From an uncultured Alphaproteobacteria bacterium (GTDB lineage: Bacteria > Pseudomonadota > Alphaproteobacteria > Rhizobiales > Xanthobacteraceae), in the NCBI GenBank assembly GCA_963736275.1, contig CAVTOP010000017.1:7551-71550 (forward strand): a stretch of DNA of 64,000 nt, written 5' to 3'. The notes below the pieces were generated by a model. It did no database searches. It was not told where the DNA came from and was given only the letters and a program-made list of their open reading frames with translations. Made by a program: the position numbers and the translations under genes. Numbering within the stretch: the first letter of the stretch is position 1; each line of letters starts with the position of its first letter. Positions 1-64,000 of the stretch are shown one piece after another.

Positions 1-961
1 TCCACGACAGGTCGATGGCGTCACCAACGCCGCTGTTCATGCCGAGTCCGCCGGTCGGGATCACCAGATGCACGGCATCGCCGGCGAGAAAGACGCGGCC
101 CTGCCCATAACCATCGGCGAGCAGCAAATTCTGCCGCCACGGCGCACAAGACAGCATTTCATATTGTACCGGCATCGCGACGACCTGCTCGAACATCCAC
201 GTCATCGCATCGTCGTTATCGACCGTTGCATGCAGCGTGAAATGCTTTGTCGAGTCCTGCACGATCAGGAACGAATTGTACGCATCAGCAACGTGATAAT
301 GCCGGCCCTTCCCGATCGGAATGCGCTCGAACAGATCGTCGCAACGGTAGAGCGCCTGCCGCAATTGCAGCAGGTTGGCGTCACCGCTGAGTTTGATGCC
401 GAGCTGGCGCCGCACCCCGCTGCTGCCGCCATCACAACCGACAAGATAGTGCGCAGTGAGCTCCGATGCCGCATTGCGGGTCTTCACTTTTGCACGCACG
501 CCGGCGGCATCCTGCGCAAAGGCGACAAACTCGCAGCCATAACGCACATCGATAGTCGGCAGCGTTTCGGCGACCGACTTGAGCAGCGGTTCCAGGGTGT
601 ACTGCGAAATAAGCTGGTACGGCTCGAGCGGCATCGCGCCGTCGGTGCAGGTGGCGATCTCGGCCTGCGCCTGCGCCACCGACGGATACGGCAAGTGAAG
701 CAGCGGCGGATCGATCAGCGACGTCACAATAAAGACGTCCATCGGCACGTCGCCCGGGAAGCCGGCATCGCGGACTTTCTGCGCAATGCCAAGCCGCCGG
801 TAGATTTCCATCGTCCGGGCGTTGCACCGTTCCATCTTGGGCAGAAACTGCGGGGCGTCCTTCTGCTCCAGCAGAATGCAGCGCACCCCCCGGCGCCCAA
901 GATCGATCGCGAGGGTCAAACCCACGGGTCCGGCGCCGACGATGATGACGTCTGTATCCAA
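1..961 (-). CDS. FAD-dependent monooxygenase (PheA/TfdB-like), 3' end outside window
   Basis: Manual translation from TTG at 961 reads LDTDVIIVGAGPVGLTLAIDLG...RCNARTMEI...GCDG...LAGDAVHLVIPTGGLGMNSGVGDAIDLSW. These are the group A flavin monooxygenase fingerprints. It is missing from the ORF track because it runs off the edge. Confidence 0.88.
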   Translation of the reverse strand, partial: MDTDVIIVGAGPVGLTLAIDLGRRGVRCILLEQKDAPQFLPKMERCNARTMEIYRRLGIAQKVRDAGFPGDVPMDVFIVTSLIDPPLLHLPYPSVAQAQAEIATCTDGAMPLEPYQLISQYTLEPLLKSVAETLPTIDVRYGCEFVAFAQDAAGVRAKVKTRNAASELTAHYLVGCDGGSSGVRRQLGIKLSGDANLLQLRQALYRCDDLFERIPIGKGRHYHVADAYNSFLIVQDSTKHFTLHATVDNDDAMTWMFEQVVAMPVQYEMLSCAPWRQNLLLADGYGQGRVFLAGDAVHLVIPTGGLGMNSGVGDAIDLSW

Positions 962-975
962 GTTAGGGACCTGAC

Positions 976-1773
976 TTAGTCAATCCTCCCGCCCGAGAAT
1001 CTCCGCCCCGGCACGCCGAGAAAATAGCCGACCGCCTGGCCGCCGTCGGAGCCGACCACACTGCCGGTCGTGTAGCGGGACTCGTCGCATGCCAGAAACA
1101 CCGCTGGCCCCGCGATATCCTCGCCCGAGCCCACGCGACCCATCGGCACGCCTTTGCGACGGCCCTCGTAGATTTCGGGGTCGGCGTACATTGCTTCCGT
1201 GCCCGGCGTGCGGATGTAGCCGGGCGTGATCGCATTGGCGCGAATGCCGTAGGGCGCCCACTCCATCGCCTGCAGCTTCGTGAGCATGATGAGCCCGGCC
1301 TTCACGACGCTGTAGGCGCCGGCCCAGTTGTAGGGGAAGAGCCCGGCAATCGACGCGATGTTAACGATGGCGCCGGACTTCTGCGCGATCATATGCTTCG
1401 CCGCCGCCTGGCTCACCAGGAACGCGCCCTTGAGCCCGATGTTCATCGTCGTGTCCCACGCGGCCTCGGGCAGCGCCTCCAGCTTGCCCGGCACGATCTT
1501 CATCGCGTTGTTGACCACGATGTCGATGCGCCCGCGCTCATTAATAATGGTATCGACGAGCCGGTTGATGTCGGCGGATTTTGCAACGTCCGCGACCACC
1601 GGAAGGCTCTTGCTGCCGAGCGCCGCGGCGTCCTTTGCCGTCCTATCCGCGGTCGCAGGGTCCACGTCATTGATCACCACGTGCGCGCCCTCACGCGCAT
1701 AGGCGAGACCAATGTCGCGGCCGATGCCGCGGCCTGCGCCCGTGACGAGCGCCACCTTGTCCTTCAGTCGCAC
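976..1773 (-). CDS. Short-chain dehydrogenase/reductase (SDR)
   Basis: TGAGRGIG, NNA, YSVVK (YxxxK) and NAITPG motifs. Probable GTG start at 1773. Confidence 0.92.
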   Translation of the reverse strand: MRLKDKVALVTGAGRGIGRDIGLAYAREGAHVVINDVDPATADRTAKDAAALGSKSLPVVADVAKSADINRLVDTIINERGRIDIVVNNAMKIVPGKLEALPEAAWDTTMNIGLKGAFLVSQAAAKHMIAQKSGAIVNIASIAGLFPYNWAGAYSVVKAGLIMLTKLQAMEWAPYGIRANAITPGYIRTPGTEAMYADPEIYEGRRKGVPMGRVGSGEDIAGPAVFLACDESRYTTGSVVGSDGGQAVGYFLGVPGRRFSGGRID

Positions 1774-1942
1774 GGAGTTCCCCCAATACTGAAAATAACA
1801 CGGAAAAATCACGCTAAATCCGCGCCTCGGGGCGCACAAGGCCACTTCCGGTCTCGAAAATGGCGGCTGCGGGTGCCATCTTTGCTATTGAGAATCATTC
1901 CGGCGGCCCAAGCTCTGACAATGGCCGCCTACCCCGGACAAC

Positions 1943-4564
1943 ATGGCCGAACCGAAACGTAATGACCCCGCGCCTTTGAGCCCGCAGCCCGCCGCGGGCG
2001 GCATCGCCGCGCGCGCGCTGGGCGCCCGCGCCGCGCCCTATCTCGCCGACCTCAACCCGGAGCAACGCCAGGCGGTCGAGACGCTCGATGGGCCGGTGCT
2101 GGTGCTCGCCGGCGCCGGAACCGGGAAGACGCGCGTGCTGACCACCCGCATTGCACACCTATTGAATCTGGGCCGCGCGCATCCGAGCCAGATCCTTGCC
2201 GTGACCTTCACCAACAAGGCGGCGCGCGAGATGAAGGAACGCGTTGGCCAGATGGTCGGACAGATCGTGGAAGGCATGCCCTGGCTCGGTACTTTTCACT
2301 CGATCGGCGTGAAGGTTCTGCGCCGGCATGCCGAGCTGGTCGGGCTGAAGAACAACTTCACCATCCTCGACGTCGACGATCAGATCCGCGTGATCAAGCA
2401 GATCCTCGAAGCCGAGAAGCTCGACGAGAAACGCTGGCCGGCGCGCGTGCTCGCCATGCTGATCGACGGCTGGAAGAACCGCGGGCTTACGCCTGAGCAC
2501 GTGCCGTCCGGCGAGTCCGCGAGCTTCGCCAACGGCAAGGGCAAGAAGCTCTACATCGCCTACCAGGAGCGGCTGAAGACGCTCAACGCCGCCGACTTCG
2601 GTGATCTTTTGCTCGAGAACATCCGGCTGTTCCGGCAGAACGCCGATGTGTTGCGCTCATTCCAGGAGCAATTCAAATTCATCCTGGTCGACGAGTATCA
2701 GGACACGAATGTTGCACAGTATTTGTGGTTGAAATTGCTGGCGCAGACGAGCGGGCCGAGCACCGCGCTCACACCGTCATCACCGGGCCGGCGCGAAGCG
2801 CCGAGTCCCGGTGATCCACGTCTTGAGGATTTGCAGGAAGACGTGGTTGGCCACCATGACGGGTCCGAGAACGTGGCCCACCCGGAGATCGCATCTCAAC
2901 GCCTCCCCAAAAACATTTGCTGCGTTGGCGATGACGACCAGTCGATCTACGGCTGGCGCGGGGCGGAGGTCGACAACATCCTGCGCTTCGACCACGACTT
3001 TCCTGGCGCCAAGGTGATCCGTCTCGAGCGGAACTACCGCTCGACCGGCCACATCCTTGCAGCCGCCTCGCAGCTCATCGCGCACAACGAAGGCCGGCTC
3101 GGCAAGACGCTGCGGACGGAAGACGTGCTGGGCGAGAAGGTGCAGGTCACCGGCGCCTGGGACAGCGAGCAAGAAGCCCGCGCCATCGGCGAGGAAATCG
3201 AGCAGCTACAGCGCGAGGCGCGCGAGCGCGGCGAGGACCACCCGCTCGACGAGATTGCCATTTTGGTGCGCGCGTCGTTCCAGATGCGCGAATTCGAAGA
3301 CCGCTTCATCCAGCTCGGACTGCCCTATCGCGTGATCGGCGGGCCTCGTTTCTACGAGCGTGCCGAAATTCGCGACGCCCTCGCCTACCTGCGCGTGATC
3401 GCGCAGCCGGCCGACGATCTCGCCTTCGAGCGTATCGTCAACGTGCCCAAGCGCGGCCTTGGCGACGCGACCGTGCAGATGTTGCACGACTATGCGCGCA
3501 AGAAGCGTGTTCCGCTCGCCGAAGCCGCCAGTGCCCTCTCCGCCACCGACGAGATGAAACCGAAGCCCCGTCAGGCGCTGCGCGACCTGATGACGAGCTT
3601 CGAGAGCTGGCGTCTGCGAAAGGATTCAATGCCGCACACTGAGCTGGCCGAGATCGTGCTCGACGAAAGCGGCTACACCGACATGTGGCAGAAGGACCGC
3701 TCCGCTGATGCCGCCGGCCGCCTGGAAAATCTGAAGGAACTGGTGCGCTCGATGGAGGAGTTCGAGAACCTGCAGGGCTTCCTTGAGCACATCTCCCTGG
3801 TGATGGACCGCGAGGGCAACGAAGCCGAGCAGGCCGTCAATATAATGACGTTGCATTCCGCCAAGGGCCTCGAGTTCGACTGCGTCTTCCTGCCCGGCTG
3901 GGAGGAAGGCCTGTTCCCGCACCAGCGCTCACTCGACGAAAGCGGCCGCGCCGGCCTCGAGGAAGAGCGCCGCCTCGCTCATGTCGGCCTGACGCGCGCG
4001 CGCAAGCTCGCGAAGATCTATTTCGCCACCAACCGCCGCATCCACGGCCTGTGGACCTCGACCGTTCCGTCGCGCTTCCTCGACGAGCTGCCCGAGGCCC
4101 ATGTGGAGGTGAAGGAAGCCGCGGGCGGCGGCTTCGGCATGTCGGGATACGGTGCTTCGCGCTTCGATGAGATGAACGCCTTCGGCTCGGGCTACACAAC
4201 GCCGGGCTGGCAGCGCGCGCAGGCGCGGAAGGGACGCGGCGGCTTCTACGACAACGGTCAGCCGCGCTATGTGCCCGATGGCGTTTTTGATGAAGGCGGC
4301 GACGACGATGTCCGGCAAACCGGGCCTGAAAAAATCCGCCGTGGCAGCGCAAAGCGCGAAAGCGGACGAAAAGCTCTCGTCATCGAAGGCGAGTTGATCG
4401 CCAAGTCCACTGGCACCGTCTCTTCTTTCACGGTCGGCGAGCGCGTCTTCCATCAGAAGTTCGGCAACGGCAACGTGGTGGCCGTCGACGGCAACAAGCT
4501 CACCATCGCCTTCGATAAGGCGGGCGAAAAACGCGTGGTGGATAGCTTCGTTGAAAAGGTCTAG
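1943..4564 (+). CDS. uvrD: UvrD/PcrA ATP-dependent DNA helicase
   Basis: LAGAGTGKT, TFTNKAA, VDEYQD, VGDDDQSIYGWRGA, NYRS, TLHSAKGLEF and EERRLAHVGLTRA motifs, plus a C-terminal Tudor-like tail. Confidence 0.96.
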   Translation: MAEPKRNDPAPLSPQPAAGGIAARALGARAAPYLADLNPEQRQAVETLDGPVLVLAGAGTGKTRVLTTRIAHLLNLGRAHPSQILAVTFTNKAAREMKERVGQMVGQIVEGMPWLGTFHSIGVKVLRRHAELVGLKNNFTILDVDDQIRVIKQILEAEKLDEKRWPARVLAMLIDGWKNRGLTPEHVPSGESASFANGKGKKLYIAYQERLKTLNAADFGDLLLENIRLFRQNADVLRSFQEQFKFILVDEYQDTNVAQYLWLKLLAQTSGPSTALTPSSPGRREAPSPGDPRLEDLQEDVVGHHDGSENVAHPEIASQRLPKNICCVGDDDQSIYGWRGAEVDNILRFDHDFPGAKVIRLERNYRSTGHILAAASQLIAHNEGRLGKTLRTEDVLGEKVQVTGAWDSEQEARAIGEEIEQLQREARERGEDHPLDEIAILVRASFQMREFEDRFIQLGLPYRVIGGPRFYERAEIRDALAYLRVIAQPADDLAFERIVNVPKRGLGDATVQMLHDYARKKRVPLAEAASALSATDEMKPKPRQALRDLMTSFESWRLRKDSMPHTELAEIVLDESGYTDMWQKDRSADAAGRLENLKELVRSMEEFENLQGFLEHISLVMDREGNEAEQAVNIMTLHSAKGLEFDCVFLPGWEEGLFPHQRSLDESGRAGLEEERRLAHVGLTRARKLAKIYFATNRRIHGLWTSTVPSRFLDELPEAHVEVKEAAGGGFGMSGYGASRFDEMNAFGSGYTTPGWQRAQARKGRGGFYDNGQPRYVPDGVFDEGGDDDVRQTGPEKIRRGSAKRESGRKALVIEGELIAKSTGTVSSFTVGERVFHQKFGNGNVVAVDGNKLTIAFDKAGEKRVVDSFVEKV
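2774..2862. repeat. Degenerate type-1 palindromic repeat inserted in-frame in uvrD
   Basis: ccgtcat...catgacgg ends. Stems atcaccggg/cccggtgat and ccacgtctt/aagacgtgg match the intergenic copy at 15820-15907. Confidence 0.75.
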
Positions 4565-4608
4565 GTTTCGTGACGGCTGGCGCGATTGTCGGCCCCTAGG
4601 AGGCGGCG

Positions 4609-4911
4609 ATGAAGGCGTTTCGCGTCGTAACTTTGTCTGTGGCGACCGCGCTCACGGCGCTGGCAATCCAGGCCGCCCAGGCCCAAGACAACAAAAACAT
4701 TCGCGAAGACGATTACGTCCGCAAGGTGCCGCTTGAGGACTTTAAGGTCCCGATCGTTCCGATCATTCCGCCGGGCTCATCGCTCGACCTGCGTCCTGGG
4801 CGGACGCCGGATTCCGCCGACCGTATCTACAATTCCACGCCGTTCTCCAGAGACCCGACGACGCCTTCGATCGGCCTTTCGATCAAGTCGCCGTTCGACG
4901 ACCGAAAATAA
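4609..4911 (+). CDS. Secreted hypothetical protein (Pro-rich)
   Basis: RBS aggaggcggcg before ATG and a signal peptide ending AAQA-QD. Confidence 0.7.
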   Translation: MKAFRVVTLSVATALTALAIQAAQAQDNKNIREDDYVRKVPLEDFKVPIVPIIPPGSSLDLRPGRTPDSADRIYNSTPFSRDPTTPSIGLSIKSPFDDRK

Positions 4912-4928
4912 CGAAGGGCTCTTTTTTA

Positions 4929-5049
4929 CGCTCGTCCCCGCGAAAGCGGGGACCCAGTGCTGGATTCCTGTCGCAAGTCGGCTTTAGCCGACTTGCGCAC
5001 TTAATACGCCGACATTGGATATATCCATGTCGGCGCGCGGGAATGAGCG
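4929..5049. repeat. Type-2 palindromic repeat (cgctcgtccccgcgaaagcggggaccca...gcgggaatgagcg) with nested hairpin module
   Basis: Same ends as 27673-27778. Internal hairpins gcaagtcggctttagccgacttgc and gccgacattggatatatccatgtcggc. Confidence 0.85.
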
Positions 5050-5062
5050 GAGATAAGGCGCG

Positions 5063-6850
5063 TCATGCACGCTTTCGATCTGACGGAGCCTGCGCCGCTG
5101 CATCGACCAGGCCATTCAGCACCGCCGGATCATCGACACTGCGCACGATCATCGGCTCGTCGCGGCCGCGGATGGCGACTTCCGAGCGCGGCAGCGTGTC
5201 GGCGGCAATGCCTGCAGTAGCGCAGACCTCTTCCGAAATGACGGCCCTGCAGTTCATTGATTTGGTCAGGTCCTGCAGGCGCGCCGCGACGTTGACGGGG
5301 TCGCCGAGCGCCGTGAACACGGTGTGTTCCTTGAACCCGATGTCGCCGACAATCACGTCGCCGCCATGGATGCCAATGCCGTACTGGATCGGCTCGCGCA
5401 GGTCGGCCTTCATCTGCCTGTTCATGCTCTCGACATTGGCGGCGACTTTGGCGGCCGCACGCAACGCCTGACGACACGCTGTCTCCGGGTTTGTTTCGAG
5501 GCCGAACAGCGCCAGCGTCCCGTCGCCGACGAACTGATTGGGCTGGCCGCCCGCGTCGAGCGCGGCCTGCGAGACGGCAGCAAGGAAACGGTTGATCAGG
5601 AACACGACGTCGAAGGGCAGCCGCGCTTCCGCGAGCTTGGTCGAGCCGCGCATGTCGACAAACATGCTGACGATGTAATGCTCCTTGCCGATGTTCATGC
5701 GGCGGCCCTTGCGCAGCAAGTCCGCATTCATGGACGACGGCAGGATCGGAATCACGCCGATGTCGGAGTCCGGTCGCAGCTGACAGGCAAGACGAATCGA
5801 GGGATTCGCTGTAACGCCGACACGATCCAGCACGAACGCCTCGCGCCCCGACGGCGGCGGCAGAACGCTGACGTCGCCAAGAACACGAATGCGGCAGGTC
5901 GAACAGCGCGCCCGGCCGCCGCATACGCTGGCATGCGGGATGCTGTAGCGCAGGCAGGCTTCGAGAACGCTCACGCCCTTCGGCACGCGCACTTGCCGGT
6001 CGGGAAACGAAATCGCGATCAGGCCGCCCCGGCGCTCGCGCAAGGAGCGCACGCCGCGCGCAACGAAAACAAGGCCGATCGCCGCGGCATAGCCGAGCGG
6101 GAAATAGACAAGAACGATGCTCTTGATGACCCGCGCCTGCGGTGCGGTCACGCTCTGCAGGTTTTCCTTGCGCCACTCGGCGTCGTCGGCGAGTTGGGCG
6201 ACTTCGCGTCCGCCCTGGTGCGCGCCAACCATCGCGAGCGTCGGCAACAGGATGGCAACGGCGAGAAGATACGGCGCCGCCTGGTCGTAGAACGACTTCA
6301 TCCGCAGCCAGAAATAGAGACCGATGCAGGCGTGCGTCCAGGCGACCGTGAGCGAGATGAACTGGATGGCGATGTTGTAAGGCGCGCTGACCCAATAGGC
6401 GAATAACGGTGTTGCGTAATTGAATGGCGGCGTATCGAACAACGCGGCCGTCAGCCGTTGCGCGCCGAAATGATCGGCGAGCCAGAGCGGAATGCTCAGG
6501 CCGAGCAGAAGTTGGGTGAGCTCGGCACCGGTATAGCGAAAATGCCGGCGCTGATAGAGCGCCCACAGCCCGAGCGAGAAATGGATGACGGCAGCGATAT
6601 AGAGCGTATCGTTGACTACCGGCAGCCGCCAGAAGGCCACGTGGTACTTCAGCCACGCCTCCATCGCGTCGTAGGAAATGACGCCGAGCGCGTGGTTGAA
6701 GAAGTGCGAAAAGATGTAGGCGAACATCACCAGGCCGGTGATCAGACGCACCTGACGCACGCCGATCCCGCGCAGCCATGTCCGGACGTCGGCGCTGCCC
6801 GTTGCGCGCGTCGCCGGAAGATCAACGTACGCAGGGACCTCTGCCGTCAC
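5063..6850 (-). CDS. Membrane class III adenylate/guanylate cyclase with 2Fe-2S ferredoxin domain
   Basis: His-containing TM region, CGGRARCSTC...C (2Fe-2S), and FVDMRGST / GDG / TALGDPVNVAARLQ cyclase motifs. Confidence 0.92.
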   Translation of the reverse strand: MTAEVPAYVDLPATRATGSADVRTWLRGIGVRQVRLITGLVMFAYIFSHFFNHALGVISYDAMEAWLKYHVAFWRLPVVNDTLYIAAVIHFSLGLWALYQRRHFRYTGAELTQLLLGLSIPLWLADHFGAQRLTAALFDTPPFNYATPLFAYWVSAPYNIAIQFISLTVAWTHACIGLYFWLRMKSFYDQAAPYLLAVAILLPTLAMVGAHQGGREVAQLADDAEWRKENLQSVTAPQARVIKSIVLVYFPLGYAAAIGLVFVARGVRSLRERRGGLIAISFPDRQVRVPKGVSVLEACLRYSIPHASVCGGRARCSTCRIRVLGDVSVLPPPSGREAFVLDRVGVTANPSIRLACQLRPDSDIGVIPILPSSMNADLLRKGRRMNIGKEHYIVSMFVDMRGSTKLAEARLPFDVVFLINRFLAAVSQAALDAGGQPNQFVGDGTLALFGLETNPETACRQALRAAAKVAANVESMNRQMKADLREPIQYGIGIHGGDVIVGDIGFKEHTVFTALGDPVNVAARLQDLTKSMNCRAVISEEVCATAGIAADTLPRSEVAIRGRDEPMIVRSVDDPAVLNGLVDAAAQAPSDRKRA

Positions 6851-7338
6851 GATGAATCACCGTCAAATGGCCGGTCGGTTTCGGCACGCTAGCTGCGAGA
6901 CTTCCGGCGATCAACTGGCGCCATACCGTCATTCCATCGCGCAGGCGCTTGCGCGCCGCAATATCCACGCTTTTCCAGCCCAGGCGCCACTGCGGAGCCA
7001 AAGCAATTCCTTGGATCGCCTCTTCTCCGGAATCGGGAAGCAAGCACGCACGTTGTGAACGACACGACGGAAGTAGAAATTATTCCGTGCGGGGACGATC
7101 AAGTCGGCGCCCGGAGAAAATTTGCGAAAACGCGAATCTGTTTTTTCGAATCAGCGGCGCGGCGCGTAACCTAATTGCCCCCGTTGAGCCGCATGTCGGG
7201 CGAAAATCGCGGCAAAGCGGTACCGAACGCCGCATAGCTCCTATACCGATTTACCGTTCGCACATTCCTGCCTTGCTTCTGCCACGTTAGCCCGCCCTAC
7301 CGGTTCCCAATGCAAATCATTGAAGGGGACAATATTCA

Positions 7339-7725
7339 ATGAAGCACGTTGGCATTGCGATTCTCGTGAGCATTCTTTCGTTCAGCACGGCCCATGCAGC
7401 GGGCTGGGGCTCAGTTCATAAGTACGTCAAGAAATCCGGCAATTGTGCGGGACAGGAAATTCTCGCAAGTCACTACTCGTCCGGAAAACGCACCGCCAGC
7501 GGCGAGCGTTTCGATCCGAACGGCAACACTGCGGCTGCGCGCACGTGGCCGATCGGCACGACGCTGACGGTGACCAATCCGAAAAACGGCCGGTCGATCA
7601 CCGTCCGGATTAACGACACCGGGCCTTGGGGCATTGCGTACCGAATGGGCGCCCGTCTCGATCTCGCGCGTGGCGCTGCGCAGCGCCTGGGCATGAGCGC
7701 GTCGCAGTACGTTTGCGTCGCGTGA
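7339..7725 (+). CDS. RlpA-like double-psi beta-barrel (septal ring lytic transglycosylase family) protein
   Basis: Signal peptide, TASGERFDP, VTNPKNGRSITVRINDTGP and LDLARGAA. Confidence 0.86.
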   Translation: MKHVGIAILVSILSFSTAHAAGWGSVHKYVKKSGNCAGQEILASHYSSGKRTASGERFDPNGNTAAARTWPIGTTLTVTNPKNGRSITVRINDTGPWGIAYRMGARLDLARGAAQRLGMSASQYVCVA

Positions 7726-8088
7726 CCGACGGCATCAGCCACAGCACGTCTGACCTGCATTGAAAATCGGCGGCACTTCGGTGCCGCCGGTTTATTTCTG
7801 GGATGCGCGCGGTCGCGTTCGGAGCTCAACCGGGCTGGCTTGCCGCCGTCGCAAGGATATATTCACCTATCGAATTGCTTCGAATTCCATGTGTGAATTC
7901 TTGCGCGATTTCAGCAGACGGCACGCCGGCTCCTAAAATTATCCAATCCTCGGTAGCGTGCATTAACCAATGAATTCTTTGGTGTCACAAATCACGCGAT
8001 GGAACCGCATGGAAAACGGAATGATTAAATTATTTGCATTAGCAACGCCGTATAGCGAGCGACGGGTCTTTCGTAAGCGGGCTTCAAA

Positions 8089-11000
8089 GTGCGGTGGATA
8101 TCCAGACTTGCATCAGCGCAGGACGCGCGCCGGCAAAGCGGGATGCCGACGCCTGCGCTGGATTTCTTCAGTCCGGTGCGGCTGATCCTTGCCTGCGCGG
8201 TCACGCTCGCACTGATCGTTGTCGGCAGCGCAGGTTTGATTGCCTATAACCTGCGCGCGCGGGCCATGTCGGAAAGTGCGCAGGCCCTGTCGAACTCGGC
8301 GCTTATCGTTGCAAAACAGATCGAACAGACGTTCACAGCTGTGCAGGCCGTCGAACGCCGCTTTCACGATGACCTGTCCGGGCTTCCGGTCATCGACAGC
8401 GAAACAATCGAACGCGAATACAAGCGTCACGCAGTGCATCTCAAGCTGCGCGACAAGGCAGGCGGCATGCCCTATGTCGGTTCGCTTGCCATCTTCAACG
8501 CCAAGGGCCAGCTGATCAATTTTTCGCGCCAATGGCCGATTCCCGACGTCAATGTCGCGAACGAAGACTACTTCAGGGCACTCAGGACTAACCGCGGCGT
8601 CACGTCTTTTCTCGGTGAGCCGGTCCGCGACTACGCGACCGGCAGTTGGGTTATCCACCTTGCGTACAAGATTTCCGGTCCGAACGGAGAGTTCCTAGGC
8701 GTCATCTCGACAGCGATCGAGCTGCACTATCTGCAGAACTATTTCCGCGACATCAGCCCGAACCCGAACAGCACCTTCGCACTATTCCGAAACGACGGCA
8801 TGCTGCTGGCGCGCTATCCCGAAGCGGATGGGGAAATCGGCCGCAAATTTCCGACGGCCCTGTCGCTGAAGCTGGTCGCCAACTCCGACCATGGCGTCGG
8901 CTCGAGCGACGGCTTGTTCGACGGCATCCCGCGAATGGTCGCCGGTCATCGTGTCGAAGGCTACCCTGTCGTCGTCAGCGCCACCCGCGCCACGTCGTCG
9001 ATCCTTGCGCATTGGCGGAGAACGACGCCGTATCTTGCCGGCGCCGCGGCGATCATCCTTGCGGTCATCGCCGCCTTCGCACTGCTGTTCACCCGCCTGT
9101 TCCGCAATTACCAGGCGCTCGAGCAGGTACGCGAAGAACGCAATCGAGCCGAACAATTGCGGGGCCAAAGCCTGCGTTTCGACGTCGCGATCAACAATAT
9201 GTCGCACGGCCTGGTGATGTTCGACGCGATGTCACGGCTGGTCGTCGTCAACACGCGTTTCCTCGAGATCTATGATCTGTCTCCCGATGTGGTCAAACCG
9301 GGATTGTCCCTGCTCGACCTCCTGAAGCACCGCAAGGAGCGCGGCTCGTTCGGAGGCGATCCCGAGGAATATCACGCCAAGATCCTGGCGCAGATCGCCA
9401 AGCGGACGCTTTCCAAGCAGAACGTGCCGACGCCGGCCGGACACATCATCCAGATCGTCAACCAGCCAATGCCCGACGGCGGATGGGTGGCGACGCATGA
9501 GGACATTACGGAAAAGATAGAAGCCGAGACTGCGATCAAGAAGCAGAAGGAGCAGCTGGACGCGGCGCTCGCCAACATTTCGCAGGGCGTCAGCATGTTC
9601 GATGCTTCGAAGCGGCTGATCATCTGCAACAAGCAATACGTAGACCTCTATGAATTGACCGAGGACCTGACGAAGCCGGGCACGCCTTTCAAGGCTATCC
9701 TTGAGCACACGATTGCCAGGGGAAACGGGCCAAAGGATTCCACGGCCTATCTCAAGGCCCGTCTCAATGACGTCGCCGGCAGGGTCCCCTACCAGACCAC
9801 CAACAAGCTGCGCGATGGGCGTTACGTCGCCGTCGTCCACAGGCCAATGCTGAATGGCGGCTGGGTGGCAACGCATCAGGACATCACCGAAGACAAGCAC
9901 CGGGAGGAATCCTTCCGCCTGCTGTTCGAGGGCAATCCGGTGCCGATGTGGGTGATCGACCGGGACACGCTGCGCTTTCTTGCGGTCAACGAGGCCGCGG
10001 TCGCGCATTACGGCTTCAGCCGCGAGCAGTTCATGGCCATGTCGGTCGCCGACCTGCGGCCGGCCGACGACCGCGAGCGCTTCAAGGCCTTCATCCACGG
10101 CCTGTCCGACGATCAGTTCGTCGAGAATGTCGGCCAGCATATCAAGGCCGATGGAACGAAGATCGACATTGCGGTGTACTCGCGCGCCCTCAACTATAAC
10201 GGACACAACGCGCGGTTGACCGTCATCCACGACGTCACAAAAACAAAACTGACCGAGGCGGAGCTGCGCCGCACCAAGATCTTCCTCGACGCTGTCATCG
10301 AGCACGTCCCGCTCCCGATCGTTGTCCGTCATGTCGATGGCACGGGCAAGAACGCACAGGGCGGGCGCTTCCTGCTGTTCAATCGGGCCTACGAGGAGCT
10401 GACCGGCGACTCGCGCAGCCGCATGATCGGTCAGACCGCGCACGAGCTGTTTCCACCCGAGCGCGCGGACATCATCGTGAAAACCGATTTCGAGACGTTG
10501 CAGGGCAACGCGATTGTCTCCACGCCCGAGCACTACATCAATACGGCAAGCAATGGCCTGCGGTTGATCAAGGCGAGCAAGATCGCCATCCGCGACGACG
10601 GGGGCGATGCGCGATATCTCCTCACCGTGCTCGAAGATATTACCGAGCGCCGCCGCAGCGAGCAGCACATATCGTATCTCGCCCATAACGACTCGTTGAC
10701 CGGACTGCCGAACCGCACCTCGTTCCTCAAGCACCTATTTGACACCCTCGATGGCGCGTCGAAAAACGGCACCCGCTTCGCCATCATGTGCCTCGACCTC
10801 GATCGCTTCAAAGAAGCCAACGACACATATGGCCACCTGGTTGGCGACGCGTTGCTGCGGGAAGCGGCACGGCGCCTGCAGACTGCCGCCGAAGGCGCAT
10901 TCCTTGCCCGCATCGGCGGTGACGAATTCATCGTCGTTCTTTCGGGCGACGAGCCGGAGGCCGCAGCCTCCACCGTCGGCGAGCGCATGATCGAGGCATT

Positions 11001-11979
11001 CAAAGAGAATTTCGACGTTGACGGCCACCAGATCCAGGTCGGCTTGAGCGTGGGCGTGGCGGTCTATCCTGCCGACGGCGCCGATGCGACGGCATTGATC
11101 GCCAACGCCGACGCCGCGCTCTATCAGGCGAAGTCGGAAGTGCGGGGTTCCGTCCGCTTCTTCGAGGAAAAGCTCGGGTCGCGCCTGCGCGAGCGCCGCG
11201 AGCTGCAGACTGACCTGCGCAGTGCACCAGACCGTGGCGACCTGCTTTTGCACTACCAGCCGCAAAAAACCATCGCCTTCGGCAAGGTCGTCGGCTTCGA
11301 GGCGCTCGCGCGGTGGCACTGCCCGAAACGCGGCTGGGTGTCGCCCGAGACCTTCATCCCGATCGCTGAACAAAGCACGCAGATCATTGCCCTCGGCGAG
11401 TGGATTCTGCGCGAGGCTTGCAGGGAAGCTGCCTCATGGCCGAATCCGCTCAGGGTTGCGGTCAATATTTCGCCGGTCCAGTTTCACCATGGCGACCTGG
11501 CAAAGCTCGTCCACTCCATCCTGCTCGAGACCGGGCTGAAACCTGACCGGCTCGAGCTCGAAATCACCGAAGGCGTGCTGATCGACGACTTCTCCCGCGC
11601 TGTTTCGATCCTGCGCAAGCTCAAGCTGCTGGGCGTCCACATCGCGCTCGACGACTTCGGATCCGGGTATTCCTCGCTGTCCTACCTGCACGCCTTCCCG
11701 TTCGAGAAGATCAAGATCGACCGGGTCTTCGTCGGCGACCTCGAGAACAACCATCATTCGATGGCAATCGTTCGCGCGATCGTCACGCTCGGACACAGCC
11801 TCAACATCCCGGTGCTCGCCGAAGGCGTGGAGAACGAAAGCCAGCTGTCGTTCCTTGCGCAGGAAGGCTGCGACGAGGTGCAGGGCTATTTCACCGGCAA
11901 GCCACAGCCGATCGAGGCCTATGCCGATCTTGTCGGCAACGTGATCGCGAAGGCGCGCCCCAAGGCCTTGGCGGGTTAG
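8089..11979 (+). CDS. dCache-PAS(x4)-GGDEF-EAL c-di-GMP signalling protein
   Basis: Two TM helices around a periplasmic Cache-like domain, PAS repeats (NNMSHGLVMFD, WVATHED), intact GGDEF and GFEALARW. The start may be 8143. Confidence 0.94.
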   Translation: MRWISRLASAQDARRQSGMPTPALDFFSPVRLILACAVTLALIVVGSAGLIAYNLRARAMSESAQALSNSALIVAKQIEQTFTAVQAVERRFHDDLSGLPVIDSETIEREYKRHAVHLKLRDKAGGMPYVGSLAIFNAKGQLINFSRQWPIPDVNVANEDYFRALRTNRGVTSFLGEPVRDYATGSWVIHLAYKISGPNGEFLGVISTAIELHYLQNYFRDISPNPNSTFALFRNDGMLLARYPEADGEIGRKFPTALSLKLVANSDHGVGSSDGLFDGIPRMVAGHRVEGYPVVVSATRATSSILAHWRRTTPYLAGAAAIILAVIAAFALLFTRLFRNYQALEQVREERNRAEQLRGQSLRFDVAINNMSHGLVMFDAMSRLVVVNTRFLEIYDLSPDVVKPGLSLLDLLKHRKERGSFGGDPEEYHAKILAQIAKRTLSKQNVPTPAGHIIQIVNQPMPDGGWVATHEDITEKIEAETAIKKQKEQLDAALANISQGVSMFDASKRLIICNKQYVDLYELTEDLTKPGTPFKAILEHTIARGNGPKDSTAYLKARLNDVAGRVPYQTTNKLRDGRYVAVVHRPMLNGGWVATHQDITEDKHREESFRLLFEGNPVPMWVIDRDTLRFLAVNEAAVAHYGFSREQFMAMSVADLRPADDRERFKAFIHGLSDDQFVENVGQHIKADGTKIDIAVYSRALNYNGHNARLTVIHDVTKTKLTEAELRRTKIFLDAVIEHVPLPIVVRHVDGTGKNAQGGRFLLFNRAYEELTGDSRSRMIGQTAHELFPPERADIIVKTDFETLQGNAIVSTPEHYINTASNGLRLIKASKIAIRDDGGDARYLLTVLEDITERRRSEQHISYLAHNDSLTGLPNRTSFLKHLFDTLDGASKNGTRFAIMCLDLDRFKEANDTYGHLVGDALLREAARRLQTAAEGAFLARIGGDEFIVVLSGDEPEAAASTVGERMIEAFKENFDVDGHQIQVGLSVGVAVYPADGADATALIANADAALYQAKSEVRGSVRFFEEKLGSRLRERRELQTDLRSAPDRGDLLLHYQPQKTIAFGKVVGFEALARWHCPKRGWVSPETFIPIAEQSTQIIALGEWILREACREAASWPNPLRVAVNISPVQFHHGDLAKLVHSILLETGLKPDRLELEITEGVLIDDFSRAVSILRKLKLLGVHIALDDFGSGYSSLSYLHAFPFEKIKIDRVFVGDLENNHHSMAIVRAIVTLGHSLNIPVLAEGVENESQLSFLAQEGCDEVQGYFTGKPQPIEAYADLVGNVIAKARPKALAG

Positions 11980-12085
11980 CGCCGCGCATTGCGTCCGCCG
12001 CAACTATCGCGGTGAAAACTCCGGCGCGCAGGTGTGCGCAGACCTCTCGACAAGCGGTCCGCCCGATTCCGATGCCCCAATGTGC

Positions 12086-12113
12086 AAAAAAGAAGCGGCC
12101 TCTTGGAGGCCGC
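12086..12113 (-). terminator. Intrinsic terminator
   Basis: On the minus strand, gcggcctc-caa-gaggccgc is followed by ttctttttt. Confidence 0.7.
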
Positions 12114-12178
12114 CAGGAAGTTTGGAGGATCGTGAAACGGGGGGCCTGCCCCTTGGGTGGGGGCAGGCCTTACGACGG

Positions 12179-12346
12179 TCAGATTGCGTTCAATATCCTG
12201 GCCGTCAGGCCGCCTATGGTGTGGGGACTTACCACCAGGCTAGCCAAACTCGTGGAAGGGCCTTCGATGGTGCGCGCAACGCCTGTTACCACCGTCATGC
12301 AAGCGAGGAGCAAAGTGGCTGCGGCGAGGATGATGGTCTTACGCAT
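12179..12346 (-). CDS. Small (55 aa) putative exported peptide
   Basis: MRKTIILAAATLLLACMTVVTG looks like a signal peptide. It lies between a CRP-box promoter and a terminator. Confidence 0.5.
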   Translation of the reverse strand: MRKTIILAAATLLLACMTVVTGVARTIEGPSTSLASLVVSPHTIGGLTARILNAI

Positions 12347-12423
12347 GGTCGTTGGCCCTGAATGGTGCGGGAGCAACCGCGCTCCCTATGACCATCACAC
12401 TAGGCCGGCAGATCCCACGGCGA

Positions 12424-12439
12424 TGTGACCAAGGTCACA
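12424..12439 (-). promoter_or_regulatory. CRP-type box TGTGA-N6-TCACA, class II position
   Basis: Perfect TGTGA-CCAAGG-TCACA. A -10-like TAGTGT at 12402-12397 puts the box centre near -41.5. Confidence 0.7.
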
Positions 12440-12480
12440 GATAACCGCTTTTTTCGTCGGGCACGAAAAAGCTGAAATAT

Positions 12481-13161
12481 CTAGAGTTTTGTTTCTCTTT
12501 CGAGCTTGTCTTTGTTCTCGAGGCAGTAATAGCCGGACAGGCGGGTCACCATTTTTGACCGCATCCACTCATTGAGAATCCGGCTGACATTCTCGCGCGC
12601 GATTCCCGCCATCGCCGCGACGTCGCTCTGGCTCAGCTTTTGCCGGATGACGACACGGCCGCCACCGACGTCGTTTCCGAAGGCCTTGGCCAGGTCGAGC
12701 AGCGCACGCGCCACGCGGCCCTTGACCGGCAGGAATGTCCCCGCCGCCACAACCTGGTCGGTATCGCGCAACCGCGTCGCCACCAGGTTGAGAAGATGCT
12801 TGTAGACCTCTGGATTCTTGAGGGCCACGGATTCGAAAGAAGCCCGGCTGATGAACCTGAGCTTGCAGTCGCGCAGGGCCGACACCGATGCCGAGCGCGG
12901 GCGGCCGTCGACCATCGCCATGTCGCCGACGATCGACCCCGGACCGAGAATGGCGAGGATACGTTCGGCGCCCTTGGGCGAGACCATGCTGACCTTGAGC
13001 AGACCCTCGTCCAGTCGATAGCAGCCATCGCCCGGATCGCCTGTGAAAAACAGCGTCTCATCGGCCGCCAGCTTGACTGGCTTGGCATTGGTCAAAAGCA
13101 AAGTCGCCAGCCGATCGGGCAGGTCCGACAGCAGATCGGTGGTACGCGGCGGAGAAACCAT
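12481..13161 (-). CDS. Crp/Fnr family transcriptional regulator (cNMP-binding type)
   Basis: GDMAMVDGRPRSA cNMP pocket and HTH SQSDVAAMAGIARENVSR. Confidence 0.93.
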   Translation of the reverse strand: MVSPPRTTDLLSDLPDRLATLLLTNAKPVKLAADETLFFTGDPGDGCYRLDEGLLKVSMVSPKGAERILAILGPGSIVGDMAMVDGRPRSASVSALRDCKLRFISRASFESVALKNPEVYKHLLNLVATRLRDTDQVVAAGTFLPVKGRVARALLDLAKAFGNDVGGGRVVIRQKLSQSDVAAMAGIARENVSRILNEWMRSKMVTRLSGYYCLENKDKLERETKL

Positions 13162-13224
13162 CGAAAACCCGGCACGGAGCACATGTGGCGCCAGGTTTTC
13201 TAGCAGAAATCCGGGCGAAATGCC

Positions 13225-13446
13225 TCAATTGCCGGTGAGGGCAGCTCGCGCGATCGTCTCACGGTTAAGGCCGCGCCGGGCAAGTTCCGGCGTCGAAAGC
13301 CGCGATAATGCGTGGTAGCGCGCGGCAATTTCCTGGCCTTCTCGCACGCCTTCGACGAAATGGGTGCACCAGGCGGCGGTCCGCGACAATAAAGCGCTCG
13401 GGCTGGCTATGCCGGTCGAGGCGGTCTGGTAGGTGATGTCGGTCAT
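13225..13446 (-). CDS. Small DUF1127/YjiS-like protein
   Basis: RBS ggaggg and C-terminal LSRLSTPELARRGLNRETI, which resembles DUF1127. Confidence 0.7.
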   Translation of the reverse strand: MTDITYQTASTGIASPSALLSRTAAWCTHFVEGVREGQEIAARYHALSRLSTPELARRGLNRETIARAALTGN

Positions 13447-13523
13447 CGGTCCCTCCTGGTCCGTCCCCCACGGAGCGAGATGCTCGCAACGTTAACCAGA
13501 CTAGGCCACCTGCCGTCGCGCGC

Positions 13524-13539
13524 TGTGTTGGCCGTCACA
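13524..13539 (-). promoter_or_regulatory. CRP-type box (1 mismatch), class II position
   Basis: Minus strand TGTGA-CGGCCA-ACACA. A -10-like TAGTCT at 13503-13498 has the same ggccTAGT context as the 12402 promoter. Confidence 0.6.
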
Positions 13540-13580
13540 AATTCACGAATTTGATGAGTGCGCGCAGGCTCCGTACGTCG

Positions 13581-14513
13581 CTAGTGACGCGTGCCCTTCC
13601 GCTTGTGGCCCTTCTTCTTGCTCGCGGCGGCAAGCTGGATCGCCCCCTTCCCGCCTTTGCCGCGCGATTTCCCGTGCTTGGTCTCGTTTTTAGCGCTCTT
13701 GCGCTCGGCGACCACGATCGTCGGCGTCTTCTTTCCGGCAATGGTTCGGCGCGCTGAAGAGCCGGCCACCTTCGCGGCAATAACCGTGACTGCCTCCTGA
13801 CACGGCGCTTCGTGTGGCAGGACCGCGGCGAGCTTGGCGTTCACACGGCCCTTCCAGGTTTCAGCCGGGCGCCCGGTGATCGTTTTTACATAGTGCTGCG
13901 TTTCTTCCGGAAGCTTGCCCTTTTTGTCGAGCCAGTCCTGGATGCGCCGTGGCCCCGCATTGTACGCCGCGGCGGCAAGTCCGAGATTTCCGAACCGGCG
14001 CATAAGATCGCCGAGCAAACGCGCGGATGCCGCGATCGCCTGGATCGGATCGAACGGATTGTTGAGACCGACGGTCGCCGCGGTCTCCGGCATGAATTGC
14101 GCAATGCCCTGAGCGCCGGCACGGCTCACAACATCCGGCTTGAAACGACTTTCCTGAAAAAGAAGATGAATCAAAAACGGGAGCGGCAGGTCGTTCGAAT
14201 GCGCCGACTCCGTTACGGTGGTGCAAATCTCATGGCGCGAGCGGGCCACCACGCGATCTTTGACGGGCGGCGGGCGCTTGACCGGAATTGGCACGTCGGC
14301 CGCGACCGGCAAGTTCTCCGCCGCACCCGCTTTCGGTTCAGTGCTCCCGCCCTGTTCAGGAGATACTCCGGCCGGAACATCGGTAACCGATGCCGGTGCC
14401 TTGCTGCCTTCGGCTTTCGACGCGGACAATCGCTGAGACGGAATTTCGTCGGCGCCGGCCGTACCCGACAGAGTCATCAAGCAGATACAGGCCGGCAGAA
14501 ACAGATGCCGCAT
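13581..14513 (-). CDS. Lytic transglycosylase (SLT domain) with basic C-terminal tail
   Basis: Signal peptide, QESRF, SRAGAQGIAQFMPETA, AAAAYNAGP and ETQHYV. Confidence 0.88.
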   Translation of the reverse strand: MRHLFLPACICLMTLSGTAGADEIPSQRLSASKAEGSKAPASVTDVPAGVSPEQGGSTEPKAGAAENLPVAADVPIPVKRPPPVKDRVVARSRHEICTTVTESAHSNDLPLPFLIHLLFQESRFKPDVVSRAGAQGIAQFMPETAATVGLNNPFDPIQAIAASARLLGDLMRRFGNLGLAAAAYNAGPRRIQDWLDKKGKLPEETQHYVKTITGRPAETWKGRVNAKLAAVLPHEAPCQEAVTVIAAKVAGSSARRTIAGKKTPTIVVAERKSAKNETKHGKSRGKGGKGAIQLAAASKKKGHKRKGTRH

Positions 14514-14844
14514 AGTGTCTCCAAACTGGCGCGAGCACGCCCGCGCGGCACATCGCAATGCGCCGGTGCCGATTTCGAAAAGGAGGGGTCCCCTCGCGTG
14601 GGCCGCGTCATGCGGTCGAAACGGGACTGTTTTTTGGTGAGCGTGTGGAAAGAATAAGAACGAATCCGCCCACGGGTTGCCGCAGTTCCCCGTCGACTCG
14701 CTTAACCAATCTTCCGGCAGCGGCCGGTCCCCAAGGGATCACAGCGTGCCGTTGCCTATGGGTCATTCGGACAAGGGCTGGTATATCGCGCGGCGACCAC
14801 TTAGCATCGAGTCGGCTGAGGCTTTGGCGGGCGGGGGAATAACC

Positions 14845-15108
14845 ATGAGAAAGCGGGCGGTGCTTGTGGCGGCGCTGGGATTAACCTTGGCCTCGTGCGT
14901 CGGCGTTTATGGGCCGAAAGGCAACGATACCGGCGGCATTATTCCGTGGTCACCCGACGCCGAGCGCGATGCGCTCAACATCGCGCAAGCCAACTGCAGC
15001 CAATTCAACAAATATGCCGTGATCACCAGTGTCCATCGCGTCTACGGCGATTACATCGCCTATGCCTGCTGGTGGCATCCGCCGCGCGGCAAACGGTATC
15101 GCTCGTAA
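14845..15108 (+). CDS. Small lipoprotein, hypothetical
   Basis: Lipobox LASC, then NDTGGIIPWS and two further Cys. Confidence 0.72.
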   Translation: MRKRAVLVAALGLTLASCVGVYGPKGNDTGGIIPWSPDAERDALNIAQANCSQFNKYAVITSVHRVYGDYIAYACWWHPPRGKRYRS

Positions 15109-15142
15109 GTCTGGATTTCGAGTCCGGCACTTTGACCCTCAA

Positions 15143-15331
15143 CCGTCATGGCCGGGCTTGTCATAGCAAGTCGGGTTTACCCGACTTGCTACACGTAATT
15201 CATGCGGAAGTCGGGCATGCCCGACTTCCGATGCCATCCACGTCTTGGAGTGTGCACCTAAGACGTGGATGCCCGCGCCATAGGTGTGCGAAAGCACGCC
15301 GTCCTTCGGACGGCTATGCGCGGGCATGACG
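15143..15331. repeat. Type-1 palindromic repeat carrying modules A and B
   Basis: ccgtcatggccgggcttgtc[A]gccatccacgtctt...aagacgtggatgcccgcg[B]gcgcgggcatgacg. Confidence 0.9.
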
Positions 15332-15394
15332 AGCGGAGAATTAAGCCGCACCACCCCCTCGGACAGTCTCGCACGCCGGTGTTATTCTCGCCTT

Positions 15395-15790
15395 ATGAGG
15401 CGCGGGCTGGTCATCGCTGCACTGACGTTGATCGTTCTTGCGGATACATCGTCCGCCCTCGATCTCAATTCATTCCGCGCACAGCACGGCCGTCCGCCGC
15501 TGTCGCCGGGCGGCGCGCTCTCGGGCGCCGCCTATAGCCACGCACACAGTCTCGCCTCCCGCCAGCGGCTCGACCATGCCGGCTTTCGTCAGCGCGTTTC
15601 GACTGCGGGAGGCACTGCTGCGGAAAACGTTGCCTTCGGGTGCGAGACGGAAGATTGCGTTATCCGCATGTGGGCGAGGTCCGGCCGTCATCGCGCGAAC
15701 ATGCTGCGGCGGGACGTGACGAGCTATGGCATTGCATCGGCCGTCGGCAGCAACGGACGGCGTTATTGGGTGCTTGAGTTGGGAAACTAG
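15395..15790 (+). CDS. CAP (SCP/PR-1) domain protein
   Basis: Signal peptide, LNSFRAQHG, AENVAFG and WARSGRHRANML. Confidence 0.87.
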   Translation: MRRGLVIAALTLIVLADTSSALDLNSFRAQHGRPPLSPGGALSGAAYSHAHSLASRQRLDHAGFRQRVSTAGGTAAENVAFGCETEDCVIRMWARSGRHRANMLRRDVTSYGIASAVGSNGRRYWVLELGN

Positions 15791-15819
15791 AATTTGATCC
15801 ATTCTGGCTGAAACGATTT

Positions 15820-15907
15820 CGTCATGGCCGGGCTTGTCCCGGCCATCCACGTCTGTGGAGCTGCAACGAAGCAAGACGTGGATGCCCGCGACAAGCGCGG
15901 GCATGAC
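15820..15907. repeat. Type-1 palindromic repeat, unexpanded (minimal) form
   Basis: cgtcatggccgggcttgtcccggccatccacgtct...agacgtggatgcccgcgacaagcgcgggcatgac forms a three-arm cloverleaf. Confidence 0.9.
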
Positions 15908-15947
15908 AAATTCCAATCCAGATGAGGCAAACTCTGAAGAACGCGCC

Positions 15948-16259
15948 CTACTTCTTTTCGAGCATCAGCTGGCCCTTCTGACCGATCACACGCTGTGCGG
16001 CATGGGCAAAGCGCGCGAGCAGCCACGGCAGCGTGACCTCGACCCGCACGCCGGCCTCATAGACTTCGATGAAACCGGTCGCCGCCTGGCCGAGCGCCGA
16101 GGCGCGGAAAGACAGACGGTCGCCGCTCCACACGTCCTGATCGATCGAGAGCAGCCAGGCGAATTCGCCTTTGGCGCGGCCAAGCCCTTCCTTGATCCGG
16201 CGCACGGCCTCGTCTTTTCCGAGGCGATGCGGAATGACAACCACAAGCGGTTCCGACAT
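15948..16259 (-). CDS. Polyhydroxyalkanoic acid system (PHA_gran_rgn-like) protein
   Basis: MSEPLVVVIPHRLGKDEAVRRIK...WSGDRLSF...VEVTLPWLLA. Confidence 0.75.
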   Translation of the reverse strand: MSEPLVVVIPHRLGKDEAVRRIKEGLGRAKGEFAWLLSIDQDVWSGDRLSFRASALGQAATGFIEVYEAGVRVEVTLPWLLARFAHAAQRVIGQKGQLMLEKK

Positions 16260-16368
16260 TGCAGACGATCTCCCGGACGCTTCCGGATATGTAAGGACGG
16301 CATCGACGCAGGAAAAGGTCTTAAAGCAAAGGATAGCCGTCGGAACCTGTGCTACCCTTCCCCGCATC

Positions 16369-16617
16369 ATGATGAAACGCGAGACCTTCGCGGTCGACAC
16401 CATCTACGTGCCAGTCAGCCGGCGGACGACGCTTGATCCCAAACGCGTCGAAGAGATAGCGCAAAGCATGCTCGCGGACGGCCAGAAGACGCCAATCCTC
16501 GTGCGGCCGGACGGCGCACGCTTTGTGCTTATCGAAGGCCTGCATCGGCTGGAAGCTGCCAAGGCATTGGGGGAACAGACCATCATTGGCTTCCGCGTCG
16601 ACGCGCGCAAGCACTGA
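16369..16617 (+). CDS. Stand-alone ParB/Srx N-terminal domain protein
   Basis: GQKTPILVR...LIEGLHRLEAAKALG. Confidence 0.75.
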   Translation: MMKRETFAVDTIYVPVSRRTTLDPKRVEEIAQSMLADGQKTPILVRPDGARFVLIEGLHRLEAAKALGEQTIIGFRVDARKH

Positions 16618-16649
16618 CGCCGCCAGCCGGCCGTTAAGGCGGGTCGCCT

Positions 16650-17012
16650 CTATTTCCGCTCGCTGAGCATCTTGGCGCAGGCGTCGGCCACCATGCGACT
16701 GGGCGTGCTGCCGGGGAATGTTGCCCAGCCGCCTTTTTCGATGAAGGCGTCCCGATTCCAGTCGTTGGTGGCGTTCAGTGCGGCCATAGTGACCTTGGCG
16801 TCGGTCGCATTTTGAAACTTGTCGACGCAGATCGGCGCCAGCGCTGCGACCATCGCTTCATCGGCGCGCTGCTGCGCCAGCTTTTCCGACTTGCTGTGCA
16901 GCTGCCAGCCGCCCCAGCCAAAGCCGATAGCGATCGTGACAACGGCGCCAACGACGGCACCCTGCAATAGACGCGTCAACTGCTCGCCCTGCAGCATGGG
17001 TGGCAAATTCAT
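16650..17012 (-). CDS. Hypothetical single-pass membrane protein
   Basis: RBS gaaagga, TM helix ending GFGWGGW, and paired Cys (PICV...ACA). Confidence 0.75.
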   Translation of the reverse strand: MNLPPMLQGEQLTRLLQGAVVGAVVTIAIGFGWGGWQLHSKSEKLAQQRADEAMVAALAPICVDKFQNATDAKVTMAALNATNDWNRDAFIEKGGWATFPGSTPSRMVADACAKMLSERK

Positions 17013-17206
17013 GAGTTTTCCTTTCGCCCGATCTAGGTTCGGTGCGTGGGCAACGGATCCCGGATGGGGTCCGGTCACTGAGTTGGATTGGAGGTCCGGC
17101 CGCTTTGATCTGGCGTTTCGGTCGTTGTCATTGTGCGCTCTATCCGGGATAAAGTCGATGATGCCGCGCGACCTCCCAAATCCGCGCCGAATCCTCAGGT
17201 GACGCC

Positions 17207-17629
17207 ATGCTCTCCGACACCATCAAGACGCTCATCCGCAACGCCTGGGATGACGGCTATCCGTGCCTGGTCGCGACCAATGGGCCGCAGGGACCGAACA
17301 TCACGCCGAAGGGCAGCATGATCGTGTTTGACGACCAGCATCTCGCCTGGTGGGAGCGCAGCAAGCGCGCCGTGCTGGAAAACCTTGGTCACGACAAGCG
17401 CATCTGCGTGATGTACGCCAACTTCAAAGCGCAGCGCGATGGCATCCTGGAGTCGGGCTTCCTGCGTTTCTTCGGCTCGGTCGACTTGCACGAGACCGGG
17501 CCCGTGCGGGAGGCCATCTTCGCGAAGCTGTTGCCGCGCGAGCAAACTCACGCCGGCGCCGAGGCCGGCATCGGTGCGCTGATCAGGATCGAGAAAGCGA
17601 TCGACGCCCGCGGCAAACCGATCATGTGA
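17207..17629 (+). CDS. Pyridoxamine 5'-phosphate oxidase-like FMN-binding protein
   Basis: CLVAT...PNITPKGS...LAWWERS...ENL pattern. Confidence 0.75.
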   Translation: MLSDTIKTLIRNAWDDGYPCLVATNGPQGPNITPKGSMIVFDDQHLAWWERSKRAVLENLGHDKRICVMYANFKAQRDGILESGFLRFFGSVDLHETGPVREAIFAKLLPREQTHAGAEAGIGALIRIEKAIDARGKPIM

Positions 17630-17655
17630 TCGGCGCCGCGGAGCGTCGTTTAACG

Positions 17656-18366
17656 TCAGGGATGCTTCTCGTTCTTCGCGGCGCGCATGCCCTGGCTCTG
17701 GGCATCGCGCTCGCACATATACGCACCCGCTTTGGTCTGGCCATAGGTCTTGTTGCCGGTGAAGTGATAGATCTTTGAATCGAGATTGGCCCACACAACC
17801 GTTCCGCCCACGCAGCGGAACTTGGCCTGCCCTTCCGTCGCGTACTGATTTGCAGCGGTTGGAGCCGTCGCCGCAGGCGGCGCAGCCCCGGTTGTCGTCC
17901 TTGGCGCCTGTTGCGGCGGTTGCGCAGCTGGCGGCGGCGCTGTCGTCGTCCGCGTCTGTTGCGGCTGCGTGGGGAACAACGTCGGCTGCGCCGTCGTTGC
18001 CTTGCCGGCTCGGCAATCCGCCACGAAGGCCTTGAGCGTTACGCCCTTGGCCTGGTTAGCGTCCTTGTTCGCCCGCCATTCGTCGCTACAGGCCTTGACG
18101 GTCTTCTGGCCGGTCGCCGCAGGCGCCGCCGTCGTCGTTTTCTGCGACGCCGGTGGCGGAGCGGATTGGGTCTGTGCCGCGCCTCCCGCGCGGCACTGCG
18201 TCACGTAGGACTTGAGCGTTACCCCCTTCGCTTCATTGGCGGCCTTGTTAGCCCGCCATTCTTCAGTGCACGCCTTGACCGTTTTTTGCTGAGCTATAGA
18301 CGGAAAAGACAGAAGCGTTGCGCCGATAAAGGCGGCGCCGATGACAGCGATGGTACGCATCCTCAA
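17656..18366 (-). CDS. Secreted protein with two Cys-bracketed repeats and a C-terminal Cys/His domain
   Basis: Signal peptide, QKTVKAC..EWRANK.AN.AKGVTLK..V..CRAG twice, a P/T/A-rich linker, and C..VVWANLDSKIYH...YMCE. Confidence 0.8.
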   Translation of the reverse strand: MRMRTIAVIGAAFIGATLLSFPSIAQQKTVKACTEEWRANKAANEAKGVTLKSYVTQCRAGGAAQTQSAPPPASQKTTTAAPAATGQKTVKACSDEWRANKDANQAKGVTLKAFVADCRAGKATTAQPTLFPTQPQQTRTTTAPPPAAQPPQQAPRTTTGAAPPAATAPTAANQYATEGQAKFRCVGGTVVWANLDSKIYHFTGNKTYGQTKAGAYMCERDAQSQGMRAAKNEKHP

Positions 18367-18384
18367 CTCCCGATGTTGAAGTGA

Positions 18385-18627
18385 TTAGGCTTCCTTCTCG
18401 CACTTGGCCATGAAGCTGTTCTTCGCGGCGCCGGCGAGCGGCTTGCCGTCCTTGCTGACGGCCTTGCCTTCGCAGGCGTCGTGCTTGCACTTCTTGACAA
18501 AACTGGATTTCGCGGCGCCGGCCAGCGCCTTGCCGTCTTTACCCATGGCCTTGGTTTCGCAGGACTGCGCGAACGCAGAGCCGGCGGCAAATGCCGTAAT
18601 CAGCGCTGCAAGAAGAATGCGCTTCAT
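18385..18627 (-). CDS. Small secreted PsiF-repeat-like protein
   Basis: Signal peptide followed by C..KA..KDGK.LAGAAK.SF..KC twice. Confidence 0.78.
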   Translation of the reverse strand: MKRILLAALITAFAAGSAFAQSCETKAMGKDGKALAGAAKSSFVKKCKHDACEGKAVSKDGKPLAGAAKNSFMAKCEKEA

Positions 18628-18888
18628 TATTTCCTCCCATTATTTGGTAACGTTGAAATTCATGGATTGCGACGACAACCCATAGCGAATTTTTGTCCTG
18701 CTGCGACAAATCGTCAATTCAATTCGCCCAATAAACTTTTGTTCGCTCGCGCGACGAAGATTTCCGATGAACATTTGTTCAGAACAATGACGACGCACGT
18801 CGCGTTTTTGCGAAAACCAAAATCGGCGAGGAATGTACGGAGCTGCTTGCCAGACGCAGGCGGTGTCCCGACACCGCCTGCGCGTTTG

Positions 18889-20250
18889 CTACTGCTTCGA
18901 CTTCTTCAGCTTTTGGATCAGCTGCTGATTTTTCAGGTTTTGGATCAGCTGCTCGGTCCGCGTCTGGCTGATGCGCACCAGCGGCGGCGGAAAATACTTT
19001 CCGTCCGTGACATCCTTGGTCGGGCCATAAAAGCGGTAGGTCATGTTGTATTTCTTGCCCTGCGGCGTCGGCAGCCAGTTCGACTCCGGAACGCCCTCGG
19101 GCTGTTTCGGTGCAAACGCAAGCGTGAGCGAGCCGTCGTCGTCGAATTGCAATGCCGACTGCTTGTTGAGCAGGACCCGGTTGAGAGCATTCGGGATGAC
19201 CTTGTAGTCGACGGCATCGACCACGATCACCGACCAGAAATAACGCGTCTTCGTTCGCGGCAGCGCATCTTTCGGGAAGGTCTGCGTATAGCTCTGGCTG
19301 CCGTCGAGCCCCTGCCCGGCGAAATAGACGACTTCCTTGCTGTTGTTGGCCCATATCCCGGCATAATTCGTGATGGTGCGCATCGCATAGTCGGTGCGGT
19401 AATTACCGATCACGCGCGGTCGCATCCATCCATTCTCCGCCTTACCCATTTTCAGGATCTCGCCGTGAAACGCGGGAATGGCCTGCTTACGAATCACCTC
19501 GTCGATGCGCGCGCGTTGCGTCCGGTCCACCGCGGCTTTGGCGATCGCGCTCGCCTTCTCGCGCACGTCGATCATGCCGGGATTGATGTCGGCCTCACTT
19601 GCAAGGATCGCCTCGGTCTTGTCGAAGGCTTCGACGCCGGGAAGCGCGCTGTTGGTGAAACTCGGTTTCACGACGGCTTCATCGATGACCGGCTTGCCGG
19701 TCGCCTTCATCGTCACCTTCTTCTGCAGGGCGATTGCATTCTCGGGATGGGCGCCGAGCTCGATCCGCATCAGGATGCGCGACTTCGGGTTTGGCAGGTT
19801 GACGCGTTGCGTGCCCTTCGGCAGGACGGCGACCGTCTTCTTGAGACAAAAGGCGAATTTTCCCGACGGATGCTTGGGGAAATTCCGTTCGTTGATGTTG
19901 GCGGTCACTTCACCCCAGCCGTTGAGCGCCTGCACGGTGAAATAACGGCCCTTGATCTCGGGAAGTTCGATGAGGGTGCAGCTCTTCTCGTCGAGCGCGA
20001 TCCAGGCCTCGCTATAGACGACGTCGAGGTTGGGATTTGCCCAGTCGACACCGCCGGGAGCGCGGTGGATGATCTCGTTCCACTTGAAGCCTTCCTTGAA
20101 ATCGAGGTTTTCCTGGCGGAGCACCAGCAGGCGGCCGAGCAGGTATTCGTAGGCTTCGACGATGTCACGGTCGGCAAGACGTGCGGGTTGCGCGTTCGCC
20201 GGCATAACAATGGCGAAGGCCGAAAGCGCCGCGAGAATGACTTGCTTCAT
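18889..20250 (-). CDS. DUF1254/DUF1214 family exported protein
   Basis: NPNLDVVYSEAWI and FWSVIVVD...MTYRFYGP. RBS aggggagg before ATG 20250. Confidence 0.86.
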   Translation of the reverse strand: MKQVILAALSAFAIVMPANAQPARLADRDIVEAYEYLLGRLLVLRQENLDFKEGFKWNEIIHRAPGGVDWANPNLDVVYSEAWIALDEKSCTLIELPEIKGRYFTVQALNGWGEVTANINERNFPKHPSGKFAFCLKKTVAVLPKGTQRVNLPNPKSRILMRIELGAHPENAIALQKKVTMKATGKPVIDEAVVKPSFTNSALPGVEAFDKTEAILASEADINPGMIDVREKASAIAKAAVDRTQRARIDEVIRKQAIPAFHGEILKMGKAENGWMRPRVIGNYRTDYAMRTITNYAGIWANNSKEVVYFAGQGLDGSQSYTQTFPKDALPRTKTRYFWSVIVVDAVDYKVIPNALNRVLLNKQSALQFDDDGSLTLAFAPKQPEGVPESNWLPTPQGKKYNMTYRFYGPTKDVTDGKYFPPPLVRISQTRTEQLIQNLKNQQLIQKLKKSKQ

Positions 20251-20279
20251 GGTCCTCCCCTTCTGCACGCTGAGCATAC

Positions 20280-21305
20280 TCAATTCACGGCCTTTGCCTC
20301 CGGGAATTTCCATTTGCCGCTCAGGATTTCGTCACGTGGACGATAGAGCCGCACCATGTAATTCCAGCCCTGCATCGTCGGAATACAGTTCGGAATTTTG
20401 CCGTCGCAACCGCCGAATTGGATTGCGGCTGATCCATCCGCACTTTTCTTAGCAGTGATGCTGTTGAGCGAATACGCGTTGTACTGATTCTTTTTCAGGT
20501 GGCCTTCGGCGTCATAGACGATGACCGACCAGAACGCGTTGACCGGCACCTTTGCCGGAACACTCAATCTGTAGATCGTTTTGCCGTCGTTCCTGTCCGG
20601 CGTGACATTGAGGTAGAGCGCATCCTTGTCCGGATTTCCTCCCCAAGCGGCGGCCGTTGCGATCAGGTGCCTCACCTGATCAACCTGAAACCGCGCACCG
20701 AAAGCCCTTCGCAGGTCAGGGAGGCCCGAATTCAGCGCCAGCAGCGAATCGCGCACCTTCTTCTGGCTGACCGGATCCCAGTTCGGCGTCTCGAAGCGCC
20801 CGGCACTCTTTTGCCTGACAATGACCGCATCCTGCAATGCGTGCGCATCTTTCATGTCTTTCGGATTGGCAGGGTCGACAAGAATCCGCATCGCCATGAA
20901 AACGTAGCGCGTCCCGACTTCGGCTCTGGTGAAATTGTAATTTCCGGGTGTGTAATCGACTTCGTACACATAGTGGTCTTCGTTGACCACCATCATCGAC
21001 ATGAAGCGATTGCCTGCTTTCGGCAAGGTAATCCGCACCGGCCCGGCGTCGAGATCGAACACCGCCTCGGAATAGAGCGTATCACGATTGGGACGCACAC
21101 CGGTGCCTTCGAGCGGCAACTCGCGGAGGTGGATGAACTTTCCGAGCGCGCCCCGCTTGGCGAACATCGCGAAATACATGTCGGTCTCGGCGCGGTTGAA
21201 ATTGTCGGCCGTGACGGGAATGACGCGGCCAACGGGCGATTGCCCATATGCGCCGCCCATCACACCGCAAATCGCGAGTGCCGCAAGAACCCCCCACCTC
21301 ATCAT
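20280..21305 (-). CDS. DUF1254/DUF1214 family exported protein
   Basis: VTADNFNRAETD, RPNRDTLYSEAVFDL, FWSVIVY and WNYMVRLYRP. Confidence 0.9.
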   Translation of the reverse strand: MMRWGVLAALAICGVMGGAYGQSPVGRVIPVTADNFNRAETDMYFAMFAKRGALGKFIHLRELPLEGTGVRPNRDTLYSEAVFDLDAGPVRITLPKAGNRFMSMMVVNEDHYVYEVDYTPGNYNFTRAEVGTRYVFMAMRILVDPANPKDMKDAHALQDAVIVRQKSAGRFETPNWDPVSQKKVRDSLLALNSGLPDLRRAFGARFQVDQVRHLIATAAAWGGNPDKDALYLNVTPDRNDGKTIYRLSVPAKVPVNAFWSVIVYDAEGHLKKNQYNAYSLNSITAKKSADGSAAIQFGGCDGKIPNCIPTMQGWNYMVRLYRPRDEILSGKWKFPEAKAVN

Positions 21306-21430
21306 CCTTCTCCGCTATCTGCTCGACGCCTGCGCTGGATTCTTGAGCGAATTCTTCAACGCCAGGTTTCGCCGCTACGCATAGCGCAGGACTCTACATC
21401 ATGCTGGGATATTTGGCGCGCCGGCGTCGA

Positions 21431-21446
21431 TTGGACCGAGGTCCAA
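21431..21446. promoter_or_regulatory. TTGGAC-N4-GTCCAA operator-like palindrome, site 1
   Basis: gtcga-TTGGAC-cgag-GTCCAA, 126 bp upstream of the DUF1254 operon. Confidence 0.7.
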
Positions 21447-21478
21447 CCGAAACTGCCGATCGCAAAATTTCCGATTCA

Positions 21479-22030
21479 CTTTTCAAACAGCCGATGTCGC
21501 TTGGAGCAAGCGCCATCGCCCGTATTCTTTGTCGAGGCCCCGGGCAGGCCCGTCTTCCCTTTGTCTCTCTCCCCTCCGGATGCGAGGGGATGGCGCGCCA
21601 GGGGGCGCTGCCGTAATCGGTTCAATATCCGCATCTCCTTGCGAAGATGCGGAAGCGCCTCCCGGCGCGCCACCCGGACAGTCTTATGTCCGGGCTCATT
21701 TGCGGCCGTCTTCTTCCGCTTCGCCCAATGTCGGAAGCGGAACTGCTGCGCCGGGCCGCGCTTTGCGTTTTCGCGCCTTTGGCTTGCCGCTCCTTCCCCA
21801 CGTTCGCCGGCCCCTTGTGAGTAGCCATTGAGCGTCAGGCGCTTGCGGCAGGCTGCCGGCGGTACTCTGCGTCAGCCAGCTCCTGGCAGGCGGCTCCTAT
21901 TGGCCACCGGGCGGAGCCCCGGCGCCGCCCGGGTGCTTGGGAGGAGCGTTCGTCTCCCGCCCGCGGGCGCCGCATCCGGCTCCATCATCAGACGCCTCTA
22001 GATGACGCCCCTCGATTGAGCCGGACCTGA
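21479..22030. ncRNA. Candidate long structured non-coding element (structured RNA or non-autonomous mobile repeat)
   Basis: At least eight stems in ~550 nt with no credible CDS. Stems are listed in the findings. Confidence 0.45.
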
Positions 22031-22259
22031 TGTGACTACTATCCTATAGGAATAAAGTCAAGAGGCGGTTTGGCTTTCGGTCCGTTACGGAATGCGGTGG
22101 CAGGTTACTCTCGTGCGAACAACTGGCCGCTGAAAGCAAATCTTTGGCGCCGCACAACAGGACGCGCGTCTCGAACTTCCCGTAGATACAGCCGTCCAAC
22201 GATGACGGTCCTGACGCCGCGCCATTCGGTGAAGCGTGGGACACAATGGAAACGTCCCG

Positions 22260-22457
22260 ATGATTGATGTCGATAGTCCACCCCTGGCGCCCATCTGCGC
22301 CGCATGCGGCACGCACTTGATGCTGACCCCCAGCGGCCATCCTTTTTGTACCGATCCGACCTGCACGGACGGATTTGGTACCGACATTCTCCGTCAACTT
22401 TTCGGTGCCGCGCTCAACACCAAGCCGATCAACCTCCACCGGAAACAATCGCGATAA
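22260..22457 (+). CDS. Possible small zinc-ribbon protein
   Basis: CAAC and CTDPTC motifs in a 65 aa ORF; no family recognised. Confidence 0.3.
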   Translation: MIDVDSPPLAPICAACGTHLMLTPSGHPFCTDPTCTDGFGTDILRQLFGAALNTKPINLHRKQSR

Positions 22458-22534
22458 CGTACGCGTTCTTGCGGCCCCGTCGCGCGTCGTTACGCCACCG
22501 GCAGCCATGAAGCGACAAGCGAAGTCGGCACCTG

Positions 22535-22714
22535 TTACCTCTGGTTTGCGTCCAGTTCCTTGATGACTGTTTGAGCGTTGTCGCCGACTTTGGCAATCGC
22601 GGCTTCGATCTCAAGGCGCGACTTTTTCAGACGCTTGCACCAGTGACGCGTCATATCCTCGCTGGATATGTCGACACGATTTCTCGCCGGCTTCGCGGCT
22701 GAAGCTTTCACCAT
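22535..22714 (-). CDS. DUF3606 family small protein
   Basis: RVDISSE...HWCKRL...LEIEAAIAKVGDNAQTV. Confidence 0.72.
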   Translation of the reverse strand: MVKASAAKPARNRVDISSEDMTRHWCKRLKKSRLEIEAAIAKVGDNAQTVIKELDANQR

Positions 22715-22749
22715 GATTGACGGTCCTTTGTGATCATAGACAAGCGGCG

Positions 22750-22813
22750 AATTGTCTTTTTGTTCCTTGTTCCCCCGGCCTGCAGGGAACGACCGCGGTT
22801 CAACCGAATTGTT
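22750..22813. promoter_or_regulatory. Possible divergent sigma-EcfG (general stress) promoters
   Basis: GGAAC-N17-ATT toward csbD (from 22786) and GGAAC-N16-ATT toward DUF3606 (from 22773). CsbD genes are typical EcfG targets. Confidence 0.35.
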
Positions 22814-22868
22814 TGGCATATGCCAACGCACCAAAAGGCGGCGCGTCAAACAACACAGGAGATGAGCC

Positions 22869-23072
22869 ATGGATTGGAATCGCGTCGAGGGAAACTGGAA
22901 ACAGTTCAAAGGCAAGGTCAAAGAGAAGTGGGGTGATCTCACCGACGACGACCTGGACACGATCAACGGGCAGCGCGATCAGCTCGAGGGAGTGATCCAG
23001 GAACGCTACGGCATCGCAAAAGATCAAGTCAGAAAAGACGTCGATGCCTGGCTGGAAGGGGAAAAGGTGTAA
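22869..23072 (+). CDS. CsbD family stress protein
   Basis: MDWNRVEGNWKQFKGKVKEKWGDLTDDDL...RDQLEGVIQERYGIAKDQ. Confidence 0.92.
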   Translation: MDWNRVEGNWKQFKGKVKEKWGDLTDDDLDTINGQRDQLEGVIQERYGIAKDQVRKDVDAWLEGEKV

Positions 23073-23075
23073 AGC

Positions 23076-23581
23076 CAAGACAACTGCCAGGTGGCGGTGT
23101 CGCTGTCGCTTGCCAATCGCTACACGAGCCTGCCGGTGGCCTACCGTCTGTATCTGCCGGAAGACTGGTCGCAGGACAGCAACCGGCGGCGCAAGACGGG
23201 CGTGCCTGAGGATGTCCGCTTCAAGACCAAGCCCGAGATCGCGCTGGAGCAGATCGCGGCCGCCTGCAAGGCCGGCCTTCCTCTCGGCGTGGTGCTGATG
23301 GACGCGGGCTATGGCTGCAACACCGACCTGCGCACCGGAGTCAGTGCGCTCGGATTGCGCTATGTGGCTGGCATCCTGCCGAACACCTCTGTGTGGACAT
23401 CGGGCACGGGGCCGTTGCCGCCCAGAAAATGGTCGGGCCGGGGGCGTCCACCGAAGCTCATCCGCCGGGACGACAAGCATCGACCGGTCTCGGTCAAGCA
23501 ATTGGCTCTCGGCTTGCCAAAGCGCGCTTGGCGCACGATCCAGTGGCGCGAGGGGACGGCTGAGTGGCTGTCCTCGCGCTT
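23076..23581 (+). mobile_element. IS701-family transposase internal fragment
   Basis: NCQVAVSLSLA...LPVAYRLYLPEDW...FKTKPEIALEQI...VLMDAGYG...WREGT..WLSSR. Both termini are missing. Confidence 0.87.
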
Positions 23582-23658
23582 AGAGCGTCGTTTCACGAAC
23601 ATCAGGCATTGGCGGACATTGCTGCCGGGCAATGTCCGCTTTGCTGCATACGTTCCCG

Positions 23659-24600
23659 TCAAAACGGGTTGACGTAGTTCACGATCGCGATCTGCCGCAG
23701 GATCACTTTGCGGATGATATGGCTCGGCTTGATGTGGTCGGTGTAGATCGCCGCGGCGCCGGCGGTGCCGGCCGGCAGGCTGGCGGCGAGCTTGGGGTCG
23801 TCGAGCTTGACGCGAACGACAAATGGCGCCGCCGTGACTTGCCTCGGCGTCACGGCCGTACCCGAAGCGAGAACCTGGCCTGTCGACGTCGCCTGCAAGA
23901 CGGCGTCGACCTTGCCGTTGAAGACCTGGCCGGGGAATAGCTTGAACGTCACCTCAACCTCCTGGCCGGGCCGGATGTAGCGGGTATAGATCTGCGGGAT
24001 CTCGACCCCGACGACCGTCTCGGACGTGTCGATGAAGGCCATCACGGGCGAGAGCGGCAGGCTCGCAACGCGCGCGCCCTTCATAAGTCCGACATTGGTG
24101 ACGTAACCGTCGGCTGGAGCACGCACGACGGTCTGGTCGAGGTTGTATTTTGCGCCAAGAAGCTGTCCCTTGAGCTTGTCGACATCGGCCTGGCGCTGCT
24201 CGACATCAAAGGCGCGGCCGGCGTCGCTGAGTTGCAATTGCGTCATCTGGGAGAGCCGCAATTCCTCGAACTTGACTTGCGCGCCGATGGCATCGACCTG
24301 CGCCTGGTAAGGGATTGGATCGATCTTGAACAACACGTCGCCCGCCTTGAGCGGCTTGTTGGGCTCGACCGGGACCTCCGTCACCTCCCCCGCCACGTTG
24401 GGAACGATCTGCACCGAATTGCGCACCACCAGCGCCACACCCTGCGGAGCGCCCCACCCCATCGGAATAAAGAGCCCAAACATCAGCAACAGAAGAACAA
24501 TGAGCGGCGAGCACTTCCAGAACAGGTTGAAGGGGACGATCTTGGTCTTCACCAGGATAAAGAGGATGACGAGATAGACGTTCAGGATGGCGACAATCAT
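23659..24600 (-). CDS. HlyD/EmrA-like membrane fusion protein
   Basis: VPNVAGEVTEV, GDVLFKIDP and VRAPADGYVTN. ATGA overlap with DUF3302. Confidence 0.9.
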   Translation of the reverse strand: MIVAILNVYLVILFILVKTKIVPFNLFWKCSPLIVLLLLMFGLFIPMGWGAPQGVALVVRNSVQIVPNVAGEVTEVPVEPNKPLKAGDVLFKIDPIPYQAQVDAIGAQVKFEELRLSQMTQLQLSDAGRAFDVEQRQADVDKLKGQLLGAKYNLDQTVVRAPADGYVTNVGLMKGARVASLPLSPVMAFIDTSETVVGVEIPQIYTRYIRPGQEVEVTFKLFPGQVFNGKVDAVLQATSTGQVLASGTAVTPRQVTAAPFVVRVKLDDPKLAASLPAGTAGAAAIYTDHIKPSHIIRKVILRQIAIVNYVNPF

Positions 24601-24833
24601 CGTGCCGCCTCCCCCTTGCGCGCCGGAATGTCGACATAGGCCCAGATCAGGGCCACCGGCCACAGCGCAAACCCACAGATCAGCGTCACCCAGCCTGCGA
24701 CGGTGACGGCCTGCGCCCACGGATGGCCGCGGCTTTTGGCGATGTGTCCAGGCAGCGAACCGGCGATGAAGAATATCGCGATCCCGCTTGCCACGAGAAT
24801 GAGAAGGACGATCCAGGCGAAGATATCGATCAT
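24597..24833 (-). CDS. DUF3302 family membrane protein
   Basis: LPGHIAKSRGHPWAQAVTVAGWVTL..GFALWPVALIWAY. Confidence 0.88.
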   Translation of the reverse strand: MIDIFAWIVLLILVASGIAIFFIAGSLPGHIAKSRGHPWAQAVTVAGWVTLICGFALWPVALIWAYVDIPARKGEAAR

Positions 24834-24955
24834 TGTTGTGCTCTGTTATCTCAGCGCCAGATCGTTTCCATGGCTCGTGACGTTCTCCCTTCTTTACAAC
24901 GCCCGTGAAGCGGCGCCCTCGCCGTCAGGGTCCGCTGAAGAAGAGCTCGCGCCTG

Positions 24956-25894
24956 TTATTTCTCGGTGTCGACCACCTTCTTCCAGGTGTGATCGGGGCT
25001 GAACGACGTCATGCGCGAGGCTGTTCGCGCCGTGCGGTCGCCGAGATCCTTTTGATAGATGTCGCCGTCATTGTTGATGATGAAGGTCATGATGCCGGAG
25101 TTGCCGTATTCCGCCGGATAGGCGACAAGCCCGAAACCGCCGATCATGTTGCCGTTGACGACATAGTCCACGGCGCCGCCGGGCGCGGTCGGGCCCTGGC
25201 GTGTCAGGAGCTTGAAGCGATAGCCGTTGAAAGGCTCGCCGGCGCCCGGGCGATAGCCGCGTTGCGTCGCCGCCGCGACCGCATCACCGAGCGGGCTTGG
25301 CTTTTCGTTTCCGCTCGTCGGCCAATAGAGCCCGTCCTTCTTGCCGGGCGAGCTGACGATCCGTTGCGCATAGACCGCCTGGCCGCTCTTGTCCTTGTTC
25401 ATGTCCGCAAATTCGTTCTGCGCGTCCCAGTAGGCGAGCATGGCTTTCAGGGTCGCGAGCTCGTTGCGGCCGATGCGGCGCGCCAGGATTTCCTCACGGC
25501 CGGCAACGGTATCGAAGGCCCATTGGCCGTCCTTTTGCGCCATCGGAATCGGGAACGGCCAGTTGTCGGGGCCCATCACCAGCGTGGCAGGCTTGCCGGG
25601 CTCGGAGACAATGCGATGCCCGGCGTCATAGGCCGCCAGGAATTCCTTTTTTATGTTCTCGTCCTCCACCGGATCGCCGGATGACACGATTTCCTGCGAT
25701 CCGGGGCCGAGGATCGTAAGCACCGACCTGCGGTCGCCGCTGCGTGCCGCGTTGATGAGCGCGTTAACGGCCTCCTGCGGCGTGCTGAAACGCTGCTGCG
25801 CCTGCGCCAGCGAGGACAGCGCGAGGATCAGCGTCGCCGCGCCGACCAGGATGGTGATCTTGCTCAAGAGACGAACGTGCTGTGATTTGATCAT
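24956..25894 (-). CDS. DUF2950 family exported protein
   Basis: FSTPQEAV, WPFPIP, EILARRIGRNE, DGLYWP, PFNGYRFKLL and PAEYGNSGIMTFI. Confidence 0.9.
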   Translation of the reverse strand: MIKSQHVRLLSKITILVGAATLILALSSLAQAQQRFSTPQEAVNALINAARSGDRRSVLTILGPGSQEIVSSGDPVEDENIKKEFLAAYDAGHRIVSEPGKPATLVMGPDNWPFPIPMAQKDGQWAFDTVAGREEILARRIGRNELATLKAMLAYWDAQNEFADMNKDKSGQAVYAQRIVSSPGKKDGLYWPTSGNEKPSPLGDAVAAATQRGYRPGAGEPFNGYRFKLLTRQGPTAPGGAVDYVVNGNMIGGFGLVAYPAEYGNSGIMTFIINNDGDIYQKDLGDRTARTASRMTSFSPDHTWKKVVDTEK

Positions 25895-25907
25895 GGCCGT
25901 TCACCTG

Positions 25908-27494
25908 TCAATGCGGTTGCGGAGCAGCGGACGGAATCCGCGCCCCCGTGGCGAGCCACTGGTCGTAGGTTTGGAATTGCAGCCCGAGCTTGTCGTAGAA
26001 GACGCGCAGGTAGCCGTCGTGACCGCGGATGACGGCATCGGGCGCAACGACCTGCACCTCCTGCGCCATCACGCCGACATAGGCCTTGTCGCTGCCGTTG
26101 TAGCTGAAGCGATAGTAGCCGAGTCCGTTGTCGAGATGGCCGAGCAAGGTGACGTCATGCTTGAGCGCGATGTCCGAGCGACGTCCGCCGCCCCCACCGC
26201 CACGGCCACCACCGCCGCCACCGCCGCGGCCGCCACCGCCACCGCCCATGCGCGCGCCACCACCGCCGCCGCCACGCGCGCCCATGCTTGCATGACCGCG
26301 TGATGCCGAGGCCATCGCGCTGCGGCCGCCACCGCCGCTGCCGGCGAAGGCATTGTGGCCGCCACCGCCAGGACGGGATGCACCTTTTTGTCCGCCGCCA
26401 GCCGGACGCGTTGCAGCTTTTTGACCGCCACCGCCGCCACCGGGCCGATTGCCGGCACCCGGACGGTCGCCGCCGCCGGGACGTTGCACGCCGCCACCAC
26501 CCGCACCGGGACGATTGCCGGCACCTGGGCGGTCGCCGGCGCCGCCCGGCCGCAACGCGGCCTGGCCGTTGTGACCGCGGAAGTCCGTGCGGTTACCTGC
26601 ACCGCCGCGGATGTTGTTGCCCTTGTTCATTCTGTCGGCGACGCCTTTGTTGTTGTAACGGACGCCATGCCGGTGATCGACGTTATGATTCCAGTTGCCA
26701 CCGCCGCCGCCTGGCCGATTGATGTTGATGTTATTGTTGTTCCAGTTGATGTTGGCGTTACCGCCCCAATAACCTCCGCCGCCGGCCCAGCGCCCGATCG
26801 CATAGCCCGCGCCGAATGCCAGACCCGCGCCCAAAACTGCGCCGCCATACGGCCAGTAGCTGGCGCCCCAGTAGTAAGGCGGATACGCCGGGTAACTCCA
26901 CGCGCCATAAACCACTGCCGGATCGTAGTAAGGCACGTACATGGTTTGCGGATCGCTCGGCTCGATCACGATCACCTGCTTGCTGCCTTCACTTTTCTTA
27001 GTGACTTTCTGCTGCTTTGTGGTCTGCAGCTTGTTGTTCGCGTCGGCTTTTGCGCGCAGCCGCTGAACGCCATCCATCACATCGGTCTGCTGCGCGAGCA
27101 TGGCGTCGCCGAGCTTTTGGGTCCAGTCGAGCTTGTCGCTCATCATGTCGAGCACTGACGGGGTCGCGACGAGCGAGGTCACGCTTTCATCCCACCCTTG
27201 TTTCTCGGCGGCAGCCTTCAGCGCATCGTCCTTGAGACCCTTGTTTTCCTTCGCCCATCGGCTCGCCTGGACGACCTCGAGTGGATAGGTTGCTGCCATC
27301 AGCACCTGGGACAGCAGCGTGTCCGGATAAAGCGCGACCGGCGAGAGGAGCGCATCGATTTCTCCGGGCTGAGCAGAAGTTATCCGTGCTGGAGCGCTCG
27401 CCGGTGCGGGACCCGGCTGGGTCTGCGCGCTTGCCACAGGGGCAACGGCAACAAACAGGATGAATGCCAGTGATTGCGCGAGGAATTTCGACAT
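25908..27494 (-). CDS. DUF3300 protein with Gly/Arg-rich region and C-terminal Peptidase S74 (intramolecular chaperone) domain
   Basis: PVALYPDTLLSQVLMAATYPLEV, WDESV and YVPYYDPAVVYG (DUF3300). RPGGG repeats. RSDIALKHD...YRFSY...GVMAQEV...V.Y. Confidence 0.88.
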   Translation of the reverse strand: MSKFLAQSLAFILFVAVAPVASAQTQPGPAPASAPARITSAQPGEIDALLSPVALYPDTLLSQVLMAATYPLEVVQASRWAKENKGLKDDALKAAAEKQGWDESVTSLVATPSVLDMMSDKLDWTQKLGDAMLAQQTDVMDGVQRLRAKADANNKLQTTKQQKVTKKSEGSKQVIVIEPSDPQTMYVPYYDPAVVYGAWSYPAYPPYYWGASYWPYGGAVLGAGLAFGAGYAIGRWAGGGGYWGGNANINWNNNNININRPGGGGGNWNHNVDHRHGVRYNNKGVADRMNKGNNIRGGAGNRTDFRGHNGQAALRPGGAGDRPGAGNRPGAGGGGVQRPGGGDRPGAGNRPGGGGGGQKAATRPAGGGQKGASRPGGGGHNAFAGSGGGGRSAMASASRGHASMGARGGGGGGARMGGGGGGRGGGGGGGRGGGGGGRRSDIALKHDVTLLGHLDNGLGYYRFSYNGSDKAYVGVMAQEVQVVAPDAVIRGHDGYLRVFYDKLGLQFQTYDQWLATGARIPSAAPQPH

Positions 27495-27556
27495 GGTCAC
27501 TCCCTCGGTTCGCCCATCGTCGAGCGAGCTCAATGTAATCTTAGTCTGCTCGCGGC

Positions 27557-27576
27557 GCCTTGACCTAGGTCAAGGC
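27557..27576 (-). promoter_or_regulatory. FNR/FixK-type box TTGA-N6-TCAA, class II position
   Basis: Perfect 20 bp palindrome gccttgacctaggtcaaggc. A -10-like TACATT at 27537-27532 puts the centre at -41.5 for the DUF3300 operon. Confidence 0.68.
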
Positions 27577-27602
27577 TAGAAAAAGAGCCGTGATTGATCG
27601 AG

Positions 27603-27618
27603 TTGGACCGAAGTCCAA
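27603..27618. promoter_or_regulatory. TTGGAC-N4-GTCCAA palindrome, site 2
   Basis: atcgag-TTGGAC-cgaa-GTCCAA, 109 bp upstream of DUF3300. Confidence 0.7.
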
Positions 27619-27672
27619 TAGCCGCCATCGGGGGCTAAAGTTTGACCCTGTCGAACTAACTCGATTCACTCC

Positions 27673-27778
27673 CCGCTCGTCCCCGCGAAAGCGGGGACCC
27701 AGAACCAAAAGCACTGGATCCCCGATAGGCGTGCGAAAGCACGCCGTCCTTCGGACGGCTATGCGCGGGAATGAGCGG
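27673..27778. repeat. Type-2 palindromic repeat carrying module B
   Basis: ccgctcgtccccgcgaaagcggggaccca...[ataggcgtgcgaaagcacgccgtccttcggacggctatg]cgcgggaatgagcgg. Confidence 0.88.
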
Positions 27779-27785
27779 AGAATGG

Positions 27786-28791
27786 CTAAGGAGACGGAAA
27801 GATCTGCTTCCAGTCGGCCTTCATGTCGACGACGGTCCAGTTGCGTTTGCTGGCCTCGTCGAGCGCCTTGTCGAGCTTGCCGATGTGCGATTTCCGGTCA
27901 TAGGCGTATTCACGCTCGACGTCGGTGTGATGGACGATGCCCATAAAACGGGCGCCCGTGCCACGCGGCCGTCCACTGCAGCATCTGCAGGTCGCCGTCC
28001 GAATTGCCGAAAGCAAAAATTGGATGACCCCCGATGAAGCGATTGATGCCCGACCGGCTTGCCCGGACCGTCATCGACAAACTCGACCTTCGGCAGCTTG
28101 AGCAGCGAAGCGCGTCCGTCGGGCTTGATCTCGAATTTTGTGACACCGGAAGAGCCGACGACCTGCTCCGGCGGAATGCCATAAACCTTCTCGGTCCACG
28201 GGCGCATGAACTCGATGCCGCCGCCGGACACGATGAAGGTCTTGAAGCCATTGGCACGAAGGTATCCCAGTAGCTCGAGCATCGGCTGGTAGATGAGTCT
28301 CGATATAAGGCCGCTTGAAGCGCGGATGGCGCGCGGTTGTCGTCCACTCGCAGCACGATTTTTGAGAAATGATCGACCGTCATGCCGGTGTGGGTCGCCG
28401 CTATGATCTCAAGCAGACCTTTTTCGCCGCTCGCCGCCAGGGCTTTGATGTCGTGGTCCAGCACGGCCTTGAACGGTTGCTTCGTTTTCCATTCCGGATG
28501 CTGCGGCGCCATCGCCTTGAGGCGGTCGAAAGCAAAGGCGACCTGGAAATAGACCGGCTGCTCGCATCACAGCGTGCCGTCATTATCGAACGTCGCGATG
28601 CGCTCCTCGGGCGGCACGAAGTCCGCAGAACCCTGCGTCGTCACGCGGGCGACGAAATCCGTGATGGTTTTCTTCGCCGCGCCGTCGTTCCAGGAGGGCA
28701 ACGGGTCGGACGTTTGCGCAAAGGCGCCGCCAGCGAGGGCAACCGCAAAGACTGCCGCAAAAATCGTGCGGCGACTGACCGGCAAAGTCAT
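27786..28791 (-). CDS. Exported HAD-family hydrolase (reading frame broken by an in-frame TGA and several indels)
   Basis: Signal peptide, DPLPSWNDG, IATFDNDGTL*xEQP, FIVSGGGIEFMR, FAFGNSDGD and WTVVDMKADWK, spread over four ORFs. Confidence 0.8.
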
Positions 28792-29127
28792 CGCAAGCGG
28801 GTCTTTGGCGGGGTTGCGGTCGAGGCAGAGGACTCCGAATTCTTTACGGGCTCGATCACTGCGCCTGAAATGATCGAGCACGAAGACGCGGATGGCAGAC
28901 GACAGATTGCTCGTTGTGCGGCTGTGATCGATCGTCGCCACCAGCGTCGAGATCGCCACGTGCTTGTCGTCGGCAATCTCGCGCAGCGCGTCCCAGAACT
29001 GATCTTCAAGCGAAATGCTCGACTTGTGCCCGTTGCGTATGACCGAACGCTTGATCACCGACGAGTTCTTGCGGCCTTGCGGCGGGTGAACGCGACCGGC
29101 GGTTTCAAAGGCCACGGCGTGATCCAT
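28788..29127 (-). CDS. Ribbon-helix-helix (RHH_4-like) protein, +1 frameshift near 28840
   Basis: KRSVIRNGHKSSISLEDQFWDALREIA...NLSSAIRVFVL. Removing one base from GAATTC at 28837-42 makes the stop overlap the HAD ATG (ATGA). Confidence 0.82.
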
Positions 29128-29204
29128 GACTGTCTCCGTTATTTCTGCGACTCCGGCGAATTTTCATATGGCGAGATTAAGCGCAGACATGCGCCGGGAT
29201 CGAG

Positions 29205-29220
29205 TTGGACCAAGGGGCAA
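29205..29220. promoter_or_regulatory. Degenerate TTGGAC box, site 3
   Basis: atcgag-TTGGAC-caag-GGGCAA, 78 bp upstream of the RHH/HAD genes. Confidence 0.5.
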
Positions 29221-29237
29221 GTCCGGGCGAGAGCCGG

Positions 29238-30119
29238 TCAGCGCTCTTTTCGCAATATCTGCCGGGCTTTTTCCAAATCGCGGTGCGCGGCCCCGGTCAC
29301 CTTGGGATATTTGAGCTCAAGCCTGCCCAGCGCCTCCACCACTTCGGCGGCGACGACGAGGCGCGTGAACCACTTGTTGTCGGCAGGCACGACGTGCCAG
29401 GGCGCTTCCGGCCGGCTGGTATGGCGGATCATGTCCTCGTAGGCGGCCATGTATTTGTCCCAGAGCTTTCGCTCCGCGACGTCACCCATCGCGAATTTCC
29501 AATTCTTCGCGGGCTCGTCGATGCGCTCGAGAAACCGCCGTTTCTGTTCCTCCTTCGACACGTGCAGAAAGAATTTCAGGATCAGCGTCCCGTTGCGCGC
29601 AAGGTAACGCTCGAAGGCCCGGATATCCTTGAAGCGCTCCTTCCAGATATCCTTCGTGACAAGCTTGGCGGGCATCTTCTCTTTCGCGAGAATCTCCGGG
29701 TGCACGCGCACCACCAGAACTTCTTCGTAATATGAGCGGTTGAAAATTCCGATCCGCCCGCGCTCGGGAAGACGGCGTGCGGTGCGCCACATGAAGTCGT
29801 GATCCAGGTCCTCCTGGCTTGGCTGCTTGAAGGAATGCACCTCGCAGCCTTGCGGATTTACGCCTTTCATCACGTGTTCGATCGCGCTGTCCTTTCCGGC
29901 CGCATCCATGGCCTGGAAGATCAGCAATATTGCCCACCGATCCTGCGCATAAAGCCGCTCCTGCAGCTCGGACAGCCGCTTGACGCCCTCCTCCAATAAG
30001 TCCTTGGCCTCCTTCTTTTCGATGTCGAGGCCCTTGGTATCGCCGGGGTCCCAATCCTTGATACGGAAATTGTCGGGATCATCGACGCGGTAGAGCTTGG
30101 CGAACTTCGTGAGGCTCAT
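29238..30119 (-). CDS. ppk2: Polyphosphate kinase 2 family (polyP:AMP phosphotransferase-like)
   Basis: FQAMDAAGKDSAI, HDFMWR, IGIFNRSYYEEVLVVRVH, KFFLHVSKEEQ and VPADNKW. Confidence 0.92.
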   Translation of the reverse strand: MSLTKFAKLYRVDDPDNFRIKDWDPGDTKGLDIEKKEAKDLLEEGVKRLSELQERLYAQDRWAILLIFQAMDAAGKDSAIEHVMKGVNPQGCEVHSFKQPSQEDLDHDFMWRTARRLPERGRIGIFNRSYYEEVLVVRVHPEILAKEKMPAKLVTKDIWKERFKDIRAFERYLARNGTLILKFFLHVSKEEQKRRFLERIDEPAKNWKFAMGDVAERKLWDKYMAAYEDMIRHTSRPEAPWHVVPADNKWFTRLVVAAEVVEALGRLELKYPKVTGAAHRDLEKARQILRKER

Positions 30120-30206
30120 GCAATGTCTCTTGGTCCAATCATCGGGCTACCGGGCACCAACCGAGCATGCCACAGCATATTTCTACGGGGCATCACGAAT
30201 AGCAAA

Positions 30207-30229
30207 CCGGCCGGCAAGCTGCCGGCCGG
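30207..30229 (-). terminator. Hairpin downstream of sulfatase
   Basis: ccggccggca-agc-tgccggccgg followed by ttt on the minus strand. Confidence 0.5.
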
Positions 30230-30249
30230 CGACTAGCCAAGGCTCGTGA

Positions 30250-32043
30250 TCAGCGAACGCCGCGCTGCTGCATCTGCTGCTGGATCATCCTGTTTAGCGC
30301 GCCACGAACCTGCTCGGGATCCAACCCTTCCTTCAGCATCTTTCTCGTCTTCATGTCGTCGAGCGTGCTTTCCAAGACGTTTGCGGGGTTGAAGCTCGGT
30401 GGGAACGAGCGTGGCGGGAAGTCCTTGAATGTGGCCACGAACCTGAAGACTTCATCCATCATCCCGTAGGCGCTTCCGACGTGGTTGATCTGCCAGTCCC
30501 AGAAGGTATTGGAGGTGATGTCGGCACGCTCGAACGGGTCCTGCATCAGATTGAAGATCTTCTGCAGACGGAGCGTCGTGAACGGTTCGGCCCACACGCC
30601 CATCGTGCCTTCCTTGCGCTGTTCGGAGAAGACGTACTTGTAGTCGCCCTGCCGTAGGGCCACGAGCAGGCCGTCGTCGTCGCAATAAAAGAATGTGTTA
30701 CGAGCACTTCTCGTCCCATTGTTGTTCGCCGCAGTGCCGTTCACGTTGCGCAGGAACTCCGACTGATCATATCCGTCGAGGTGCACTTTGTAGCTGATGC
30801 CATTGGCCGTGTAGCCGCTGCGCAGCTTGTTGACGATGTCGGGCTCGCCGGCAATAGCACAGAGCGTTGGTATCCAGTCGTTGTGGCTCATCAGCTCGTT
30901 GGTGACTGTCCCGGGCTTGAGCACCGCGGGCCAACGGACAAGGCACGGAACGCGGAAGGCGCCCTCCCAGTTGGTGTTTTTCTCGGAACGGAACCAGGTC
31001 ATGGCGCCGTCCGGCCAGGTGTTCATGTGAGGTCCGTTGTCGCTGCTGTAGATGACGACGGTGTCGTTCGCGACGCCCATGTCGTCGAGCGCCTTGAGCA
31101 GTGTCCCGACGGTATCGTCGTGCTCGAGCATGCCGTCGATGTACTCACTGTCGCCGTGCGTGTAGCGGCCACGATGCGAGGCACGGACGTGCGTCCGCAG
31201 GTGCATACGCGTTCCGTTGAACCAACAGAAGAACGGCTTGCCCGCCGTTTGCTGCCGCTTCATGAAGTCGATGGCTGCGGCCGAAGTTTCGTCGTCGATC
31301 GTCTCCATCCGCTTCTTGTTGAGCGGCCCGGTGTCCTCGATGGTCTGCTTGCCGATCTTGCCGAAGCGCGGATCGACTGTGGGATCATCCCGGTCGGTCG
31401 CCTTGCACTTGAGAACGCCGCGCGGTCCGAACTTGGCCTTGTAGGCCGGATCCTTCGGATAGTCCGGCAGCTCCGGCTCTTCCTCGGCGTTGAGATGGTA
31501 GAGGTTGCCGAAGAATTCATCGAAGCCGTTCACGGTCGGTAGCGATTCGTTGCGGTCGCCGACGTGGTTCTTGCCGAACTGACCGGTGGCGTAGCCGAGA
31601 TTCTTGAGCAGGCCGCCAACGGAGGGGTCGAGCTGGCTCATGCCCATCGGGGCGCCGGGGAAGCCCACTTTGGTCAACCCGGTGCGAATGCCGTGCTGGC
31701 CGGTCAGGAACGCGGCGCGGCCCGCGGTGCATGACTGCTCGCCGTAGTAGTGCTGCATCTTGATGCCTTCGCGGCCGATGCGATCGATGTTCGGCGTCTC
31801 GTACCCCATCAGGCCGTTTGAGTAGGCACTGATGTTCGCAATGCCAACGTCGTCCCCCCAGATGACGAGTATGTTCGGTTTACGCCCGGACGGTGCAGCT
31901 GCGGGTCGCTGCTGCTGCGCCTGTGCCGTTTGCACTGGGGCACTGGCGGCAAACGCCGAGGCGGCAGCCATCGTCGTGCCGGCGAGCAGAATATTGCGCC
32001 GGCTGACGTCGGTTGCGCTCTTTTCATCAATCTTCTTGGTCAT
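30250..32043 (-). CDS. Tat-exported arylsulfatase (Cys-type)
   Basis: SRRNILL Tat motif, PNILVIWGDD, SCTAGRAAF, GKNHVGD and SSDNG. Confidence 0.93.
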   Translation of the reverse strand: MTKKIDEKSATDVSRRNILLAGTTMAAASAFAASAPVQTAQAQQQRPAAAPSGRKPNILVIWGDDVGIANISAYSNGLMGYETPNIDRIGREGIKMQHYYGEQSCTAGRAAFLTGQHGIRTGLTKVGFPGAPMGMSQLDPSVGGLLKNLGYATGQFGKNHVGDRNESLPTVNGFDEFFGNLYHLNAEEEPELPDYPKDPAYKAKFGPRGVLKCKATDRDDPTVDPRFGKIGKQTIEDTGPLNKKRMETIDDETSAAAIDFMKRQQTAGKPFFCWFNGTRMHLRTHVRASHRGRYTHGDSEYIDGMLEHDDTVGTLLKALDDMGVANDTVVIYSSDNGPHMNTWPDGAMTWFRSEKNTNWEGAFRVPCLVRWPAVLKPGTVTNELMSHNDWIPTLCAIAGEPDIVNKLRSGYTANGISYKVHLDGYDQSEFLRNVNGTAANNNGTRSARNTFFYCDDDGLLVALRQGDYKYVFSEQRKEGTMGVWAEPFTTLRLQKIFNLMQDPFERADITSNTFWDWQINHVGSAYGMMDEVFRFVATFKDFPPRSFPPSFNPANVLESTLDDMKTRKMLKEGLDPEQVRGALNRMIQQQMQQRGVR

Positions 32044-32127
32044 TTCTTTCTCCTAAGAATAGCTTACCGACGTCTCCCGGATGCGGTCATGTGCCCGTCC
32101 TGTTCGTGTCGATCGCGAATGCTTGCC

Positions 32128-32433
32128 TCACCGCGCCGGCTGACCCGACATCATGTTCTTCACGAGGCCGACGATGAACGTAAGGATCGCGCCGGCAACG
32201 CCGCCGCCCACGGCCTGACCGAGCACCGCACCAATATCCAGACCGCCACCCGCGCCCGCAAGCATCGGGATAAGCGATGAAAGGACCGTGCCGCCAGCAA
32301 CACCGCCGATTGCACCCGAGATCGAGTTGCCGAGCGTGCCGAGGTCGTAGTTCTTGAGCGCGTTACCCGCCGCATTGCCGCCGATCGCGCCCGCGATGAG
32401 CTGAATGATGAGATTGATCAGTGTGCCTGACAT
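32128..32433 (-). CDS. Gly-rich small membrane protein
   Basis: MSGTLINLIIQLIAGAIGGN...GGGVAGAILTFIVGLVKN. Confidence 0.75.
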   Translation of the reverse strand: MSGTLINLIIQLIAGAIGGNAAGNALKNYDLGTLGNSISGAIGGVAGGTVLSSLIPMLAGAGGGLDIGAVLGQAVGGGVAGAILTFIVGLVKNMMSGQPAR

Positions 32434-32509
32434 GAGCGCCTCCGTTGCTGCCGCGTTTGAAGTGGGACGTCCCTCCTCGCTCACCCTGTGTAGAATTATT
32501 CGATCTGTT

Positions 32510-33518
32510 TCAAGATTCCGCGCGTGTCCGCACGACACACCGAAAGCCGACATGACTGGTTGATGTGTCGACCGGTTGCGCGTGGCGCGCGGCCGGACGG
32601 TAGCGGCGGCAATAGTTCGGCGCGCAGAGATGCGAGCCGCCCTTTAAAACTTTGCGCGGAATCCTGATGTTCGGCTGGCAGGAATTGTAACTCGCGCTCT
32701 CCGGACCGCCGCGTGGATTTTCCGGAATGCAGCACGCTTTCGGCGCGTCGGCCTGATGCTTGGCCGAGAACCAGTCGCTGGTCCATTCCCAGACATTGCC
32801 GATCATGTCGTGAACGCCATAGCCGTTCGGCGGGAACGCCGTCACCGGCGACGTGCGCCTGAACCCGGGCTTGCCGCTGGTGCGGAAAGTCGCCGTGCCA
32901 TGTGTTCGCCATCGCACGGTTGTTTGGCATGAACTCATCGCCCCATGCGAATTCCGTGTCCTCGAGACCACCGCGCGCCGCGAATTCCCACTCGGCTTCG
33001 GTCGGCAGATCCTTGCCTGCCCAGCGCGCGTACAGAAACGCATCCGAATAGGCGATGTGCACGACCGGATGCTCGTCGAGGCCCTTGATGTTGCTGTCGG
33101 GGCCGTAAGGATGTTGCCAGTTCGCGCCTTTGAGAAACGTCCACCACTGGCTCCAGTCGCGCAGATCGACCGGATGCTTCGGCGGCGTGAACACCAGCGA
33201 GCCCGCGAACAGCATGATCGGGCAGCGCGCCGGGATAATCCTTCGGATCGGGCGGAATTTCCGCGAACGTCACATGTCCGGTCGCCTTCGTACAAATTCC
33301 CGGAACTGCCGGTTGGTGACAGGCGTGCGGTCGATCCAGAAATCGCTGACAGTGACGCGGTGGACCGGTGCTTCCTCCGGATAGTGCTTGTCCGAGCCCA
33401 TGCGGAACGTACCGCCCGGAATCCGGATCATGTCGGTGGTATTGACGTCCTGCGTCTCAGCCAAATTGCCCGCAACCCGAAAGCGCGGCTTGGCGTCCGT
33501 CCACGCGTGCTCGCTCAT
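32510..33518 (-). CDS. Formylglycine-generating enzyme (SUMF1/EgtB-like), three apparent frameshifts
   Basis: FRMGSDKHYPEEAPVH, LPTEAEWEFAARGGL, DMIGNVWEWT and KGGSHLCAPNYCRRYRPAAR...SHVGFRC, split over ORFs. Confidence 0.9.
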
Positions 33519-33553
33519 ACGGTCATGCTACGCGGGGCAACGCTACAATCGAG

Positions 33554-33569
33554 TTGGACCGTGGTCCAA
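33554..33569. promoter_or_regulatory. TTGGAC-N4-GTCCAA palindrome, site 4
   Basis: atcgag-TTGGAC-cgtg-GTCCAA, 36 bp upstream of the FGE gene. Confidence 0.7.
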
Positions 33570-33708
33570 TGTTCCCCCGGGGAACCAAAACGCGCGAGGC
33601 GGCAGGGGGACGGGGAGGTGGGGGGATTGCCGCCTCGCGCATCATGAGGCCGACATCACAATGGATGTCTTAACGTGGGAGTTTCTGCCCAATAAACGAT
33701 CGTGTCGA

Positions 33709-33724
33709 TTGGACCGTGGTCCAA
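33709..33724. promoter_or_regulatory. TTGGAC-N4-GTCCAA palindrome, site 5
   Basis: gtcga-TTGGAC-cgtg-GTCCAA in the divergent FGE/kinase intergenic region. Confidence 0.7.
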
Positions 33725-33814
33725 TACCCGGCATGTATTTTTGTAAAATCGCCGCGGCCTCCCTTGGCCGAATGGTGGATGCTATAAATACCGCTCCCCG
33801 CCGAAGGACGGACG

Positions 33815-35878
33815 ATGGATCAAATTGCGTCTGACATTTCAGTGCGATCACTTCTCAAGCGCAGCGCACGTTTCGGCGGCACTAACACAATTCGCAAGGT
33901 CTTTATCGTTGCGATCGCGTACTACCTCGGCGCTGAAATTGCCTTTCTGATCGGCACGCTGTCGGACAGGATCTTTGCGCCATTCTGGCCGCCGAACATT
34001 GTTCTGTTTTGCGCGCTCCTGATCACGCCACCACGGCAGTGGTGGATTTACATCGCGGCCACCCTCCCCGCCCATACGATCGCCGAGATCGGCGTCGGCA
34101 TGCCGATGCCGCAATTGGTCGTGGCCTTCGTGACGAACTGTCTGGTTGCAATCGCCAATGCTTTTGCTGTGCAACGCCTGATGGTCGGGCCTCCCTGGTT
34201 TGGCACCATCGGCAAGACAATTATCTACGTTCTGATCACCGCATTTCTGAGCCCGGCCTTTTGCGCGCTCGGCGGCGCCTTCGTCCAGGTTCTCGGCAGC
34301 GGGTCTATGGACGATTACGGACTCTATTGGGCGCGCTGGTACGCATCCAATGCGCTCGGCAGCCTGACGCTCGGGCCCATCGCCATGATCTGCATGGAAC
34401 GCACAACGCGGCCGACTCTCGCGCCGACCGGACGCGCCGTGGAGGCCGCCATCATTGCGGCGTTGTTGATCGCGGCCTGCATCATTGCATTTGAAGACTT
34501 GCCGTCGATTGCGAGCGGCTATCTGCCGCTGCTTTTGTATCTCCCTCTGCCGATCATCGTCTGGGCTGCGGTGCGCTTCGGCGCCAAGGGTTCAAGTGGG
34601 GCAGTATTCGTGATCAGCGTCGCCCTGATATGGCGCACGCTCAACGGCCCAAGCCTGTTCGACATCGGCTCGCCCGAAGCAAACGTGTTTGGCATGCAGC
34701 TTTTTCTGATCGGCCTGTCGCCACCGATCCTGTTGCTTGGATCCGCTATCGAGGAAACGCGGCGCGCGGAACGAACGACGCGCGAGAGCGAGGAGCGGAT
34801 ATCATTCGCGGCAGCAGCCTCGAACGTGGGACTTTGGCAGTACGAATTTGCGACGGGCGTGTTCTGGGCGACGGATTACTGCCGGACACTGTTCGGCCTG
34901 TCTCCAGGCGAGCCCCCGAATCTTGATACGCTGGTGAGCCGGATTCATCCAAACGACTCGCCGACAGCGAGCGCGGCACTGGGAGCAGCCATATCTCGCG
35001 CGACACCACTGGACGTCGAGTTTCGCGTGCAGGACGGCGAGGAGATTCGGTGGATCTCGGTGCGAGCACGGCCGGTCCGCGGCGACGACGGTAAGCCGGC
35101 GGCGATGTCGGGCGCATTCGGCGATGTGACATCCCGCAAGTTGGCCGAAGCCGAAGCCGACGTGCAGCGCCAGGAAATCGCGCACCTGATGCGGGTGTCG
35201 ATGCTCGGCGAACTCTCCGGCGGACTGGCGCATGAGCTGACGCAGCCGTTAACCGCGATTCTTTCCAACGCGCAGGCCGGAAAGATGCTGCTCGCAAAGG
35301 GCAACAAAGCTCTGTCAGAAATCGGCAACATACTTGATGACATAATCGCGGAAGACGAGCGCGCCGGAGAAGTGATTTACCGGCTCCGCGGCATGCTGAA
35401 AAAGGGCGACGTCAGACACGAACCGATCGATATGAACGAACTCATTGCCTCGACCTTGCGGCTCCTGCACAGCGAGCTGATCGATCGCCGGATGTCCGTG
35501 AGTTTCGATAATGCCGCCAATCTGCCGGCAACGCATGGCGACCCCGTGCAATTGCAGCAAACATTGCTCAATCTTTTGGTGAACGCGATGGACGCGACGG
35601 AAAATGTCCCGCCAGCCCGACGCACCATTTCGATCAGCACCACAACGACCGACGATGGCGGGGTCGAGGTGCACATTTATGATCGTGGTAGCGGATTGCC
35701 TCCATCGCGGGAGCAGGAGGTTTTTCAGCCGTTTTTCACGACAAAGAAGCGAGGTCTCGGCCTCGGCCTGTCGATCTGCACGTCGATCGTAAAGCTGCAT
35801 GGCGGGACGCTTTCGCTTCAAAATAATGTGAGAGAAGGCGCGACCGCGATTTTTCGGCTTCCACCGCCGCTGGATTGA
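33815..35878 (+). CDS. MASE1-PAS sensor histidine kinase
   Basis: Multi-TM MASE1 (FWPPNIVL, SNALGSL), a PAS domain, H-box LAHELTQPL, N-box NLLVNAMDA, G1 DRGSG and G2 GLGLGLS. Confidence 0.94.
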   Translation: MDQIASDISVRSLLKRSARFGGTNTIRKVFIVAIAYYLGAEIAFLIGTLSDRIFAPFWPPNIVLFCALLITPPRQWWIYIAATLPAHTIAEIGVGMPMPQLVVAFVTNCLVAIANAFAVQRLMVGPPWFGTIGKTIIYVLITAFLSPAFCALGGAFVQVLGSGSMDDYGLYWARWYASNALGSLTLGPIAMICMERTTRPTLAPTGRAVEAAIIAALLIAACIIAFEDLPSIASGYLPLLLYLPLPIIVWAAVRFGAKGSSGAVFVISVALIWRTLNGPSLFDIGSPEANVFGMQLFLIGLSPPILLLGSAIEETRRAERTTRESEERISFAAAASNVGLWQYEFATGVFWATDYCRTLFGLSPGEPPNLDTLVSRIHPNDSPTASAALGAAISRATPLDVEFRVQDGEEIRWISVRARPVRGDDGKPAAMSGAFGDVTSRKLAEAEADVQRQEIAHLMRVSMLGELSGGLAHELTQPLTAILSNAQAGKMLLAKGNKALSEIGNILDDIIAEDERAGEVIYRLRGMLKKGDVRHEPIDMNELIASTLRLLHSELIDRRMSVSFDNAANLPATHGDPVQLQQTLLNLLVNAMDATENVPPARRTISISTTTTDDGGVEVHIYDRGSGLPPSREQEVFQPFFTTKKRGLGLGLSICTSIVKLHGGTLSLQNNVREGATAIFRLPPPLD

Positions 35879-35907
35879 GGTAACCTTTGCCGCCGTGAGG
35901 TGTGTGA

Positions 35908-36546
35908 GTGATGGGCGACGCGGGCTTCACTACCTATCTGGTCGACGACGATCCGGCCGTGCTTCGGTCGATTACGCGGCTTTTAAAAGCGGGCGGGTTC
36001 AAGACCAAATCCTTCTCGTCACCGCAGAAATTTCTTTCCGTTCATGATCCATCCGTTCCCGGCTGCGCGATTATCGACCTCGTGATGTCGGAGCTCGATG
36101 GTCTGCGCCTGCAGGAGGCCCTGGCCCGATCGGGCTCCCAACGGCCCATCATTTTTTTGACCGGGCGCGGTGACGTCTCCACCAGCGTCAGGGCGATGAA
36201 AGCCGGCGCCGTCGATTTTCTGACGAAACCTGTCAAGCGGGACGCACTCTTTTCGGCGGTCGTGCAGGCGGCTGAGCTCGATGCCGCGTCGCGACAAAAA
36301 CGGCAGGAAAGCAAATCGATCGACGAGAGGTTTGCCGCCCTTACCCGCCGCGAGCGCGAAGTCCTGGAGCATGTGATCGCCGGGCGGCTTAACAAGCAGA
36401 TCGCTGCAACCCTGGGTACTGTAGAAAAAACGATCAAGGTGCACCGCGGCCGCATGATGGCCAAGCTGGGGGTACGGAGCGTGGCCGAGCTGGTTCGCCT
36501 TGCGGACCGGGCCGGAATCGCGCCGGCGGGCAGTATCCCGCAGTAG
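35908..36546 (+). CDS. FixJ/NodW/StyR-like response regulator (REC-LuxR HTH)
   Basis: LVDDD, IIDLVM, DFLTKP and LTRREREVL...LNKQIA..LG..EKTIKVHRGRMMAKL. Confidence 0.94.
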   Translation: MMGDAGFTTYLVDDDPAVLRSITRLLKAGGFKTKSFSSPQKFLSVHDPSVPGCAIIDLVMSELDGLRLQEALARSGSQRPIIFLTGRGDVSTSVRAMKAGAVDFLTKPVKRDALFSAVVQAAELDAASRQKRQESKSIDERFAALTRREREVLEHVIAGRLNKQIAATLGTVEKTIKVHRGRMMAKLGVRSVAELVRLADRAGIAPAGSIPQ

Positions 36547-36598
36547 GCCCTTCGGGCAACTCGACGGGGCTAGCTGTTTCGCATGACAATACAGCGGT

Positions 36599-37025
36599 AT
36601 GTCAAAAGCCCCTATCCGGGTCGCGATTGTGGACGACGAGGCATCCGTGCGCACGGCGCTAGCGCGCCTGTTGTCCGCATCATCATTTGAGCCGACGACT
36701 TACGGCTCGGCCCGGGAATTCATCGATTTCAATCCGTACCGACATTCCCGAGTGCCTGATCGTCGATGTGCATATGCCGGAGTTCACGGGGCTCGATCTG
36801 CAGCGGTATCTCAATCGCATCAACAAGAGGATTCCCACAGTTGTCATTACGGCTTTCGACGATGCCGGCGTGCGCGAGCGGAGCACGGCGTCGGGTGCAA
36901 AGGCATTCCTCACCAAGCCGCTGCACGGCCCGACCCTCATCGATGCAATCCTGAACGCAACAGGGAGGACGTTGCCGGCTGCGTCGCCGGCGCGGGCGGC
37001 GAATTTGAGGAAAAGGAGATCTTAA
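36599..37025 (+). CDS. Single-domain response regulator (receiver), +1 frameshift near 36728
   Basis: IVDDE...; removing one T from GATTTC gives DSIRTDIPECLIVDVHMP...ITAFDD...FLTKP. Confidence 0.85.
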
Positions 37026-37085
37026 GCGTTCTTGCAACGGGCCGTTCGTGTAGATTTCGAGCGGAGCAAATAAGGGGGACTAACG

Positions 37086-38180
37086 ATGAGGCAGATCGGT
37101 TCTGCAGGCCTGGTAGCGGAGAATTCATCAGCCCGTTTGAAGAGATATTTGCGATCCGGCGGAGTTGCGGCAGCGCTTCTGAGCCTCTGCTTTTCCAGCG
37201 CCGCACGGGCGGATGAAGGCGGCGTCAGCTTCTGGGTACCGGGATTTTTCGGAAGTCTTGCGGCAACGCCGCAACAGCCGGGATTTTCATTCGCCAACAT
37301 CTACTATCACACCTCGGTCTCTGCGGGTGGGAACGTCGCGTTTGCACGACAGGTCAGTCGCGGCAACATCACCGCCAATTTCACCGGCGGTGTGAATGCA
37401 AATCTTGACGCCAGAGCCGATCTCTACATGGCGATTCCCAGCTACACGTTCGCAACCCCCGTGCTGGGCGGCCAGGCCAATGTGCTTCTCGTGGTTCCCT
37501 ACGGACGAAGCCGCGCCACCGTCGACGCCACGGTCGCCGGCGCACTTGGTCCAATACCTTTTACAATCTCGGGCGGCAGAACCGATGAGGTCACCGGCTT
37601 CGGCGATCTGGTCCCGCAGTTCAATCTTCGCTGGAATCAAGGCGTCAACAATTTCCTGGTCTATGCCACAGGCAACCTGACGACCGGGCGTTACGATCCG
37701 ACGCGACTCGCCAATCTCGGCATCGGCCACAATGCGATCGATGTCGGCGGCGCCTATACTTACTTCAATCCGCAAACCGGATACGAATTCTCGGCTGCGC
37801 TCGGCTTCACCTACAATTTCGAGAACGTGCACACCGATTACCAGAACGGCATCGACATGCACCTGGACCTGGGTGCCTCGAAATTTGTCACCAAGCAGCT
37901 TCAACTCGGGCTCGTTGGTTACTGGTACAATCAACTTTCCTGCGACAGCGGGACGGGCGATCGGGTCGGCTGCTTCAAGTCGCGGGTTGCCGGCATCGGA
38001 CCGCAGATCGGCTATGTAATACCGATGAGCAAGGACGTTCAGGGCTATCTGAACCTGAAAGGCTACAAGGAATTCGCGGCGGAAAACCGCCCGGACGGAT
38101 GGAACGTATGGCTGACTTTCGTGATCTCGCCTGCGGCACGTCAGGAAGCCGCGGCAAAAAGGCCTATGATCACGAAATAA
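37086..38180 (+). CDS. SphA/MetA-pathway-type outer-membrane beta-barrel ('transporter')
   Basis: ADEGGVSFWVPG..GSLAATP..PG, GFGDL, G.Y...RLANLGIGH.AID, and a beta-strand pattern. Confidence 0.85.
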   Translation: MRQIGSAGLVAENSSARLKRYLRSGGVAAALLSLCFSSAARADEGGVSFWVPGFFGSLAATPQQPGFSFANIYYHTSVSAGGNVAFARQVSRGNITANFTGGVNANLDARADLYMAIPSYTFATPVLGGQANVLLVVPYGRSRATVDATVAGALGPIPFTISGGRTDEVTGFGDLVPQFNLRWNQGVNNFLVYATGNLTTGRYDPTRLANLGIGHNAIDVGGAYTYFNPQTGYEFSAALGFTYNFENVHTDYQNGIDMHLDLGASKFVTKQLQLGLVGYWYNQLSCDSGTGDRVGCFKSRVAGIGPQIGYVIPMSKDVQGYLNLKGYKEFAAENRPDGWNVWLTFVISPAARQEAAAKRPMITK

Positions 38181-38212
38181 GCGTGTGGGCGCGTTTCGGG
38201 GCGCGTAGCAAT

Positions 38213-39445
38213 ATGCCTCAGAAGAACTTCTGCATTTCGGGTGCATTTCAAGGATTGCGCACCGGCATCCGTCTACTTGCCGGCCTGCTTGCGGCCGTCG
38301 CCATGTCAGGCTGTGCGACACTCGATCGCCTTCCGGCTGTCACCTATGCGGAAGCGCGGCAGATAGACATTCTCGATCTTCCCGACGCGCGCTTCTACGT
38401 GAGCGACACCAACCGGATCTACGACGTCGCAATAAAGGCCTATCAACGCAGCAACCGCGCGCGGCCAGCACACACCCGCAATTTCCTCGCACTTTCCGGC
38501 GGCGGCGACGACGGCGCATTCGGAGCCGGGCTTCTGGTCGGATGGAGCACGCGCGGCGACCGGCCTGCGTTCGACATGGTGACCGGCGTCAGCACGGGAG
38601 CGCTTTCGGCTCCGTTTGCATTTTTAGGCCGCGCTTACGACCAAAAGCTTGCCGGGATGTATACCGAAACGAGCGCGGGCGACATCTTTCAGAGACGTGC
38701 GACGTTAATTGCGGCTGTTACGTCCGATTCCCTCGTCGACAACGCACCATTGCGCAGATTGATCGAGAGCAGTGTCGATACAGAAATGGTCCGCAAGATT
38801 GCCGAGGAATACGGCAAGGGGCGGCTGCTGTTCGTTCTGACGACGAATCTCGACCAGAGCCGTCCCGTCATCTGGAATATCGGGGCGATTGCCGCAAGCA
38901 ACAATCCGAAAGCCCGCGATCTCATCGTCGACGTGCTGCTGGCGTCGGCTTCCATCCCCGCCGTGTTTCCGCCCGTCATGCTGGATGTCACGGTCGACGG
39001 TCAGAAGCGCCAGGAAATGCACGTCGACGGCGGCACCGTGGCGCAGGTGTTTTTCTACCCGCCTTCGTTCTCTATCCGAGGCGCTGCCACCCGCTTTGGC
39101 ATCGACGAACAACAATTGCGGGCGCGCAAGCGGGTCGCCTATGTGGTCCGCAACGGCCGCTTCTTCCGTCCGGACGAAAGTGTGCAGCTGCGGACCATCG
39201 CGATTGCCAAAGAGGCGCTGTCGACGATGACCATGTCCAGCGGTATCAACGACACCTATCGTATGTATACACTTGCCAGACGCGATGGCGTCGATTTCAA
39301 TCTTGCTTCGATCGGCGAGGATTTCACGGTGCCTTACAAGGGGCCTTTTGATCCAGGCTACATGCAAGCGCTTTTCGCCTATGGGTTCGAAAAAGGCCGC
39401 GCTGGCTATCTATGGAAGAAGGTGCCGCCCGGATATACCAACTAG
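38213..39445 (+). CDS. Patatin-like phospholipase (lipoprotein)
   Basis: Lipobox MSGC, LSGGGDDGAFGAG, GVSTG and VDGG. Confidence 0.92.
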   Translation: MPQKNFCISGAFQGLRTGIRLLAGLLAAVAMSGCATLDRLPAVTYAEARQIDILDLPDARFYVSDTNRIYDVAIKAYQRSNRARPAHTRNFLALSGGGDDGAFGAGLLVGWSTRGDRPAFDMVTGVSTGALSAPFAFLGRAYDQKLAGMYTETSAGDIFQRRATLIAAVTSDSLVDNAPLRRLIESSVDTEMVRKIAEEYGKGRLLFVLTTNLDQSRPVIWNIGAIAASNNPKARDLIVDVLLASASIPAVFPPVMLDVTVDGQKRQEMHVDGGTVAQVFFYPPSFSIRGAATRFGIDEQQLRARKRVAYVVRNGRFFRPDESVQLRTIAIAKEALSTMTMSSGINDTYRMYTLARRDGVDFNLASIGEDFTVPYKGPFDPGYMQALFAYGFEKGRAGYLWKKVPPGYTN

Positions 39446-39513
39446 AGCCAAGCGAGGATGCTTTCTCAATTCCGATTTCGTCGTGTCTTTTCAATGCAAC
39501 AAACAAGGAGGCA

Positions 39514-39960
39514 ATGATGTTTGGTTTTACGCGTGCAATTAAGTGTGCCGCAGCGGTGGTCGCAGCGGCGGCAATGTTGGTCGTGGCGACCTTACCGTCA
39601 CAAGCAGACAGCGGCTCGGTCCGGCTTCGCGTTACCAGCGCCGGATTCATCATCGGCGCCGGCGGCGGCAACGGCACCTTGCATTTCCGCGGCAAGACCT
39701 ACCCGCTGAGCATTGGCGGCGTCAGGCTCGGCATGATTGGCGTCAGCAGCGCCGACCTCGTCGGCCGCGCGCGCAACCTGCGCCGGGCCAGCGATATCGC
39801 AGGCACATACACCGCAGTGGGCGCCGGCCTTTCCATTGCAGGAGGTGCGGCGACTGCCCGGCTGCGGAATGCGAATGGTGTGGTGCTCGAGGTGCGCGGC
39901 ACCCAGGTCGGATTCTCGGCGTCGATCGATCTCAGCGGACTGCAGATATCGATGCGATAA
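39514..39960 (+). CDS. Exported hypothetical protein (Gly-rich beta protein)
   Basis: RBS aaggagg, signal peptide, and AGFIIGAGGGNGTLHFRGKTYPLSIGG...LRNANGVVL. Confidence 0.8.
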   Translation: MMFGFTRAIKCAAAVVAAAAMLVVATLPSQADSGSVRLRVTSAGFIIGAGGGNGTLHFRGKTYPLSIGGVRLGMIGVSSADLVGRARNLRRASDIAGTYTAVGAGLSIAGGAATARLRNANGVVLEVRGTQVGFSASIDLSGLQISMR

Positions 39961-40147
39961 GCCGCGATTTTTCGCTGTTTGGCCCCGGCAACGAATACGC
40001 CGGGGCCGACATGACCGGCGCGCGCTCGCATCCAATCCGGTATCGTTTGCCTCCCTCGCCGCATGAAATGACTATTGTGTGAACACATAGTCAGAGGGCG
40101 GGAGCGTGCTAGGCTGCGATGGTCGGGGTTGAAGCTGGAGTTTTCGT

Positions 40148-40864
40148 ATGCGTCTCCATCGTTTCGCGTTCCCGTTGGCGGCAATCATTGCAGTATTCAC
40201 ATTGGCCCAGGCCGCGCACGCCAATGTCATGATCATCATCGACAAGTCGGCACAGAAGATGACGGTCACCGTCAACGGCGAGGACCGTTACACCTGGCCG
40301 GTGTCGACGGGCCGTAGTGGCTATGACACCCCGTCGGGCGATTTCCAGCCGTTCCGTATGGAGAAAGATCATTACTCGCGCGAGTGGGACGACGCGCCGA
40401 TGCCGAACTCAATCTTTTTCACCAAGATCGGCCATGCCATTCACGGCACGACCGAGGCCCGCAATCTCGGCAGACCGGCATCGCACGGTTGCGTGCGCCT
40501 GGCGCCGGAGAACGCAGCGACGCTCTTTGCCCTGGTCAAGGATGAAGGCGTGTTCAACACGCGCGTGAGGCTCGTCGGCGAAATCCCGAAGGCGAGCGAC
40601 CTTGTCGCAAGCCGTGATCGCAGCAACAGCACACGTGAATCGACCCGCAACGCCGATAGCGACCAGCCGCGCAGGACCTACGTGCGGAGTTACAGCACGG
40701 ACAACGCCGATCCGGACGACACGCCGTATCAGCGGAACTATCAGGTCCGCAGCGGGCGCGAAACGCAGTACAATTCCCGTTCCTACTCCTACCAGCAGCG
40801 TCCCTATCCGTACTACGAGCGCCGCTACTACGGCCGCGGCTTCTTCAACCAGAACGGCTGGTGA
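40148..40864 (+). CDS. L,D-transpeptidase (YkuD) with Tyr/Arg-rich tail
   Basis: WPVSTG, YDTPSG, AIHGT and ASHGCVRL. Confidence 0.92.
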   Translation: MRLHRFAFPLAAIIAVFTLAQAAHANVMIIIDKSAQKMTVTVNGEDRYTWPVSTGRSGYDTPSGDFQPFRMEKDHYSREWDDAPMPNSIFFTKIGHAIHGTTEARNLGRPASHGCVRLAPENAATLFALVKDEGVFNTRVRLVGEIPKASDLVASRDRSNSTRESTRNADSDQPRRTYVRSYSTDNADPDDTPYQRNYQVRSGRETQYNSRSYSYQQRPYPYYERRYYGRGFFNQNGW

Positions 40865-40868
40865 CGGC

Positions 40869-41018
40869 GTGATCCGCAAGCTTGCGGGCGGAAAATACAG
40901 GCTCTATTCGCGCAAGAAGAACCCGCGCACCGGTAAGCGCCGTAACCTCGGCACCTTCAGCTCAAAACGGGCGGCGCAGAAGCACGAGCGCGAGATCCAG
41001 TACTTCAAGCGGCACTGA
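40869..41018 (+). CDS. Small basic hypothetical protein (49 aa)
   Basis: GTG start; MIRKLAGGKYRLYSRKKNPRTGKRRNLGTFSSKRAAQKHEREIQYFKRH. Confidence 0.7.
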   Translation: MIRKLAGGKYRLYSRKKNPRTGKRRNLGTFSSKRAAQKHEREIQYFKRH

Positions 41019-41074
41019 TAGCCAGGTTGACCTAGAGTCAAGCTTCGGTCTTTGCGCCTGCGACACACTCCCGC

Positions 41075-41197
41075 CGTCATGGCCGGACTTGTTCCGGCCA
41101 TCCACGCCTAGAACAGCCGCGCCGTTAAGACGTGGATGCCCGCGACATAGGCGTGCGAAGCATGCCGTCCTTCGGACGGCTATGCGCGGGCATGACG
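41075..41197. repeat. Type-1 palindromic repeat with module B
   Basis: cgtcatggccggacttgttccggccatccacg...acgtggatgcccgcgac[B]gcgcgggcatgacg. Confidence 0.88.
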
Positions 41198-41234
41198 AAT
41201 TCGAGGTGCTTACTCGATCGATCAGGTCTTAGGC

Positions 41235-41263
41235 TGGATTCCCGCTTACGCGGGAATGAGCGG
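41235..41263. repeat. Right half of type-2 repeat
   Basis: tggattcccgcttacgcgggaatgagcgg. Confidence 0.7.
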
Positions 41264-41290
41264 ATGAGGTTCTGCGAAACTCGTCTAAGC

Positions 41291-41617
41291 TTACTCGCCG
41301 ACGTCCTCGTAGACTTCGGCGTCGGCCGCCCCGGGAAACATCACGCGCCAGGCCTGCAGAAAATTCTGCATTGTTGGGTCGCTCGCCATCTTCTGCCGGC
41401 TACGCTCGACCACCTGATCGGCCTGAAATTCGATGATCTGAAGAAACTGGGTCGGGTCGTCCGCATTTCGCAACAGCCGTACCTTCGTATCGCCGAAGGT
41501 CTGGTACATGGCGGCGGTGTTCTGCATCATCGAGCCAAGCACCTTCGCTGCGTCCGGTGTCGGCGCTTTCAGCCGGAGAAGAAGGGTCCGTTTCAGCTTT
41601 GCCGATTGCTCAGCCAT
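41291..41617 (-). CDS. Hypothetical protein (dimeric alpha-beta barrel-like)
   Basis: Clean 108 aa ORF with RBS gaggagag, directly downstream of the hemerythrin gene. Confidence 0.65.
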   Translation of the reverse strand: MAEQSAKLKRTLLLRLKAPTPDAAKVLGSMMQNTAAMYQTFGDTKVRLLRNADDPTQFLQIIEFQADQVVERSRQKMASDPTMQNFLQAWRVMFPGAADAEVYEDVGE

Positions 41618-41629
41618 GGTGGTCTCTCC

Positions 41630-42247
41630 TCAGCCGTGATGCGCGACGCCCAGCTTTTCCTCACTGCGGTCGAGGATCAACGGCACGATCAGATCCTCCT
41701 CGTCGTCGAGGTGCCGGACGAGTCCTTTAAGCAACGTTCCGCTTGCGTCGGCATAGTTGTCGCCGCACCGGCGCATTGGGTCCCCGCCCTCCTGCAACGC
41801 GCGCAGCAGCGCGTTCGCCGTCTCGGCGGTGCGCGCCATGTCGGCATGGATGTGGTGGTGATCGCCCTCCAGCACGTCGAAGCCGCGGGCCAGGTGCCCG
41901 TCGGCTGCGCGGAAGATCGGAAAATAATGCAGGTCCTCGATCTGGTGGTGGGCGTTGAGCTGGTCGAGCATGAACTGCAGCCGCGGCACGAACTGGCGCG
42001 CAAACTCCTCCGGTGGAAGCTTGCCGGCGCGGAAATGTGCCGCGATCTGCTCGATCGCAACCGACAGCTCGCGAAACATGTCGTGGCGCGAGAGCCAGAA
42101 ACGCGCCATCTCACCAAGGTTCGGATGGGCGTCCCACTGCTCGCGCGGATAGCGCGCGACCAGGACGCGCAGGTCCTCAGGCCAACCGCTGCGGCGGGCA
42201 AGAGCGAGGGCGTCCAGATCGGCGGAATTGGGGATTTCGATGGTCAC
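41630..42247 (-). CDS. Hemerythrin/HHE cation-binding domain protein
   Basis: WLSRHDMFR, LNAHHQIED..YFP, LEGDHHHIH and RHLDDEED. Confidence 0.82.
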   Translation of the reverse strand: MTIEIPNSADLDALALARRSGWPEDLRVLVARYPREQWDAHPNLGEMARFWLSRHDMFRELSVAIEQIAAHFRAGKLPPEEFARQFVPRLQFMLDQLNAHHQIEDLHYFPIFRAADGHLARGFDVLEGDHHHIHADMARTAETANALLRALQEGGDPMRRCGDNYADASGTLLKGLVRHLDDEEDLIVPLILDRSEEKLGVAHHG

Positions 42248-42300
42248 AGCCGCCTAGATAGTCGTTGCGCGCCGGATTGCGAAGGGCAAACTTGTTCCGC

Positions 42301-43224
42301 ATGAATTCGCCCACCACGGTCGCAAGGCTCGCCTGCGACGAACAGACCGCACGCCGATTGGCGGCATTTCTCGCGGAAAGCCTTGACGCCGAGGACACGG
42401 CCTGTGGGGCCTTTGAGGACGGCGCCGGCGGCTGGCAGGTGGCCATCCATTTTTGCCAACCGCCCGAGGAGACAAGCCTGCGCAGTCTGGTCGCGATCGC
42501 GGCGGGCGAGACCGCGTCGCGACTGCTGACCATTGAGCCGATCACGGCGCGAGACTGGGTGGCGCAAAGCCTCGCCGATCTCAAGCCTGTGCGTGTCGGC
42601 CGTTTTTTCGTGCACGGCGCGCACGATCGCGCAAAATTACGCGCGAACGACATCGGCATCGAGATCGAGGCCGCGCTCGCCTTCGGCACCGGCCACCACG
42701 GCACGACGCGCGGCTGCCTTCAGGCGCTGGCCGATCTCGCAAAGCGCCGGGATATCCGCCGTGTGCTTGATGTCGGCACCGGCAGCGGGATCCTGACGAT
42801 TGCCGCGGCAAGACTTCTTCATGCCCGCATCACGGCAAGCGACATCGATGTGCGCGCCGTCGAGGCGGCGCGCGGAAATGCGCGTTGCAATCACGCAATG
42901 CCCCTGGTCACGTTCGCGCGCGCATCCGGCACGGCGGCGCGCATCATCGCGGCTGCTGCGCCCTATCAGCTGATCTTCGCCAATATTCTGCTGGGCGCGC
43001 TCACGCGGCTGGCCGTACCCCTCGGCAAGTTGACCGCGCCCGATGCCCGGGTCGTGCTGTCCGGCCTGTTGCCAAATCATGCGAACGCAGTGATTGCAAC
43101 CTACCGCGCGCAAGGTCTCGTGCTCGAGAAGCGCATCACGCTGGAGGGCTGGGTCACATTGGTGATGCATCGAAAAACGAAACCGCCCCGGGCGGGGAGG
43201 ACGCCGGGGCGGTTTCGCCGGTGA
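42301..43224 (+). CDS. prmA: Ribosomal protein L11 methyltransferase
   Basis: DWVAQSL, ALAFGTGHHGTT.GC, VLDVGTGSGIL and ANIL. Confidence 0.92.
   Translation: MNSPTTVARLACDEQTARRLAAFLAESLDAEDTACGAFEDGAGGWQVAIHFCQPPEETSLRSLVAIAAGETASRLLTIEPITARDWVAQSLADLKPVRVGRFFVHGAHDRAKLRANDIGIEIEAALAFGTGHHGTTRGCLQALADLAKRRDIRRVLDVGTGSGILTIAAARLLHARITASDIDVRAVEAARGNARCNHAMPLVTFARASGTAARIIAAAAPYQLIFANILLGALTRLAVPLGKLTAPDARVVLSGLLPNHANAVIATYRAQGLVLEKRITLEGWVTLVMHRKTKPPRAGRTPGRFRR
43179..43216 (-). terminator. Intrinsic terminator hairpin
   Basis: 13 bp stem gaaaccgccccgg/ccggggcggtttc followed by gtttttc on the minus strand, downstream of 43269-43466. Confidence 0.6.
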
Positions 43225-43268
43225 AAGCGGCTGCTATTACCAGCCGCGGATCAATTTGTTAGTTCCAC

Positions 43269-43466
43269 TCAGTGGACGTTGCGCGGGCCGCGTTTGTCGA
43301 ACAGGTACGCGCGCTTACCGATTTCCCGGTACGCCTGCTGCAAGCGCGCTTCCATCACCGCGGTGAAGAAGCGGCCGATAATGTTTTGACGCGGCCTTGC
43401 GGCGCGCGCGCGCTCAGCGTTTTTCGGGGCCGCAACGTCGGCAACGCCATATGTGATGGCAACCAT
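43269..43466 (-). CDS. Small hypothetical protein
   Basis: RBS gaaaggaga; MVAITYG...GRFFTAVMEARLQQAYREI. Confidence 0.65.
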   Translation of the reverse strand: MVAITYGVADVAAPKNAERARAARPRQNIIGRFFTAVMEARLQQAYREIGKRAYLFDKRGPRNVH

Positions 43467-43807
43467 GGCAATCTCCTTTCAAAAACGATGCGTCAGCAAA
43501 TCCCTCACATCTGCCTTCGACTGTCTGTTGCATTGCAACATAAACCTTCCCGCGCGGATTAGTATGCACGGCGCTGCATGGAAGCCCCGTAATTACAGCA
43601 TGAACTCACCAATAACAAACCGCGATGGATGCCATCACAAAACCGGATTGGTGCGATGCACAAAACCCGGTCAAACGCGTATTCTTTGGATGGATTCGGC
43701 GCCGCTTAACCGGTTGTCGGGCAGGATCGATGTGGTGATGCGCCTCCTGCGGTGCCGGCATGCCTGCATTGCCCGGCTTGCGTAGGACGCTAGAGTGCGG
43801 ACATTCC

Positions 43808-45704
43808 ATGTTTGAAGCCCGCTTCCAGACTTTCGAGGATGCGAGCGCGCGCGCCCAGAGCGCCGCGCGCGTCGCCGCGTTGCGCGCGGAGCTCGAACGG
43901 CGCGGGCTCGATGGATTTGTCGTGCCGCGCGCCGACCGCCAGCAGAACGAATACCTGCCGGCGAGCGAGGAGCGCCTGGCCTGGCTGACCGGCTTCACCG
44001 GCTCGGCAGGCGCTGCGGTGGTGCTGCGTGATGCCGCCGCCGTGTTCGTCGACGGCCGCTACACGTTGCAGGCTGACGCGCAGGTCGATGGACGAGTTTT
44101 CTCGATCGAGCATCTGGTGGAACGGCCACCCGATCAGTGGATCACGGACAATCTCAAAAGCGGCGCCAGGCTCGGCTACGATCCGTGGCTGCACACCAGC
44201 GAGCAGGCCGAAAGGCTCAGGAAAGCGTGCACGGCCGCCGGAGGCGGGCTGGTCGGCGTCGACAGCAATCCGATCGACGCGCTGTGGCAGGATCGTCCGC
44301 CCGCACCTGCCGGCGCGGTCAGCCTGCGCGATTCCAGGTTCGCGGGAGAGGCAGCGCCCGACAAGCTCAAGCGCGTGCGCGCCGAGTTGGCGAAGCTGCG
44401 CGCCGACACGCTGCTGGTGACCGACCCGCAGAACGTCGCCTGGGCTTTCAACATCCGCGGCGCCGATGTCGCCCATACGCCTCTCGCACTCGCCTTCGCG
44501 ACGATCCCGAAGGACGGCAGGCCCGTGCTCTATGTGGATAGCGCCAAGCTCAACAATGCCGTGCGGCATGCGATCGAGGCCTTCGCCGACGTCCGGGCGC
44601 CGGACGAGCTTGCACGCGATCTCGAGACGCTTGGAGGCAAGACCATTCGCATCGACCAGGCGAGCGCGGCGGATGCTTTTACGCAGATTCTCTCGCGCCA
44701 CGGCGGCAAGCCGCAGCGCGGGGCAGACCCGATCACGTTATTGAAGGCGATCAAGAACCACGCCGAGATCGTCGGCAGCCGCAGCGCCCACCGGCGCGAT
44801 GGTGCCGCCGTGACACGCTTTCTGGCCTGGCTCGACAAGGAGGCTTTGGACGGCAAGCTCACCGAAATCGACGTCGTTGCGGCGCTCGAAAGCTTTCGCC
44901 GCGACACCGGCGCGCTCAAGGACATCTCCTTCCCGACCATCGCGGGCGCGGGGCCGAACGGCGCCATCGTTCATTACCGCGTGACCAAGGCCAGCAACCG
45001 GCGGATCGGCAAGAATCAGCTGCTGCTGGTGGATTCCGGTGCGCAATACGAGGATGGAACGACCGATATCACGCGCACGGTCATCGTCGGCGAGCCGAGC
45101 GAGGAGATGCGCGACCGCTTCACCCGCGTCCTCAAGGGCCATGTCGCCATTGCCACCGCGGTCTTTCCCGAGAACACCAGTGGCGCCCAGCTCGACCCGC
45201 TGGCGCGCACGGCGCTGTGGCAGGCCGGCCTCGATTTCGATCACGGCACCGGCCATGGTGTCGGCAGCTATCTGTCGGTGCACGAAGGCCCGGCACGCAT
45301 CTCAAAGCTCGGCAACATCGCGCTCCGGCGCGGCATGATCCTGTCGAACGAGCCCGGCTACTACAAGACCGCCGCCTATGGCATCCGAATCGAGAACCTG
45401 GTGCTGGTGATCGGTGCGCCCGAGCCGATGGGTGCCGAAAAGCCGCTCAATGCCTTCGAGACCCTGACGCTCGCTCCGATCGACCAGACGGCTCATCGAG
45501 CCGGGCATGCTCACGCACAAGGAACGCGCCTGGCTCGACAGCTATCATGAGCGTGTACACGAGATCATCGGTCCGCTGGTCGATCCGCCGGCGCGCAAGT
45601 GGCTCGAGAAAGCGACGCAGCCGATCGATCCGGTGCCGTCGAAGCAGAGGAAACGCCGTCCGGCTGCAAAGAAGCGGAAACGGTCACGCAAAGGCAGACG
45701 CTGA
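43808..45704 (+). CDS. Aminopeptidase P (M24B), frameshift near 45490
   Basis: WLTGFTGSAG, FVDGRYTLQA, DSGAQYEDGTTDITRT, HGTGHGVG and SNEPGYY...GIRIEN. The C-terminus continues in ORF 45507-45704. Confidence 0.92.
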
Positions 45705-45776
45705 GACTGTCCTATGTTGAGCCAACTACGGAGATACAACGTAAAAACGAATTGGAGCGCAGGGGCTGGAGTTGTC

Positions 45777-46964
45777 ATGTGGTCTCACCACCTCGTCCTC
45801 GCCTGCGCCCTGCTCGTACTGCCCGCCCAAGCTCTGGCCGGTGCCAAGGAAAAGGTCGCGGCGCTCGCTCCGTCGGGGCTAGTGCTCGTGATGGACGAAC
45901 AGGGCAACGAGTTGGTGGCTCAGAACGTTGACACTCCCTTCGTCCCTGCCTCCGTCACCAAAATCGTGACTGCGTGGCTGGCGATGGAGGTCCTGGGCGG
46001 CGACTATCGCTTCGAGACCCGCTTCTATCTGGACGGCAACCGGGTGCTCTATATTCGCGGGGGCGGCGATCCGTTTCTGATCTCCGAAGAGCTGGCTCAG
46101 CTCGCCTCGGAGCTGGTCGCCGCAATCGGCAAGAAGCCGTTAAGCGGCATCGTGCTCGACGCGAGCTACTACCCCTCCGACATCCGCATCCCGGGCATCG
46201 AGGACACCGAGGAGGCCTACGACGCGCTGAACTCCGCGCTCGCGGTGAACTTCAACACGATTAACGCCATGCGCAAGGGCAAGACAGTCTCCTCCGCAGA
46301 GCCGCAAACCCCGATCACGCCGCTCGCTATCAGCCAGTTCCGGGCACGGGGACCCCAGGGTCGCAGTCGCATCAGCCTGACCCAGGAGCCCGCGGTGGGG
46401 CTGCAATATGCCGGCGAGCTAATCGCCGCATTCATCGAGCGGGCCGGCGGCAGCGTCAAAGGCAAGATCTCGACCGGAGCTGTGCCCAAGGTCCTGGAGC
46501 CCGTCTACGTTCATCGCCAGTCGCGCGCCCTTTCCAAGATCCTTGCCGAGTTGCTCATTGGTTCGAACAACTACATCGCCAACCAGGTCTTCCTGGAGAT
46601 CGGCGGGCATCGCCTGGGCGGGCCGGTCAGCCTCAAGAAGTCGCTCCAGGTCGCGAACGAGATGCTCGCCAAGCACGGCCTCGCCGACTCCATCCATCTC
46701 GAGGAAGGTTCGGGCATCAGCCGCGGCAATCGCTTCACGGCTCGCGGCCTTGCCCGGTTGCTGCACCTCTTCGAGCCCAATGCTAACCTGCTACGGCGCG
46801 GCGAGGGCGCCCGCTTCAAGACCGGCACCTTTTCCGGCGTCCGCACCCTGGCAGGCTATGCCGACACCGCCAAGCATGGGCGAGTACGCTTCGTGATCGC
46901 ACTCACCAGCAACGACAGCACGATGCGCTTCCGGCTGCTCAAAGCCGTCCAGTCAGAGCTGTAG
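45777..46964 (+). CDS. D-alanyl-D-alanine carboxypeptidase/endopeptidase (S13, DacB-like)
   Basis: Signal peptide, PASVTK (SxxK), SNN (SxN) and KTG. Confidence 0.9.
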   Translation: MWSHHLVLACALLVLPAQALAGAKEKVAALAPSGLVLVMDEQGNELVAQNVDTPFVPASVTKIVTAWLAMEVLGGDYRFETRFYLDGNRVLYIRGGGDPFLISEELAQLASELVAAIGKKPLSGIVLDASYYPSDIRIPGIEDTEEAYDALNSALAVNFNTINAMRKGKTVSSAEPQTPITPLAISQFRARGPQGRSRISLTQEPAVGLQYAGELIAAFIERAGGSVKGKISTGAVPKVLEPVYVHRQSRALSKILAELLIGSNNYIANQVFLEIGGHRLGGPVSLKKSLQVANEMLAKHGLADSIHLEEGSGISRGNRFTARGLARLLHLFEPNANLLRRGEGARFKTGTFSGVRTLAGYADTAKHGRVRFVIALTSNDSTMRFRLLKAVQSEL

Positions 46965-47033
46965 ACGGAGGCGCGCGCCGAGTTGACGTTGTCCACGCGT
47001 CACAGAAATCCGCAATGTCCACTTCGGGTTGCC

Positions 47034-47254
47034 GGTTCAACCGGTCGACGCAACACTAGCGGCTGGGGCTCCTAAGGTCTTACGTGGCCGCACGTTTTGC
47101 AGACCCGCCGCTTTATTCGGATGACCTCCCGAATACCCCGACAAGTCGGCGCCTTTCGGAAAGTACTGTCTCGGCAGATCATTGGCGTTCTATTGGACCC
47201 GCGCTGCCACGAACTTTGCGTATCGGAGAAAGTGTTGCGTCGACCGGTTAAATC
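47034..47254 (-). mobile_element. Internally deleted IS30-family element (both inverted repeats plus transposase 3' end)
   Basis: Perfect 19 bp IR aaccggtcgacgcaacact at 47039-57 and 47231-49. The interior reads SWQRGSN...RQYFPKGADLS...RPRKTLG...VASTG* on the minus strand across one frameshift. Confidence 0.8.
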
Positions 47255-47299
47255 CACTAGCGGACGTTGCCTCCCAAAGCGACATGCTGAAAAAACTGC

Positions 47300-49444
<2,145 letters not shown>

Positions 49445-49449
49445 TTTTC

Positions 49450-49680
49450 CCGTCATCATCGGGCTTGTCACCCGCAAGTCGGGTTTACCCGACTTGCGGC
49501 TCGAATAATAAGCTGTGGAAGTCGAGTAAACTCGACTTCCACGGCCATCCACGTCTTACTGCTTGAAATCTAAAGACGTGGATGCCCGGCACAAGAGCCT
49601 GTGCTCGGGCCGGCCCAACGGGTCCGCCAAAGCGCGGCCCGATGACAGGCTCCGGCCGGACCCGAGTGCCGGGCATGACG
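49450..49680. repeat. Type-1 palindromic repeat with module A and a further nested module C
   Basis: cgtcat...cttgtc[gcaagtcgggtttacccgacttgc...ggaagtcgagtaaactcgacttcc]ggccatccacgtctt...aagacgtggatgcccggcac[C]gtgccgggcatgacg. Confidence 0.88.
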
Positions 49681-49687
49681 ATTGTGG

Positions 49688-51359
49688 CTAGCTCGCCGCC
49701 TTGATCAACCGTTCGGCAGCCGCACGGGCCTCGTTGGTGATTTCGGCTCCGGCCAGCATGCGGGCGACTTCCTCGCGCCGGCGGTCCGCCGCCAGTTCCG
49801 TCACGCGCGTTGCAACGCGCTTGCCCTTCTCCAGCGCATCTTTGGTGATGAGGTAGTGGTGGTCGGCGCGCGCCGCCACCTGGGGTGCATGGGTCACCGC
49901 CAGCACCTGGACATCGCGCGCGAGCCTGGCAAGCCGCATGCCGATGGCATCGGCAACCGCTCCGCCCACGCCGGTGTCGATTTCGTCGAACACCAGAAGT
50001 CGGCGCCGAGCCACGATCGGCCAGTACGACTTTCAGCGCCAGCAGGAAGCGTGCAAGCTCGCCGCCGGAGGCGACCTTCATCAGCGGCCCAGGCCGCGTC
50101 CCCGGGTTGGTCTGCACCCAGAATTCCACGCGATCAATCCCGTTTGGCCCCGCGGCGGCCGGATCGGTGTCGAGCTGGGTGGAGAACTTTGCTCGCTCAA
50201 GCTTCAGCGGCTTGAGCTCGGCATTGACCGCCTTGTCGAGGGCAGATGCCGACTTGCCGCGCGCTTTCGACAAGGCATCGGCGGCCTTGCGATAGGCGGC
50301 GTCAGCCTCCCCGGCCGCTCTTTCGAGCGCCTTGAGCCTGTCCTCGCCAGCACCGATCAGGGCGATGTCGGCATTGTATTTGCGCGCAAGTTCCGCGAGA
50401 TCGTCGACCGCGACGTTGTACTTGCGCCCCGCCGCGCGCAGCGCGAATAGCCGCTCCTCGATGCGCTCGAGTTCGGCCGGGTCGAAATCGGCAGCGCGCA
50501 AGGCCGCCTCGAGCTGGGCGCGTGTCTCGTCCAGCGCGTTGAGCGCGGTATCGAGCGCCTTGACGGTGGGGTCGATCAGACCGGGCGCCTGCGCCGCGCG
50601 CCGTTCCAGACGCCGGATGACGCCAGACAGGGCCGGCACGCTGGAATTCGTGCCCGCGATGACGTCATGCGCGTCACGCAGATCCTCCGCGACTTTCTCG
50701 GCCTGCATCATCGACGCGCGGCGGTCGGCAAGCGCGGTCTCCTCCCCGCCTTGTGGGGCAAGCTTGTTGAGCTCATCGACAGCGTGCCGCAGCCAATCGC
50801 CCTCGCGCTTGGCGCGCTCGACCTCGGCGCGATGAGCTTCGGCCGCCTCACGTGCGTCACGCCCCGCCTGCCAGAGCGTTTCCACCTCGGACGCCTGGCC
50901 CTCCAGCCCGCCGGAAGCATCGAGCAATTGCCGATGCGTGGCCGCGTCGGTCAGCGCGCGCTCATCGTGCTGGCCGTAAATCTCGACCAGGGCGCTGCCC
51001 AGCTGCTTGAGCACTTGCACGCTGACCGGCTGGTCGTTGATGAATGCGCGCGTCCGTCCGTCGGACAGCTGCACACGGCGGAGGATCAGTTCGTCGTCCG
51101 ACGAAATGTCATTGGCCGCCAGCAGTGCGCGCGCCGGGTGGCCGGGCGCGACGTCGAAGACGGCGGTCACCTGACCCTGGTCGAGACCCTGACGCACCAG
51201 CGTCTGGTCGCCGCGCCCACCCAGGGCCAGCGCAAAAGCATCAAGCAGGATTGATTTTCCGGCACCGGTCTCGCCGGTGAGCACGGCAAGGCCGTCGGCA
51301 AAATCGATGTCGAGCCGCTCGATCAGAACGATGTCGCGAATGGACAGTCGGGAGAGCAT
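49688..51359 (-). CDS. recN: DNA repair protein RecN, +1 frameshift near 49998
   Basis: TGETGAGKS, ASGGELARFLLALK, (PTL)VFDEIDTGVGG and VTHAPQVAA. Confidence 0.95.
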
Positions 51360-51375
51360 GTCGTGCAAATCCCTT

Positions 51376-51501
51376 GTCATGCCCGGCCATAGCCGTTCGA
51401 AGAACGGCGTGCTTTCGCACGCCTATGTGCCGGGCATCCACGCCTTTCTCAGATTCGCATCATCAAAGACGTGGATGGCCGGGACAAGCCCGGCCATGAC
51501 A
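51376..51501. repeat. Type-1 palindromic repeat (reverse orientation) with module B variant
   Basis: tgtcatgcccggc[catagccgttcgaagaacggcgtgctttcgcacgcctat]gtgccgggcatccacg...acgtggatggccgggacaagcccggccatgaca. Confidence 0.88.
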
Positions 51502-51534
51502 ATGTGGGTAATTCCGTGCCAGTCTGCCCGGGCG

Positions 51535-52392
51535 CTAACCCACGATGCCCTTGAAGGCCCTGCTGATCCAGGAGCCCTGGTTTTCCTTGGGCTCGACCCC
51601 GCCGCTCTTCACCACGGCATAAGCGTGTTTGTACCATTGGCTGTCCGGGAAATTATGCCCGAGCACAGCGGCGGCGGTCTGCGCCTCTTCGACGACACCA
51701 AGCGCCATATAACTTTCCGTCAAACGCATGAGCGCTTCTTCGACGTGACGAGTGGTCTGGTACTTTGTGACGACCACTTTGAAGCGATTGATGGCGCCGG
51801 TGTAATCCTTCTTCTTCAAATAATAGCGGCCGACCTCCATTTCCTTGCCGGCGAGCTGGTCGCGCGCGACTTCGATCTTCTGTTTCGAGCTGTTCGCATA
51901 CTCGGTTGTCGGATATTTCCGGATGACCTCTTCAAGCGAGGCAAGCGCTCTTTCGGTGCGCGCCTGATCGCGCGTGACGTCCGGAATTTCTTCGAAATAG
52001 GACGAAGCGATCAAATATTGAGCGTATGCAGCATCCGGACTACCGGGATGCAAAGTGACGTATCTCTTCGCCGCATTCACGCAGTCATCATATTCGCCGG
52101 CCTGATAGTACGCGTAGGCCGACATGAGCAGCGACTTGCGCGCCCATTCGGAATATGGGTGCTGGCGGTCGACTTCCTCGAACTTCTTGACCGCGTCTCT
52201 GGCGTCCTTCTTCGCGTTGAGAAGATAGAGGCCTTCATTGTAGAGCCGGTCGGCAGGCTCGTCGGGCGGCGTGTCGTCCTTTTTGGCGAAAAGGTCGAAG
52301 CTGCTGCACGCACCGAGGCTCGCGGCCAACGCTGCGACAGCCAACACATGGGCGACGCGCGACCAACCCGCCAATCTTGCCGGCGCGGTCAT
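51535..52392 (-). CDS. bamD: Outer membrane protein assembly factor BamD
   Basis: Lipobox LGAC, TPR pattern (HPYSEWARKS, RDQARTE, KEMEVGRYY), and lpxC-bamD-recN synteny. Confidence 0.94.
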   Translation of the reverse strand: MTAPARLAGWSRVAHVLAVAALAASLGACSSFDLFAKKDDTPPDEPADRLYNEGLYLLNAKKDARDAVKKFEEVDRQHPYSEWARKSLLMSAYAYYQAGEYDDCVNAAKRYVTLHPGSPDAAYAQYLIASSYFEEIPDVTRDQARTERALASLEEVIRKYPTTEYANSSKQKIEVARDQLAGKEMEVGRYYLKKKDYTGAINRFKVVVTKYQTTRHVEEALMRLTESYMALGVVEEAQTAAAVLGHNFPDSQWYKHAYAVVKSGGVEPKENQGSWISRAFKGIVG

Positions 52393-52598
52393 GTCTGCGG
52401 TGCCTTGGGGCACGGCGTCGCTGGCTGCAAAAGTTTCGAACACGGACCCTCTACGCGAACGTGTCGCTTCCCCCGCTGGCCTGGTTTCCAACAGCGGCTA
52501 CACGCGCCGGTTTATACGAAACGGCAGGCTCTCGCCATGCGACTAAGCCGACATTCGGCCCGGATTAAGGCGAAGGTTAAGGCCAAATCGCTAGATTT

Positions 52599-53552
52599 TC
52601 AGGACACTTCCGGCCCATAGGCCGGCGCCACCAGGCCAGTCGCCAGACTGGCGCTAGCGCGAACGCGGCGGACGGGCTCGGCAGCTTCCACCACCCGCCA
52701 GGCGCTCGGATCCGACATCAGCGCGGACAGCACCGCGTGATTGAGCTTGTGGCCGCCACGGACGGTTTTGTAGACCGCGAGGAGCGGCTGACCTGCAAGC
52801 GCCAGGTCACCGATCGCATCCAGGACCTTGTGCCGCACGAACTCGTCGGCAAAGCGCAGGCCTTCCGGATTGAGCACGCGGTCTTCGCTGACGACCAGCG
52901 TGTTCTCGAAGGATGCGCCAAGCGCGTAGCCCGCGCTCCACAGCTTTGAAACGTCGCGCATGAAGCCGAATGTTCTTGCGCGTGCAATTTCACGGCGGAA
53001 CGTGTCGGGTTCGATGTCGAGCGCAAGCGCCTGCTGGCCGATCAGCGGGTGATCGAAATCGATCTCTGCCTCAACGCGGAAGCCGTGCTCATAAGGGCGC
53101 AATTCGCCGCGGGCGCCGTCTTTGGTCACCGAGACCGGCTTGATAACTTCGATGTAGCGGCGCGGCAACGCCCGCGCTGTCAGGCCCGCCTGGTCGATCG
53201 CGTCGACAAATGCCGCCGCACTGCCATCCATGATCGGGACTTCCGGTCCGTCGATTTCGACAACGACGTTGTCGACGTAGAGGCCACGCAGCGCCGCCAG
53301 CAGATGCTCTGCCGTCGAGCAAAGCGGACCTGAGGCATCGCCAAGCACCGTGGCAAATTCAGTTGCGGTAACGGCCCGCACGTCGGCGCGGATCTCGCGC
53401 TCGATCGAGCCATCCGCTGCAATGCGCTGGAAAACGATGCCGGCATCGTCGTCGGCCGGATGAAGCGTAAGAGTGACCGGGAGGCCGGAATGGACACCGA
53501 TGCCTGAAACGGCAATCGGGTGGCGTAGCGTCGTCTGCTTAGCGCCCTTCAT
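52599..53552 (-). CDS. lpxC: UDP-3-O-acyl-N-acetylglucosamine deacetylase
   Basis: GIGVHSG, TAEHLLAAL, EVPIMDGS, ARARTFGF and RHKVLDAIGDL. Confidence 0.96.
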   Translation of the reverse strand: MKGAKQTTLRHPIAVSGIGVHSGLPVTLTLHPADDDAGIVFQRIAADGSIEREIRADVRAVTATEFATVLGDASGPLCSTAEHLLAALRGLYVDNVVVEIDGPEVPIMDGSAAAFVDAIDQAGLTARALPRRYIEVIKPVSVTKDGARGELRPYEHGFRVEAEIDFDHPLIGQQALALDIEPDTFRREIARARTFGFMRDVSKLWSAGYALGASFENTLVVSEDRVLNPEGLRFADEFVRHKVLDAIGDLALAGQPLLAVYKTVRGGHKLNHAVLSALMSDPSAWRVVEAAEPVRRVRASASLATGLVAPAYGPEVS

Positions 53553-53963
53553 CTACCCAACTTCCGCCGGCTCATTACAGCCTGCGGCCCCATCCCCGAT
53601 GGCCCCCGCGGGGCCATATTTCTGCCTTCGTCGCAGCCGCCGTTAAGCTTAGGTGGCATCCCCCAGAGACTCGAAAAGTCCCTTTCGCCGCTGAAACTTA
53701 GGCTATTGGTGAAGGGCCTCCAACTCACGCTTTCTTACCGTCTGTTACTCTTTTTTGCCGCAATTTCGGACCCCCCAGGTCGCGGCCGACACCGAAATTT
53801 CCGCGTCACAATGACCGCCAAGACTACGATGAGAGCCTTCTGCTCTTTCGCCGGTCAGGGGCGCTGAAAACATCTGACTGCTCAAACTGTTAGGTTGGCC
53901 TTATGACGAGCAACGGCCCCGCTCCGGAAATGAGAGCGGGGCCGTTATCGGGAACTCCTGGCG

Positions 53964-55641
53964 TCAGTTGGCCTGGCGGCGGAGGAAGGCCGGGATATCG
54001 AGCTGGTCGTCCTCGCCGGAATTATGCACAGGCGCGTTCCGGCCGTGCGGGTCGAGGCCGTGCGGTCCGCTCCTGCGCGCATATTCCGAGACCGGTTCGG
54101 GCGGGCGGCCTTCAGGATGGCGGGCACTGGGGCGCTGCGGCGGGCGCTCCAACTGCGGCACTGGCCGGGCCGGCCGCGGCATTGGCGCCGAAGGCGGCGC
54201 TTCGTTGTCCGCGCGGCGGCCAAGCCCGACCGAGGCCAGGCGCTGCATCAGCGACATGCGGCGCTTCTCGGGATGATCGTCGGGGATCTCGCCGCGCTGG
54301 GCCCGGATCTCGTTTTGCGCGGGCAGTGGCAGTTCATCGATGCGCGGCATGCGCGGGGTCCGCGCCATGCGCTCCGGCGCCGGCGGAATGAACGCCGCCG
54401 GCATATGCGAACTCGGGAGCCAGCGCCTCAGCGTGCGCTGGCTCGAACAGAGACGGCTTCATCGGCATAGGCCGGATCGACACGTCTTCGATCGCGGTTG
54501 GCGGAAGGATGGCGGCCGCAACGGCGGCATGCGCGGCGGATTCAACGGACGGCGCCGCGTGCGCCGTCGCCGGGGTCCGCTCAATGCGGTCGGCGATGCG
54601 CCGGCTGTCGTTGCGAATCTTGCCCGCGAGCTCCTTGAGTGCGCTTTCAGCAGGCTGCGCCTGGCGCATGTGACCGGTGTTGTCGATACCGGTCGCCACC
54701 ACCGAGACGCGGATGATGCCTTCGAGCGTCTCGTCGAAGGTCGCGCCGACGATGATATTCGCGTCCTGATCGACTTCCTCGCGGATGCGAGTCGCCGCCT
54801 CGTCGACTTCGTAAAGGGTCAGATCCTTGCCGCCCGTGATCGAGATGAGCAGGCCCCTGGCGCCCTTCATCGAGGCGTCGTCGATCAGCGGGTTGGAGAT
54901 CGCGGCTTCGGCCGCGGTCAGCGAGCGCTTCTCGCCTGATGCTTCGCCGGTGCCCATCATGGCTTTGCCCATTTCGCGCATCACGGCGCGCACGTCGGCA
55001 AAGTCGAGATTGATGAGCCCTTCCTTGACCATCAGGTCGGTGATGCAGGCCACACCGGAATACAGGACCTGGTCCGCCATCGCGAAGGCGTCGGCAAACG
55101 TGGTCTTTTCGTTGGCCACCCGGAACAGGTTCTGGTTCGGGATGATCAGCAGCGTGTCGACCACTTTTTGCAGCTCGATGATCCCGGTTTCGGCAAAGCG
55201 CATGCGGCGCTGGCCTTCGAAGTGGAAGGGCTTGGTGATGACGCCGACGGTGAGAATACCGAGCTCGCGCGCGCACTTTGCAATGATCGGCGCAGCGCCC
55301 GTTCCGGTGCCGCCGCCCATGCCGGCCGTGACGAACACCATATGGGCGCCGGTGAGGTGATCGCGGATTTCATCGATCACTTCTTCTGCCGCGGCGCGTC
55401 CAACTTCGGGCTGAGAACCCGCGCCGAGACCTTCGGTCACCTGAGTGCCCATCTGAATGATGCGTTCGGCCTTGGACATCGTGAGCGCCTGCGCGTCAGT
55501 GTTGGCGACGACGAAGTCGACGCCCTGCAGGCCCGCCACGATCATATTGTTGACCGCATTGCCGCCGGCGCCACCGACGCCAAAGACGGTGATGCGAGGT
55601 TTCATCTCGCGAATATCGGGGATCGTCAGGTTGATGGTCAT
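53964..55641 (-). CDS. ftsZ: Cell division protein FtsZ, +1 frameshift near 54411
   Basis: [18 protein letters not shown] and NLDFADV. The C-terminal [12 protein letters not shown] is in ORF 53964-54404. Confidence 0.96.
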
Positions 55642-55761
55642 GTTTGCCTCATGATTGCACGAGCAGCAGGCCTTGCGCCGCGCCGAAGGCGCCAATGCAA
55701 TTGCAAGCCGCCGAATTGGGCCGGTCCGTCACCGGCCATTCGTGGTTCTGTTGATGAAGGG

Positions 55762-57084
55762 TCAGAAACTTTCGCGCAGCCATCGTCCGACCCGTGCCAT
55801 ATAACCGCCCGTTCCTGTCATCAATTGCCGCGTTCGCCGCGGTTCGAAGTGTTCGAGATGGGCTGCCTGTGGATAGACAAGCAGTCCGGCCGCAACCGCA
55901 AAGGCAGGGCCCTTTGCCGCTTCCGGCAAACCGGCCAGGCCAAGAGGACGGCCAATTCGTACGGGGCGCCGCAGAATGCGCGCGGCGAGATCGGCGAGGC
56001 CCGTGAGCTGGCTCGCACCCCCGGTCAACACGACGCGCCCGCGCGGCTCAGCCGCAAACGGCGAAGCTGCGAGGCGATCGCGCACCATTTCCAGGATCTC
56101 CTCGACCCTTGGACGAATGATTCGCACGAGCGATGCGCGCGAAACGAACTGCGGCGGCTCCCGCTCGTCATCTTCGACCGGAGGTACGGTGATCATGTCC
56201 CTTTCATCCGATCCACCCGCTAAAACACTGCCATAAATCGCTTTGATTCGCTCAGCATCGGCGACGCGGGTGTTGAGACCTCGGGCAAGATCCATGGTCA
56301 CGTGATTGCCGCCGAGGGCAAAGCCGTCGGCATGCACAAACTTGCCGCTCGAAAACACCGCCAAAGTCGTGGTTCCGGCGCCCATATCGACGGTCGCGAC
56401 GCCCAGATCGGCCTCGTCATCGGCAAGGGCGGCAAGGCCCGCGACATAGGGCGACGACACCATGGCTTCCACAGACAGGTGACAGCGCTCTACCGTGAGC
56501 ATCAGGTTTTGCACGGTCGCCACGTCCGCGGTGACCATGTGCATGTCGACGCCCAGTTGGTGGCCGAGCATCCCGCGCGGCTCGCGGATGCCGTTGGCGG
56601 CATCGACGGCGTAGCTGCTCGGCAAAGAATGCAGGACGGCGCGGCCGTCGCGCACCGAATGACGGCTGGCGGCTGCCAGCACACGGCCGATATCCCGTTC
56701 GGTGACCGAGCCGCCGGCAAGATCGATGTTTGCGACGAAGCGCTCGCTTCCGAGACGACCTCCCGACATGGAGACCACCACCGACTGCAGCTGAACGCCG
56801 GCCATGCTTTCGGCGATGTCGATCGCCTGGCGAACCGTCTCCTCAGCCTCCACCAGGTCGACGACGGAGCCGCCTTTCATGCCGCTGGCGGCGGTGTGGG
56901 CAAAGGCCAGCAGGCTGACCCCGTGACTGCGCCGGCGCAGAACATCCTGGGGCGCCTGCGGCTCAAGCCGAGCGATCAGGCACACGACCTTGCTGGTGCC
57001 GATATCGAGACCAGCGACAACCGCCGCGCGCTTGGGCGAAACCGGCTTCATCTTGGGGGTGAGTCCGAAGCGGAGCACGGTCAT
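55762..57084 (-). CDS. ftsA: Cell division protein FtsA
   Basis: LDIGTSK, DMGAGTT, LTGGASQL and WLRESF. Confidence 0.96.
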   Translation of the reverse strand: MTVLRFGLTPKMKPVSPKRAAVVAGLDIGTSKVVCLIARLEPQAPQDVLRRRSHGVSLLAFAHTAASGMKGGSVVDLVEAEETVRQAIDIAESMAGVQLQSVVVSMSGGRLGSERFVANIDLAGGSVTERDIGRVLAAASRHSVRDGRAVLHSLPSSYAVDAANGIREPRGMLGHQLGVDMHMVTADVATVQNLMLTVERCHLSVEAMVSSPYVAGLAALADDEADLGVATVDMGAGTTTLAVFSSGKFVHADGFALGGNHVTMDLARGLNTRVADAERIKAIYGSVLAGGSDERDMITVPPVEDDEREPPQFVSRASLVRIIRPRVEEILEMVRDRLAASPFAAEPRGRVVLTGGASQLTGLADLAARILRRPVRIGRPLGLAGLPEAAKGPAFAVAAGLLVYPQAAHLEHFEPRRTRQLMTGTGGYMARVGRWLRESF

Positions 57085-58028
57085 GCTTCGCCTCCCTTGG
57101 CCGGCTTCTTCTTGGCTTTTTCCAGATCCTTAAGCGCCTGCTCACGCGCGGCCGCCGCACCATCGGACAGGCGAACGGTGACGCGGTCGGACAGCCTCAG
57201 ATCGACAAGAATGATGTCGCGCGACAGCAGCTTCTTGCTGCGGTCGAGCTCGACGAGAGTTCGCATCGCCCGTTCCGGCTCGATTTCAGGCAGAAGAATT
57301 TCCACACCGCTTTTCAGGTGCAGATTCCACCGCCTTTCGGCGACCAGCACGGAGGATTCGGTGACCTGCGCAATTTCAGGAAAGCTTCGGACCAGGTCGA
57401 GGAAGGCATGCGCGCCAGTTTCGGCGCCGTTGCCAACGACCATGGGAAGACTGGCAAAGCGCGGCGGTGCCGTTGTTTCAAGAACGGTGCCTTCGCTTGC
57501 GATCAGCGCAATGCGCCCGTCCTTCTGCCAGAGCGCAAACGGTTTGCGCTCCTTGATCTCGATGCGCAACCGGTCGGGATACAATTTAAGAACAGTTGCA
57601 TCCGCGATCCATGGATTGTTCATCAGGCGCGCGCGGGCTCGCGCCGCGTCAAGGAACAAAAGCGACGAGTGGTCGCTGATACCGGCCAGCGTCAGGATTT
57701 CGTCGCGGCCAACGTCGTGCTCGCCGGTCAGCGCGACTTCGGCGATGCGGAAGCCGGCTTTGTTGGCGGCGGCATCGCACAGGTCTTGCAGATTTTCGAG
57801 GATCTGCGGCCCGTGACCGCCCTTGATGGCGCCGTAGCTGACACTCGCGAGCAGCAGCATCGCGGCAGCCGAGGCGCCCGCCCCTTGCGGAATTTTCAGG
57901 TTGACGAGCCGGATGCCGCACCGTCGTGCAACACGCAGCCAACGCGGCTCATAGGACCGCGTCCACAAAGCAAACGATGCACGTCGTTTCAGCGTGAGCG
58001 ATTGAGCGAGGCGTCCCCGGCCTTCCAT
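57081..58028 (-). CDS. ftsQ: Cell division protein FtsQ
   Basis: POTRA domain, KLYPD, ERKPFALWQ, RRWNL and DLRLSDR; synteny. Confidence 0.94.
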   Translation of the reverse strand: MEGRGRLAQSLTLKRRASFALWTRSYEPRWLRVARRCGIRLVNLKIPQGAGASAAAMLLLASVSYGAIKGGHGPQILENLQDLCDAAANKAGFRIAEVALTGEHDVGRDEILTLAGISDHSSLLFLDAARARARLMNNPWIADATVLKLYPDRLRIEIKERKPFALWQKDGRIALIASEGTVLETTAPPRFASLPMVVGNGAETGAHAFLDLVRSFPEIAQVTESSVLVAERRWNLHLKSGVEILLPEIEPERAMRTLVELDRSKKLLSRDIILVDLRLSDRVTVRLSDGAAAAREQALKDLEKAKKKPAKGGEA

Positions 58029-58162
58029 CGCGACCTACTATCCAAACGTTGTGCCCGGGAGGGGCACGCAAGCGCCGCCGTCAACGGTATCGTCCGCACG
58101 CACGACTCCACGGCAGCCAAGCGCGCGGTGCGCCGCCAGAGGCCTAGTCTTCGGCTCTATTG

Positions 58163-58177
58163 GTAAATGATTAGTAA
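58163..58177 (-). promoter_or_regulatory. Possible CtrA box upstream of ftsQ
   Basis: TTAC-N7-TTAC (2 mismatches to TTAA-N7-TTAA) in an AT-rich patch between ddl and ftsQ. Confidence 0.35.
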
Positions 58178-58210
58178 AATTTGAACGGTTTTACGCGCTA
58201 GACGCTAACT

Positions 58211-59128
58211 TTAGCGGTCCAGCGACGCATCCTTGACCATCCACTGCACCAGGTCCTCGAAGCTGATCCCGGCATGCGCCGCAAGCTCGGGAACCAGCGA
58301 GGTTTCAGTCATGCCCGGCTGGGTATTCACCTCCAGGCAGAACAGACCCTTCGCCACGCCCAGTCCGTCGTCAAAGCGAAAGTCCGACCGGGTGACGCCA
58401 CGGCAGCCGATCGCGCGGTGCGCCGCCAGCGCGAGACGCTGCACTTCGCGATAGGCGTCGGCGGCAATCGGCGCCGGCAACAGGTGCTTCGAGCCGCCCG
58501 GCGCATACTTGGCTTCGTAATCGTAGAACTTCACCGTCGGCACGATCTCGATCACGCCGAGCGCCTGCTCGCCCATCACCGCGCAGGTGAGCTCCTTGCC
58601 GGGAATGTACGGCTCGACAAGAACCTGGTCGCCGAACGCCCAATCGGCGCGCGTCAACTCCTGCGGCGGATGCTTGTGATCCTCACGCACGATGAAAACG
58701 CCGACACTGGACCCTTCCGCGACCGGCTTGATCACGTAAGGAGGCGGCAGCAGGTGGCGCTTGGCTGCATCCTTGCGCGCGACCACCATTCCACCCGGCA
58801 CTGGCACGCCCGCCGCATTGAGCACGCTCTTTGCAATGTCTTTCTTCATCGCCAGTGCCGAGGCGAGCACACCGGAATGGCTGTAAGGGATGCTGAGGAC
58901 TTCAAGCAGGCCCTGCAATGTGCCGTCTTCACCGGGGCGTCCGTGCAGAACGTTGAGTGCGACGTCCGGCTTGCGCGCGCGCAAAGTCGCAGCGACATCA
59001 CGATCGACATCGATCCGGCTGACCTGATAGCCCGACCGCTCAAGCGCGTCGGCGCACGCCTTGCCGGAGCGCAGCGAAATCTCGCGTTCGGTCGACCAGC
59101 CTCCCATCAGAACGGCGACGTGCTTCAT
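58211..59128 (-). CDS. ddl: D-alanine--D-alanine ligase
   Basis: GGWSTEREISL.SG, LHGRPGEDG, YDYEAKY and EVNTQPGMT. Confidence 0.96.
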   Translation of the reverse strand: MKHVAVLMGGWSTEREISLRSGKACADALERSGYQVSRIDVDRDVAATLRARKPDVALNVLHGRPGEDGTLQGLLEVLSIPYSHSGVLASALAMKKDIAKSVLNAAGVPVPGGMVVARKDAAKRHLLPPPYVIKPVAEGSSVGVFIVREDHKHPPQELTRADWAFGDQVLVEPYIPGKELTCAVMGEQALGVIEIVPTVKFYDYEAKYAPGGSKHLLPAPIAADAYREVQRLALAAHRAIGCRGVTRSDFRFDDGLGVAKGLFCLEVNTQPGMTETSLVPELAAHAGISFEDLVQWMVKDASLDR

Positions 59129-59132
59129 CGCG

Positions 59133-60047
59133 TCAGGCCTTCACCCCAACCCGCTTGATTTCCCATTCCAACGCAACGCCGGAATGGGCCTTCACACGCT
59201 CGCGCACCGTCTCGGCCAGCGTCTCGATATCGGCCGCGCTGGCGCCGCCGAGATTGATCAGAAAATTGCTGTGTAGCTCGGACACCTGCGCGCCCCCGAC
59301 GGTCAAGCCACGGCAGCCGGCATCGTCGACCAATTTCCAGGCGCTGTGACCCGGTGGATTTTTGAAGGTTGAGCCGCCGGTCCGATTGCGCGGCTGGCTT
59401 GCTTCGCGCTTCTTTTTGATCGCCGCCATTTCTGTCGCAATTTCTTCGGCCACACCGGCACGACCCTGCAAAACCGCCGACGTGAAAGTCACGTCATCGG
59501 GTACCGCGCAATGACGGTAAGAAAAGCCCATGTCGCCGTTGCTGAAGGTGCGGATATTTCCCTGCCGGTCGACGCCGCGCGCCTCGACAAATATATCCTT
59601 GGTCTCGCCGCCATAGGCACCGCCGTTCATGCGCAGCGCGCCGCCGATGGTGCCTGGAATGCCGCTCAAGAACGCCAATCCTGCGATACTGGCGGCCTGC
59701 GCGGCCCGTGCCGCCATCACGTCCAGCATCGCGGTCCCGACATTGACGCGATGCTCCTCGACCTTCACCTCATTGAAGCCGCGTCCCAACCTGATCACGA
59801 CGCCTGGCACGCCGCCGTCGCGCACGATGAGATTTGAGCCCGCGCCGATGACGACCACCGGAATTTCCGGCGGCAGGTTGCGGAGGAAATACGCAAGGTC
59901 GCTTTCGTCTTCAGGCATGAAAAAGGCCTGCGCAGGACCGCCCACCCGGAACCAGGTGAATTCTCCCAGCGATTGTTTGGCGAGCAGCCGCCCCCGCAAT
60001 TCGGGCATTTTCGCCTTCAGCTCGGGAACGATGTCGCGAAAACTCAT
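59133..60047 (-). CDS. murB: UDP-N-acetylenolpyruvoylglucosamine reductase
   Basis: [39 protein letters not shown] and HSNF. Confidence 0.96.
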
Positions 60048-61444
60048 AGCGCCTTCAATTCCGCTGGAAGGGCGTAGGCCCATTGCGTGATCGAGCCGGC
60101 GCCAAGGCAAACCACGTAGTCATCCGGCTTCGCCAGACTTTTTATCAACGGCGCCAGTTTTTCCGGCCCGTCCAATGGCATTGCCTGCTTGTGTCCGCGC
60201 GAGCGCAAGCCGGTCACCAGCGCGTCGCGGTCGGTGCCGGGGATCGGCTGCTCGCCGGCCGGATAAACAGGCGCGATGATGGCGACGTCGGCATCGTTAA
60301 AGCAGGTGCAGAACTGCTCGAACAGATCGTGCAGCCGCGTATAGCGGTGTGGTTGCATCACCGCGATCACCTGGCCTTTGGCGCTTTCGCGGGCTGCGCG
60401 CAGCACCGCAGCGATCTCGACCGGATGATGCCCGTAATCGTCGATGATAACCGCGCCGTTCCATTCCCCGACGCGCGTGAAGCGCCGCTTGACGCCACCA
60501 AAGCCAGCAAGCGCCTTTCGAATGACATCGGCCTCGACCCCGAGCGCGTGAGCGACTGCGATGGCGGCGGTTGCATTCAATGCGTTGTGGCGGCCCGGCA
60601 TCGGCAGGCTGAGCTTGTCGATCTTGTGCGCGGTCTTGCCCTCGCGATCGCGGAAGAGAACGGAAAACCGGGACTCGCCGTTGAGATGGCCGAGATCGGC
60701 GAGACGGACATCGGCCTGCGGGTTCTCACCATAGGTGAGAATGCGGCGATCTTCGAGCTTGCCGACCAGCGGCTGGACAACCGGGTGATCCGTGCACATC
60801 ACCGCAAACCCATAGAACGGAACGTTCTCAACGAAGGCGCGGAACGCGTCCTGCACGGCCTCGAACGTGCGGAAGTGGTCGAGATGTTCGGGGTCGATGT
60901 TCGTGACGATGGCGATGTCGGCGGGCAGCTTGAGAAAAGTGCCATCCAATTCATCCGCCTCGACCACCATCCAGTCCCCTGCGCCGAGCCGCGCATTGGT
61001 GCCGTAGGCATTGATAATGCCACCGTTGATCACGGTGGGGTCAAGACCGCCGGCGTCGAGCAAGGAGGCAACAAGCGAGGTCGTCGTCGTCTTTCCATGC
61101 GTTCCGGCGACAGCGATGCAGCTTTTCAGCCGCATCAGCTCAGCCAGCATTTCGGCGCGTCGCACGACCGGCAAACGTTTGGCGCGCGCGGCGACAAGCT
61201 CCGGGTTGTCACGCTTGATAGCGGAGGAGACGACCACAACGTCGGCACCGTCGATATTTTCAGCCTTGTGCCCAATCGCGACTTTCACGCCCTTGTCGCG
61301 CAACCGTTTGACGTTGGCACTTTCGGCGACGTCCGAACCGGTCACGCTGTAGCCGAGATTAGCCAGGACCTCGGCGATGCCGCTCATGCCAATGCCGCCG
61401 ATGCCAACGAAGTGCACCGGGCCAATGTCGCGCGGCAGTTTCAT
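60044..61444 (-). CDS. murC: UDP-N-acetylmuramate--L-alanine ligase
   Basis: [26 protein letters not shown] and DDYGHHP. Confidence 0.96.
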
Positions 61445-61467
61445 GAAAATCGCCCTCAGCCTCTAGC

Positions 61468-61662
61468 CGTCATGCCCGGCCCTGTGCCGGGCATCCACGT
61501 CTTTTATGACTAATGCAAGACGTGGATGGCACACGCAACTCGGGCCTGCCCGAGTTGCGTAAACGTCTTAATAGATTGTCGCAAGTCGGGTAAACCCGAC
61601 TTGCGATGACATAGGCGTGCGAAAGCACGCCGTCCTTCGGACGGCTATGCCCGGCCATGACG
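61468..61662. repeat. Type-1 palindromic repeat (reverse) with modules A and B both in the same arm
   Basis: cgtcatgcccggccctgtgccgggcatccacgtctt...aagacgtggatggc[A]gac[B]gcccggccatgacg. Confidence 0.88.
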
Positions 61663-61667
61663 AAAAC

Positions 61668-62766
61668 CTAAATTGCGGCAACTTTAATGACCAGGTCGGC
61701 CAGCCTTTCGGCGGCGTCGGTCGTGCCGCAGCTTTTGGCCCTTTGCGCCATCCTTGCAAGCCGCGCCGGTTCATTCGACAGCGCCGTGATTTCTCCGGCC
61801 AGACGCTCGGCCGTGAAATCCCGCTGTTCGATGCGGATCGCTCCGCCGGCGGCCTCGAGAAGTCCCGGCATTGGCGAGCTGGTCTTGATCCAGCGCGTGC
61901 GGCAGCGGAACCAGGATGGCCGGACGGCCGATCGCCGAAAGCTCGGCCACGGTCGATGCGCCCGAGCGCGAAACCACCAGGTGCGAAGCGGCAATGCGCG
62001 CGGGGAGATCGGCGAAAAAGGAGGCGACTTCAGCCGCAACCCCGAGTCGGGCGTAAGCTGCGCGCACGGCGTCGAGATCCTCGGCCCGGCTTTGCTGGAC
62101 GATATTAAGCCGCATGCCAAGACCTGCATCCAGCTGCCCGACAGCAGCCGGCACGATTTCCGACATCACGCGCGCGCCCTGGCTGCCACCGAACACCAGC
62201 AGGTTGAGCTTCCCATCCGCCGGGGCGACGTAGGGAATTTTGCCAGCTGCGATGACCTGAGGCCGCAGCGGATTGCCGGTGAACGTTATTTTGCTCTGCC
62301 AGTGCCGATTGAAATTCTTCAGCAGGCGAAACCCGGTAGCGATGGCCGTTACCCGGGGCGCGAGGAAAGCGTTCGCACGGCCCATGACGCCGTTCTGCTC
62401 GTGCAGCACCGTCGGTATTTTGCGCCAGCTTGCCGCGAGCAGCGGCGGAACGGTCGGATAGCCGCCAAAGCCGACCACGGCCCTGGGTGCAACGCGGCCC
62501 AGCAGCAGCCATGCCTTGACGCTGCCTAGAGAGAGCAAAGTCGCAGTCTTTGCCAGCGATATCGGATCGCGCCCGCGCAATGTTGCACTCGGGATGATGT
62601 GCATGACGCGCGCCGGAAATTTGTAATGCGCGGCGCGGTGGTCGGTTGCAAGCTCAACCGCGATGCCGCGCTTGTCGAGCGCGATCGCCAGAGCCTCCGC
62701 CGGAAACAGATGGCCGCCGGTGCCGCCGGCTGCGAGCAGGACGAGCGGCGCGCCGCTCGCAGGCAT
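61668..62766 (-). CDS. murG: MurG glycosyltransferase, +1 frameshift near 61862
   Basis: GGTGGHLFPA, GFGGYP, HEQN, GNP, GGSQGA, RSGAST and DQLANA. Confidence 0.95.
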
Positions 62767-63914
62767 CAGACCCGGCTCCCGGCCACCGCAAGATCGGGCG
62801 GGATCATCGCCGCGCGCGGCTGCTCCCGCGTCAGCGCCAGCAGCATGCCCATCGCATAGCCGAGCGAAATCATTGAAGAGCCGCCATAGGAAATGAACGG
62901 CAAGGTCATGCCTTTAGCTGGGATCAAATGCAAGTTCACCGCCATGTTGATGGCCGATTGCGTGGCGAAAAGAATGGTAAGGCCAGCCGCCGCAAAGCGC
63001 GTGAACGGGTCGTCGTTGCGCATGGCCCGTAACAGCATGCGGATGACGATGAAGGCGAACAATGCGACGATGACAAGGCAGAGCGCGATGCCGAATTCCT
63101 CCGCGGCCACCGCAAACACGAAGTCTGTATGGCTCTCGGGCAAAAGTCGTTTCACGGTACCCTCGCCCGGTCCCTTGCCGAACCAGCCGCCGCGCATGAA
63201 GCTTTCGGTTGCAATGTCGATATTGAACGTGTCGCCTGACGCCGGGTCGAGAAAACGCTGAATCCGGCGCGCGACGTGCGGCACCGTGTAGTACGCACTG
63301 AGGAGGCCTACGCCGGCTAAACCGGCAATGCCGGAGACCCAGACGACACGCATGCCGGCCATGAAGAAGAGCGCGCTCCACACCAGTGCGATCAGCATCG
63401 TCTGGCCGAAGTCGGGCTGCACAACGAGCAGCGCGACGACCATCAACAGCAGCATCAGGGAGAACGTGTTCGCCGGCATATCGGGGCGCTTTGCTAATTC
63501 GCCGAACAGCCAGGCGACGATGATGACGAAGGCAGGTTTGAGGAACTCCGACGGTTGAATGCTGATGCCGGATATGACCAGCCAGCGCCGCGCGCCCTTG
63601 ATCTCGGGGCCGAAGAAAGGTGTCGCCGCGACCAGGATGAGGCTCACGGCAAAGATGAGCAGTGACAGTCGGCGGACCTGATGGGGATTGAGGAAGGACA
63701 CGCCGAGCATCACGGCGATCGACGGCAGAAGAAACAGAATATGGCGGTTGACGAAATAGAACGGGTCGAGACCGAGCCGGCCTGCGACCGGCGGGCTTGC
63801 CGCAAGCGAAAGCACGACGCCGGCCAGCATCAATGCGCCGATGGCGGCAAGCGTCAGCCGGTCGACCGTCCACCACCATTCGCCGAAGAGCGTGCGTTGC
63901 GCGCGCGAATGCAT
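62766..63914 (-). CDS. ftsW: Peptidoglycan polymerase FtsW
   Basis: KGARRW, QPSEFLKP, QPDFG, PESHTDF..A...EE.G and KGMTLPFISYGGSS. Confidence 0.96.
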   Translation of the reverse strand: MHSRAQRTLFGEWWWTVDRLTLAAIGALMLAGVVLSLAASPPVAGRLGLDPFYFVNRHILFLLPSIAVMLGVSFLNPHQVRRLSLLIFAVSLILVAATPFFGPEIKGARRWLVISGISIQPSEFLKPAFVIIVAWLFGELAKRPDMPANTFSLMLLLMVVALLVVQPDFGQTMLIALVWSALFFMAGMRVVWVSGIAGLAGVGLLSAYYTVPHVARRIQRFLDPASGDTFNIDIATESFMRGGWFGKGPGEGTVKRLLPESHTDFVFAVAAEEFGIALCLVIVALFAFIVIRMLLRAMRNDDPFTRFAAAGLTILFATQSAINMAVNLHLIPAKGMTLPFISYGGSSMISLGYAMGMLLALTREQPRAAMIPPDLAVAGSRV

Positions 63915-63952
63915 CCTTAAGTCCCCGTCGGCCTCAAGCTGACGCTTCGCGG

Positions 63953-63968
63953 TTTAGGAAGCATTAAC
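63953..63968. promoter_or_regulatory. CtrA-type box upstream of ftsW
   Basis: TTTA-N7-TTAAC (1 mismatch), ~40 bp upstream of the ftsW ATG. Confidence 0.55.
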
Positions 63969-64000
63969 AGTCGCCGTCATGCCGGGCATTGCCAGCACGA

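Follow-up and report, generated by a model that had tools for sequence, protein, structure and literature searches.

The 16-bp palindromic box TTGGACC-NN-GGTCCAA is, with a probability of about 0.8, the operator bound by a response regulator of FixJ/StyR/EL222 type, the product of 35908..36546 on the plus strand of the window, the whole 64-kb stretch of DNA analyzed here. This assignment, based on sequence comparison, is in line with the original prediction, which had linked the box to the local MASE1 kinase and FixJ-like regulator. Five independent lines support it: footprinting in relatives, co-occurrence of the box with the regulator HTH, an EL222-like recognition helix, activator geometry and a paralogous module. 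In the proposed mechanism, the neighboring MASE1-PAS histidine kinase presumably phosphorylates the regulator, and the box-bound phosphorylated dimer would recruit sigma-70 RNA polymerase in class II fashion. Five minus-strand promoters would be activated, those of the DUF1254/1214 pair, DUF3300-DUF2950-DUF3302-HlyD, RHH_4-HAD, FGE-sulfatase and a candidate 100-nt small RNA; on the plus strand, activation of the single-domain REC gene that follows the regulator would provide feedback. The picture is that of a well-supported regulon of ordinary bacterial type, which combines conserved exported or stress-type genes with a new candidate small RNA.

Copies of the box in the window and the genome

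As originally claimed, the window contains exactly four perfect TTGGAC-N4-GTCCAA palindromes, at 21431, 27603, 33554 and 33709; none was found in 100 dinucleotide-preserving shuffles of the window (0 expected). Three of the four are also perfect as the 7-2-7 palindrome TTGGACC-NN-GGTCCAA; the site at 27603 is perfect in the 6-4-6 form only and has one mismatch to the longer one. Two degenerate copies that had been pointed out are likewise present, TTGGACCAAGGGGCAA at 29205, with two mismatches, and the weak TAGGCCCTTCGGGCAA at 36544. The half-site reported at 30133 does not rise above chance: TTGGACC occurs 11 times against 6.3 expected, and only three of these heptamers sit outside full sites.

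The absence of perfect copies outside the island holds for the 64-kb window. It does not hold for the genome, a Pseudolabrys sp. MAG from a soil bacterium, where the whole-genome scan gave six perfect boxes in total, including C4:437795 and C11:65753 beyond the window, and six more copies with one mismatch. The regulon is not limited to the co-located island; its unlinked members would include LemA, a SHOCT/PLDc_N protein, a Cys-rich-repeat protein, a sensor-kinase paralogue and a winged-helix protein. The genome has 16 perfect NNNNACC-NN-GGTNNNN palindromes in all, and TTGGACC is the sole outer half that recurs in them.

A 575-bp repeat, which has at least five other copies of 97–99% identity, begins 24 bp to the right of the site at 21431, so the palindrome might be part of a mobile or REP-like repeat with no regulatory role. 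However, the box lies outside this repeat and the other repeat copies are devoid of it, the flanks of the boxes are unrelated save for TCGA and a -10 signal, and every examined box, in a genome with so few perfect copies, has a gene or candidate ORF downstream of it. Such an origin is extremely improbable.

Boxed operons of the island

The domains assigned earlier to the island genes were all confirmed, as were the distances of 36–191 bp between the boxes and the minus-strand start codons. Operator 1 (TTGGACCGAGGTCCAA, 21431..21446, minus strand) lies 126 bp before two DUF1254/DUF1214 genes (18889..21305, minus strand), with a -35-like TCGACG at 21425-21430 and a -10-like CAGCAT at 21401-21406. 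Operator 2 (TTGGACCGAAGTCCAA, 27603..27618, minus strand) stands 70 bp before the genes for DUF3300, DUF2950, a DUF3302-like protein (78 aa, 24597-24833) and an HlyD-family protein (23659..27533, minus strand); its -35-like and -10-like elements are TCGATC (27596-27601) and TAGCCT (27573-27578). An orthologous box precedes DUF3300 in 12 loci.

The degenerate Operator 3 (29205..29220, minus strand) is located 78 bp before the RHH_4 and exported HAD-type genes (27786..29127, minus strand), and its promoter elements are TCGATC (29198-29203) and TAATCT (29174-29179). RHH_4 forms the N-terminal part of the ORF at 28567-29127, and the HAD-type gene that follows is scattered over several frames. The same degenerate sequence recurs before the RHH_4 orthologues of three related loci (L047, L053 and L085).

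Operators A (33554..33569) and B (33709..33724), both TTGGACCGTGGTCCAA and on the minus strand, are 36 and 191 bp from the FGE start codon. Operator A precedes the FGE (sulfatase-modifying factor) gene at 32510..33518 on the minus strand, the N- and C-terminal parts of which lie in different frames in the present assembly. Its -35-like element is TCGATT (33547-33552) and its -10-like element is TAGCAT (33525-33530); the FGE start codon comes only 6 nt past the -10, and therefore the FGE-sulfatase mRNA is predicted to be leaderless. Further along the same strand (29238..32553) are a 141-aa ORF of no known function, the sulfatase (30250-32043), a terminator-like hairpin and PPK2 (29238-30119). 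The PPK2 gene had been missing from the earlier gene list.

Flank and promoter geometry

The shared TCGA/TCGAG left flank noticed earlier proved to be real and significant. Among 89 non-redundant sites drawn from many genomes, 56 have TCGA on one side only, at an offset of 0 or 1, and none (0/89) has it on both. It belongs to a weak -35-like hexamer, TCGAYN, that abuts each box on a single side, 0 or 1 nt away, and a -10-like (T)ANNNT stands 17 nt beyond it. When 47 sites were oriented by the TCGA flank alone and counted from its T, position 25 was A in 27 and position 29 was T in 30. With this geometry, and with starts inferred from the consensus, the box would span about -52 to -36, with its center near -44. 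It would thus occupy a class II activator position, as in StyR, which activates PstyA as a phosphorylated dimer from the inverted-repeat site STY2 at about -40 (PMC2442086).

The regulator might instead bind the box as a repressor or roadblock. StyR also represses, via extra sites and looping (PMC2442086), and Operators A and B, separated by 155-171 bp in many loci, would permit looping. However, the constant placement of the box against a poor -35 (TCGAYN, not TTGACA), together with a -10 in which only A2 and T6 are conserved, is typical of activator-dependent promoters, and a simple sigma-70 scan of 33300-33900 found no self-sufficient promoter. Repression is unlikely, and we favor activation.

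The regulator, its recognition helix and the REC gene

The regulator (35908..36546, plus strand) consists of a REC domain and a GerE/LuxR-type HTH with the helix TVEKTIKVHRGRMM; its closest solved homologue is StyR (1YIO, E 1.5e-47). The recognition helix LGTVEKTIKVHRGRMM is identical across all regulator orthologues and aligns with the helix LGLSEKTVKMHRGLVM of EL222 from Erythrobacter litoralis, SEKTVKMHRG in the latter being almost the same as VEKTIKVHRG in the former. The published 12-bp EL222 consensus is RGNCYWWRGNCY, or RGNCY-WW-RGNCY (PMC10521638), and it matches the box core GGACC-NN-GGTCC; with a near-identical helix, the regulator therefore explains the core. The two systems differ in other respects. 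EL222 is a one-component LOV-HTH photosensor, whereas the present protein is a phosphorylation-type response regulator; the center is WW in EL222 and here often contains G/C, commonly GT, GA or CT; and the present box reaches 16 bp, with conserved outer TT/AA.

The weak operator (36544..36559, plus strand) overlaps the regulator stop codon and precedes the single-domain REC gene (36599..37025, plus strand), a position that is conserved in relatives. Its -35-like TCGACG is at 36561-36566 and its -10-like GACAAT at 36585-36590. The REC gene opens with MSKAPIRVAIVDDD at 36599 and then follows the frame of the ORF at 36687-37025, which indicates that the frame is broken in the present assembly; the gene is intact in a relative (G008).

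Conservation of the box in relatives

Footprinting covered 50 loci with kinase orthologues that are 43-91% identical. In 928 kb, these loci contain 49 perfect boxes, and 92 when up to one mismatch is allowed (chance expectation, 0.0004 boxes per 100 kb); control loci with the MASE1 domain alone in common gave 0 boxes in 279 kb. Despite changed gene order, the boxes keep preceding the same genes, FGE, RHH_4, DUF3300 and REC. Other boxed genes in relatives encode HdeA, AspT with an AspD-like enzyme, MnhE, a Ca/H antiporter and LemA, and they suggest a role in ion, pH or envelope stress; the sulfur or phosphate-ester scavenging proposed earlier is a guess.

Across 41 relatives, all six genomes that encode a full-length kinase orthologue contain the strict box, as do G012 (4 sites), G003 (1) and G014 (1); it is absent from the other 32, and a reversed-pattern control gave 0. 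The regulator HTH is at least 67% identical in the box-bearing genomes, G012 included, and at most 55% in all others. The suggested co-occurrence check with MASE1-kinase/FixJ-like pairs thus showed that the box, almost confined to genomes with this regulator HTH type, tracks that type and not RHH_4. In one clade (L052, L054, L055 and L060) the regulator helix is unchanged, yet there is no perfect box genome-wide and one degenerate box only, 112 bp before the kinase.

These data bear on whether the RHH_4 (ribbon-helix-helix) protein is itself the binder, the box being its autoregulatory operator. Most loci hold a boxed RHH_4 orthologue, a box site preceding it in 16 loci; in the most distant clade (kinase ~48% identical) RHH_4 has the one perfect box that lies within 22 kb, and the near-symmetric GGWCC in each half-site would suit a ribbon-helix-helix dimer. 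However, 39 of the 41 genomes encode RHH_4-domain proteins, their identities form a continuous range in which proteins of some box-free genomes score as high as box-linked orthologues, and the seven other RHH_4 paralogues of this genome have no box. The box also stands upstream of a weak -35 in activator geometry at the RHH_4 promoter too, and its core is already accounted for by the EL222-type helix. Binding by RHH_4 is very unlikely, and the response regulator remains the favored binder.

The kinase, Operator B and a candidate small RNA

The sensor kinase (MASE1-PAS-HisKA-HATPase_c, 33815..35878, plus strand) begins 91 bp from the end of the site at 33709, and the closeness on which possible autoregulation had been proposed is real. 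The directional flank of this site, however, faces away from the kinase and towards the candidate small RNA, and the kinase start is preceded by an extended -10 of its own, TGcTATAAAT within 33776-33790, at a variable spacing from the box; direct autoregulation is therefore not supported. The kinase-regulator pair appears to be read from this activator-independent promoter.

The promoter of Operator B comprises TCGACA (33703-33708) and GAAACT (33680-33685). The candidate small RNA, two hairpins on the minus strand, was located by a covariance-model match at 33578..33684; the first bases of the match overlap the predicted -10, so that the RNA start is expected near 33673. The RNA is ~100 nt, conserved and of single copy in each genome, with an MFE of -48.3 kcal/mol (z -4.72). 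Stem 2 is GCGCGAGGCG/CGCCUCGCGC, with a C-rich loop CCCCCCACCUCCCCGUCCCCC of 23-25 nt and GUUUUGG after it. Covariance model R1 matched 24 loci, all beside the kinase and directly downstream of a box; covariation is modest. No Rfam family matched at E up to 1, and the candidate is previously undescribed.

Paralogous modules

Behind TTGCACCAGGGTATAA and TTATACCAAGGTATAA, and in the same geometry, stand a paralogue of the small RNA and a REC gene of G003 and G023; the helix of the adjacent regulator has EIT in place of EKT. The changed helix seems to pair with the changed box, judging from three sites only.

The genome encodes a second regulator, on contig C13, which could bind the same box, as its helix VVEKTIKVHRGHV has the same EKTIKVHRG core. 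The box might then be bound chiefly by this paralogue, or by both, with the local system as one of two inputs. G012 fits such a scheme, as it carries a C13-type regulator and four perfect boxes, before HdeA, MnhE, zf-UBP and one further gene, and has no local-type kinase/regulator. However, no box, even at up to three mismatches, lies within ~10 kb of the C13 regulator, and it is the local kinase-regulator pair that the boxes, small RNA and boxed REC gene accompany in dozens of genomes. A leading or shared role for the C13 regulator is unlikely, and the local regulator is preferred.

Comparison with known systems

Like StyS/StyR of Pseudomonas and TodS/TodT, the present system has a REC plus GerE-type HTH regulator and a promoter-proximal inverted-repeat site. 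The StyR/TodT box, as given in the original prediction, is ATAAAC-N4-GTTTAT; both it and the present box are 16-bp palindromes with inner ACC..GGT, whereas the outer bases of the half-site are ATAA in StyR and TTGG here, and the helices are EVTVKVHRHN and EKTIKVHRGR, respectively. StyS/TodS are soluble double-kinases, in contrast to the MASE1-PAS membrane sensor, and their targets are aromatic catabolic operons instead of exported/stress-type genes and a small RNA.

FixL/FixJ shares the PAS-HisKA kinase and REC-GerE regulator, and FixJ structures match the present regulator (5XSO, E 4e-36; 1X3U for the HTH). The FixJ helix, however, is PRTVEVHRAN, and in the present system the sensor N-terminus is MASE1, with no evidence of a haem-PAS, and neither fixK nor nif genes are among the targets. 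UhpB/UhpA of E. coli also combines a MASE1-containing sensor kinase with a NarL/FixJ-family regulator; UhpB, however, is built on a HisKA_3-type core and depends on UhpC, the single target is uhpT, and the operator differs from the present box. As for the candidate small RNA, the C-rich-loop (anti-Shine-Dalgarno) small RNAs of alphaproteobacteria, of the CcsR/'cuckoo' type, also form a hairpin with a CCUCCUCCCC-type loop; compared to these, the present RNA comprises a single hairpin unit and has a boxed promoter to itself, beside a two-component system.

Copies of the box in the genome

The assembly analyzed here is 4.24 Mb in size, with 20 contigs (C1, C2 and so on) and a G+C content of 61%; the window corresponds to C17:7551–71550. 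The palindrome TTGGAC-N4-GTCCAA is perfect at positions 21431, 27603, 33554 and 33709 of the window, whereas no copy was obtained in 100 shuffles; the repeat described in the original prediction is thus real. Site 29205 joins the group when two mismatches are allowed. In its longer form the palindrome is of 7-2-7 type, TTGGACC-NN-GGTCCAA, hereafter the box (box-bearing probe sequence TTGGACCGTGGTCCAA). The whole genome contains six perfect 6-4-6 copies, four of them within this 12-kb island and the other two at C4:437795 and C11:65753, plus six more copies with one mismatch. The statement that no perfect copy lies outside the island therefore holds for the window and fails genome-wide. Among all 16 perfect NNNNACC-NN-GGTNNNN palindromes of the genome, TTGGACC is the sole outer half that recurs (five times), and an inverted-repeat site of ∼16 bp, in either 7-2-7 or 6-4-6 form, is enriched above chance. 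The isolated half-site proposed at 30133 was not significant. The palindrome census also gave TGTGACCAAGGTCACA, a CRP-type box at window positions 12424–12439.

Such a distribution could also be produced by a REP/MITE-type repeat that carries the box. One 575-bp non-coding repeat, probably a non-autonomous mobile element, is present at 21470–22043, where its insertion separates the DUF1254 promoter from the gene that follows; it has at least five other copies of 97–99% identity, on C1, C3, C6, C7 and C15. Box 21431 sits outside this repeat, and none of the other copies of the repeat has a box. With just six perfect copies per genome, unrelated flanks and the neighboring repeat excluding the box, the mobile-repeat explanation was rejected.

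Gene content of the island

The predicted gene list was borne out by Pfam. The island contains two DUF1254/DUF1214 genes; DUF3300, DUF2950, one DUF3302-like ORF of 78 residues and HlyD; RHH_4, followed by an exported HAD-type gene; FGE, one unknown ORF and a sulfatase; and the kinase (33815–35878, plus strand), which is composed of MASE1, PAS, HisKA and HATPase_c domains. The histidine kinase is adjacent to the regulator (35908–36546, plus strand), which matches Response_reg (1.1e-24) and GerE (1.2e-18). One PPK2 gene, at 29238–30119, was absent from the original list. For DUF3300 and DUF2950, the literature offers nothing beyond co-localisation, secretion and induction in rhizobial transcriptomes (PMC4653623).

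In this assembly the reading frame of FGE (32510–33518) is split, and the HAD-type gene (27786–29127), the single-domain REC gene that follows the regulator (36599–37025, plus strand) and a sensor-kinase paralogue (C11:23454–25302) are split between frames; relatives have a single frame for FGE, REC and the kinase paralogue at least. These splits are either assembly indel errors or recent pseudogenes. One 233-residue ORF at 22800–23501, which has no Pfam match and shows partial copies of ∼88% identity on C5 and C3, breaks up the HlyD–DUF1254 junction together with DUF3606 and a 154-residue ORF; the junction is contiguous in the related genome G023.

Promoter architecture and direction of the boxes

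In 56 of the 89 non-redundant sites, the box is flanked by TCGA on a single side, with an offset of 0 or 1; no site carries it on both sides. We oriented 47 sites by the TCGA flank alone and counted positions from the T of TCGA. In the oriented sites, A is found at position 25 in 27/47 and T at position 29 in 30/47, giving the pattern TCGAYN-N17-(T)ANNNT, in which the −10 signal comes 17 nt past the hexamer. According to this pattern, the box extends from about −52 to about −36, with its centre near −44. By these consensus-derived positions, the box is at the predicted site of a class II activator (centre at −41 to −45), abutting a weak −35. The −35-like and −10-like hexamers are TCGACG and CAGCAT for site 21431, TCGATC and TAGCCT for 27603, TCGATC and TAATCT for 29205, TCGATT and TAGCAT for 33554, and TCGACA and GAAACT for 33709; those of site 36544, which is on the plus strand, are TCGACG and GACAAT.

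The directional flank and the predicted −10 hexamers agree, and they show that the boxes were correctly assigned to the minus-strand operons. Plus-strand promoters were suspected from CAAAAT-like hexamers located 16 nt to the right of the boxes. This reading was rejected, because the TCGA flank and the −10 signal sit on the other side and because the right-hand hexamers are not position-conserved among relatives. Simple consensus scans of 33300–33900 gave no promoter and no terminator; the −35 is weak, and the hairpin loop exceeds the 8-nt limit of the scan.

The start codons of FGE and REC are located 6–8 nt past the predicted −10 (33516–33530 and 36585–36601, respectively). The FGE ATG comes 6 nt after the −10, and TAGCAT-N6-ATG is kept in relatives. 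With the start codon so near to the −10, the FGE and REC mRNAs are predicted to be leaderless. Transcription would begin ∼7 nt past the −10 hexamers, at ∼33518 for FGE, ∼36597 for REC and ∼33673 for the candidate small RNA described below, whose predicted length is ∼95 nt. At 27556–27573, one second perfect palindrome (CCTTGACCTAGGTCAAGG; TTGAC-N4-GTCAA, FNR/FixK-box-like) overlaps the predicted −10 and the start of the DUF3300 promoter; the orthologous locus L053 carries TTTGACATACGTCAAA at the same place. This palindrome may be the site of a second regulator.

The box travels with the regulator

Five of the 40 related genomes contain full-length kinase orthologues, and in each of these five the box adjoins the kinase. 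Scanning of the named genomes identified some 50 loci carrying kinase orthologues, of 43–91% identity. In total, these loci (928 kb) contain 49 perfect boxes, or 92 with at most one mismatch; the chance expectation is 0.0004 perfect boxes per 100 kb. In the loci sharing the MASE1 domain only, there is no box in 279 kb. The gene order is reshuffled among the loci, yet the boxes keep preceding DUF3300, RHH_4, FGE and the REC gene. The sequence at 29205 (TTGGACCAAGGGGCAA), which was described as degenerate, recurs unaltered before RHH_4 orthologues.

Among 41 relatives (G000 and so on), the genomes with the strict box are the six with a kinase orthologue, G012 (four copies), G003 (one) and G014 (one), and it is missing from 32 genomes; the reversed-pattern control was zero everywhere. 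HTH-domain searches showed that the identity of the regulator HTH is 67% or more in G000, G001, G008, G012, G022 and G023, whereas it does not exceed 55% in any other genome, leaving a clean gap; in G011, a contig end accounts for the missing regulator. The genomes with an HTH of at least 67% identity, allowing for the loss in G011, are the box-bearing set. The recognition helix, TVEKT(I/V)KVHRGRMM, is invariant in regulator orthologues above ∼60% identity, and the most distant regulators (loci L083 and L087) keep only the EKTIKVHR core. Across genomes, the box co-occurs with the regulator and travels with it. One exception is the clade of loci L052, L054, L055 and L060, in which the helix is unchanged and no perfect box exists genome-wide; only a degenerate copy (e.g. 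TTGGGCCATGGCCCAT) is located 112 bp before the kinase. One second regulator, encoded on C13, has an identical helix core (VVEKTIKVHRGHV) and may also use the box; G012 has the C13-type regulator only, and nevertheless its four boxes.

Another candidate for the binding protein is the RHH_4 protein, before whose gene the box is kept. RHH_4-domain proteins occur in 39/41 genomes with a continuous distribution of identity, whereas the box occurs in 9/41, and no box accompanies the remaining RHH_4 paralogues of this genome. Box presence does not track the RHH_4 protein, which is an unlikely binder. Our comparisons support the original interpretation of the box as the putative operator of the local regulator, here assigned to the FixJ/StyR/EL222 type, with corrections to direction, autoregulation, extent and function.

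StyR is the closest solved full-length structure to the regulator (1YIO, E 1.5e-47). As aligned to 8a5r/3p7n, the helix of EL222 is the closest to that of the regulator (LGLSEKTVKMHRGLVM vs LGTVEKTIKVHRGRMM), and the EKTxKxHRG recognition helix is common to both proteins. The published 12-bp consensus of EL222 is RGNCYWWRGNCY (PMC10521638). Like the pentamers of RGNCY-WW-RGNCY in EL222, those of the box are 2 bp apart, GGACC-NN-GGTCC in all perfect sites. Different from EL222, the central WW is not matched, the centres here being GA, GT, CT, TC and AA. The N-terminus of EL222 is a LOV domain, whereas that of the regulator is REC; the likeness is limited to the HTH. STY2, the site from which phosphorylated StyR switches on PstyA, is located at about −40 (PMC2442086).

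A candidate small RNA beside the kinase

The flank of box B (site 33709) faces away from the kinase. Box B and box A (site 33554, on the FGE side), which are 155–171 bp apart in many loci, enclose one conserved minus-strand element (33578–33684), a candidate small RNA. It contains a short first hairpin and a long stem (GCGCGAGGCG/CGCCUCGCGC), followed by GUUUUGG; its loop is 23–25 nt in length, C-rich (CCCCCCACCUCCCCGUCCCCC) and anti-Shine-Dalgarno-like. The folding energy is −48.3 kcal/mol, with a z-score of −4.72. Rfam gave no match at E up to 1 over 21000–37500.

One covariance model, R1, was built from ten copies and matches 24 loci, including the distant L057, L061, L063 and L068. The candidate always adjoins the kinase on the opposite strand and starts 25–30 nt after the boxed promoter, which is present in 24/24 loci. 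It is single-copy in G000, G008 and G011, and G023 has a second, weaker paralogue. In the alignment 94.8% of cells are paired; covariation is modest, 0.182 vs 0.105 in shuffles (0/500 reached it), but 8 of 12 pairs of the main stem never vary, the long GC stem being largely invariant. The hairpin is followed by a U-run in the G000 group, L061 and L068, not in the L046 group.

The small-RNA region could instead encode a proline-rich leader peptide. This reading was rejected, because the length changes of the C-runs are not multiples of three, which argues against a conserved peptide, and because the frame differs between clades. Pairing of the loop with the ribosome-binding region of the kinase was also rejected, as the match is limited to 6 bp and is not a general feature. 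On C3 (36150–36290), directly after a stop codon, there is one hairpin whose C-rich loop (CCCCACCCCTCCCCGTCCCC) closely resembles that of the candidate, then a terminator; it may be an RNA with this type of loop, derived from a 3′-UTR.

An extended −10, TGcTATA(A/G)AT, is located ∼30 nt before the ATG of the kinase. The distance between this −10 and box B is variable, so the fixed geometry expected for direct autoregulation of the kinase, originally put forward as a possibility, is not seen. Feedback through the boxed REC gene would be more likely.

Extent and possible role of the regulon

The regulon is not limited to the island, as boxed genes were found on C2, C4, C5 and C11. They code for a SHOCT/PLDc_N membrane protein (C2), a winged-helix protein (C4), a Cys-rich-repeat protein (C5), LemA (C11:65833) and the sensor-kinase paralogue, which has a periplasmic binding-protein-like domain (C11:23454). 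In relatives, the boxed genes include HdeA (G012 and G023), an Asp-Al_Ex transporter and an aspartate-decarboxylase-kind aminotransferase, each with its own box (L083:16899 and 19768; L087:13776 and 16638), an amino-acid permease, MnhE, a Na_Ca_ex antiporter, DUF1269, zf-UBP, an epoxide hydrolase, further sulfatases and, judged from sequence only, a candidate glycoside hydrolase. As a set, the boxed genes would fit a response to ion, pH or envelope stress better than nutrient scavenging; the boxed transporter and aminotransferase of L083 and L087, together with HdeA of G012 and G023, hint at acid resistance.

The analysis assigns a putative regulator, operator and promoter architecture to the DUF3300/DUF2950 and DUF1254/DUF1214 genes, whose host genus, Pseudolabrys, is uncultivated and widespread in soil. 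It would also provide the first regulon for a pair of MASE1-type sensor kinase and FixJ-like regulator. This type of operator and regulon is already known, and the understanding of how such systems work is left unchanged; the newest by-products are the candidate small RNA, which was previously undescribed, and a possible rule of recognition.

A paralogous module and a possible recognition rule

R1 also matches G003:C186 and G023:C34, with 51 bits. Upstream of the paralogous RNA are TTGCACCAGGGTATAA and, in this order, TCGACA, 17 nt and CAGATT. In G003, one perfect TTATACCAAGGTATAA is located between the regulator gene and the REC gene, with the same geometry. The recognition helix of the G003 paralogous regulator is VTEITVKVHRGHV, in which Ile replaces Lys (EKT to EIT), and this substitution goes with a change of the outer half-site from TTGGACC to TTATACC/TTGCACC. 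TTATACC-NN-GGTATAA is perfect once in 41 genomes, and the co-variation of helix and box rests on three sites. In StyR, the helix has EVT, and the half-site cited for its box is ATAAACC. Taken together, the EIT module and StyR suggest, on three sites, that the residue after the helix glutamate may set the outer bases, with ACC..GGT common to all.

The two-component system, its operator, the boxed REC gene and the boxed small RNA may form one conserved module that was duplicated and re-specified, to which we give roughly one chance in three. If so, the residue after the glutamate would fix the outer two bases of the half-site, providing a recognition code for FixJ/StyR/EL222-type regulators, and the RNA would represent a new small-RNA family hard-wired to such systems in soil Alphaproteobacteria. 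The specificity hypothesis, which links the outer bases to the residue (Lys, Ile or Val) that follows the glutamate, may aid the engineering of EL222-type tools.

C11 contains one paralogous island (C11:8300–25300), with one FGE-like and two sulfatase genes, an RHH_4/HAD-like pair, a REC gene, a sensor kinase and a regulator of 36% identity. Before this kinase there is one box with a single mismatch, TTGGCCCAAGGTCCAA, followed by TTCAGC-N16-TAGAAT.

Follow-up and report, generated by a model that had tools for sequence, protein, structure and literature searches.

The window analyzed here, a stretch of 64,000 nucleotides from an uncultured alphaproteobacterium of the family Xanthobacteraceae, very likely contains, on its minus strand, a member of a structured RNA gene family. 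This family is uncatalogued, given that it corresponds to no Rfam family and that no published description of it was found. The best explanation of the element as a whole, and probably the correct one, is that of a minus-strand structured RNA gene which self-associates, acts in trans, carries a boxA, and exists as gene-converted copies. The original prediction had also proposed a large structured RNA, a reading that is supported by the multiple copies, the strong covariation, and the lack of an Rfam match.

The limits of the unit (21470-22063, minus strand), which are slightly wider than the interval reported originally (21479-22030), were defined by the alignment of its six copies in the host genome (4.24 Mb, in 20 contigs). 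These copies, which were recovered by BLAST together with a number of fragments, share 97-99% identity within unrelated flanks, and make the element multicopy. The unit consists of a predicted promoter, a structured RNA of approximately 560 nt, a hairpin, and a boxA. Its right end is sharp, is the same in all six copies, and terminates in AAAGTCAAG, and the left limit of identity varies by copy (21470, 21473, 21507, 21517, or 21563). The far left of the unit contains a conserved motif of 20 nt, separated from the body by a segment that is wholly different among the copies and spans approximately 10-40 nt, with three of them having about 14-16 nt.

No conserved open reading frame (ORF) and no credible gene was found between 21470 and 22063, where the indels that separate the copies are not multiples of three, in agreement with the earlier view that 21479-22030 holds no credible coding sequence. 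The covariance models of Rfam 15 returned no match at the gathering score anywhere in the window, and at E-values of up to 10 recovered only chance matches to miRNA-type hairpins, far under their cut-offs, just as no Rfam family could be named at the outset. A search of a plasmid collection returned no match to the unit, and searches of the literature, both by sequence and by topic, located no description of the family. A truncated copy elsewhere in the genome (G000:C20:84-300, L008), which retains the boxA and most of the 3' domain, adjoins low-GC, foreign-looking DNA with a 272-aa ORF. Short, REP-like palindromic repeats, of the tagggtgggctaag... and gtcattccgggg... types, are often found directly past the 3' end of the RNA unit in several copies (e.g., L002:1370-1470, L024, L035, and L045), and in the window, the palindrome TTGGACC-GAG-GGTCCAA (21431-21446) lies approximately 25 nt past the end of the boxA, where it would be contained in any read-through transcripts.

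The functional strand of the unit is the minus strand. In the helices read on this strand, G·U combinations outnumber those of A·C by 217 to 10 in the 5' domain and by 94 to 8 in the 3' domain (311:18 in total). The alignment folding energies of the minus strand are -56.7 kcal/mol (5' domain) and -41.1 kcal/mol (3' domain), compared with -31.7 and -28.2 kcal/mol, respectively, in the plus strand, and the folding of the single sequence surpasses that of shuffles on either strand, more so on the minus (z = -5.9) than on the plus (z = -3.7). The alternative raised in the original prediction, of an element that folds as single-stranded DNA, is disfavored by this strand-specific excess of G·U, together with the promoter.

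This promoter, of predicted sigma-70 type (22033-22062, minus strand), has its -35 box, cTTGACT, at 22062-22056, and its -10 box, degenerate here, at approximately 22038-22033, and the start site of the RNA is predicted to be near 22025-22030. Throughout the family, the outer boundary of the unit retains the -35 box (TTGACT/A/C; CTTGAC at the sharp right end), followed by a spacer of variable sequence. The pattern TTGACN-N15-18-TANNNT occurs in 59 of 128 members, with a -10 box of TATAGT, TATAAT, or TATATT, and a TATATA-type -10 box is present in many others. This conservation suggests that the unit carries its own promoter, and is presumably transcribed from it. A strict scan of the window copy found no promoter. 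Its -10 box is degenerate (TAGTAGT-type), which implies that the copies of this genome could be weakly expressed. A palindrome, TCCTATAGGA, is located between the -35 and -10 boxes of the window copy (22040-22055), and TCCTA-N0-3-TAGGA is kept in the promoter spacer of many family members; this spacer palindrome may be an operator through which one regulator could act on every copy. Divergent from the RNA gene, at 22260-22457 of the plus strand, there is a 65-aa ORF with four cysteines (CxxC...CxxxxC), which matches no Pfam family. The possibility of a small cysteine-rich protein partner was rejected, since this ORF is unique in its genome and no small ORF is recurrent beside 151 copies of the RNA.

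The RNA folds into two domains. The 5' domain (21855-22027, minus strand) is composed of the P1 helix (22027-22019 paired with 21983-21974), a hairpin with a palindromic loop, a GNRA-capped hairpin, an invariant apical hairpin (21907-21932), and a hairpin at approximately 21885-21906. The 3' domain (21519-21672, minus strand) comprises a long helix (21591-21609/21654-21672), a nested GNRA-type hairpin (21628-21653), a CCCCUC hairpin (21570-21590), which folds in all 18 of the sequences tested, a purine-rich strand, a hairpin at 21536-21550, and a small pseudoknot. Between the two is a variable linker (21673-21854, minus strand), which is 50-110 nt long in the relatives and is enlarged, exclusively in the copies of this genome, by approximately 150 nt of additional hairpins. 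A direct check located the stems tcccctc/gagggga (21570-90), tggcgcgcc...ggcgcgcca (21591-21672), the nested tccgcatct/agatgcgga, ccgggcgg/ccgcccgg, and ccggctc/gagccgg, and nearly every stem listed in the original prediction proved to be real, most being conserved with compensatory changes in the relatives. Those at 21673-94 and 21714-42 are of narrower scope, as they lie within the linker insert that is restricted to this genome.

The covariation that had been looked for in these stems is strong, with 97% of the cells being paired, in comparison with 42-57% when the partners are slid. The respective proportions are 97.5% and 42-50% in the 5' domain (alignment A3: 35 sequences, 40 pairs), with 96.7% of the cells paired in the 3' domain (alignment A4: 36 sequences, 28 pairs) and 97.1% in an independent set of 99 model-aligned sequences from other genomes, alignments A3 and A4 being based on sequence only. 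The counts of cells changed on both sides, which are inflated by the shared ancestry of the sequences, reach 129 in the 5' domain, against 40 in the shuffles (none of 500 shuffles reached 129), 111 against 35 in the 3' domain, and 447 against 123 in the independent set, where compensatory changes were found at 21 of the 40 pairs.

The pseudoknots covary in a similar manner. In the small pseudoknot of the 3' domain (21541-21544 with 21519-21522), CCCG:CGGG is replaced by CCCC:GGGG in 11 sequences. A long-range pseudoknot is formed by a strand of the apical loop of the 5' domain (RNA CGCCGGG, 21918-21924, minus strand) and the central conserved block (RNA CCCGGCG, 21751-21757, minus strand), approximately 160 nt downstream. 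At least five compensated variants of this loop:block pairing were identified (CCCCGGG:CCCGGGG, CGACGGG:CCCGUCG, CGUCGGG:CCCGACG, UGCCGGG:CCCGGCA, and CCCUGGC:GCCAGGG), and the pairing was not matched in any of 5000 position-specific permutations, a test used here because the generic search for the longest complementary run is too noisy in GC-rich sequences. An RNA of more than 400 nt, with many covarying helices and pseudoknots, and no conserved ORF, belongs with the large ornate noncoding RNAs as a class, which does not imply homology.

The hairpin at 21991-22009 exposes a 7-nt loop with the self-complementary hexamer UCUAGA (21997-22002, minus strand), a candidate site for dimerization through a kissing-loop contact. 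Of the 99 loops of the independent members, 89 contain a perfect palindrome of 6 nt or more, compared with approximately 12 when the letters of the loops are shuffled, and it is kept in at least seven different sequences. The most common form is UCAUGA (40), followed by UCUAGA (20), UCGCGA (12), ACCGGU (10), and UCCGGA (3), while CUGCAG, CUUAAG, CCCGGG, and AACCGGUU occur once each. A one-base insertion breaks the palindrome in two of the six copies of this genome. A 6-nt palindrome cannot pair inside a 7-nt loop, and an intermolecular kissing contact, leading to dimers or larger assemblies, is thus the best reading; a protein operator is disfavored, since it would be expected to conserve its sequence, whereas the loop changes in sequence and keeps its self-complementarity. 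Judged from this pattern of sequence variation, it is reasonably likely that the RNA self-associates through the palindromic loop. The dimerization initiation site of HIV-1 is also a self-complementary loop of 6 nt, which varies by lineage between GCGCGC and GUGCAC. The two cases share a 6-nt palindrome in a small loop, with a sequence that varies among lineages (here UCAUGA, UCUAGA, UCGCGA, and others), although the present case involves the chromosomal RNA of a bacterium, in which dimerization is only inferred.

The left end of the unit (21473-21523, minus strand) is formed by a copy-specific hairpin (arms 21487-21503 and 21507-21523), folded in the window copy from the variable segment (21487-21523), and the boxA that follows it (RNA GGCUGUUUGAAAAGUGAAUC, 21492-21473). 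The motif agrees at 24 of 24 nt with a site approximately 215 nt upstream of the genome's own 16S gene, a site preceded by a strong promoter and, immediately, by a hairpin. This leader site, which reads G(C/T)TCTTTGACAATTGAAT and is upstream of the 16S processing stem, is conserved throughout the order, unlike the rest of the leader. The motif resembles the boxA consensus, GYTCTTTAANA, which is gamma-proteobacterial (PMC5725501). Of 97 family contexts, 33 have it in the sense orientation at 400-700 nt downstream of the -35 box, compared with four in antisense, and roughly two thirds of the members lack it. In the host genome, it is restricted to the RNA copies and the rRNA leader, with a distant version in the ends of a repeat of approximately 150 bp. 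This repeat, of which there are six copies in the genome (L104-L106; C1:~205090-205240, C3:~17360-17510, C3:~178820-178965, C4:~131640-131790, C5:~984370-984520, and C18:~162690-162840), is MITE-like and has no Rfam match; its terminal inverted repeats, GGCTGTGTGAAAA(C/G)T, are similar to the boxA.

[quoted passage not shown] The RNA unit shares with such leaders a boxA of 20-24 nt, the one found in the 16S leader of this genome; the motif lies in sense after a sigma-70 promoter and usually has a hairpin before it. It differs in that the motif comes after a structured RNA of 450-560 nt rather than before a long untranslated operon, is followed by no rRNA processing stem, and is present in only about one third of the members. 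The chances that there is a working boxA at the 3' end of the unit appear to be about even. Given its position 3' of the structured part, it cannot protect the structured RNA itself. No intrinsic terminator was found after the RNA in the window, and only three were found among 26 cases in the relatives.

The family is widespread among the relatives of the host. A covariance model of the right module, which corresponds to the 5' half of the RNA, recovered matches in 70 of the 121 Xanthobacteraceae genomes sampled, representing 38 of 62 genera, with at least 20 matches in the richest genome. Outside the family, the module was found in only eight genomes from the other sampled families of the order (141 genomes in all). 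A DNA search found diverged copies, approximately 70-89% identical, in 21 of 24 congeners, frequently at contig ends. An exact-pattern scan of public genomes recovered mostly Pseudolabrys and Pseudorhodoplanes metagenome-assembled genomes, as well as Methyloceanibacter, and one genome labeled Bradyrhizobiaceae, which fits the Bradyrhizobium-like lineage suggested originally, with most of the named matches being Pseudolabrys or Pseudorhodoplanes. The left and right modules are shared by the relatives, in a constant order, with the variable linker between them. The length of the unit ranges from 401 to 565 nt across the relatives and the host's own copies, with most of the RNAs of the relatives being 420-480 nt long, and that of the window approximately 560 nt.

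The non-autonomous mobile element that the original prediction had offered as an alternative would be MITE- or SINE-like, with hairpins recognized by a transposase whose gene lies elsewhere, and with copies that represent recent insertions. Such an element might be expected to leave six copies of 97-99% identity, with a common sharp right end and unrelated flanks, and the location of many of the relatives' copies at contig ends, together with the boxA-like inverted ends of the separate 150-bp repeat in the same genome, also speaks for it. The unit itself has no terminal inverted repeats, in either a repeat search or the alignment of the copies; its ends, CTTGAC... and ...GAATC, are those of the promoter and the boxA. 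The six copies are not flanked by any shared direct repeat, so that, of the sharp ends and target duplications looked for, only the sharp right end was found, whereas the left limits differ between copies in the manner of gene-conversion tracts. Clean empty sites were sought in five close relatives, in which remnants, hybrids, and an orthologous copy were found instead. The window locus retains only a decayed promoter in one relative (G065), and the C3 locus an internally deleted copy in another (G067). The C7 locus is orthologous in G065, with flanks that are 94-96% identical and a 5' part of the RNA that is of a different type, that is, a hybrid, and it is reduced to a 110-nt remnant in G008. 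The only copy found to be absent from a relative is that of C1, in G011, where the boundary falls exactly at the end of the boxA, as insertion would predict, alongside other differences. No recurrent ORF, transposase-like or other, was found beside the copies, no TnpB gene was recovered from the genome, which is approximately 91% complete, and the excess of G·U is strand-specific. A mobile element is thus quite unlikely, and the near-identity of the copies points to gene conversion among old loci as the better explanation.

This concerted evolution is apparent in the fact that 48 of 54 copies have their nearest relative among the other copies of their own genome, with a mean identity of 0.80 within genomes, and 0.62 between them. 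A second type of RNA, with the same promoter, a 5' hairpin with the loop palindrome UGAUCA, and a different body, was observed in G000:C2:~42100-42612 (L107), G011 (L029), and G065:C6:~70150-70712 (L253). Given that the orthologue of the C7 copy in G065 is a hybrid of the two types, modules are exchanged between families. The age of the loci, the variable tract ends, and this exchange of modules indicate gene conversion rather than recent transposition, although gene conversion leaves the first origin of new loci unexplained.

Two other readings start from the 3' end of the unit. If the unit is a portable cassette of promoter, leader, and antiterminator, the RNA would be a long 5' leader, with Nus factors loaded at the boxA allowing Rho-resistant read-through into the downstream gene. 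The order of promoter, hairpin, and boxA is that of the rRNA leader, there is no terminator after the RNA, and the next gene in the window (DUF1254/DUF1214, 21305-20280) is co-oriented, with its start 165 nt after the boxA. This arrangement is not general, however, as a crude gene call places the downstream gene in the same orientation at only 10 of 21 loci (opposed at 11), and at four of the 10 loci that bear a boxA, and the neighboring genes are unrelated to one another, so that a leader for any particular downstream gene was rejected. The absence of the boxA from two thirds of the members, and a pseudoknotted fold of 450 nt with a self-complementary loop, which far exceeds the needs of a leader, further argue against the cassette, which is considered unlikely. 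Alternatively, the RNA might guide a transposon-derived nuclease or recombinase, in the manner of the omega RNAs of TnpB and IscB or the bridge RNA of IS110, with the copy-specific segment acting as the guide. The family is multicopy, its segment of approximately 10-40 nt is wholly different between copies that are otherwise 97-99% identical, and the best-known multicopy large RNAs are HEARO and the omega RNAs, which are, like the present RNA, large, structured, and bacterial. The variable segment either is part of a hairpin or lies next to one, and what follows it is a conserved boxA rather than flanking DNA; the variable left limits are accounted for by the ends of conversion tracts. In contrast with HEARO/IscB omega RNA (RF02033) and the TnpB omega RNAs, no nuclease or recombinase gene adjoins any copy, there are no IS200/IS605-type ends, and there is no match to the Rfam model of HEARO. 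TnpB was rejected as a partner, given that PF07282 was not found in the host genome (approximately 91% complete); reverse transcriptases are encoded in this genome, none of them near any copy. A guide-type RNA is, overall, highly improbable.

The preferred explanation, a self-associating RNA gene that acts in trans, would operate as follows. Transcription would run leftwards from the unit's own sigma-70-type promoter, at its right end, and the RNA would fold into the conserved 5' and 3' domains, separated by the variable linker and tied together by the long-range pseudoknot between the apical loop of the 5' domain and the conserved strand that immediately precedes the 3' domain. Through the self-complementary hexamer, the RNA may pair with its own copies to form a kissing-loop dimer or a larger assembly, acting in trans as a self-assembling scaffold, rather than as a cis-regulator or a transposon. 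With no intrinsic terminator, the transcripts of about one third of the members, including that of the window, would continue into the hairpin and the rRNA-type boxA, which may load NusB/NusE on the polymerase and render downstream transcription Rho-resistant. The dispersed copies, at old and partly orthologous loci, would be kept alike within each genome by gene conversion. The oligomerization, the binding of Nus factors, and the cellular role are all inferred from these features. A bolder and rather improbable extension is that the homo-oligomers formed through the palindromic loop, whether of RNA alone or of RNA and protein, are also coupled to the Nus-factor machinery via the boxA of the transcript. 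In this case, the strongly promoted copies, which may number 20 or more next to the one rRNA leader found in the assembly, would titrate or deliver NusB/NusE, and would tie ribosome synthesis to the abundance of the RNA. If true, the RNA would represent a novel type of growth control in alphaproteobacteria that live in soil and grow slowly.

The closest known parallels are the ornate noncoding RNAs OLE, ROOL, GOLLD, and raiA, which share with the present family a length of 400-600 nt, a noncoding nature, many covarying helices, pseudoknots, and GNRA-type loops, with no relationship in either sequence or Rfam classification. Most of the known ornate RNAs come from Firmicutes and phages, whereas the hosts here are soil bacteria of the family Xanthobacteraceae. 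The genes of this family are also dispersed and multicopy (at least 20 matches in the richest genome), each with its own predicted promoter, and differ from the ornate RNAs in that their copies evolve in concert and swap modules, about one third of them being followed by an rRNA-type boxA. Cryo-EM has shown that OLE, ROOL, and GOLLD form homo-oligomers (PMC12286853), and the palindromic loop represents evidence, at the level of the sequence, for self-association in the present family.

Only a handful of large bacterial RNAs with an intricate fold have been described, and OLE, ROOL, GOLLD, and raiA each represent a structural and functional puzzle. The family described here is widespread in a major lineage of soil and plant-associated bacteria, with many copies per genome, which have diverged sufficiently for covariation to define the fold, the long-range pseudoknot, and a likely site of self-association. 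With this abundance and a fold defined by covariation, the family can be put to the test at once as a possible new RNA assembly. An unexpected tie to the antitermination machinery is provided by the rRNA-type boxA on its predicted transcripts, and the family as a whole provides a case of concerted evolution in dispersed RNA genes beyond those of rRNA and tRNA.

What the first reader, a model, noticed from the sequence alone, without database searches (positions are those of the whole stretch)
23659..27494. DUF3300 protein ends in a phage tail-fibre-type self-cleaving chaperone (S74), in an operon with DUF2950, DUF3302 and HlyD
Seen: signal peptide, then DUF3300 and a WGASYW/GAGYAIG segment, then ~150 aa of Asn-rich and Gly/Arg low complexity (RPGGG repeats, RGGGGG), then RSDIALKHD...YRFSY...GVMAQEV (Ser codon at 26177-26175). 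Known: S74 intramolecular chaperones use a Ser-Lys dyad in an S-D-x-x-x-K motif, drive trimerisation of phage tailspikes and fibres, and then autocleave; both residues are present here. No phage genes are nearby. Inference: a cellular exported trimeric or fibrous protein matured by a domesticated phage chaperone, with a periplasmic partner (DUF2950) and an export or adaptor module (DUF3302 plus HlyD). I know of no functional description of this four-gene unit.
Basis: partly seen in the sequence, partly recalled or inferred. Interest (0 to 1): 0.75.

Follow-up and report, generated by a model that had tools for sequence, protein, structure and literature searches.

The report
DUF3300 protein with self-cleaving phage-type cap
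A secreted soil-bacterium envelope protein of unknown function ends in a small phage-derived domain that probably joins three chains and then cuts itself off. The same add-on sits on many unrelated exported proteins in this bacterial family, while the proposed four-gene unit does not hold up.

Summary
The 528-aa protein (27494-25908, minus strand) has a signal peptide, DUF3300 (E 7e-82), a 178-aa Gly/Arg-rich tract, and an 89-aa Peptidase_S74 domain scoring above Pfam's cut-off. Ser440 is encoded at 26177-26175 and Lys445 lies five residues later.

The domain's predicted fold matches viral chaperone (ICA) domains. Its nearest phage relatives are equally short S74 ends of alphaproteobacterial podophage structural proteins.

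Three results are new:
- DUF3300 orthologues without S74 mostly stop at ...GGGRR. That is where the S74 forms read ...GGGRR|SD, and MyRF is cut just before its catalytic Ser.
- The unit "Gly/Arg tract + RR + short S74" also caps lectins, RTX, OMP, caspase and adaptor proteins. In full form I found it only in this family.
- An FNR/FixK-type box lies upstream here and at 12 of about 31 related loci.

The four-gene unit is not supported. DUF2950 is the conserved partner. DUF3302-HlyD is a separate YiaW/YiaV-type pair, unlinked in every relative checked.

Cleavage, trimerisation and function remain inferred. I rate it a new variant of a known kind, of moderate interest.

The parts
27603..27618 (.). 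Palindrome TTGGACCGAAGTCCAA, 109 nt upstream of the start codon. It is one of four copies in the window and a candidate operator of the local two-component system.
   Evidence: 4 matches against 0.08 expected. A MASE1 kinase and a FixJ/NarL-type regulator lie at 33815-36546.
27560..27573 (.). FNR/FixK-type box TTGACCTAGGTCAA, 66 nt upstream of ATG 27494.
   Evidence: the only match in 64 kb (0.2 expected); the same type of box at a similar distance at 12 of about 31 related DUF3300 loci, including the genome's own paralogue.
25908..27494 (-). Gene for the 528-aa DUF3300 / Gly-Arg tract / S74 protein, stop codon included.
27426..27494 (-). Sec signal peptide, residues 1-23, with the cleavage motif ASA|Q.
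   Evidence: (19-residue Kyte-Doolittle mean 2.06) and direct reading of the sequence.
26715..27365 (-). DUF3300 domain, residues 44-260. The model shows a helical bundle followed by beta structure and has no solved structural relative.
   Evidence: E 7e-82; pLDDT 88, pTM 0.89; no PDB match.
26178..26711 (-). Gly/Arg/Asn-rich low-complexity tract, residues 262-439, ending ...RGGGGGGGRGGGGGGRR.
   Evidence: 42% Gly, 12% Arg. G10-G12 and R13-R14 are conserved in 48 homologues.
26175..26177 (-). Codon of the predicted nucleophile Ser440. The predicted scissile bond is Arg439|Ser440.
   Evidence: Ser440 is invariant in 48/48 sequences. MyRF is cut between P586 and S587 (PMC8326128).
26160..26162 (-). 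Codon of the predicted general base Lys445 (Ser+5).
   Evidence: The S-x4-K spacing is the same as in endoNF S911/K916 and MyRF S587/K592.
25911..26177 (-). Short-form S74/ICA domain, residues 440-528, 9.87 kDa.
24956..25894 (-). DUF2950 gene (312 aa, signal peptide), starting 13 bp after the DUF3300 stop codon. It is the conserved partner.
   Evidence: E 4e-110; it follows DUF3300 in 15 of 19 complete S74-type copies and 13 of 19 S74-less loci. PMC4653623.
24597..24833 (-). DUF3302 gene (78 aa, YiaW-like). A neighbour, not part of the unit.
23659..24600 (-). HlyD/RND-type periplasmic adaptor gene (313 aa, YiaV-like), overlapping the DUF3302 stop as ATGA. A neighbour, not part of the unit.
   Evidence: (TIGR01730 98 bits).
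23091..23672 (+). 5'-truncated DDE_5 transposase fragment, convergent with the 3' end of the HlyD gene and overlapping it. It marks a rearrangement boundary.
   Evidence: it matches profile positions 114-270 of 272.

Best explanation
The gene encodes a Sec-exported envelope protein. It has a DUF3300 domain, then a basic Gly/Arg-rich tail, then a short-form intramolecular-chaperone (S74/ICA) domain as a C-terminal cap.

Proposed course of events:
1. The protein is exported and the signal peptide is removed.
3. In the assembled cap, Ser440 (activated by Lys445) attacks the Arg439-Ser440 bond.
4. The 89-aa, 9.9-kDa cap is released. What remains is a 42-kDa protein of pI about 10 whose tail ends in ...GGGGGGRR-COOH.

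That end is the same one that S74-less orthologues encode directly. So the cap is an optional, self-removing assembly or maturation aid for the Gly/Arg tail, not part of the working protein.

The gene is co-transcribed with its exported partner DUF2950 from a promoter carrying an FNR/FixK-type box, which implies low-oxygen control. A second palindrome is shared with a nearby MASE1/FixJ-type two-component system.

The DUF3302-HlyD pair downstream is an independent YiaW/YiaV-type cassette placed there by rearrangement.

Shown here: domain identities, dyad conservation, fold likeness to viral ICA domains, distribution, synteny and the promoter motifs. Inferred: export, trimerisation, cleavage, the exact cut site, regulation and any envelope role.
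For: S74 membership:
- Pfam scores above the cut-off in both genomic copies.
- S15, D16, K20 and G49-V50-x-A52-Q53 of the alignment are invariant in 48 sequences. The motif is present in all full-length entries among the 120 best homologues.
- The AF2 model (pLDDT 82) matches viral ICA-domain proteins: E 7e-6, TM 0.64, rmsd 1.3 A over 72 columns.
- It is 40-43% identical to the S74 ends of Brucella and Rhizobium podophage structural proteins, E 1e-8. Those ends are equally short, 66-71 aa.

Selection on the cap: it is 75-94% identical among homologues whose full length is 57-84% identical.

Cleavage site logic:
- MyRF is cut between P586 and S587, directly before its catalytic Ser.
- Eight of 13 S74-less DUF3300 proteins end in a Gly-rich run followed by RR, RRR or HR. 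One of them, ending GGGGRRR, sits inside the S74-bearing clade.

Cellular precedent: Bdellovibrio MAT proteins carry signal peptides, come with or without S74, and self-cleave at the S74 Ser.

Partner: DUF2950 lies 13 bp downstream and is conserved (PMC4653623).

Regulation:
- The box at 27560-27573 is unique in the window and recurs at 12 related loci.
- PMC4653623 reports induction of both DUFs in symbiosis RNA-seq.

Envelope role: an E. coli yacH deletion changes protamine survival.
Against: - No experiment or multimer model supports trimerisation or cleavage.
- Foldseek found no solved ICA structure. The PDB profile search gave only E of about 1 to MyRF and a phage fibre.
- The domain lacks the long C-terminal coiled-coil helix that drives MyRF trimerisation.
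- The preceding sequence is low-complexity, not a beta-helix. There is no obvious substrate for a folding chaperone.
- S74-less orthologues show that the tail can exist without the cap.
- The promoter scan found no sigma-70-like site.
Confidence: 0.55

Rival explanations
1. The S74-like domain is kept on the mature protein as a non-cleaving oligomerisation or envelope-binding module. The conserved Ser, Asp and Lys would then be structural.
For: - The short form lacks the coiled-coil helix of characterised ICA domains.
- It has its own conserved extension, LGxxFQTYxxW.
- No solved ICA structure was retrieved.
Against: - Ser and Lys are strictly invariant at the catalytic spacing in every homologue examined.
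- S74-less orthologues stop exactly at the predicted cut.
- Every S74 domain tested experimentally in the papers read here self-cleaves.
Confidence: 0.2
2. One reading: DUF3300-S74, DUF2950, DUF3302 and HlyD form one functional four-gene export or adaptor unit.
For: - All four genes lie on the same strand.
- No terminator-like site was found in the 122-bp gap.
- One metagenomic adaptor protein, P0152, itself ends in the Gly/Arg-S74 module.
Against: - 0 of 36 related DUF3300 loci have DUF3302 or HlyD nearby.
- Orthologous DUF3302-HlyD pairs lie elsewhere in genomes that hold both units. G151, G226 and G188 are examples.
- E. coli yiaW-yiaV is unlinked to yacH.
- The genome's own second copy has no such neighbours.
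- A transposase remnant sits at the boundary.
Confidence: 0.05
3. The protein is membrane-tethered, with the glycine-zipper segment (GAVLGAGLAFGAGYAIG) as a transmembrane helix. The Gly/Arg tail and S74 domain would then lie in the cytoplasm, as in a MYRF-like arrangement.
For: - A conserved hydrophobic segment follows DUF3300 in all family members.
- The downstream tail is strongly basic, which fits the positive-inside rule.
Against: - The segment's hydropathy is below the usual transmembrane threshold (19-residue mean under 1.5).
- AF2 models it as a strand inside the domain.
- In E. coli YacH the segment is followed by an acidic Asp/His run.
- Other carriers of the module, such as the lectins and small signal-peptide proteins, have no such segment.
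Confidence: 0.08
4. The fusion is an artefact: a chance motif, an assembly or frame error, or a decaying prophage fibre remnant.
For: This assembly carries several apparent frameshifts, including one in the paralogue's poly-Gly tract.
Against: - The window copy is one intact frame.
- The architecture recurs in more than 100 homologues from many contigs, and in about 20 loci of other genomes in the 121-genome family sample.
- No phage genes lie nearby.
Confidence: 0.02

Closest known systems
Intramolecular chaperone auto-processing (ICA, Peptidase S74) domains of phage tailspikes and fibres (endoNF of K1F, T5 pb1) and of eukaryotic MYRF
   Same: - C-terminal position.
- S-D-x3-K dyad at the same spacing, and the G-x-[IM]-A-Q-E-V core motif.
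- Predicted fold like viral ICA domains.
- A Pfam hit above the cut-off.
   Different: - Only 89 aa, with no long trimerising coiled-coil helix.
- Preceded by a Gly/Arg low-complexity tract rather than a triple beta-helix, spiral or coiled coil.
- Sits on a Sec-exported cellular protein.
- Carries a family-specific C-terminal extension (LGxxFQTYxxW).
- Cleavage has not been tested.
Short S74 ends of T7/phiKMV-like podophage structural proteins of Alphaproteobacteria (Brucella phage Pr ORF23, Rhizobium phage RHph_Y1_10 EVB56_081)
   Same: - The closest sequence relatives found in phages: 40-43% identity, E 1e-8.
- The same short form, 66-71 aa from Ser to the end.
   Different: - The phage versions end right after the ...vdY..l strand.
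- They are preceded by ordinary sequence (FTK|SD, LPF|SD), not by GGGRR.
- They lie inside virion gene modules.
Bdellovibrio MAT (mosaic adhesive trimeric) fibre proteins (PMC10769870)
   Same: - Cellular proteins with signal peptides.
- The family has S74 and non-S74 members.
- S74 self-cleavage was shown experimentally.
   Different: - MATs share a beta-rich N-domain and beta-helical fibres with adhesive tips.
- Here the N-domain is the largely helical DUF3300, and the pre-cleavage sequence is poly-Gly/Arg.
DUF3300-DUF2950 secreted pair (E. coli YacH for DUF3300; rhizobial 'plant interaction determinant' Pfams, PMC4653623)
   Same: - The same two families, in the same gene order.
- Signal peptides on both proteins.
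- Function unknown.
   Different: - YacH and the DUF3300 proteins sampled outside this family have no S74 cap.
- YacH has Gln/Arg-rich repeats instead of poly-Gly.
E. coli YiaW-YiaV (and YibI-YibH): DUF3302 small membrane protein plus a membrane-fusion protein
   Same: The window's DUF3302 and HlyD genes have the same order and tight coupling (ATGA overlap).
   Different: This pair has no link to DUF3300. Its adjacency here is specific to this genome.

Membership tests
Peptidase S74 / ICA domain | Match to the Pfam PF13884 profile above its gathering score | tested here: met
   - 25.1 bits on the whole protein and 29.4 bits on the last 91 aa, against a cut-off of 22.
- The paralogue scores 37.9 bits.
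- 147 of 150 related cluster representatives also match.
Peptidase S74 / ICA domain | Catalytic Ser-Lys dyad with Ser-x4-Lys spacing (endoNF S911/K916, MyRF S587/K592) | tested here: met
   - Ser440 and Lys445.
- Invariant in 48/48 aligned sequences, and present in all full-length entries among the 120 best homologues.
Peptidase S74 / ICA domain | ICA fold | tested here: inconclusive
   - AF2 monomer model with pLDDT 82.
- It matches predicted viral ICA-domain proteins (E 7e-6, TM 0.64, rmsd 1.3 A).
- It matches no solved PDB chain.
- Sequence-profile hits to MyRF (7dc3) and a phage fibre (6f45) reach only E of about 1.
Peptidase S74 / ICA domain | [quoted passage not shown] | tested here: not met
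   - Only 89 aa from Ser to the end.
- The model shows a six-residue terminal helix.
- The closest phage relatives are also short.
Peptidase S74 / ICA domain | Lies directly after a trimeric fibre element (triple beta-helix, beta-spiral or coiled coil) that it helps to fold | tested here: not met
   The preceding 178 aa are 42% Gly and 12% Arg low-complexity sequence. pLDDT is below 50 for the poly-Gly residues in the model.
Peptidase S74 / ICA domain | Trimer-dependent autocleavage before the catalytic Ser | not testable with these tools
   This needs expression of wild type against S440A/K445A, or a multimer model. The indirect support is that S74-less orthologues end at ...GGGRR.
DUF3300 (PF11737) | Profile match, a signal peptide, and a DUF2950 gene directly downstream | tested here: met
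   E 7e-82. DUF2950 lies 13 bp downstream, at E 4e-110. The pairing is conserved.
Bdellovibrio MAT fibre family | Conserved beta-rich domain of about 130 aa after the signal peptide, and a beta-helical fibre before S74 | tested here: not met
   The N-domain model is helical over residues 7-116 of the modelled segment. No beta-helix precedes S74. No sequence comparison with MAT proteins was run.
YiaW/YiaV-type pair | A DUF3302 gene immediately upstream of a membrane-fusion (HlyD/RND adaptor) gene | tested here: met
   - DUF3302 at E 1.6e-27. The adaptor matches HlyD_D23 and TIGR01730 above their cut-offs.
- The two genes overlap as ATGA.
- The same arrangement occurs in E. coli and in five family genomes, with a sixth degraded.
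FNR/FixK-type regulon | A TTGAT-N4-ATCAA-like palindrome upstream of the gene | tested here: met
   - TTGACCTAGGTCAA at 27560-27573 is unique in the window.
- It recurs at 12 related loci at a similar distance.
- Binding and oxygen control are not testable here.

The most novel reading that the evidence does not exclude
'Gly/Arg tract + Arg-Arg + short S74 + Trp-helix' is one portable, self-removing C-terminal maturation module. It appears to have arisen once, from a podophage structural protein, within a single alphaproteobacterial family (probably Xanthobacteraceae). It then spread onto dozens of unrelated exported proteins: DUF3300, ricin-type lectins, RTX-repeat proteins, an OMP beta-barrel, a caspase-domain protein, a membrane-fusion protein and many small secreted proteins.

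On this reading its job is to align three Gly-rich or Pro-periodic tails, possibly as a polyglycine-II or polyproline-II-type trimeric stalk, and then leave. The exposed ...GGGRR-COOH end would be the working element in the envelope.
Probability: 0.3. Interest if true: 0.7.

Novelty: new variant of a known kind. Interest (0 to 1): 0.5.

Why it matters
S74/ICA domains are textbook folding aids for phage fibres. They have two known escapes into cells: MYRF in eukaryotes and the MAT fibres of Bdellovibrio. This would be a third, different use, on exported proteins whose pre-cleavage sequence is poly-Gly/Arg or proline-periodic repeats instead of a beta-helix.

- Orthologues that stop at the predicted cut site make the cleavage hypothesis cheap to test.
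- It offers a first handle on the DUF3300-DUF2950 pair. That pair is widespread, has no solved structural relative (a confident model finds no PDB match) and no known function. It was flagged as a plant-interaction determinant in rhizobia.
- The conserved FNR/FixK-type box offers a physiological condition, low oxygen, under which to look for a phenotype.
- The short self-removing cap could also serve as a protein-engineering tag.

If cleavage fails, the finding reduces to an automatically annotated domain combination.

Tried and rejected
- **Foldseek of the C-terminal model against the PDB:** no meaningful hit. Solved ICA chains are intertwined trimers, so a monomer model may not retrieve them. 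The viral predicted-structure library did give hits.
- **PDB sequence searches:**
  - The S74 profile reached only E of about 1, to MyRF and a phage fibre.
  - DUF3300 gave no hit at all.
  - DUF2950 gave only weak hits to adenylate kinase, best E 0.0098, which I take as spurious.
- **Foldseek of the DUF3300 model against the PDB:** nothing.
- **Transmembrane helix at the glycine-zipper segment:** rejected on hydropathy and on the AF2 model.
- **Collagen-like Gly-X-Y periodicity in the tract:** not present on reading the sequence.
- **Four-gene operon:** rejected on synteny.
- **NCBIfam:** no model matches DUF3300, DUF2950 or DUF3302.
- **Literature search for 'yacH':** swamped by an author's surname. 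Only the CpxR paper was useful.
- **Promoter and terminator scan:** uninformative in this GC-rich DNA.
- **Both structure jobs were spent on monomers.** No trimer or DUF3300-DUF2950 complex could be modelled.

Full report
**1. The observation**

Four genes lie on the minus strand of 23659-27533:
- a 528-aa protein, from ATG 27494 (GAGGGAG six bases upstream) to the stop at 25908;
- a 312-aa protein at 24956-25894;
- a 78-aa protein at 24597-24833;
- a 313-aa protein at 23659-24600.

Pfam assigns them as follows:

| Protein | Family | Score |
|---|---|---|
| 528 aa, residues 44-260 | DUF3300 | E 7e-82 |
| 528 aa, residues 440-488 | Peptidase_S74 | 25.1 bits whole protein, 29.4 bits on the last 91 aa (cut-off 22) |
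| 312 aa | DUF2950 | E 4e-110 |
| 78 aa | DUF3302 | E 1.6e-27 |
| 313 aa | HlyD-type adaptor domains | E 1e-12 (HlyD_D23) |

Lys is five residues later, at 26162-26160. The fragment from Ser to the end is 89 aa and 9.87 kDa. The tract between DUF3300 and Ser is 178 aa, 42% Gly and 12% Arg.

**2. Is the C-terminal domain a real S74/ICA domain?**

Sequence. Apart from two truncated entries, the 120 best homologues all keep RRSD[IVM]x[LFV]KHD...GV[MI]AQ[ED]V. In a 48-sequence alignment of the tail, Ser, Asp, Lys and the G-V-x-A-Q core are invariant. The tail is 75-94% identical in proteins that are 57-84% identical overall. The cap is therefore the most constrained part of the protein.

Structure. 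An AF2 model of the last 103 residues has pLDDT 82.
- It finds no solved structure.
- It does match predicted viral "intramolecular chaperone auto-processing domain" proteins: E 7e-6, TM 0.64, rmsd 1.3 A over 72 columns, 42% identity.

Phage relatives. tblastn against 50,697 phage records finds S74-bearing structural proteins of Brucella, Rhizobium, Sinorhizobium and Roseobacter podophages at 40-43% identity, E down to 1e-8. In two of these the S74 part is also short, 66-71 aa from Ser to the stop.

The window's domain is thus a "short-form" S74. It lacks the long C-terminal helix whose triple coiled coil is the main driver of MyRF trimerisation (PMC8326128). It has a conserved extension of its own, LGxxFQTYxxW.

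My judgement is that membership of the S74 superfamily is well supported. Two features of the characterised members were tested and not met: the coiled coil, and a fibre element upstream.

**3. Evidence bearing on cleavage**

Mass spectrometry places the MyRF cut between P586 and S587, directly before the catalytic Ser. S587A and K592A abolish cleavage. Transferred to this protein, the cut falls at ...GGGGGGRR|SDIALK.

I then looked at DUF3300 proteins that lack S74, in this family and in other alphaproteobacterial families. Eight of 13 end in a Gly-rich run followed by RR, RRR or HR (...GGRGGGRGGGRR...GGGGRRR...GGGGRGGGGRGGRR). Several others end in KR or KKR.

A tree of the DUF3300 domains puts 16 of the 17 S74-bearing genes in one clade with 100/99 support. 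That clade also holds two S74-less genes, and one of them ends ...GGGGRRR. The simplest history is one gain, followed by losses that place the stop codon at the cleavage site.

This is indirect evidence. It is nonetheless what one expects if the mature product of the S74 forms equals the primary product of the S74-less forms.

**4. The module is not specific to DUF3300**

A search restricted to the tail found the same domain, at 75-80% identity, on two other kinds of protein:
- a signal-peptide protein with ricin-type lectin repeats and a Gly/His tract (P0145);
- the C-terminus of a membrane-fusion protein (P0152).

Scanning 121 genomes of the family for PF13884 gave 56 hits in 40 genomes. I read the non-DUF3300 ones. 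The same short S74, with the Trp-containing extension, follows:
- ricin-like domains with (PTLR)n or (VIRP)n repeats;
- an OMP-type beta-barrel;
- RTX-like GGxGxD repeats;
- a caspase-domain protein;
- an RGG/GGYSR-repeat protein;
- several small proteins with signal peptides.

That call also turned up ordinary phage-type structural proteins, and one classic long fibre chaperone, which probably belong to prophages.

An exhaustive profile search of 1.84 billion cluster representatives gave these counts:

| E-value threshold | Clusters |
|---|---|
| 1e-3 (includes generic S74) | 9519 |
| 1e-10 | 2013 |
| 1e-30 | 161 |

Of the top 150, 147 match S74 but only 14 carry DUF3300. Of 119 with enough upstream sequence, 75 have Arg-Arg directly before the Ser and 72 have at least 6 Gly in the 12 residues before that. 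The median Ser-to-end length is 89 aa.

Many of these representatives are short. They may be fragments or mis-framed calls in GGC-rich DNA, so the partner census is rough.

With the same profile, a sample of 150 other alphaproteobacterial families held only generic S74 matches of 27-61 bits that cover the core alone. The genome's own copies score 176-188 bits. In this sample the composite module is therefore specific to the family.

**5. The gene neighbourhood**

I fetched 36 related DUF3300 loci of up to about 12 kb and searched them with the window's proteins.
- DUF2950 follows DUF3300 in 15 of 19 complete S74-type copies, counting the window and its paralogue, and in 13 of 19 S74-less loci.
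- DUF3302 and HlyD were found in none.

Conversely, orthologous DUF3302-HlyD pairs (59-77% identical) occur in five other genomes of the family, with a sixth degraded. None has DUF2950 or S74 upstream. In three genomes that hold both units, they lie hundreds of kilobases to megabases apart. E. coli has the same pair as yiaW-yiaV, unlinked to its DUF3300 gene yacH.

In the window, 122 bp separate DUF2950 from DUF3302. A 5'-truncated DDE_5 transposase overlaps the end of the HlyD gene. The four-gene unit is an accident of this genome. The real unit is DUF3300(-S74) plus DUF2950, as already noted for rhizobia (PMC4653623).

**6. Distribution of the fusion**

In the family sample, 34 of 121 genomes have DUF3300. 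About 20 of roughly 31 full-length loci carry S74 within 1.5 kb downstream on the same strand. A second, shorter DUF3300 subtype never carries it.

None of the seven DUF3300 loci found in 150 other alphaproteobacterial families carries the cap. Six were tested by tblastn, and the profile search of the same genomes found no match at any of the seven. E. coli YacH has Gln/Arg-rich repeats and no cap.

JGI's automatic names already read "DUF3300/endosialidase-like protein". The architecture is therefore visible in databases. I found no paper that discusses it.

**7. The rest of the protein**

The DUF3300 region models confidently (pLDDT 88, pTM 0.89) as a helical bundle followed by beta structure. 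The beta part includes the glycine-zipper segment and the NINxN / WxHNxxHRxGVxY motifs. It has no structural neighbour in the PDB and no sequence neighbour there either. The hydrophobic segment is therefore unlikely to be a membrane helix.

Functional data on the family are thin. An E. coli yacH deletion survives protamine better than wild type, and yacH responds to CpxR. Both DUFs were reported as induced in symbiosis transcriptomes.

**8. Regulation (new here)**

The only TTGAY-N4-RTCAA site in the 64-kb window is TTGACCTAGGTCAA at 27560-27573, 66 nt upstream of the start codon. The expected count is 0.2.

The same type of box, often the perfect FNR/FixK consensus TTGATCTAGATCAA or TTGATCTCGATCAA, lies at a similar distance upstream of 12 of about 31 related DUF3300 loci. 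One of these is the genome's own paralogue.

Thirty bases further upstream lies TTGGACCGAAGTCCAA (27603-27618). It is one of four copies in the window, against 0.08 expected. Two of the others precede a MASE1-PAS histidine kinase (33815-35878) and a FixJ/NarL-type regulator (35908-36546).

Control by low oxygen is an inference from motif identity and conservation. It fits the symbiosis data.

**9. Most likely mechanism, and what remains open**

The proposed sequence is: export by Sec, association of three caps, cleavage at Arg439|Ser440 by the Ser440/Lys445 dyad, release of the 9.9-kDa cap, and a mature basic protein ending ...GGGRR that works with DUF2950 in the envelope under low oxygen.

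The open question is what the cap is for when there is no beta-helix to fold.
- The sequences before the cut in the various carriers are poly-Gly, or repeats with Pro at every fourth residue. Both favour extended polyglycine-II or polyproline-II conformations. A registering trimerisation cap could plausibly align such tails. This is speculation.
- A non-cleaving role, or a membrane-tethered topology, cannot be excluded without experiments.

No trimer model, complex model or transcript data could be obtained.

**10. Verdict**

The S74 cap on a cellular exported protein holds. The four-gene unit does not. A fibre is unproven.
- Novelty: a new variant of a known kind. This is an ICA/S74 domain used as a portable cap on Gly/Arg-tailed exported proteins in one bacterial family.
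- Interest is moderate. There is a cheap decisive experiment and a first handle on two widespread DUFs.

Noticed in passing
own genome G000 contig C5:440782-443289 (L007:6782-9289): A second DUF3300 + Gly-rich + S74 (37.9 bits) + DUF2950 locus. The DUF3300 part and the S74 part are in different frames, with the shift inside the GGC-rich poly-Gly tract (about L007:7990-8040). It could be a real pseudogene or an assembly indel. It has a perfect TTGATCTAGATCAA box upstream, and no DUF3302 or HlyD downstream.
   Followed up: partly
own genome G000 contig C5:571637-572285 (L008): A third DUF3300 copy, split over two frames with an in-frame TGA and no DUF2950 or S74. It is probably degraded.
   Followed up: no
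window 27560-27573 and related loci L007, L009-L011, L014, L017, L019, L021, L023, L033, L034: An FNR/FixK-type palindrome (TTGAT-N4-ATCAA class) is conserved roughly 65-130 nt upstream of DUF3300 start codons across genera. This suggests the DUF3300-DUF2950 pair belongs to a low-oxygen regulon.
   Followed up: partly
window 21431-21446, 27603-27618, 33554-33569, 33709-33724; genes 33815-35878 (+) and 35908-36546 (+): There are four copies of TTGGACCGNNGTCCAA, against 0.08 expected. One lies in the DUF3300 promoter. Two lie upstream of a MASE1-PAS histidine kinase and a REC-GerE (FixJ/NarL-type) regulator. The box was not found upstream of DUF3300 in relatives.
   Followed up: partly
window 23091-23672 (+): A 5'-truncated DDE_5 transposase (profile positions 114-270 of 272), convergent with the HlyD gene's 3' end and overlapping it by 14 nt.
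   Followed up: partly
window 32496-33295 (-) and 27821-29127 (-): The FGE-sulfatase (formylglycine-generating enzyme) gene next to the sulfatase is split over two overlapping frames. The region upstream of DUF3300 (RHH_4 ORF plus two overlapping ORFs with no Pfam match) also looks frame-broken. Several apparent frameshifts in one assembly point to indel errors or gene decay.
   Followed up: no
L009 (G165:C504:1-8140): A tandem duplication of the whole DUF3300-S74 + DUF2950 unit: two complete copies head to tail on one contig.
   Followed up: no
L057 (G222) and L064 (G212): Signal-peptide proteins with a ricin-like domain, followed by long perfect 4-residue repeats, (RPTL)n or (VIRP)n, that run straight into PSDIQLKHD... 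of the same short S74 domain. These are good candidates for rigid trimeric stalks.
   Followed up: no
L061 (G151), L063 (G269), L065 (G252), L060 (G177), L051/L052/L055: The same S74 module also caps an OMP-type beta-barrel, an RTX-repeat protein, a caspase-domain protein, an RGG/GGYSR-repeat protein and several secreted proteins of 150-180 aa. One of the small ones (L051) is encoded divergently, right next to a DUF3300-S74 gene.
   Followed up: partly
L023:1092-1556, L010:5610-6029, own genome C18:82710-83108: A protein of about 155 aa with two hydrophobic helices gives sub-threshold DUF3302 matches. Sub-threshold DUF3302 matches also lie within 2-9 kb of DUF3300 genes in four genomes (G203, G186, G188, G269; only G203's was checked by sequence). 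A homologue follows DUF2950 in L010 (G248). In the window's own genome the homologue is on another contig.
   Followed up: partly
window 26715-27365 (DUF3300 domain): A confident AF2 model (pTM 0.89) with no Foldseek match in the PDB at E below 1. The DUF3300 fold has no solved relative.
   Followed up: yes
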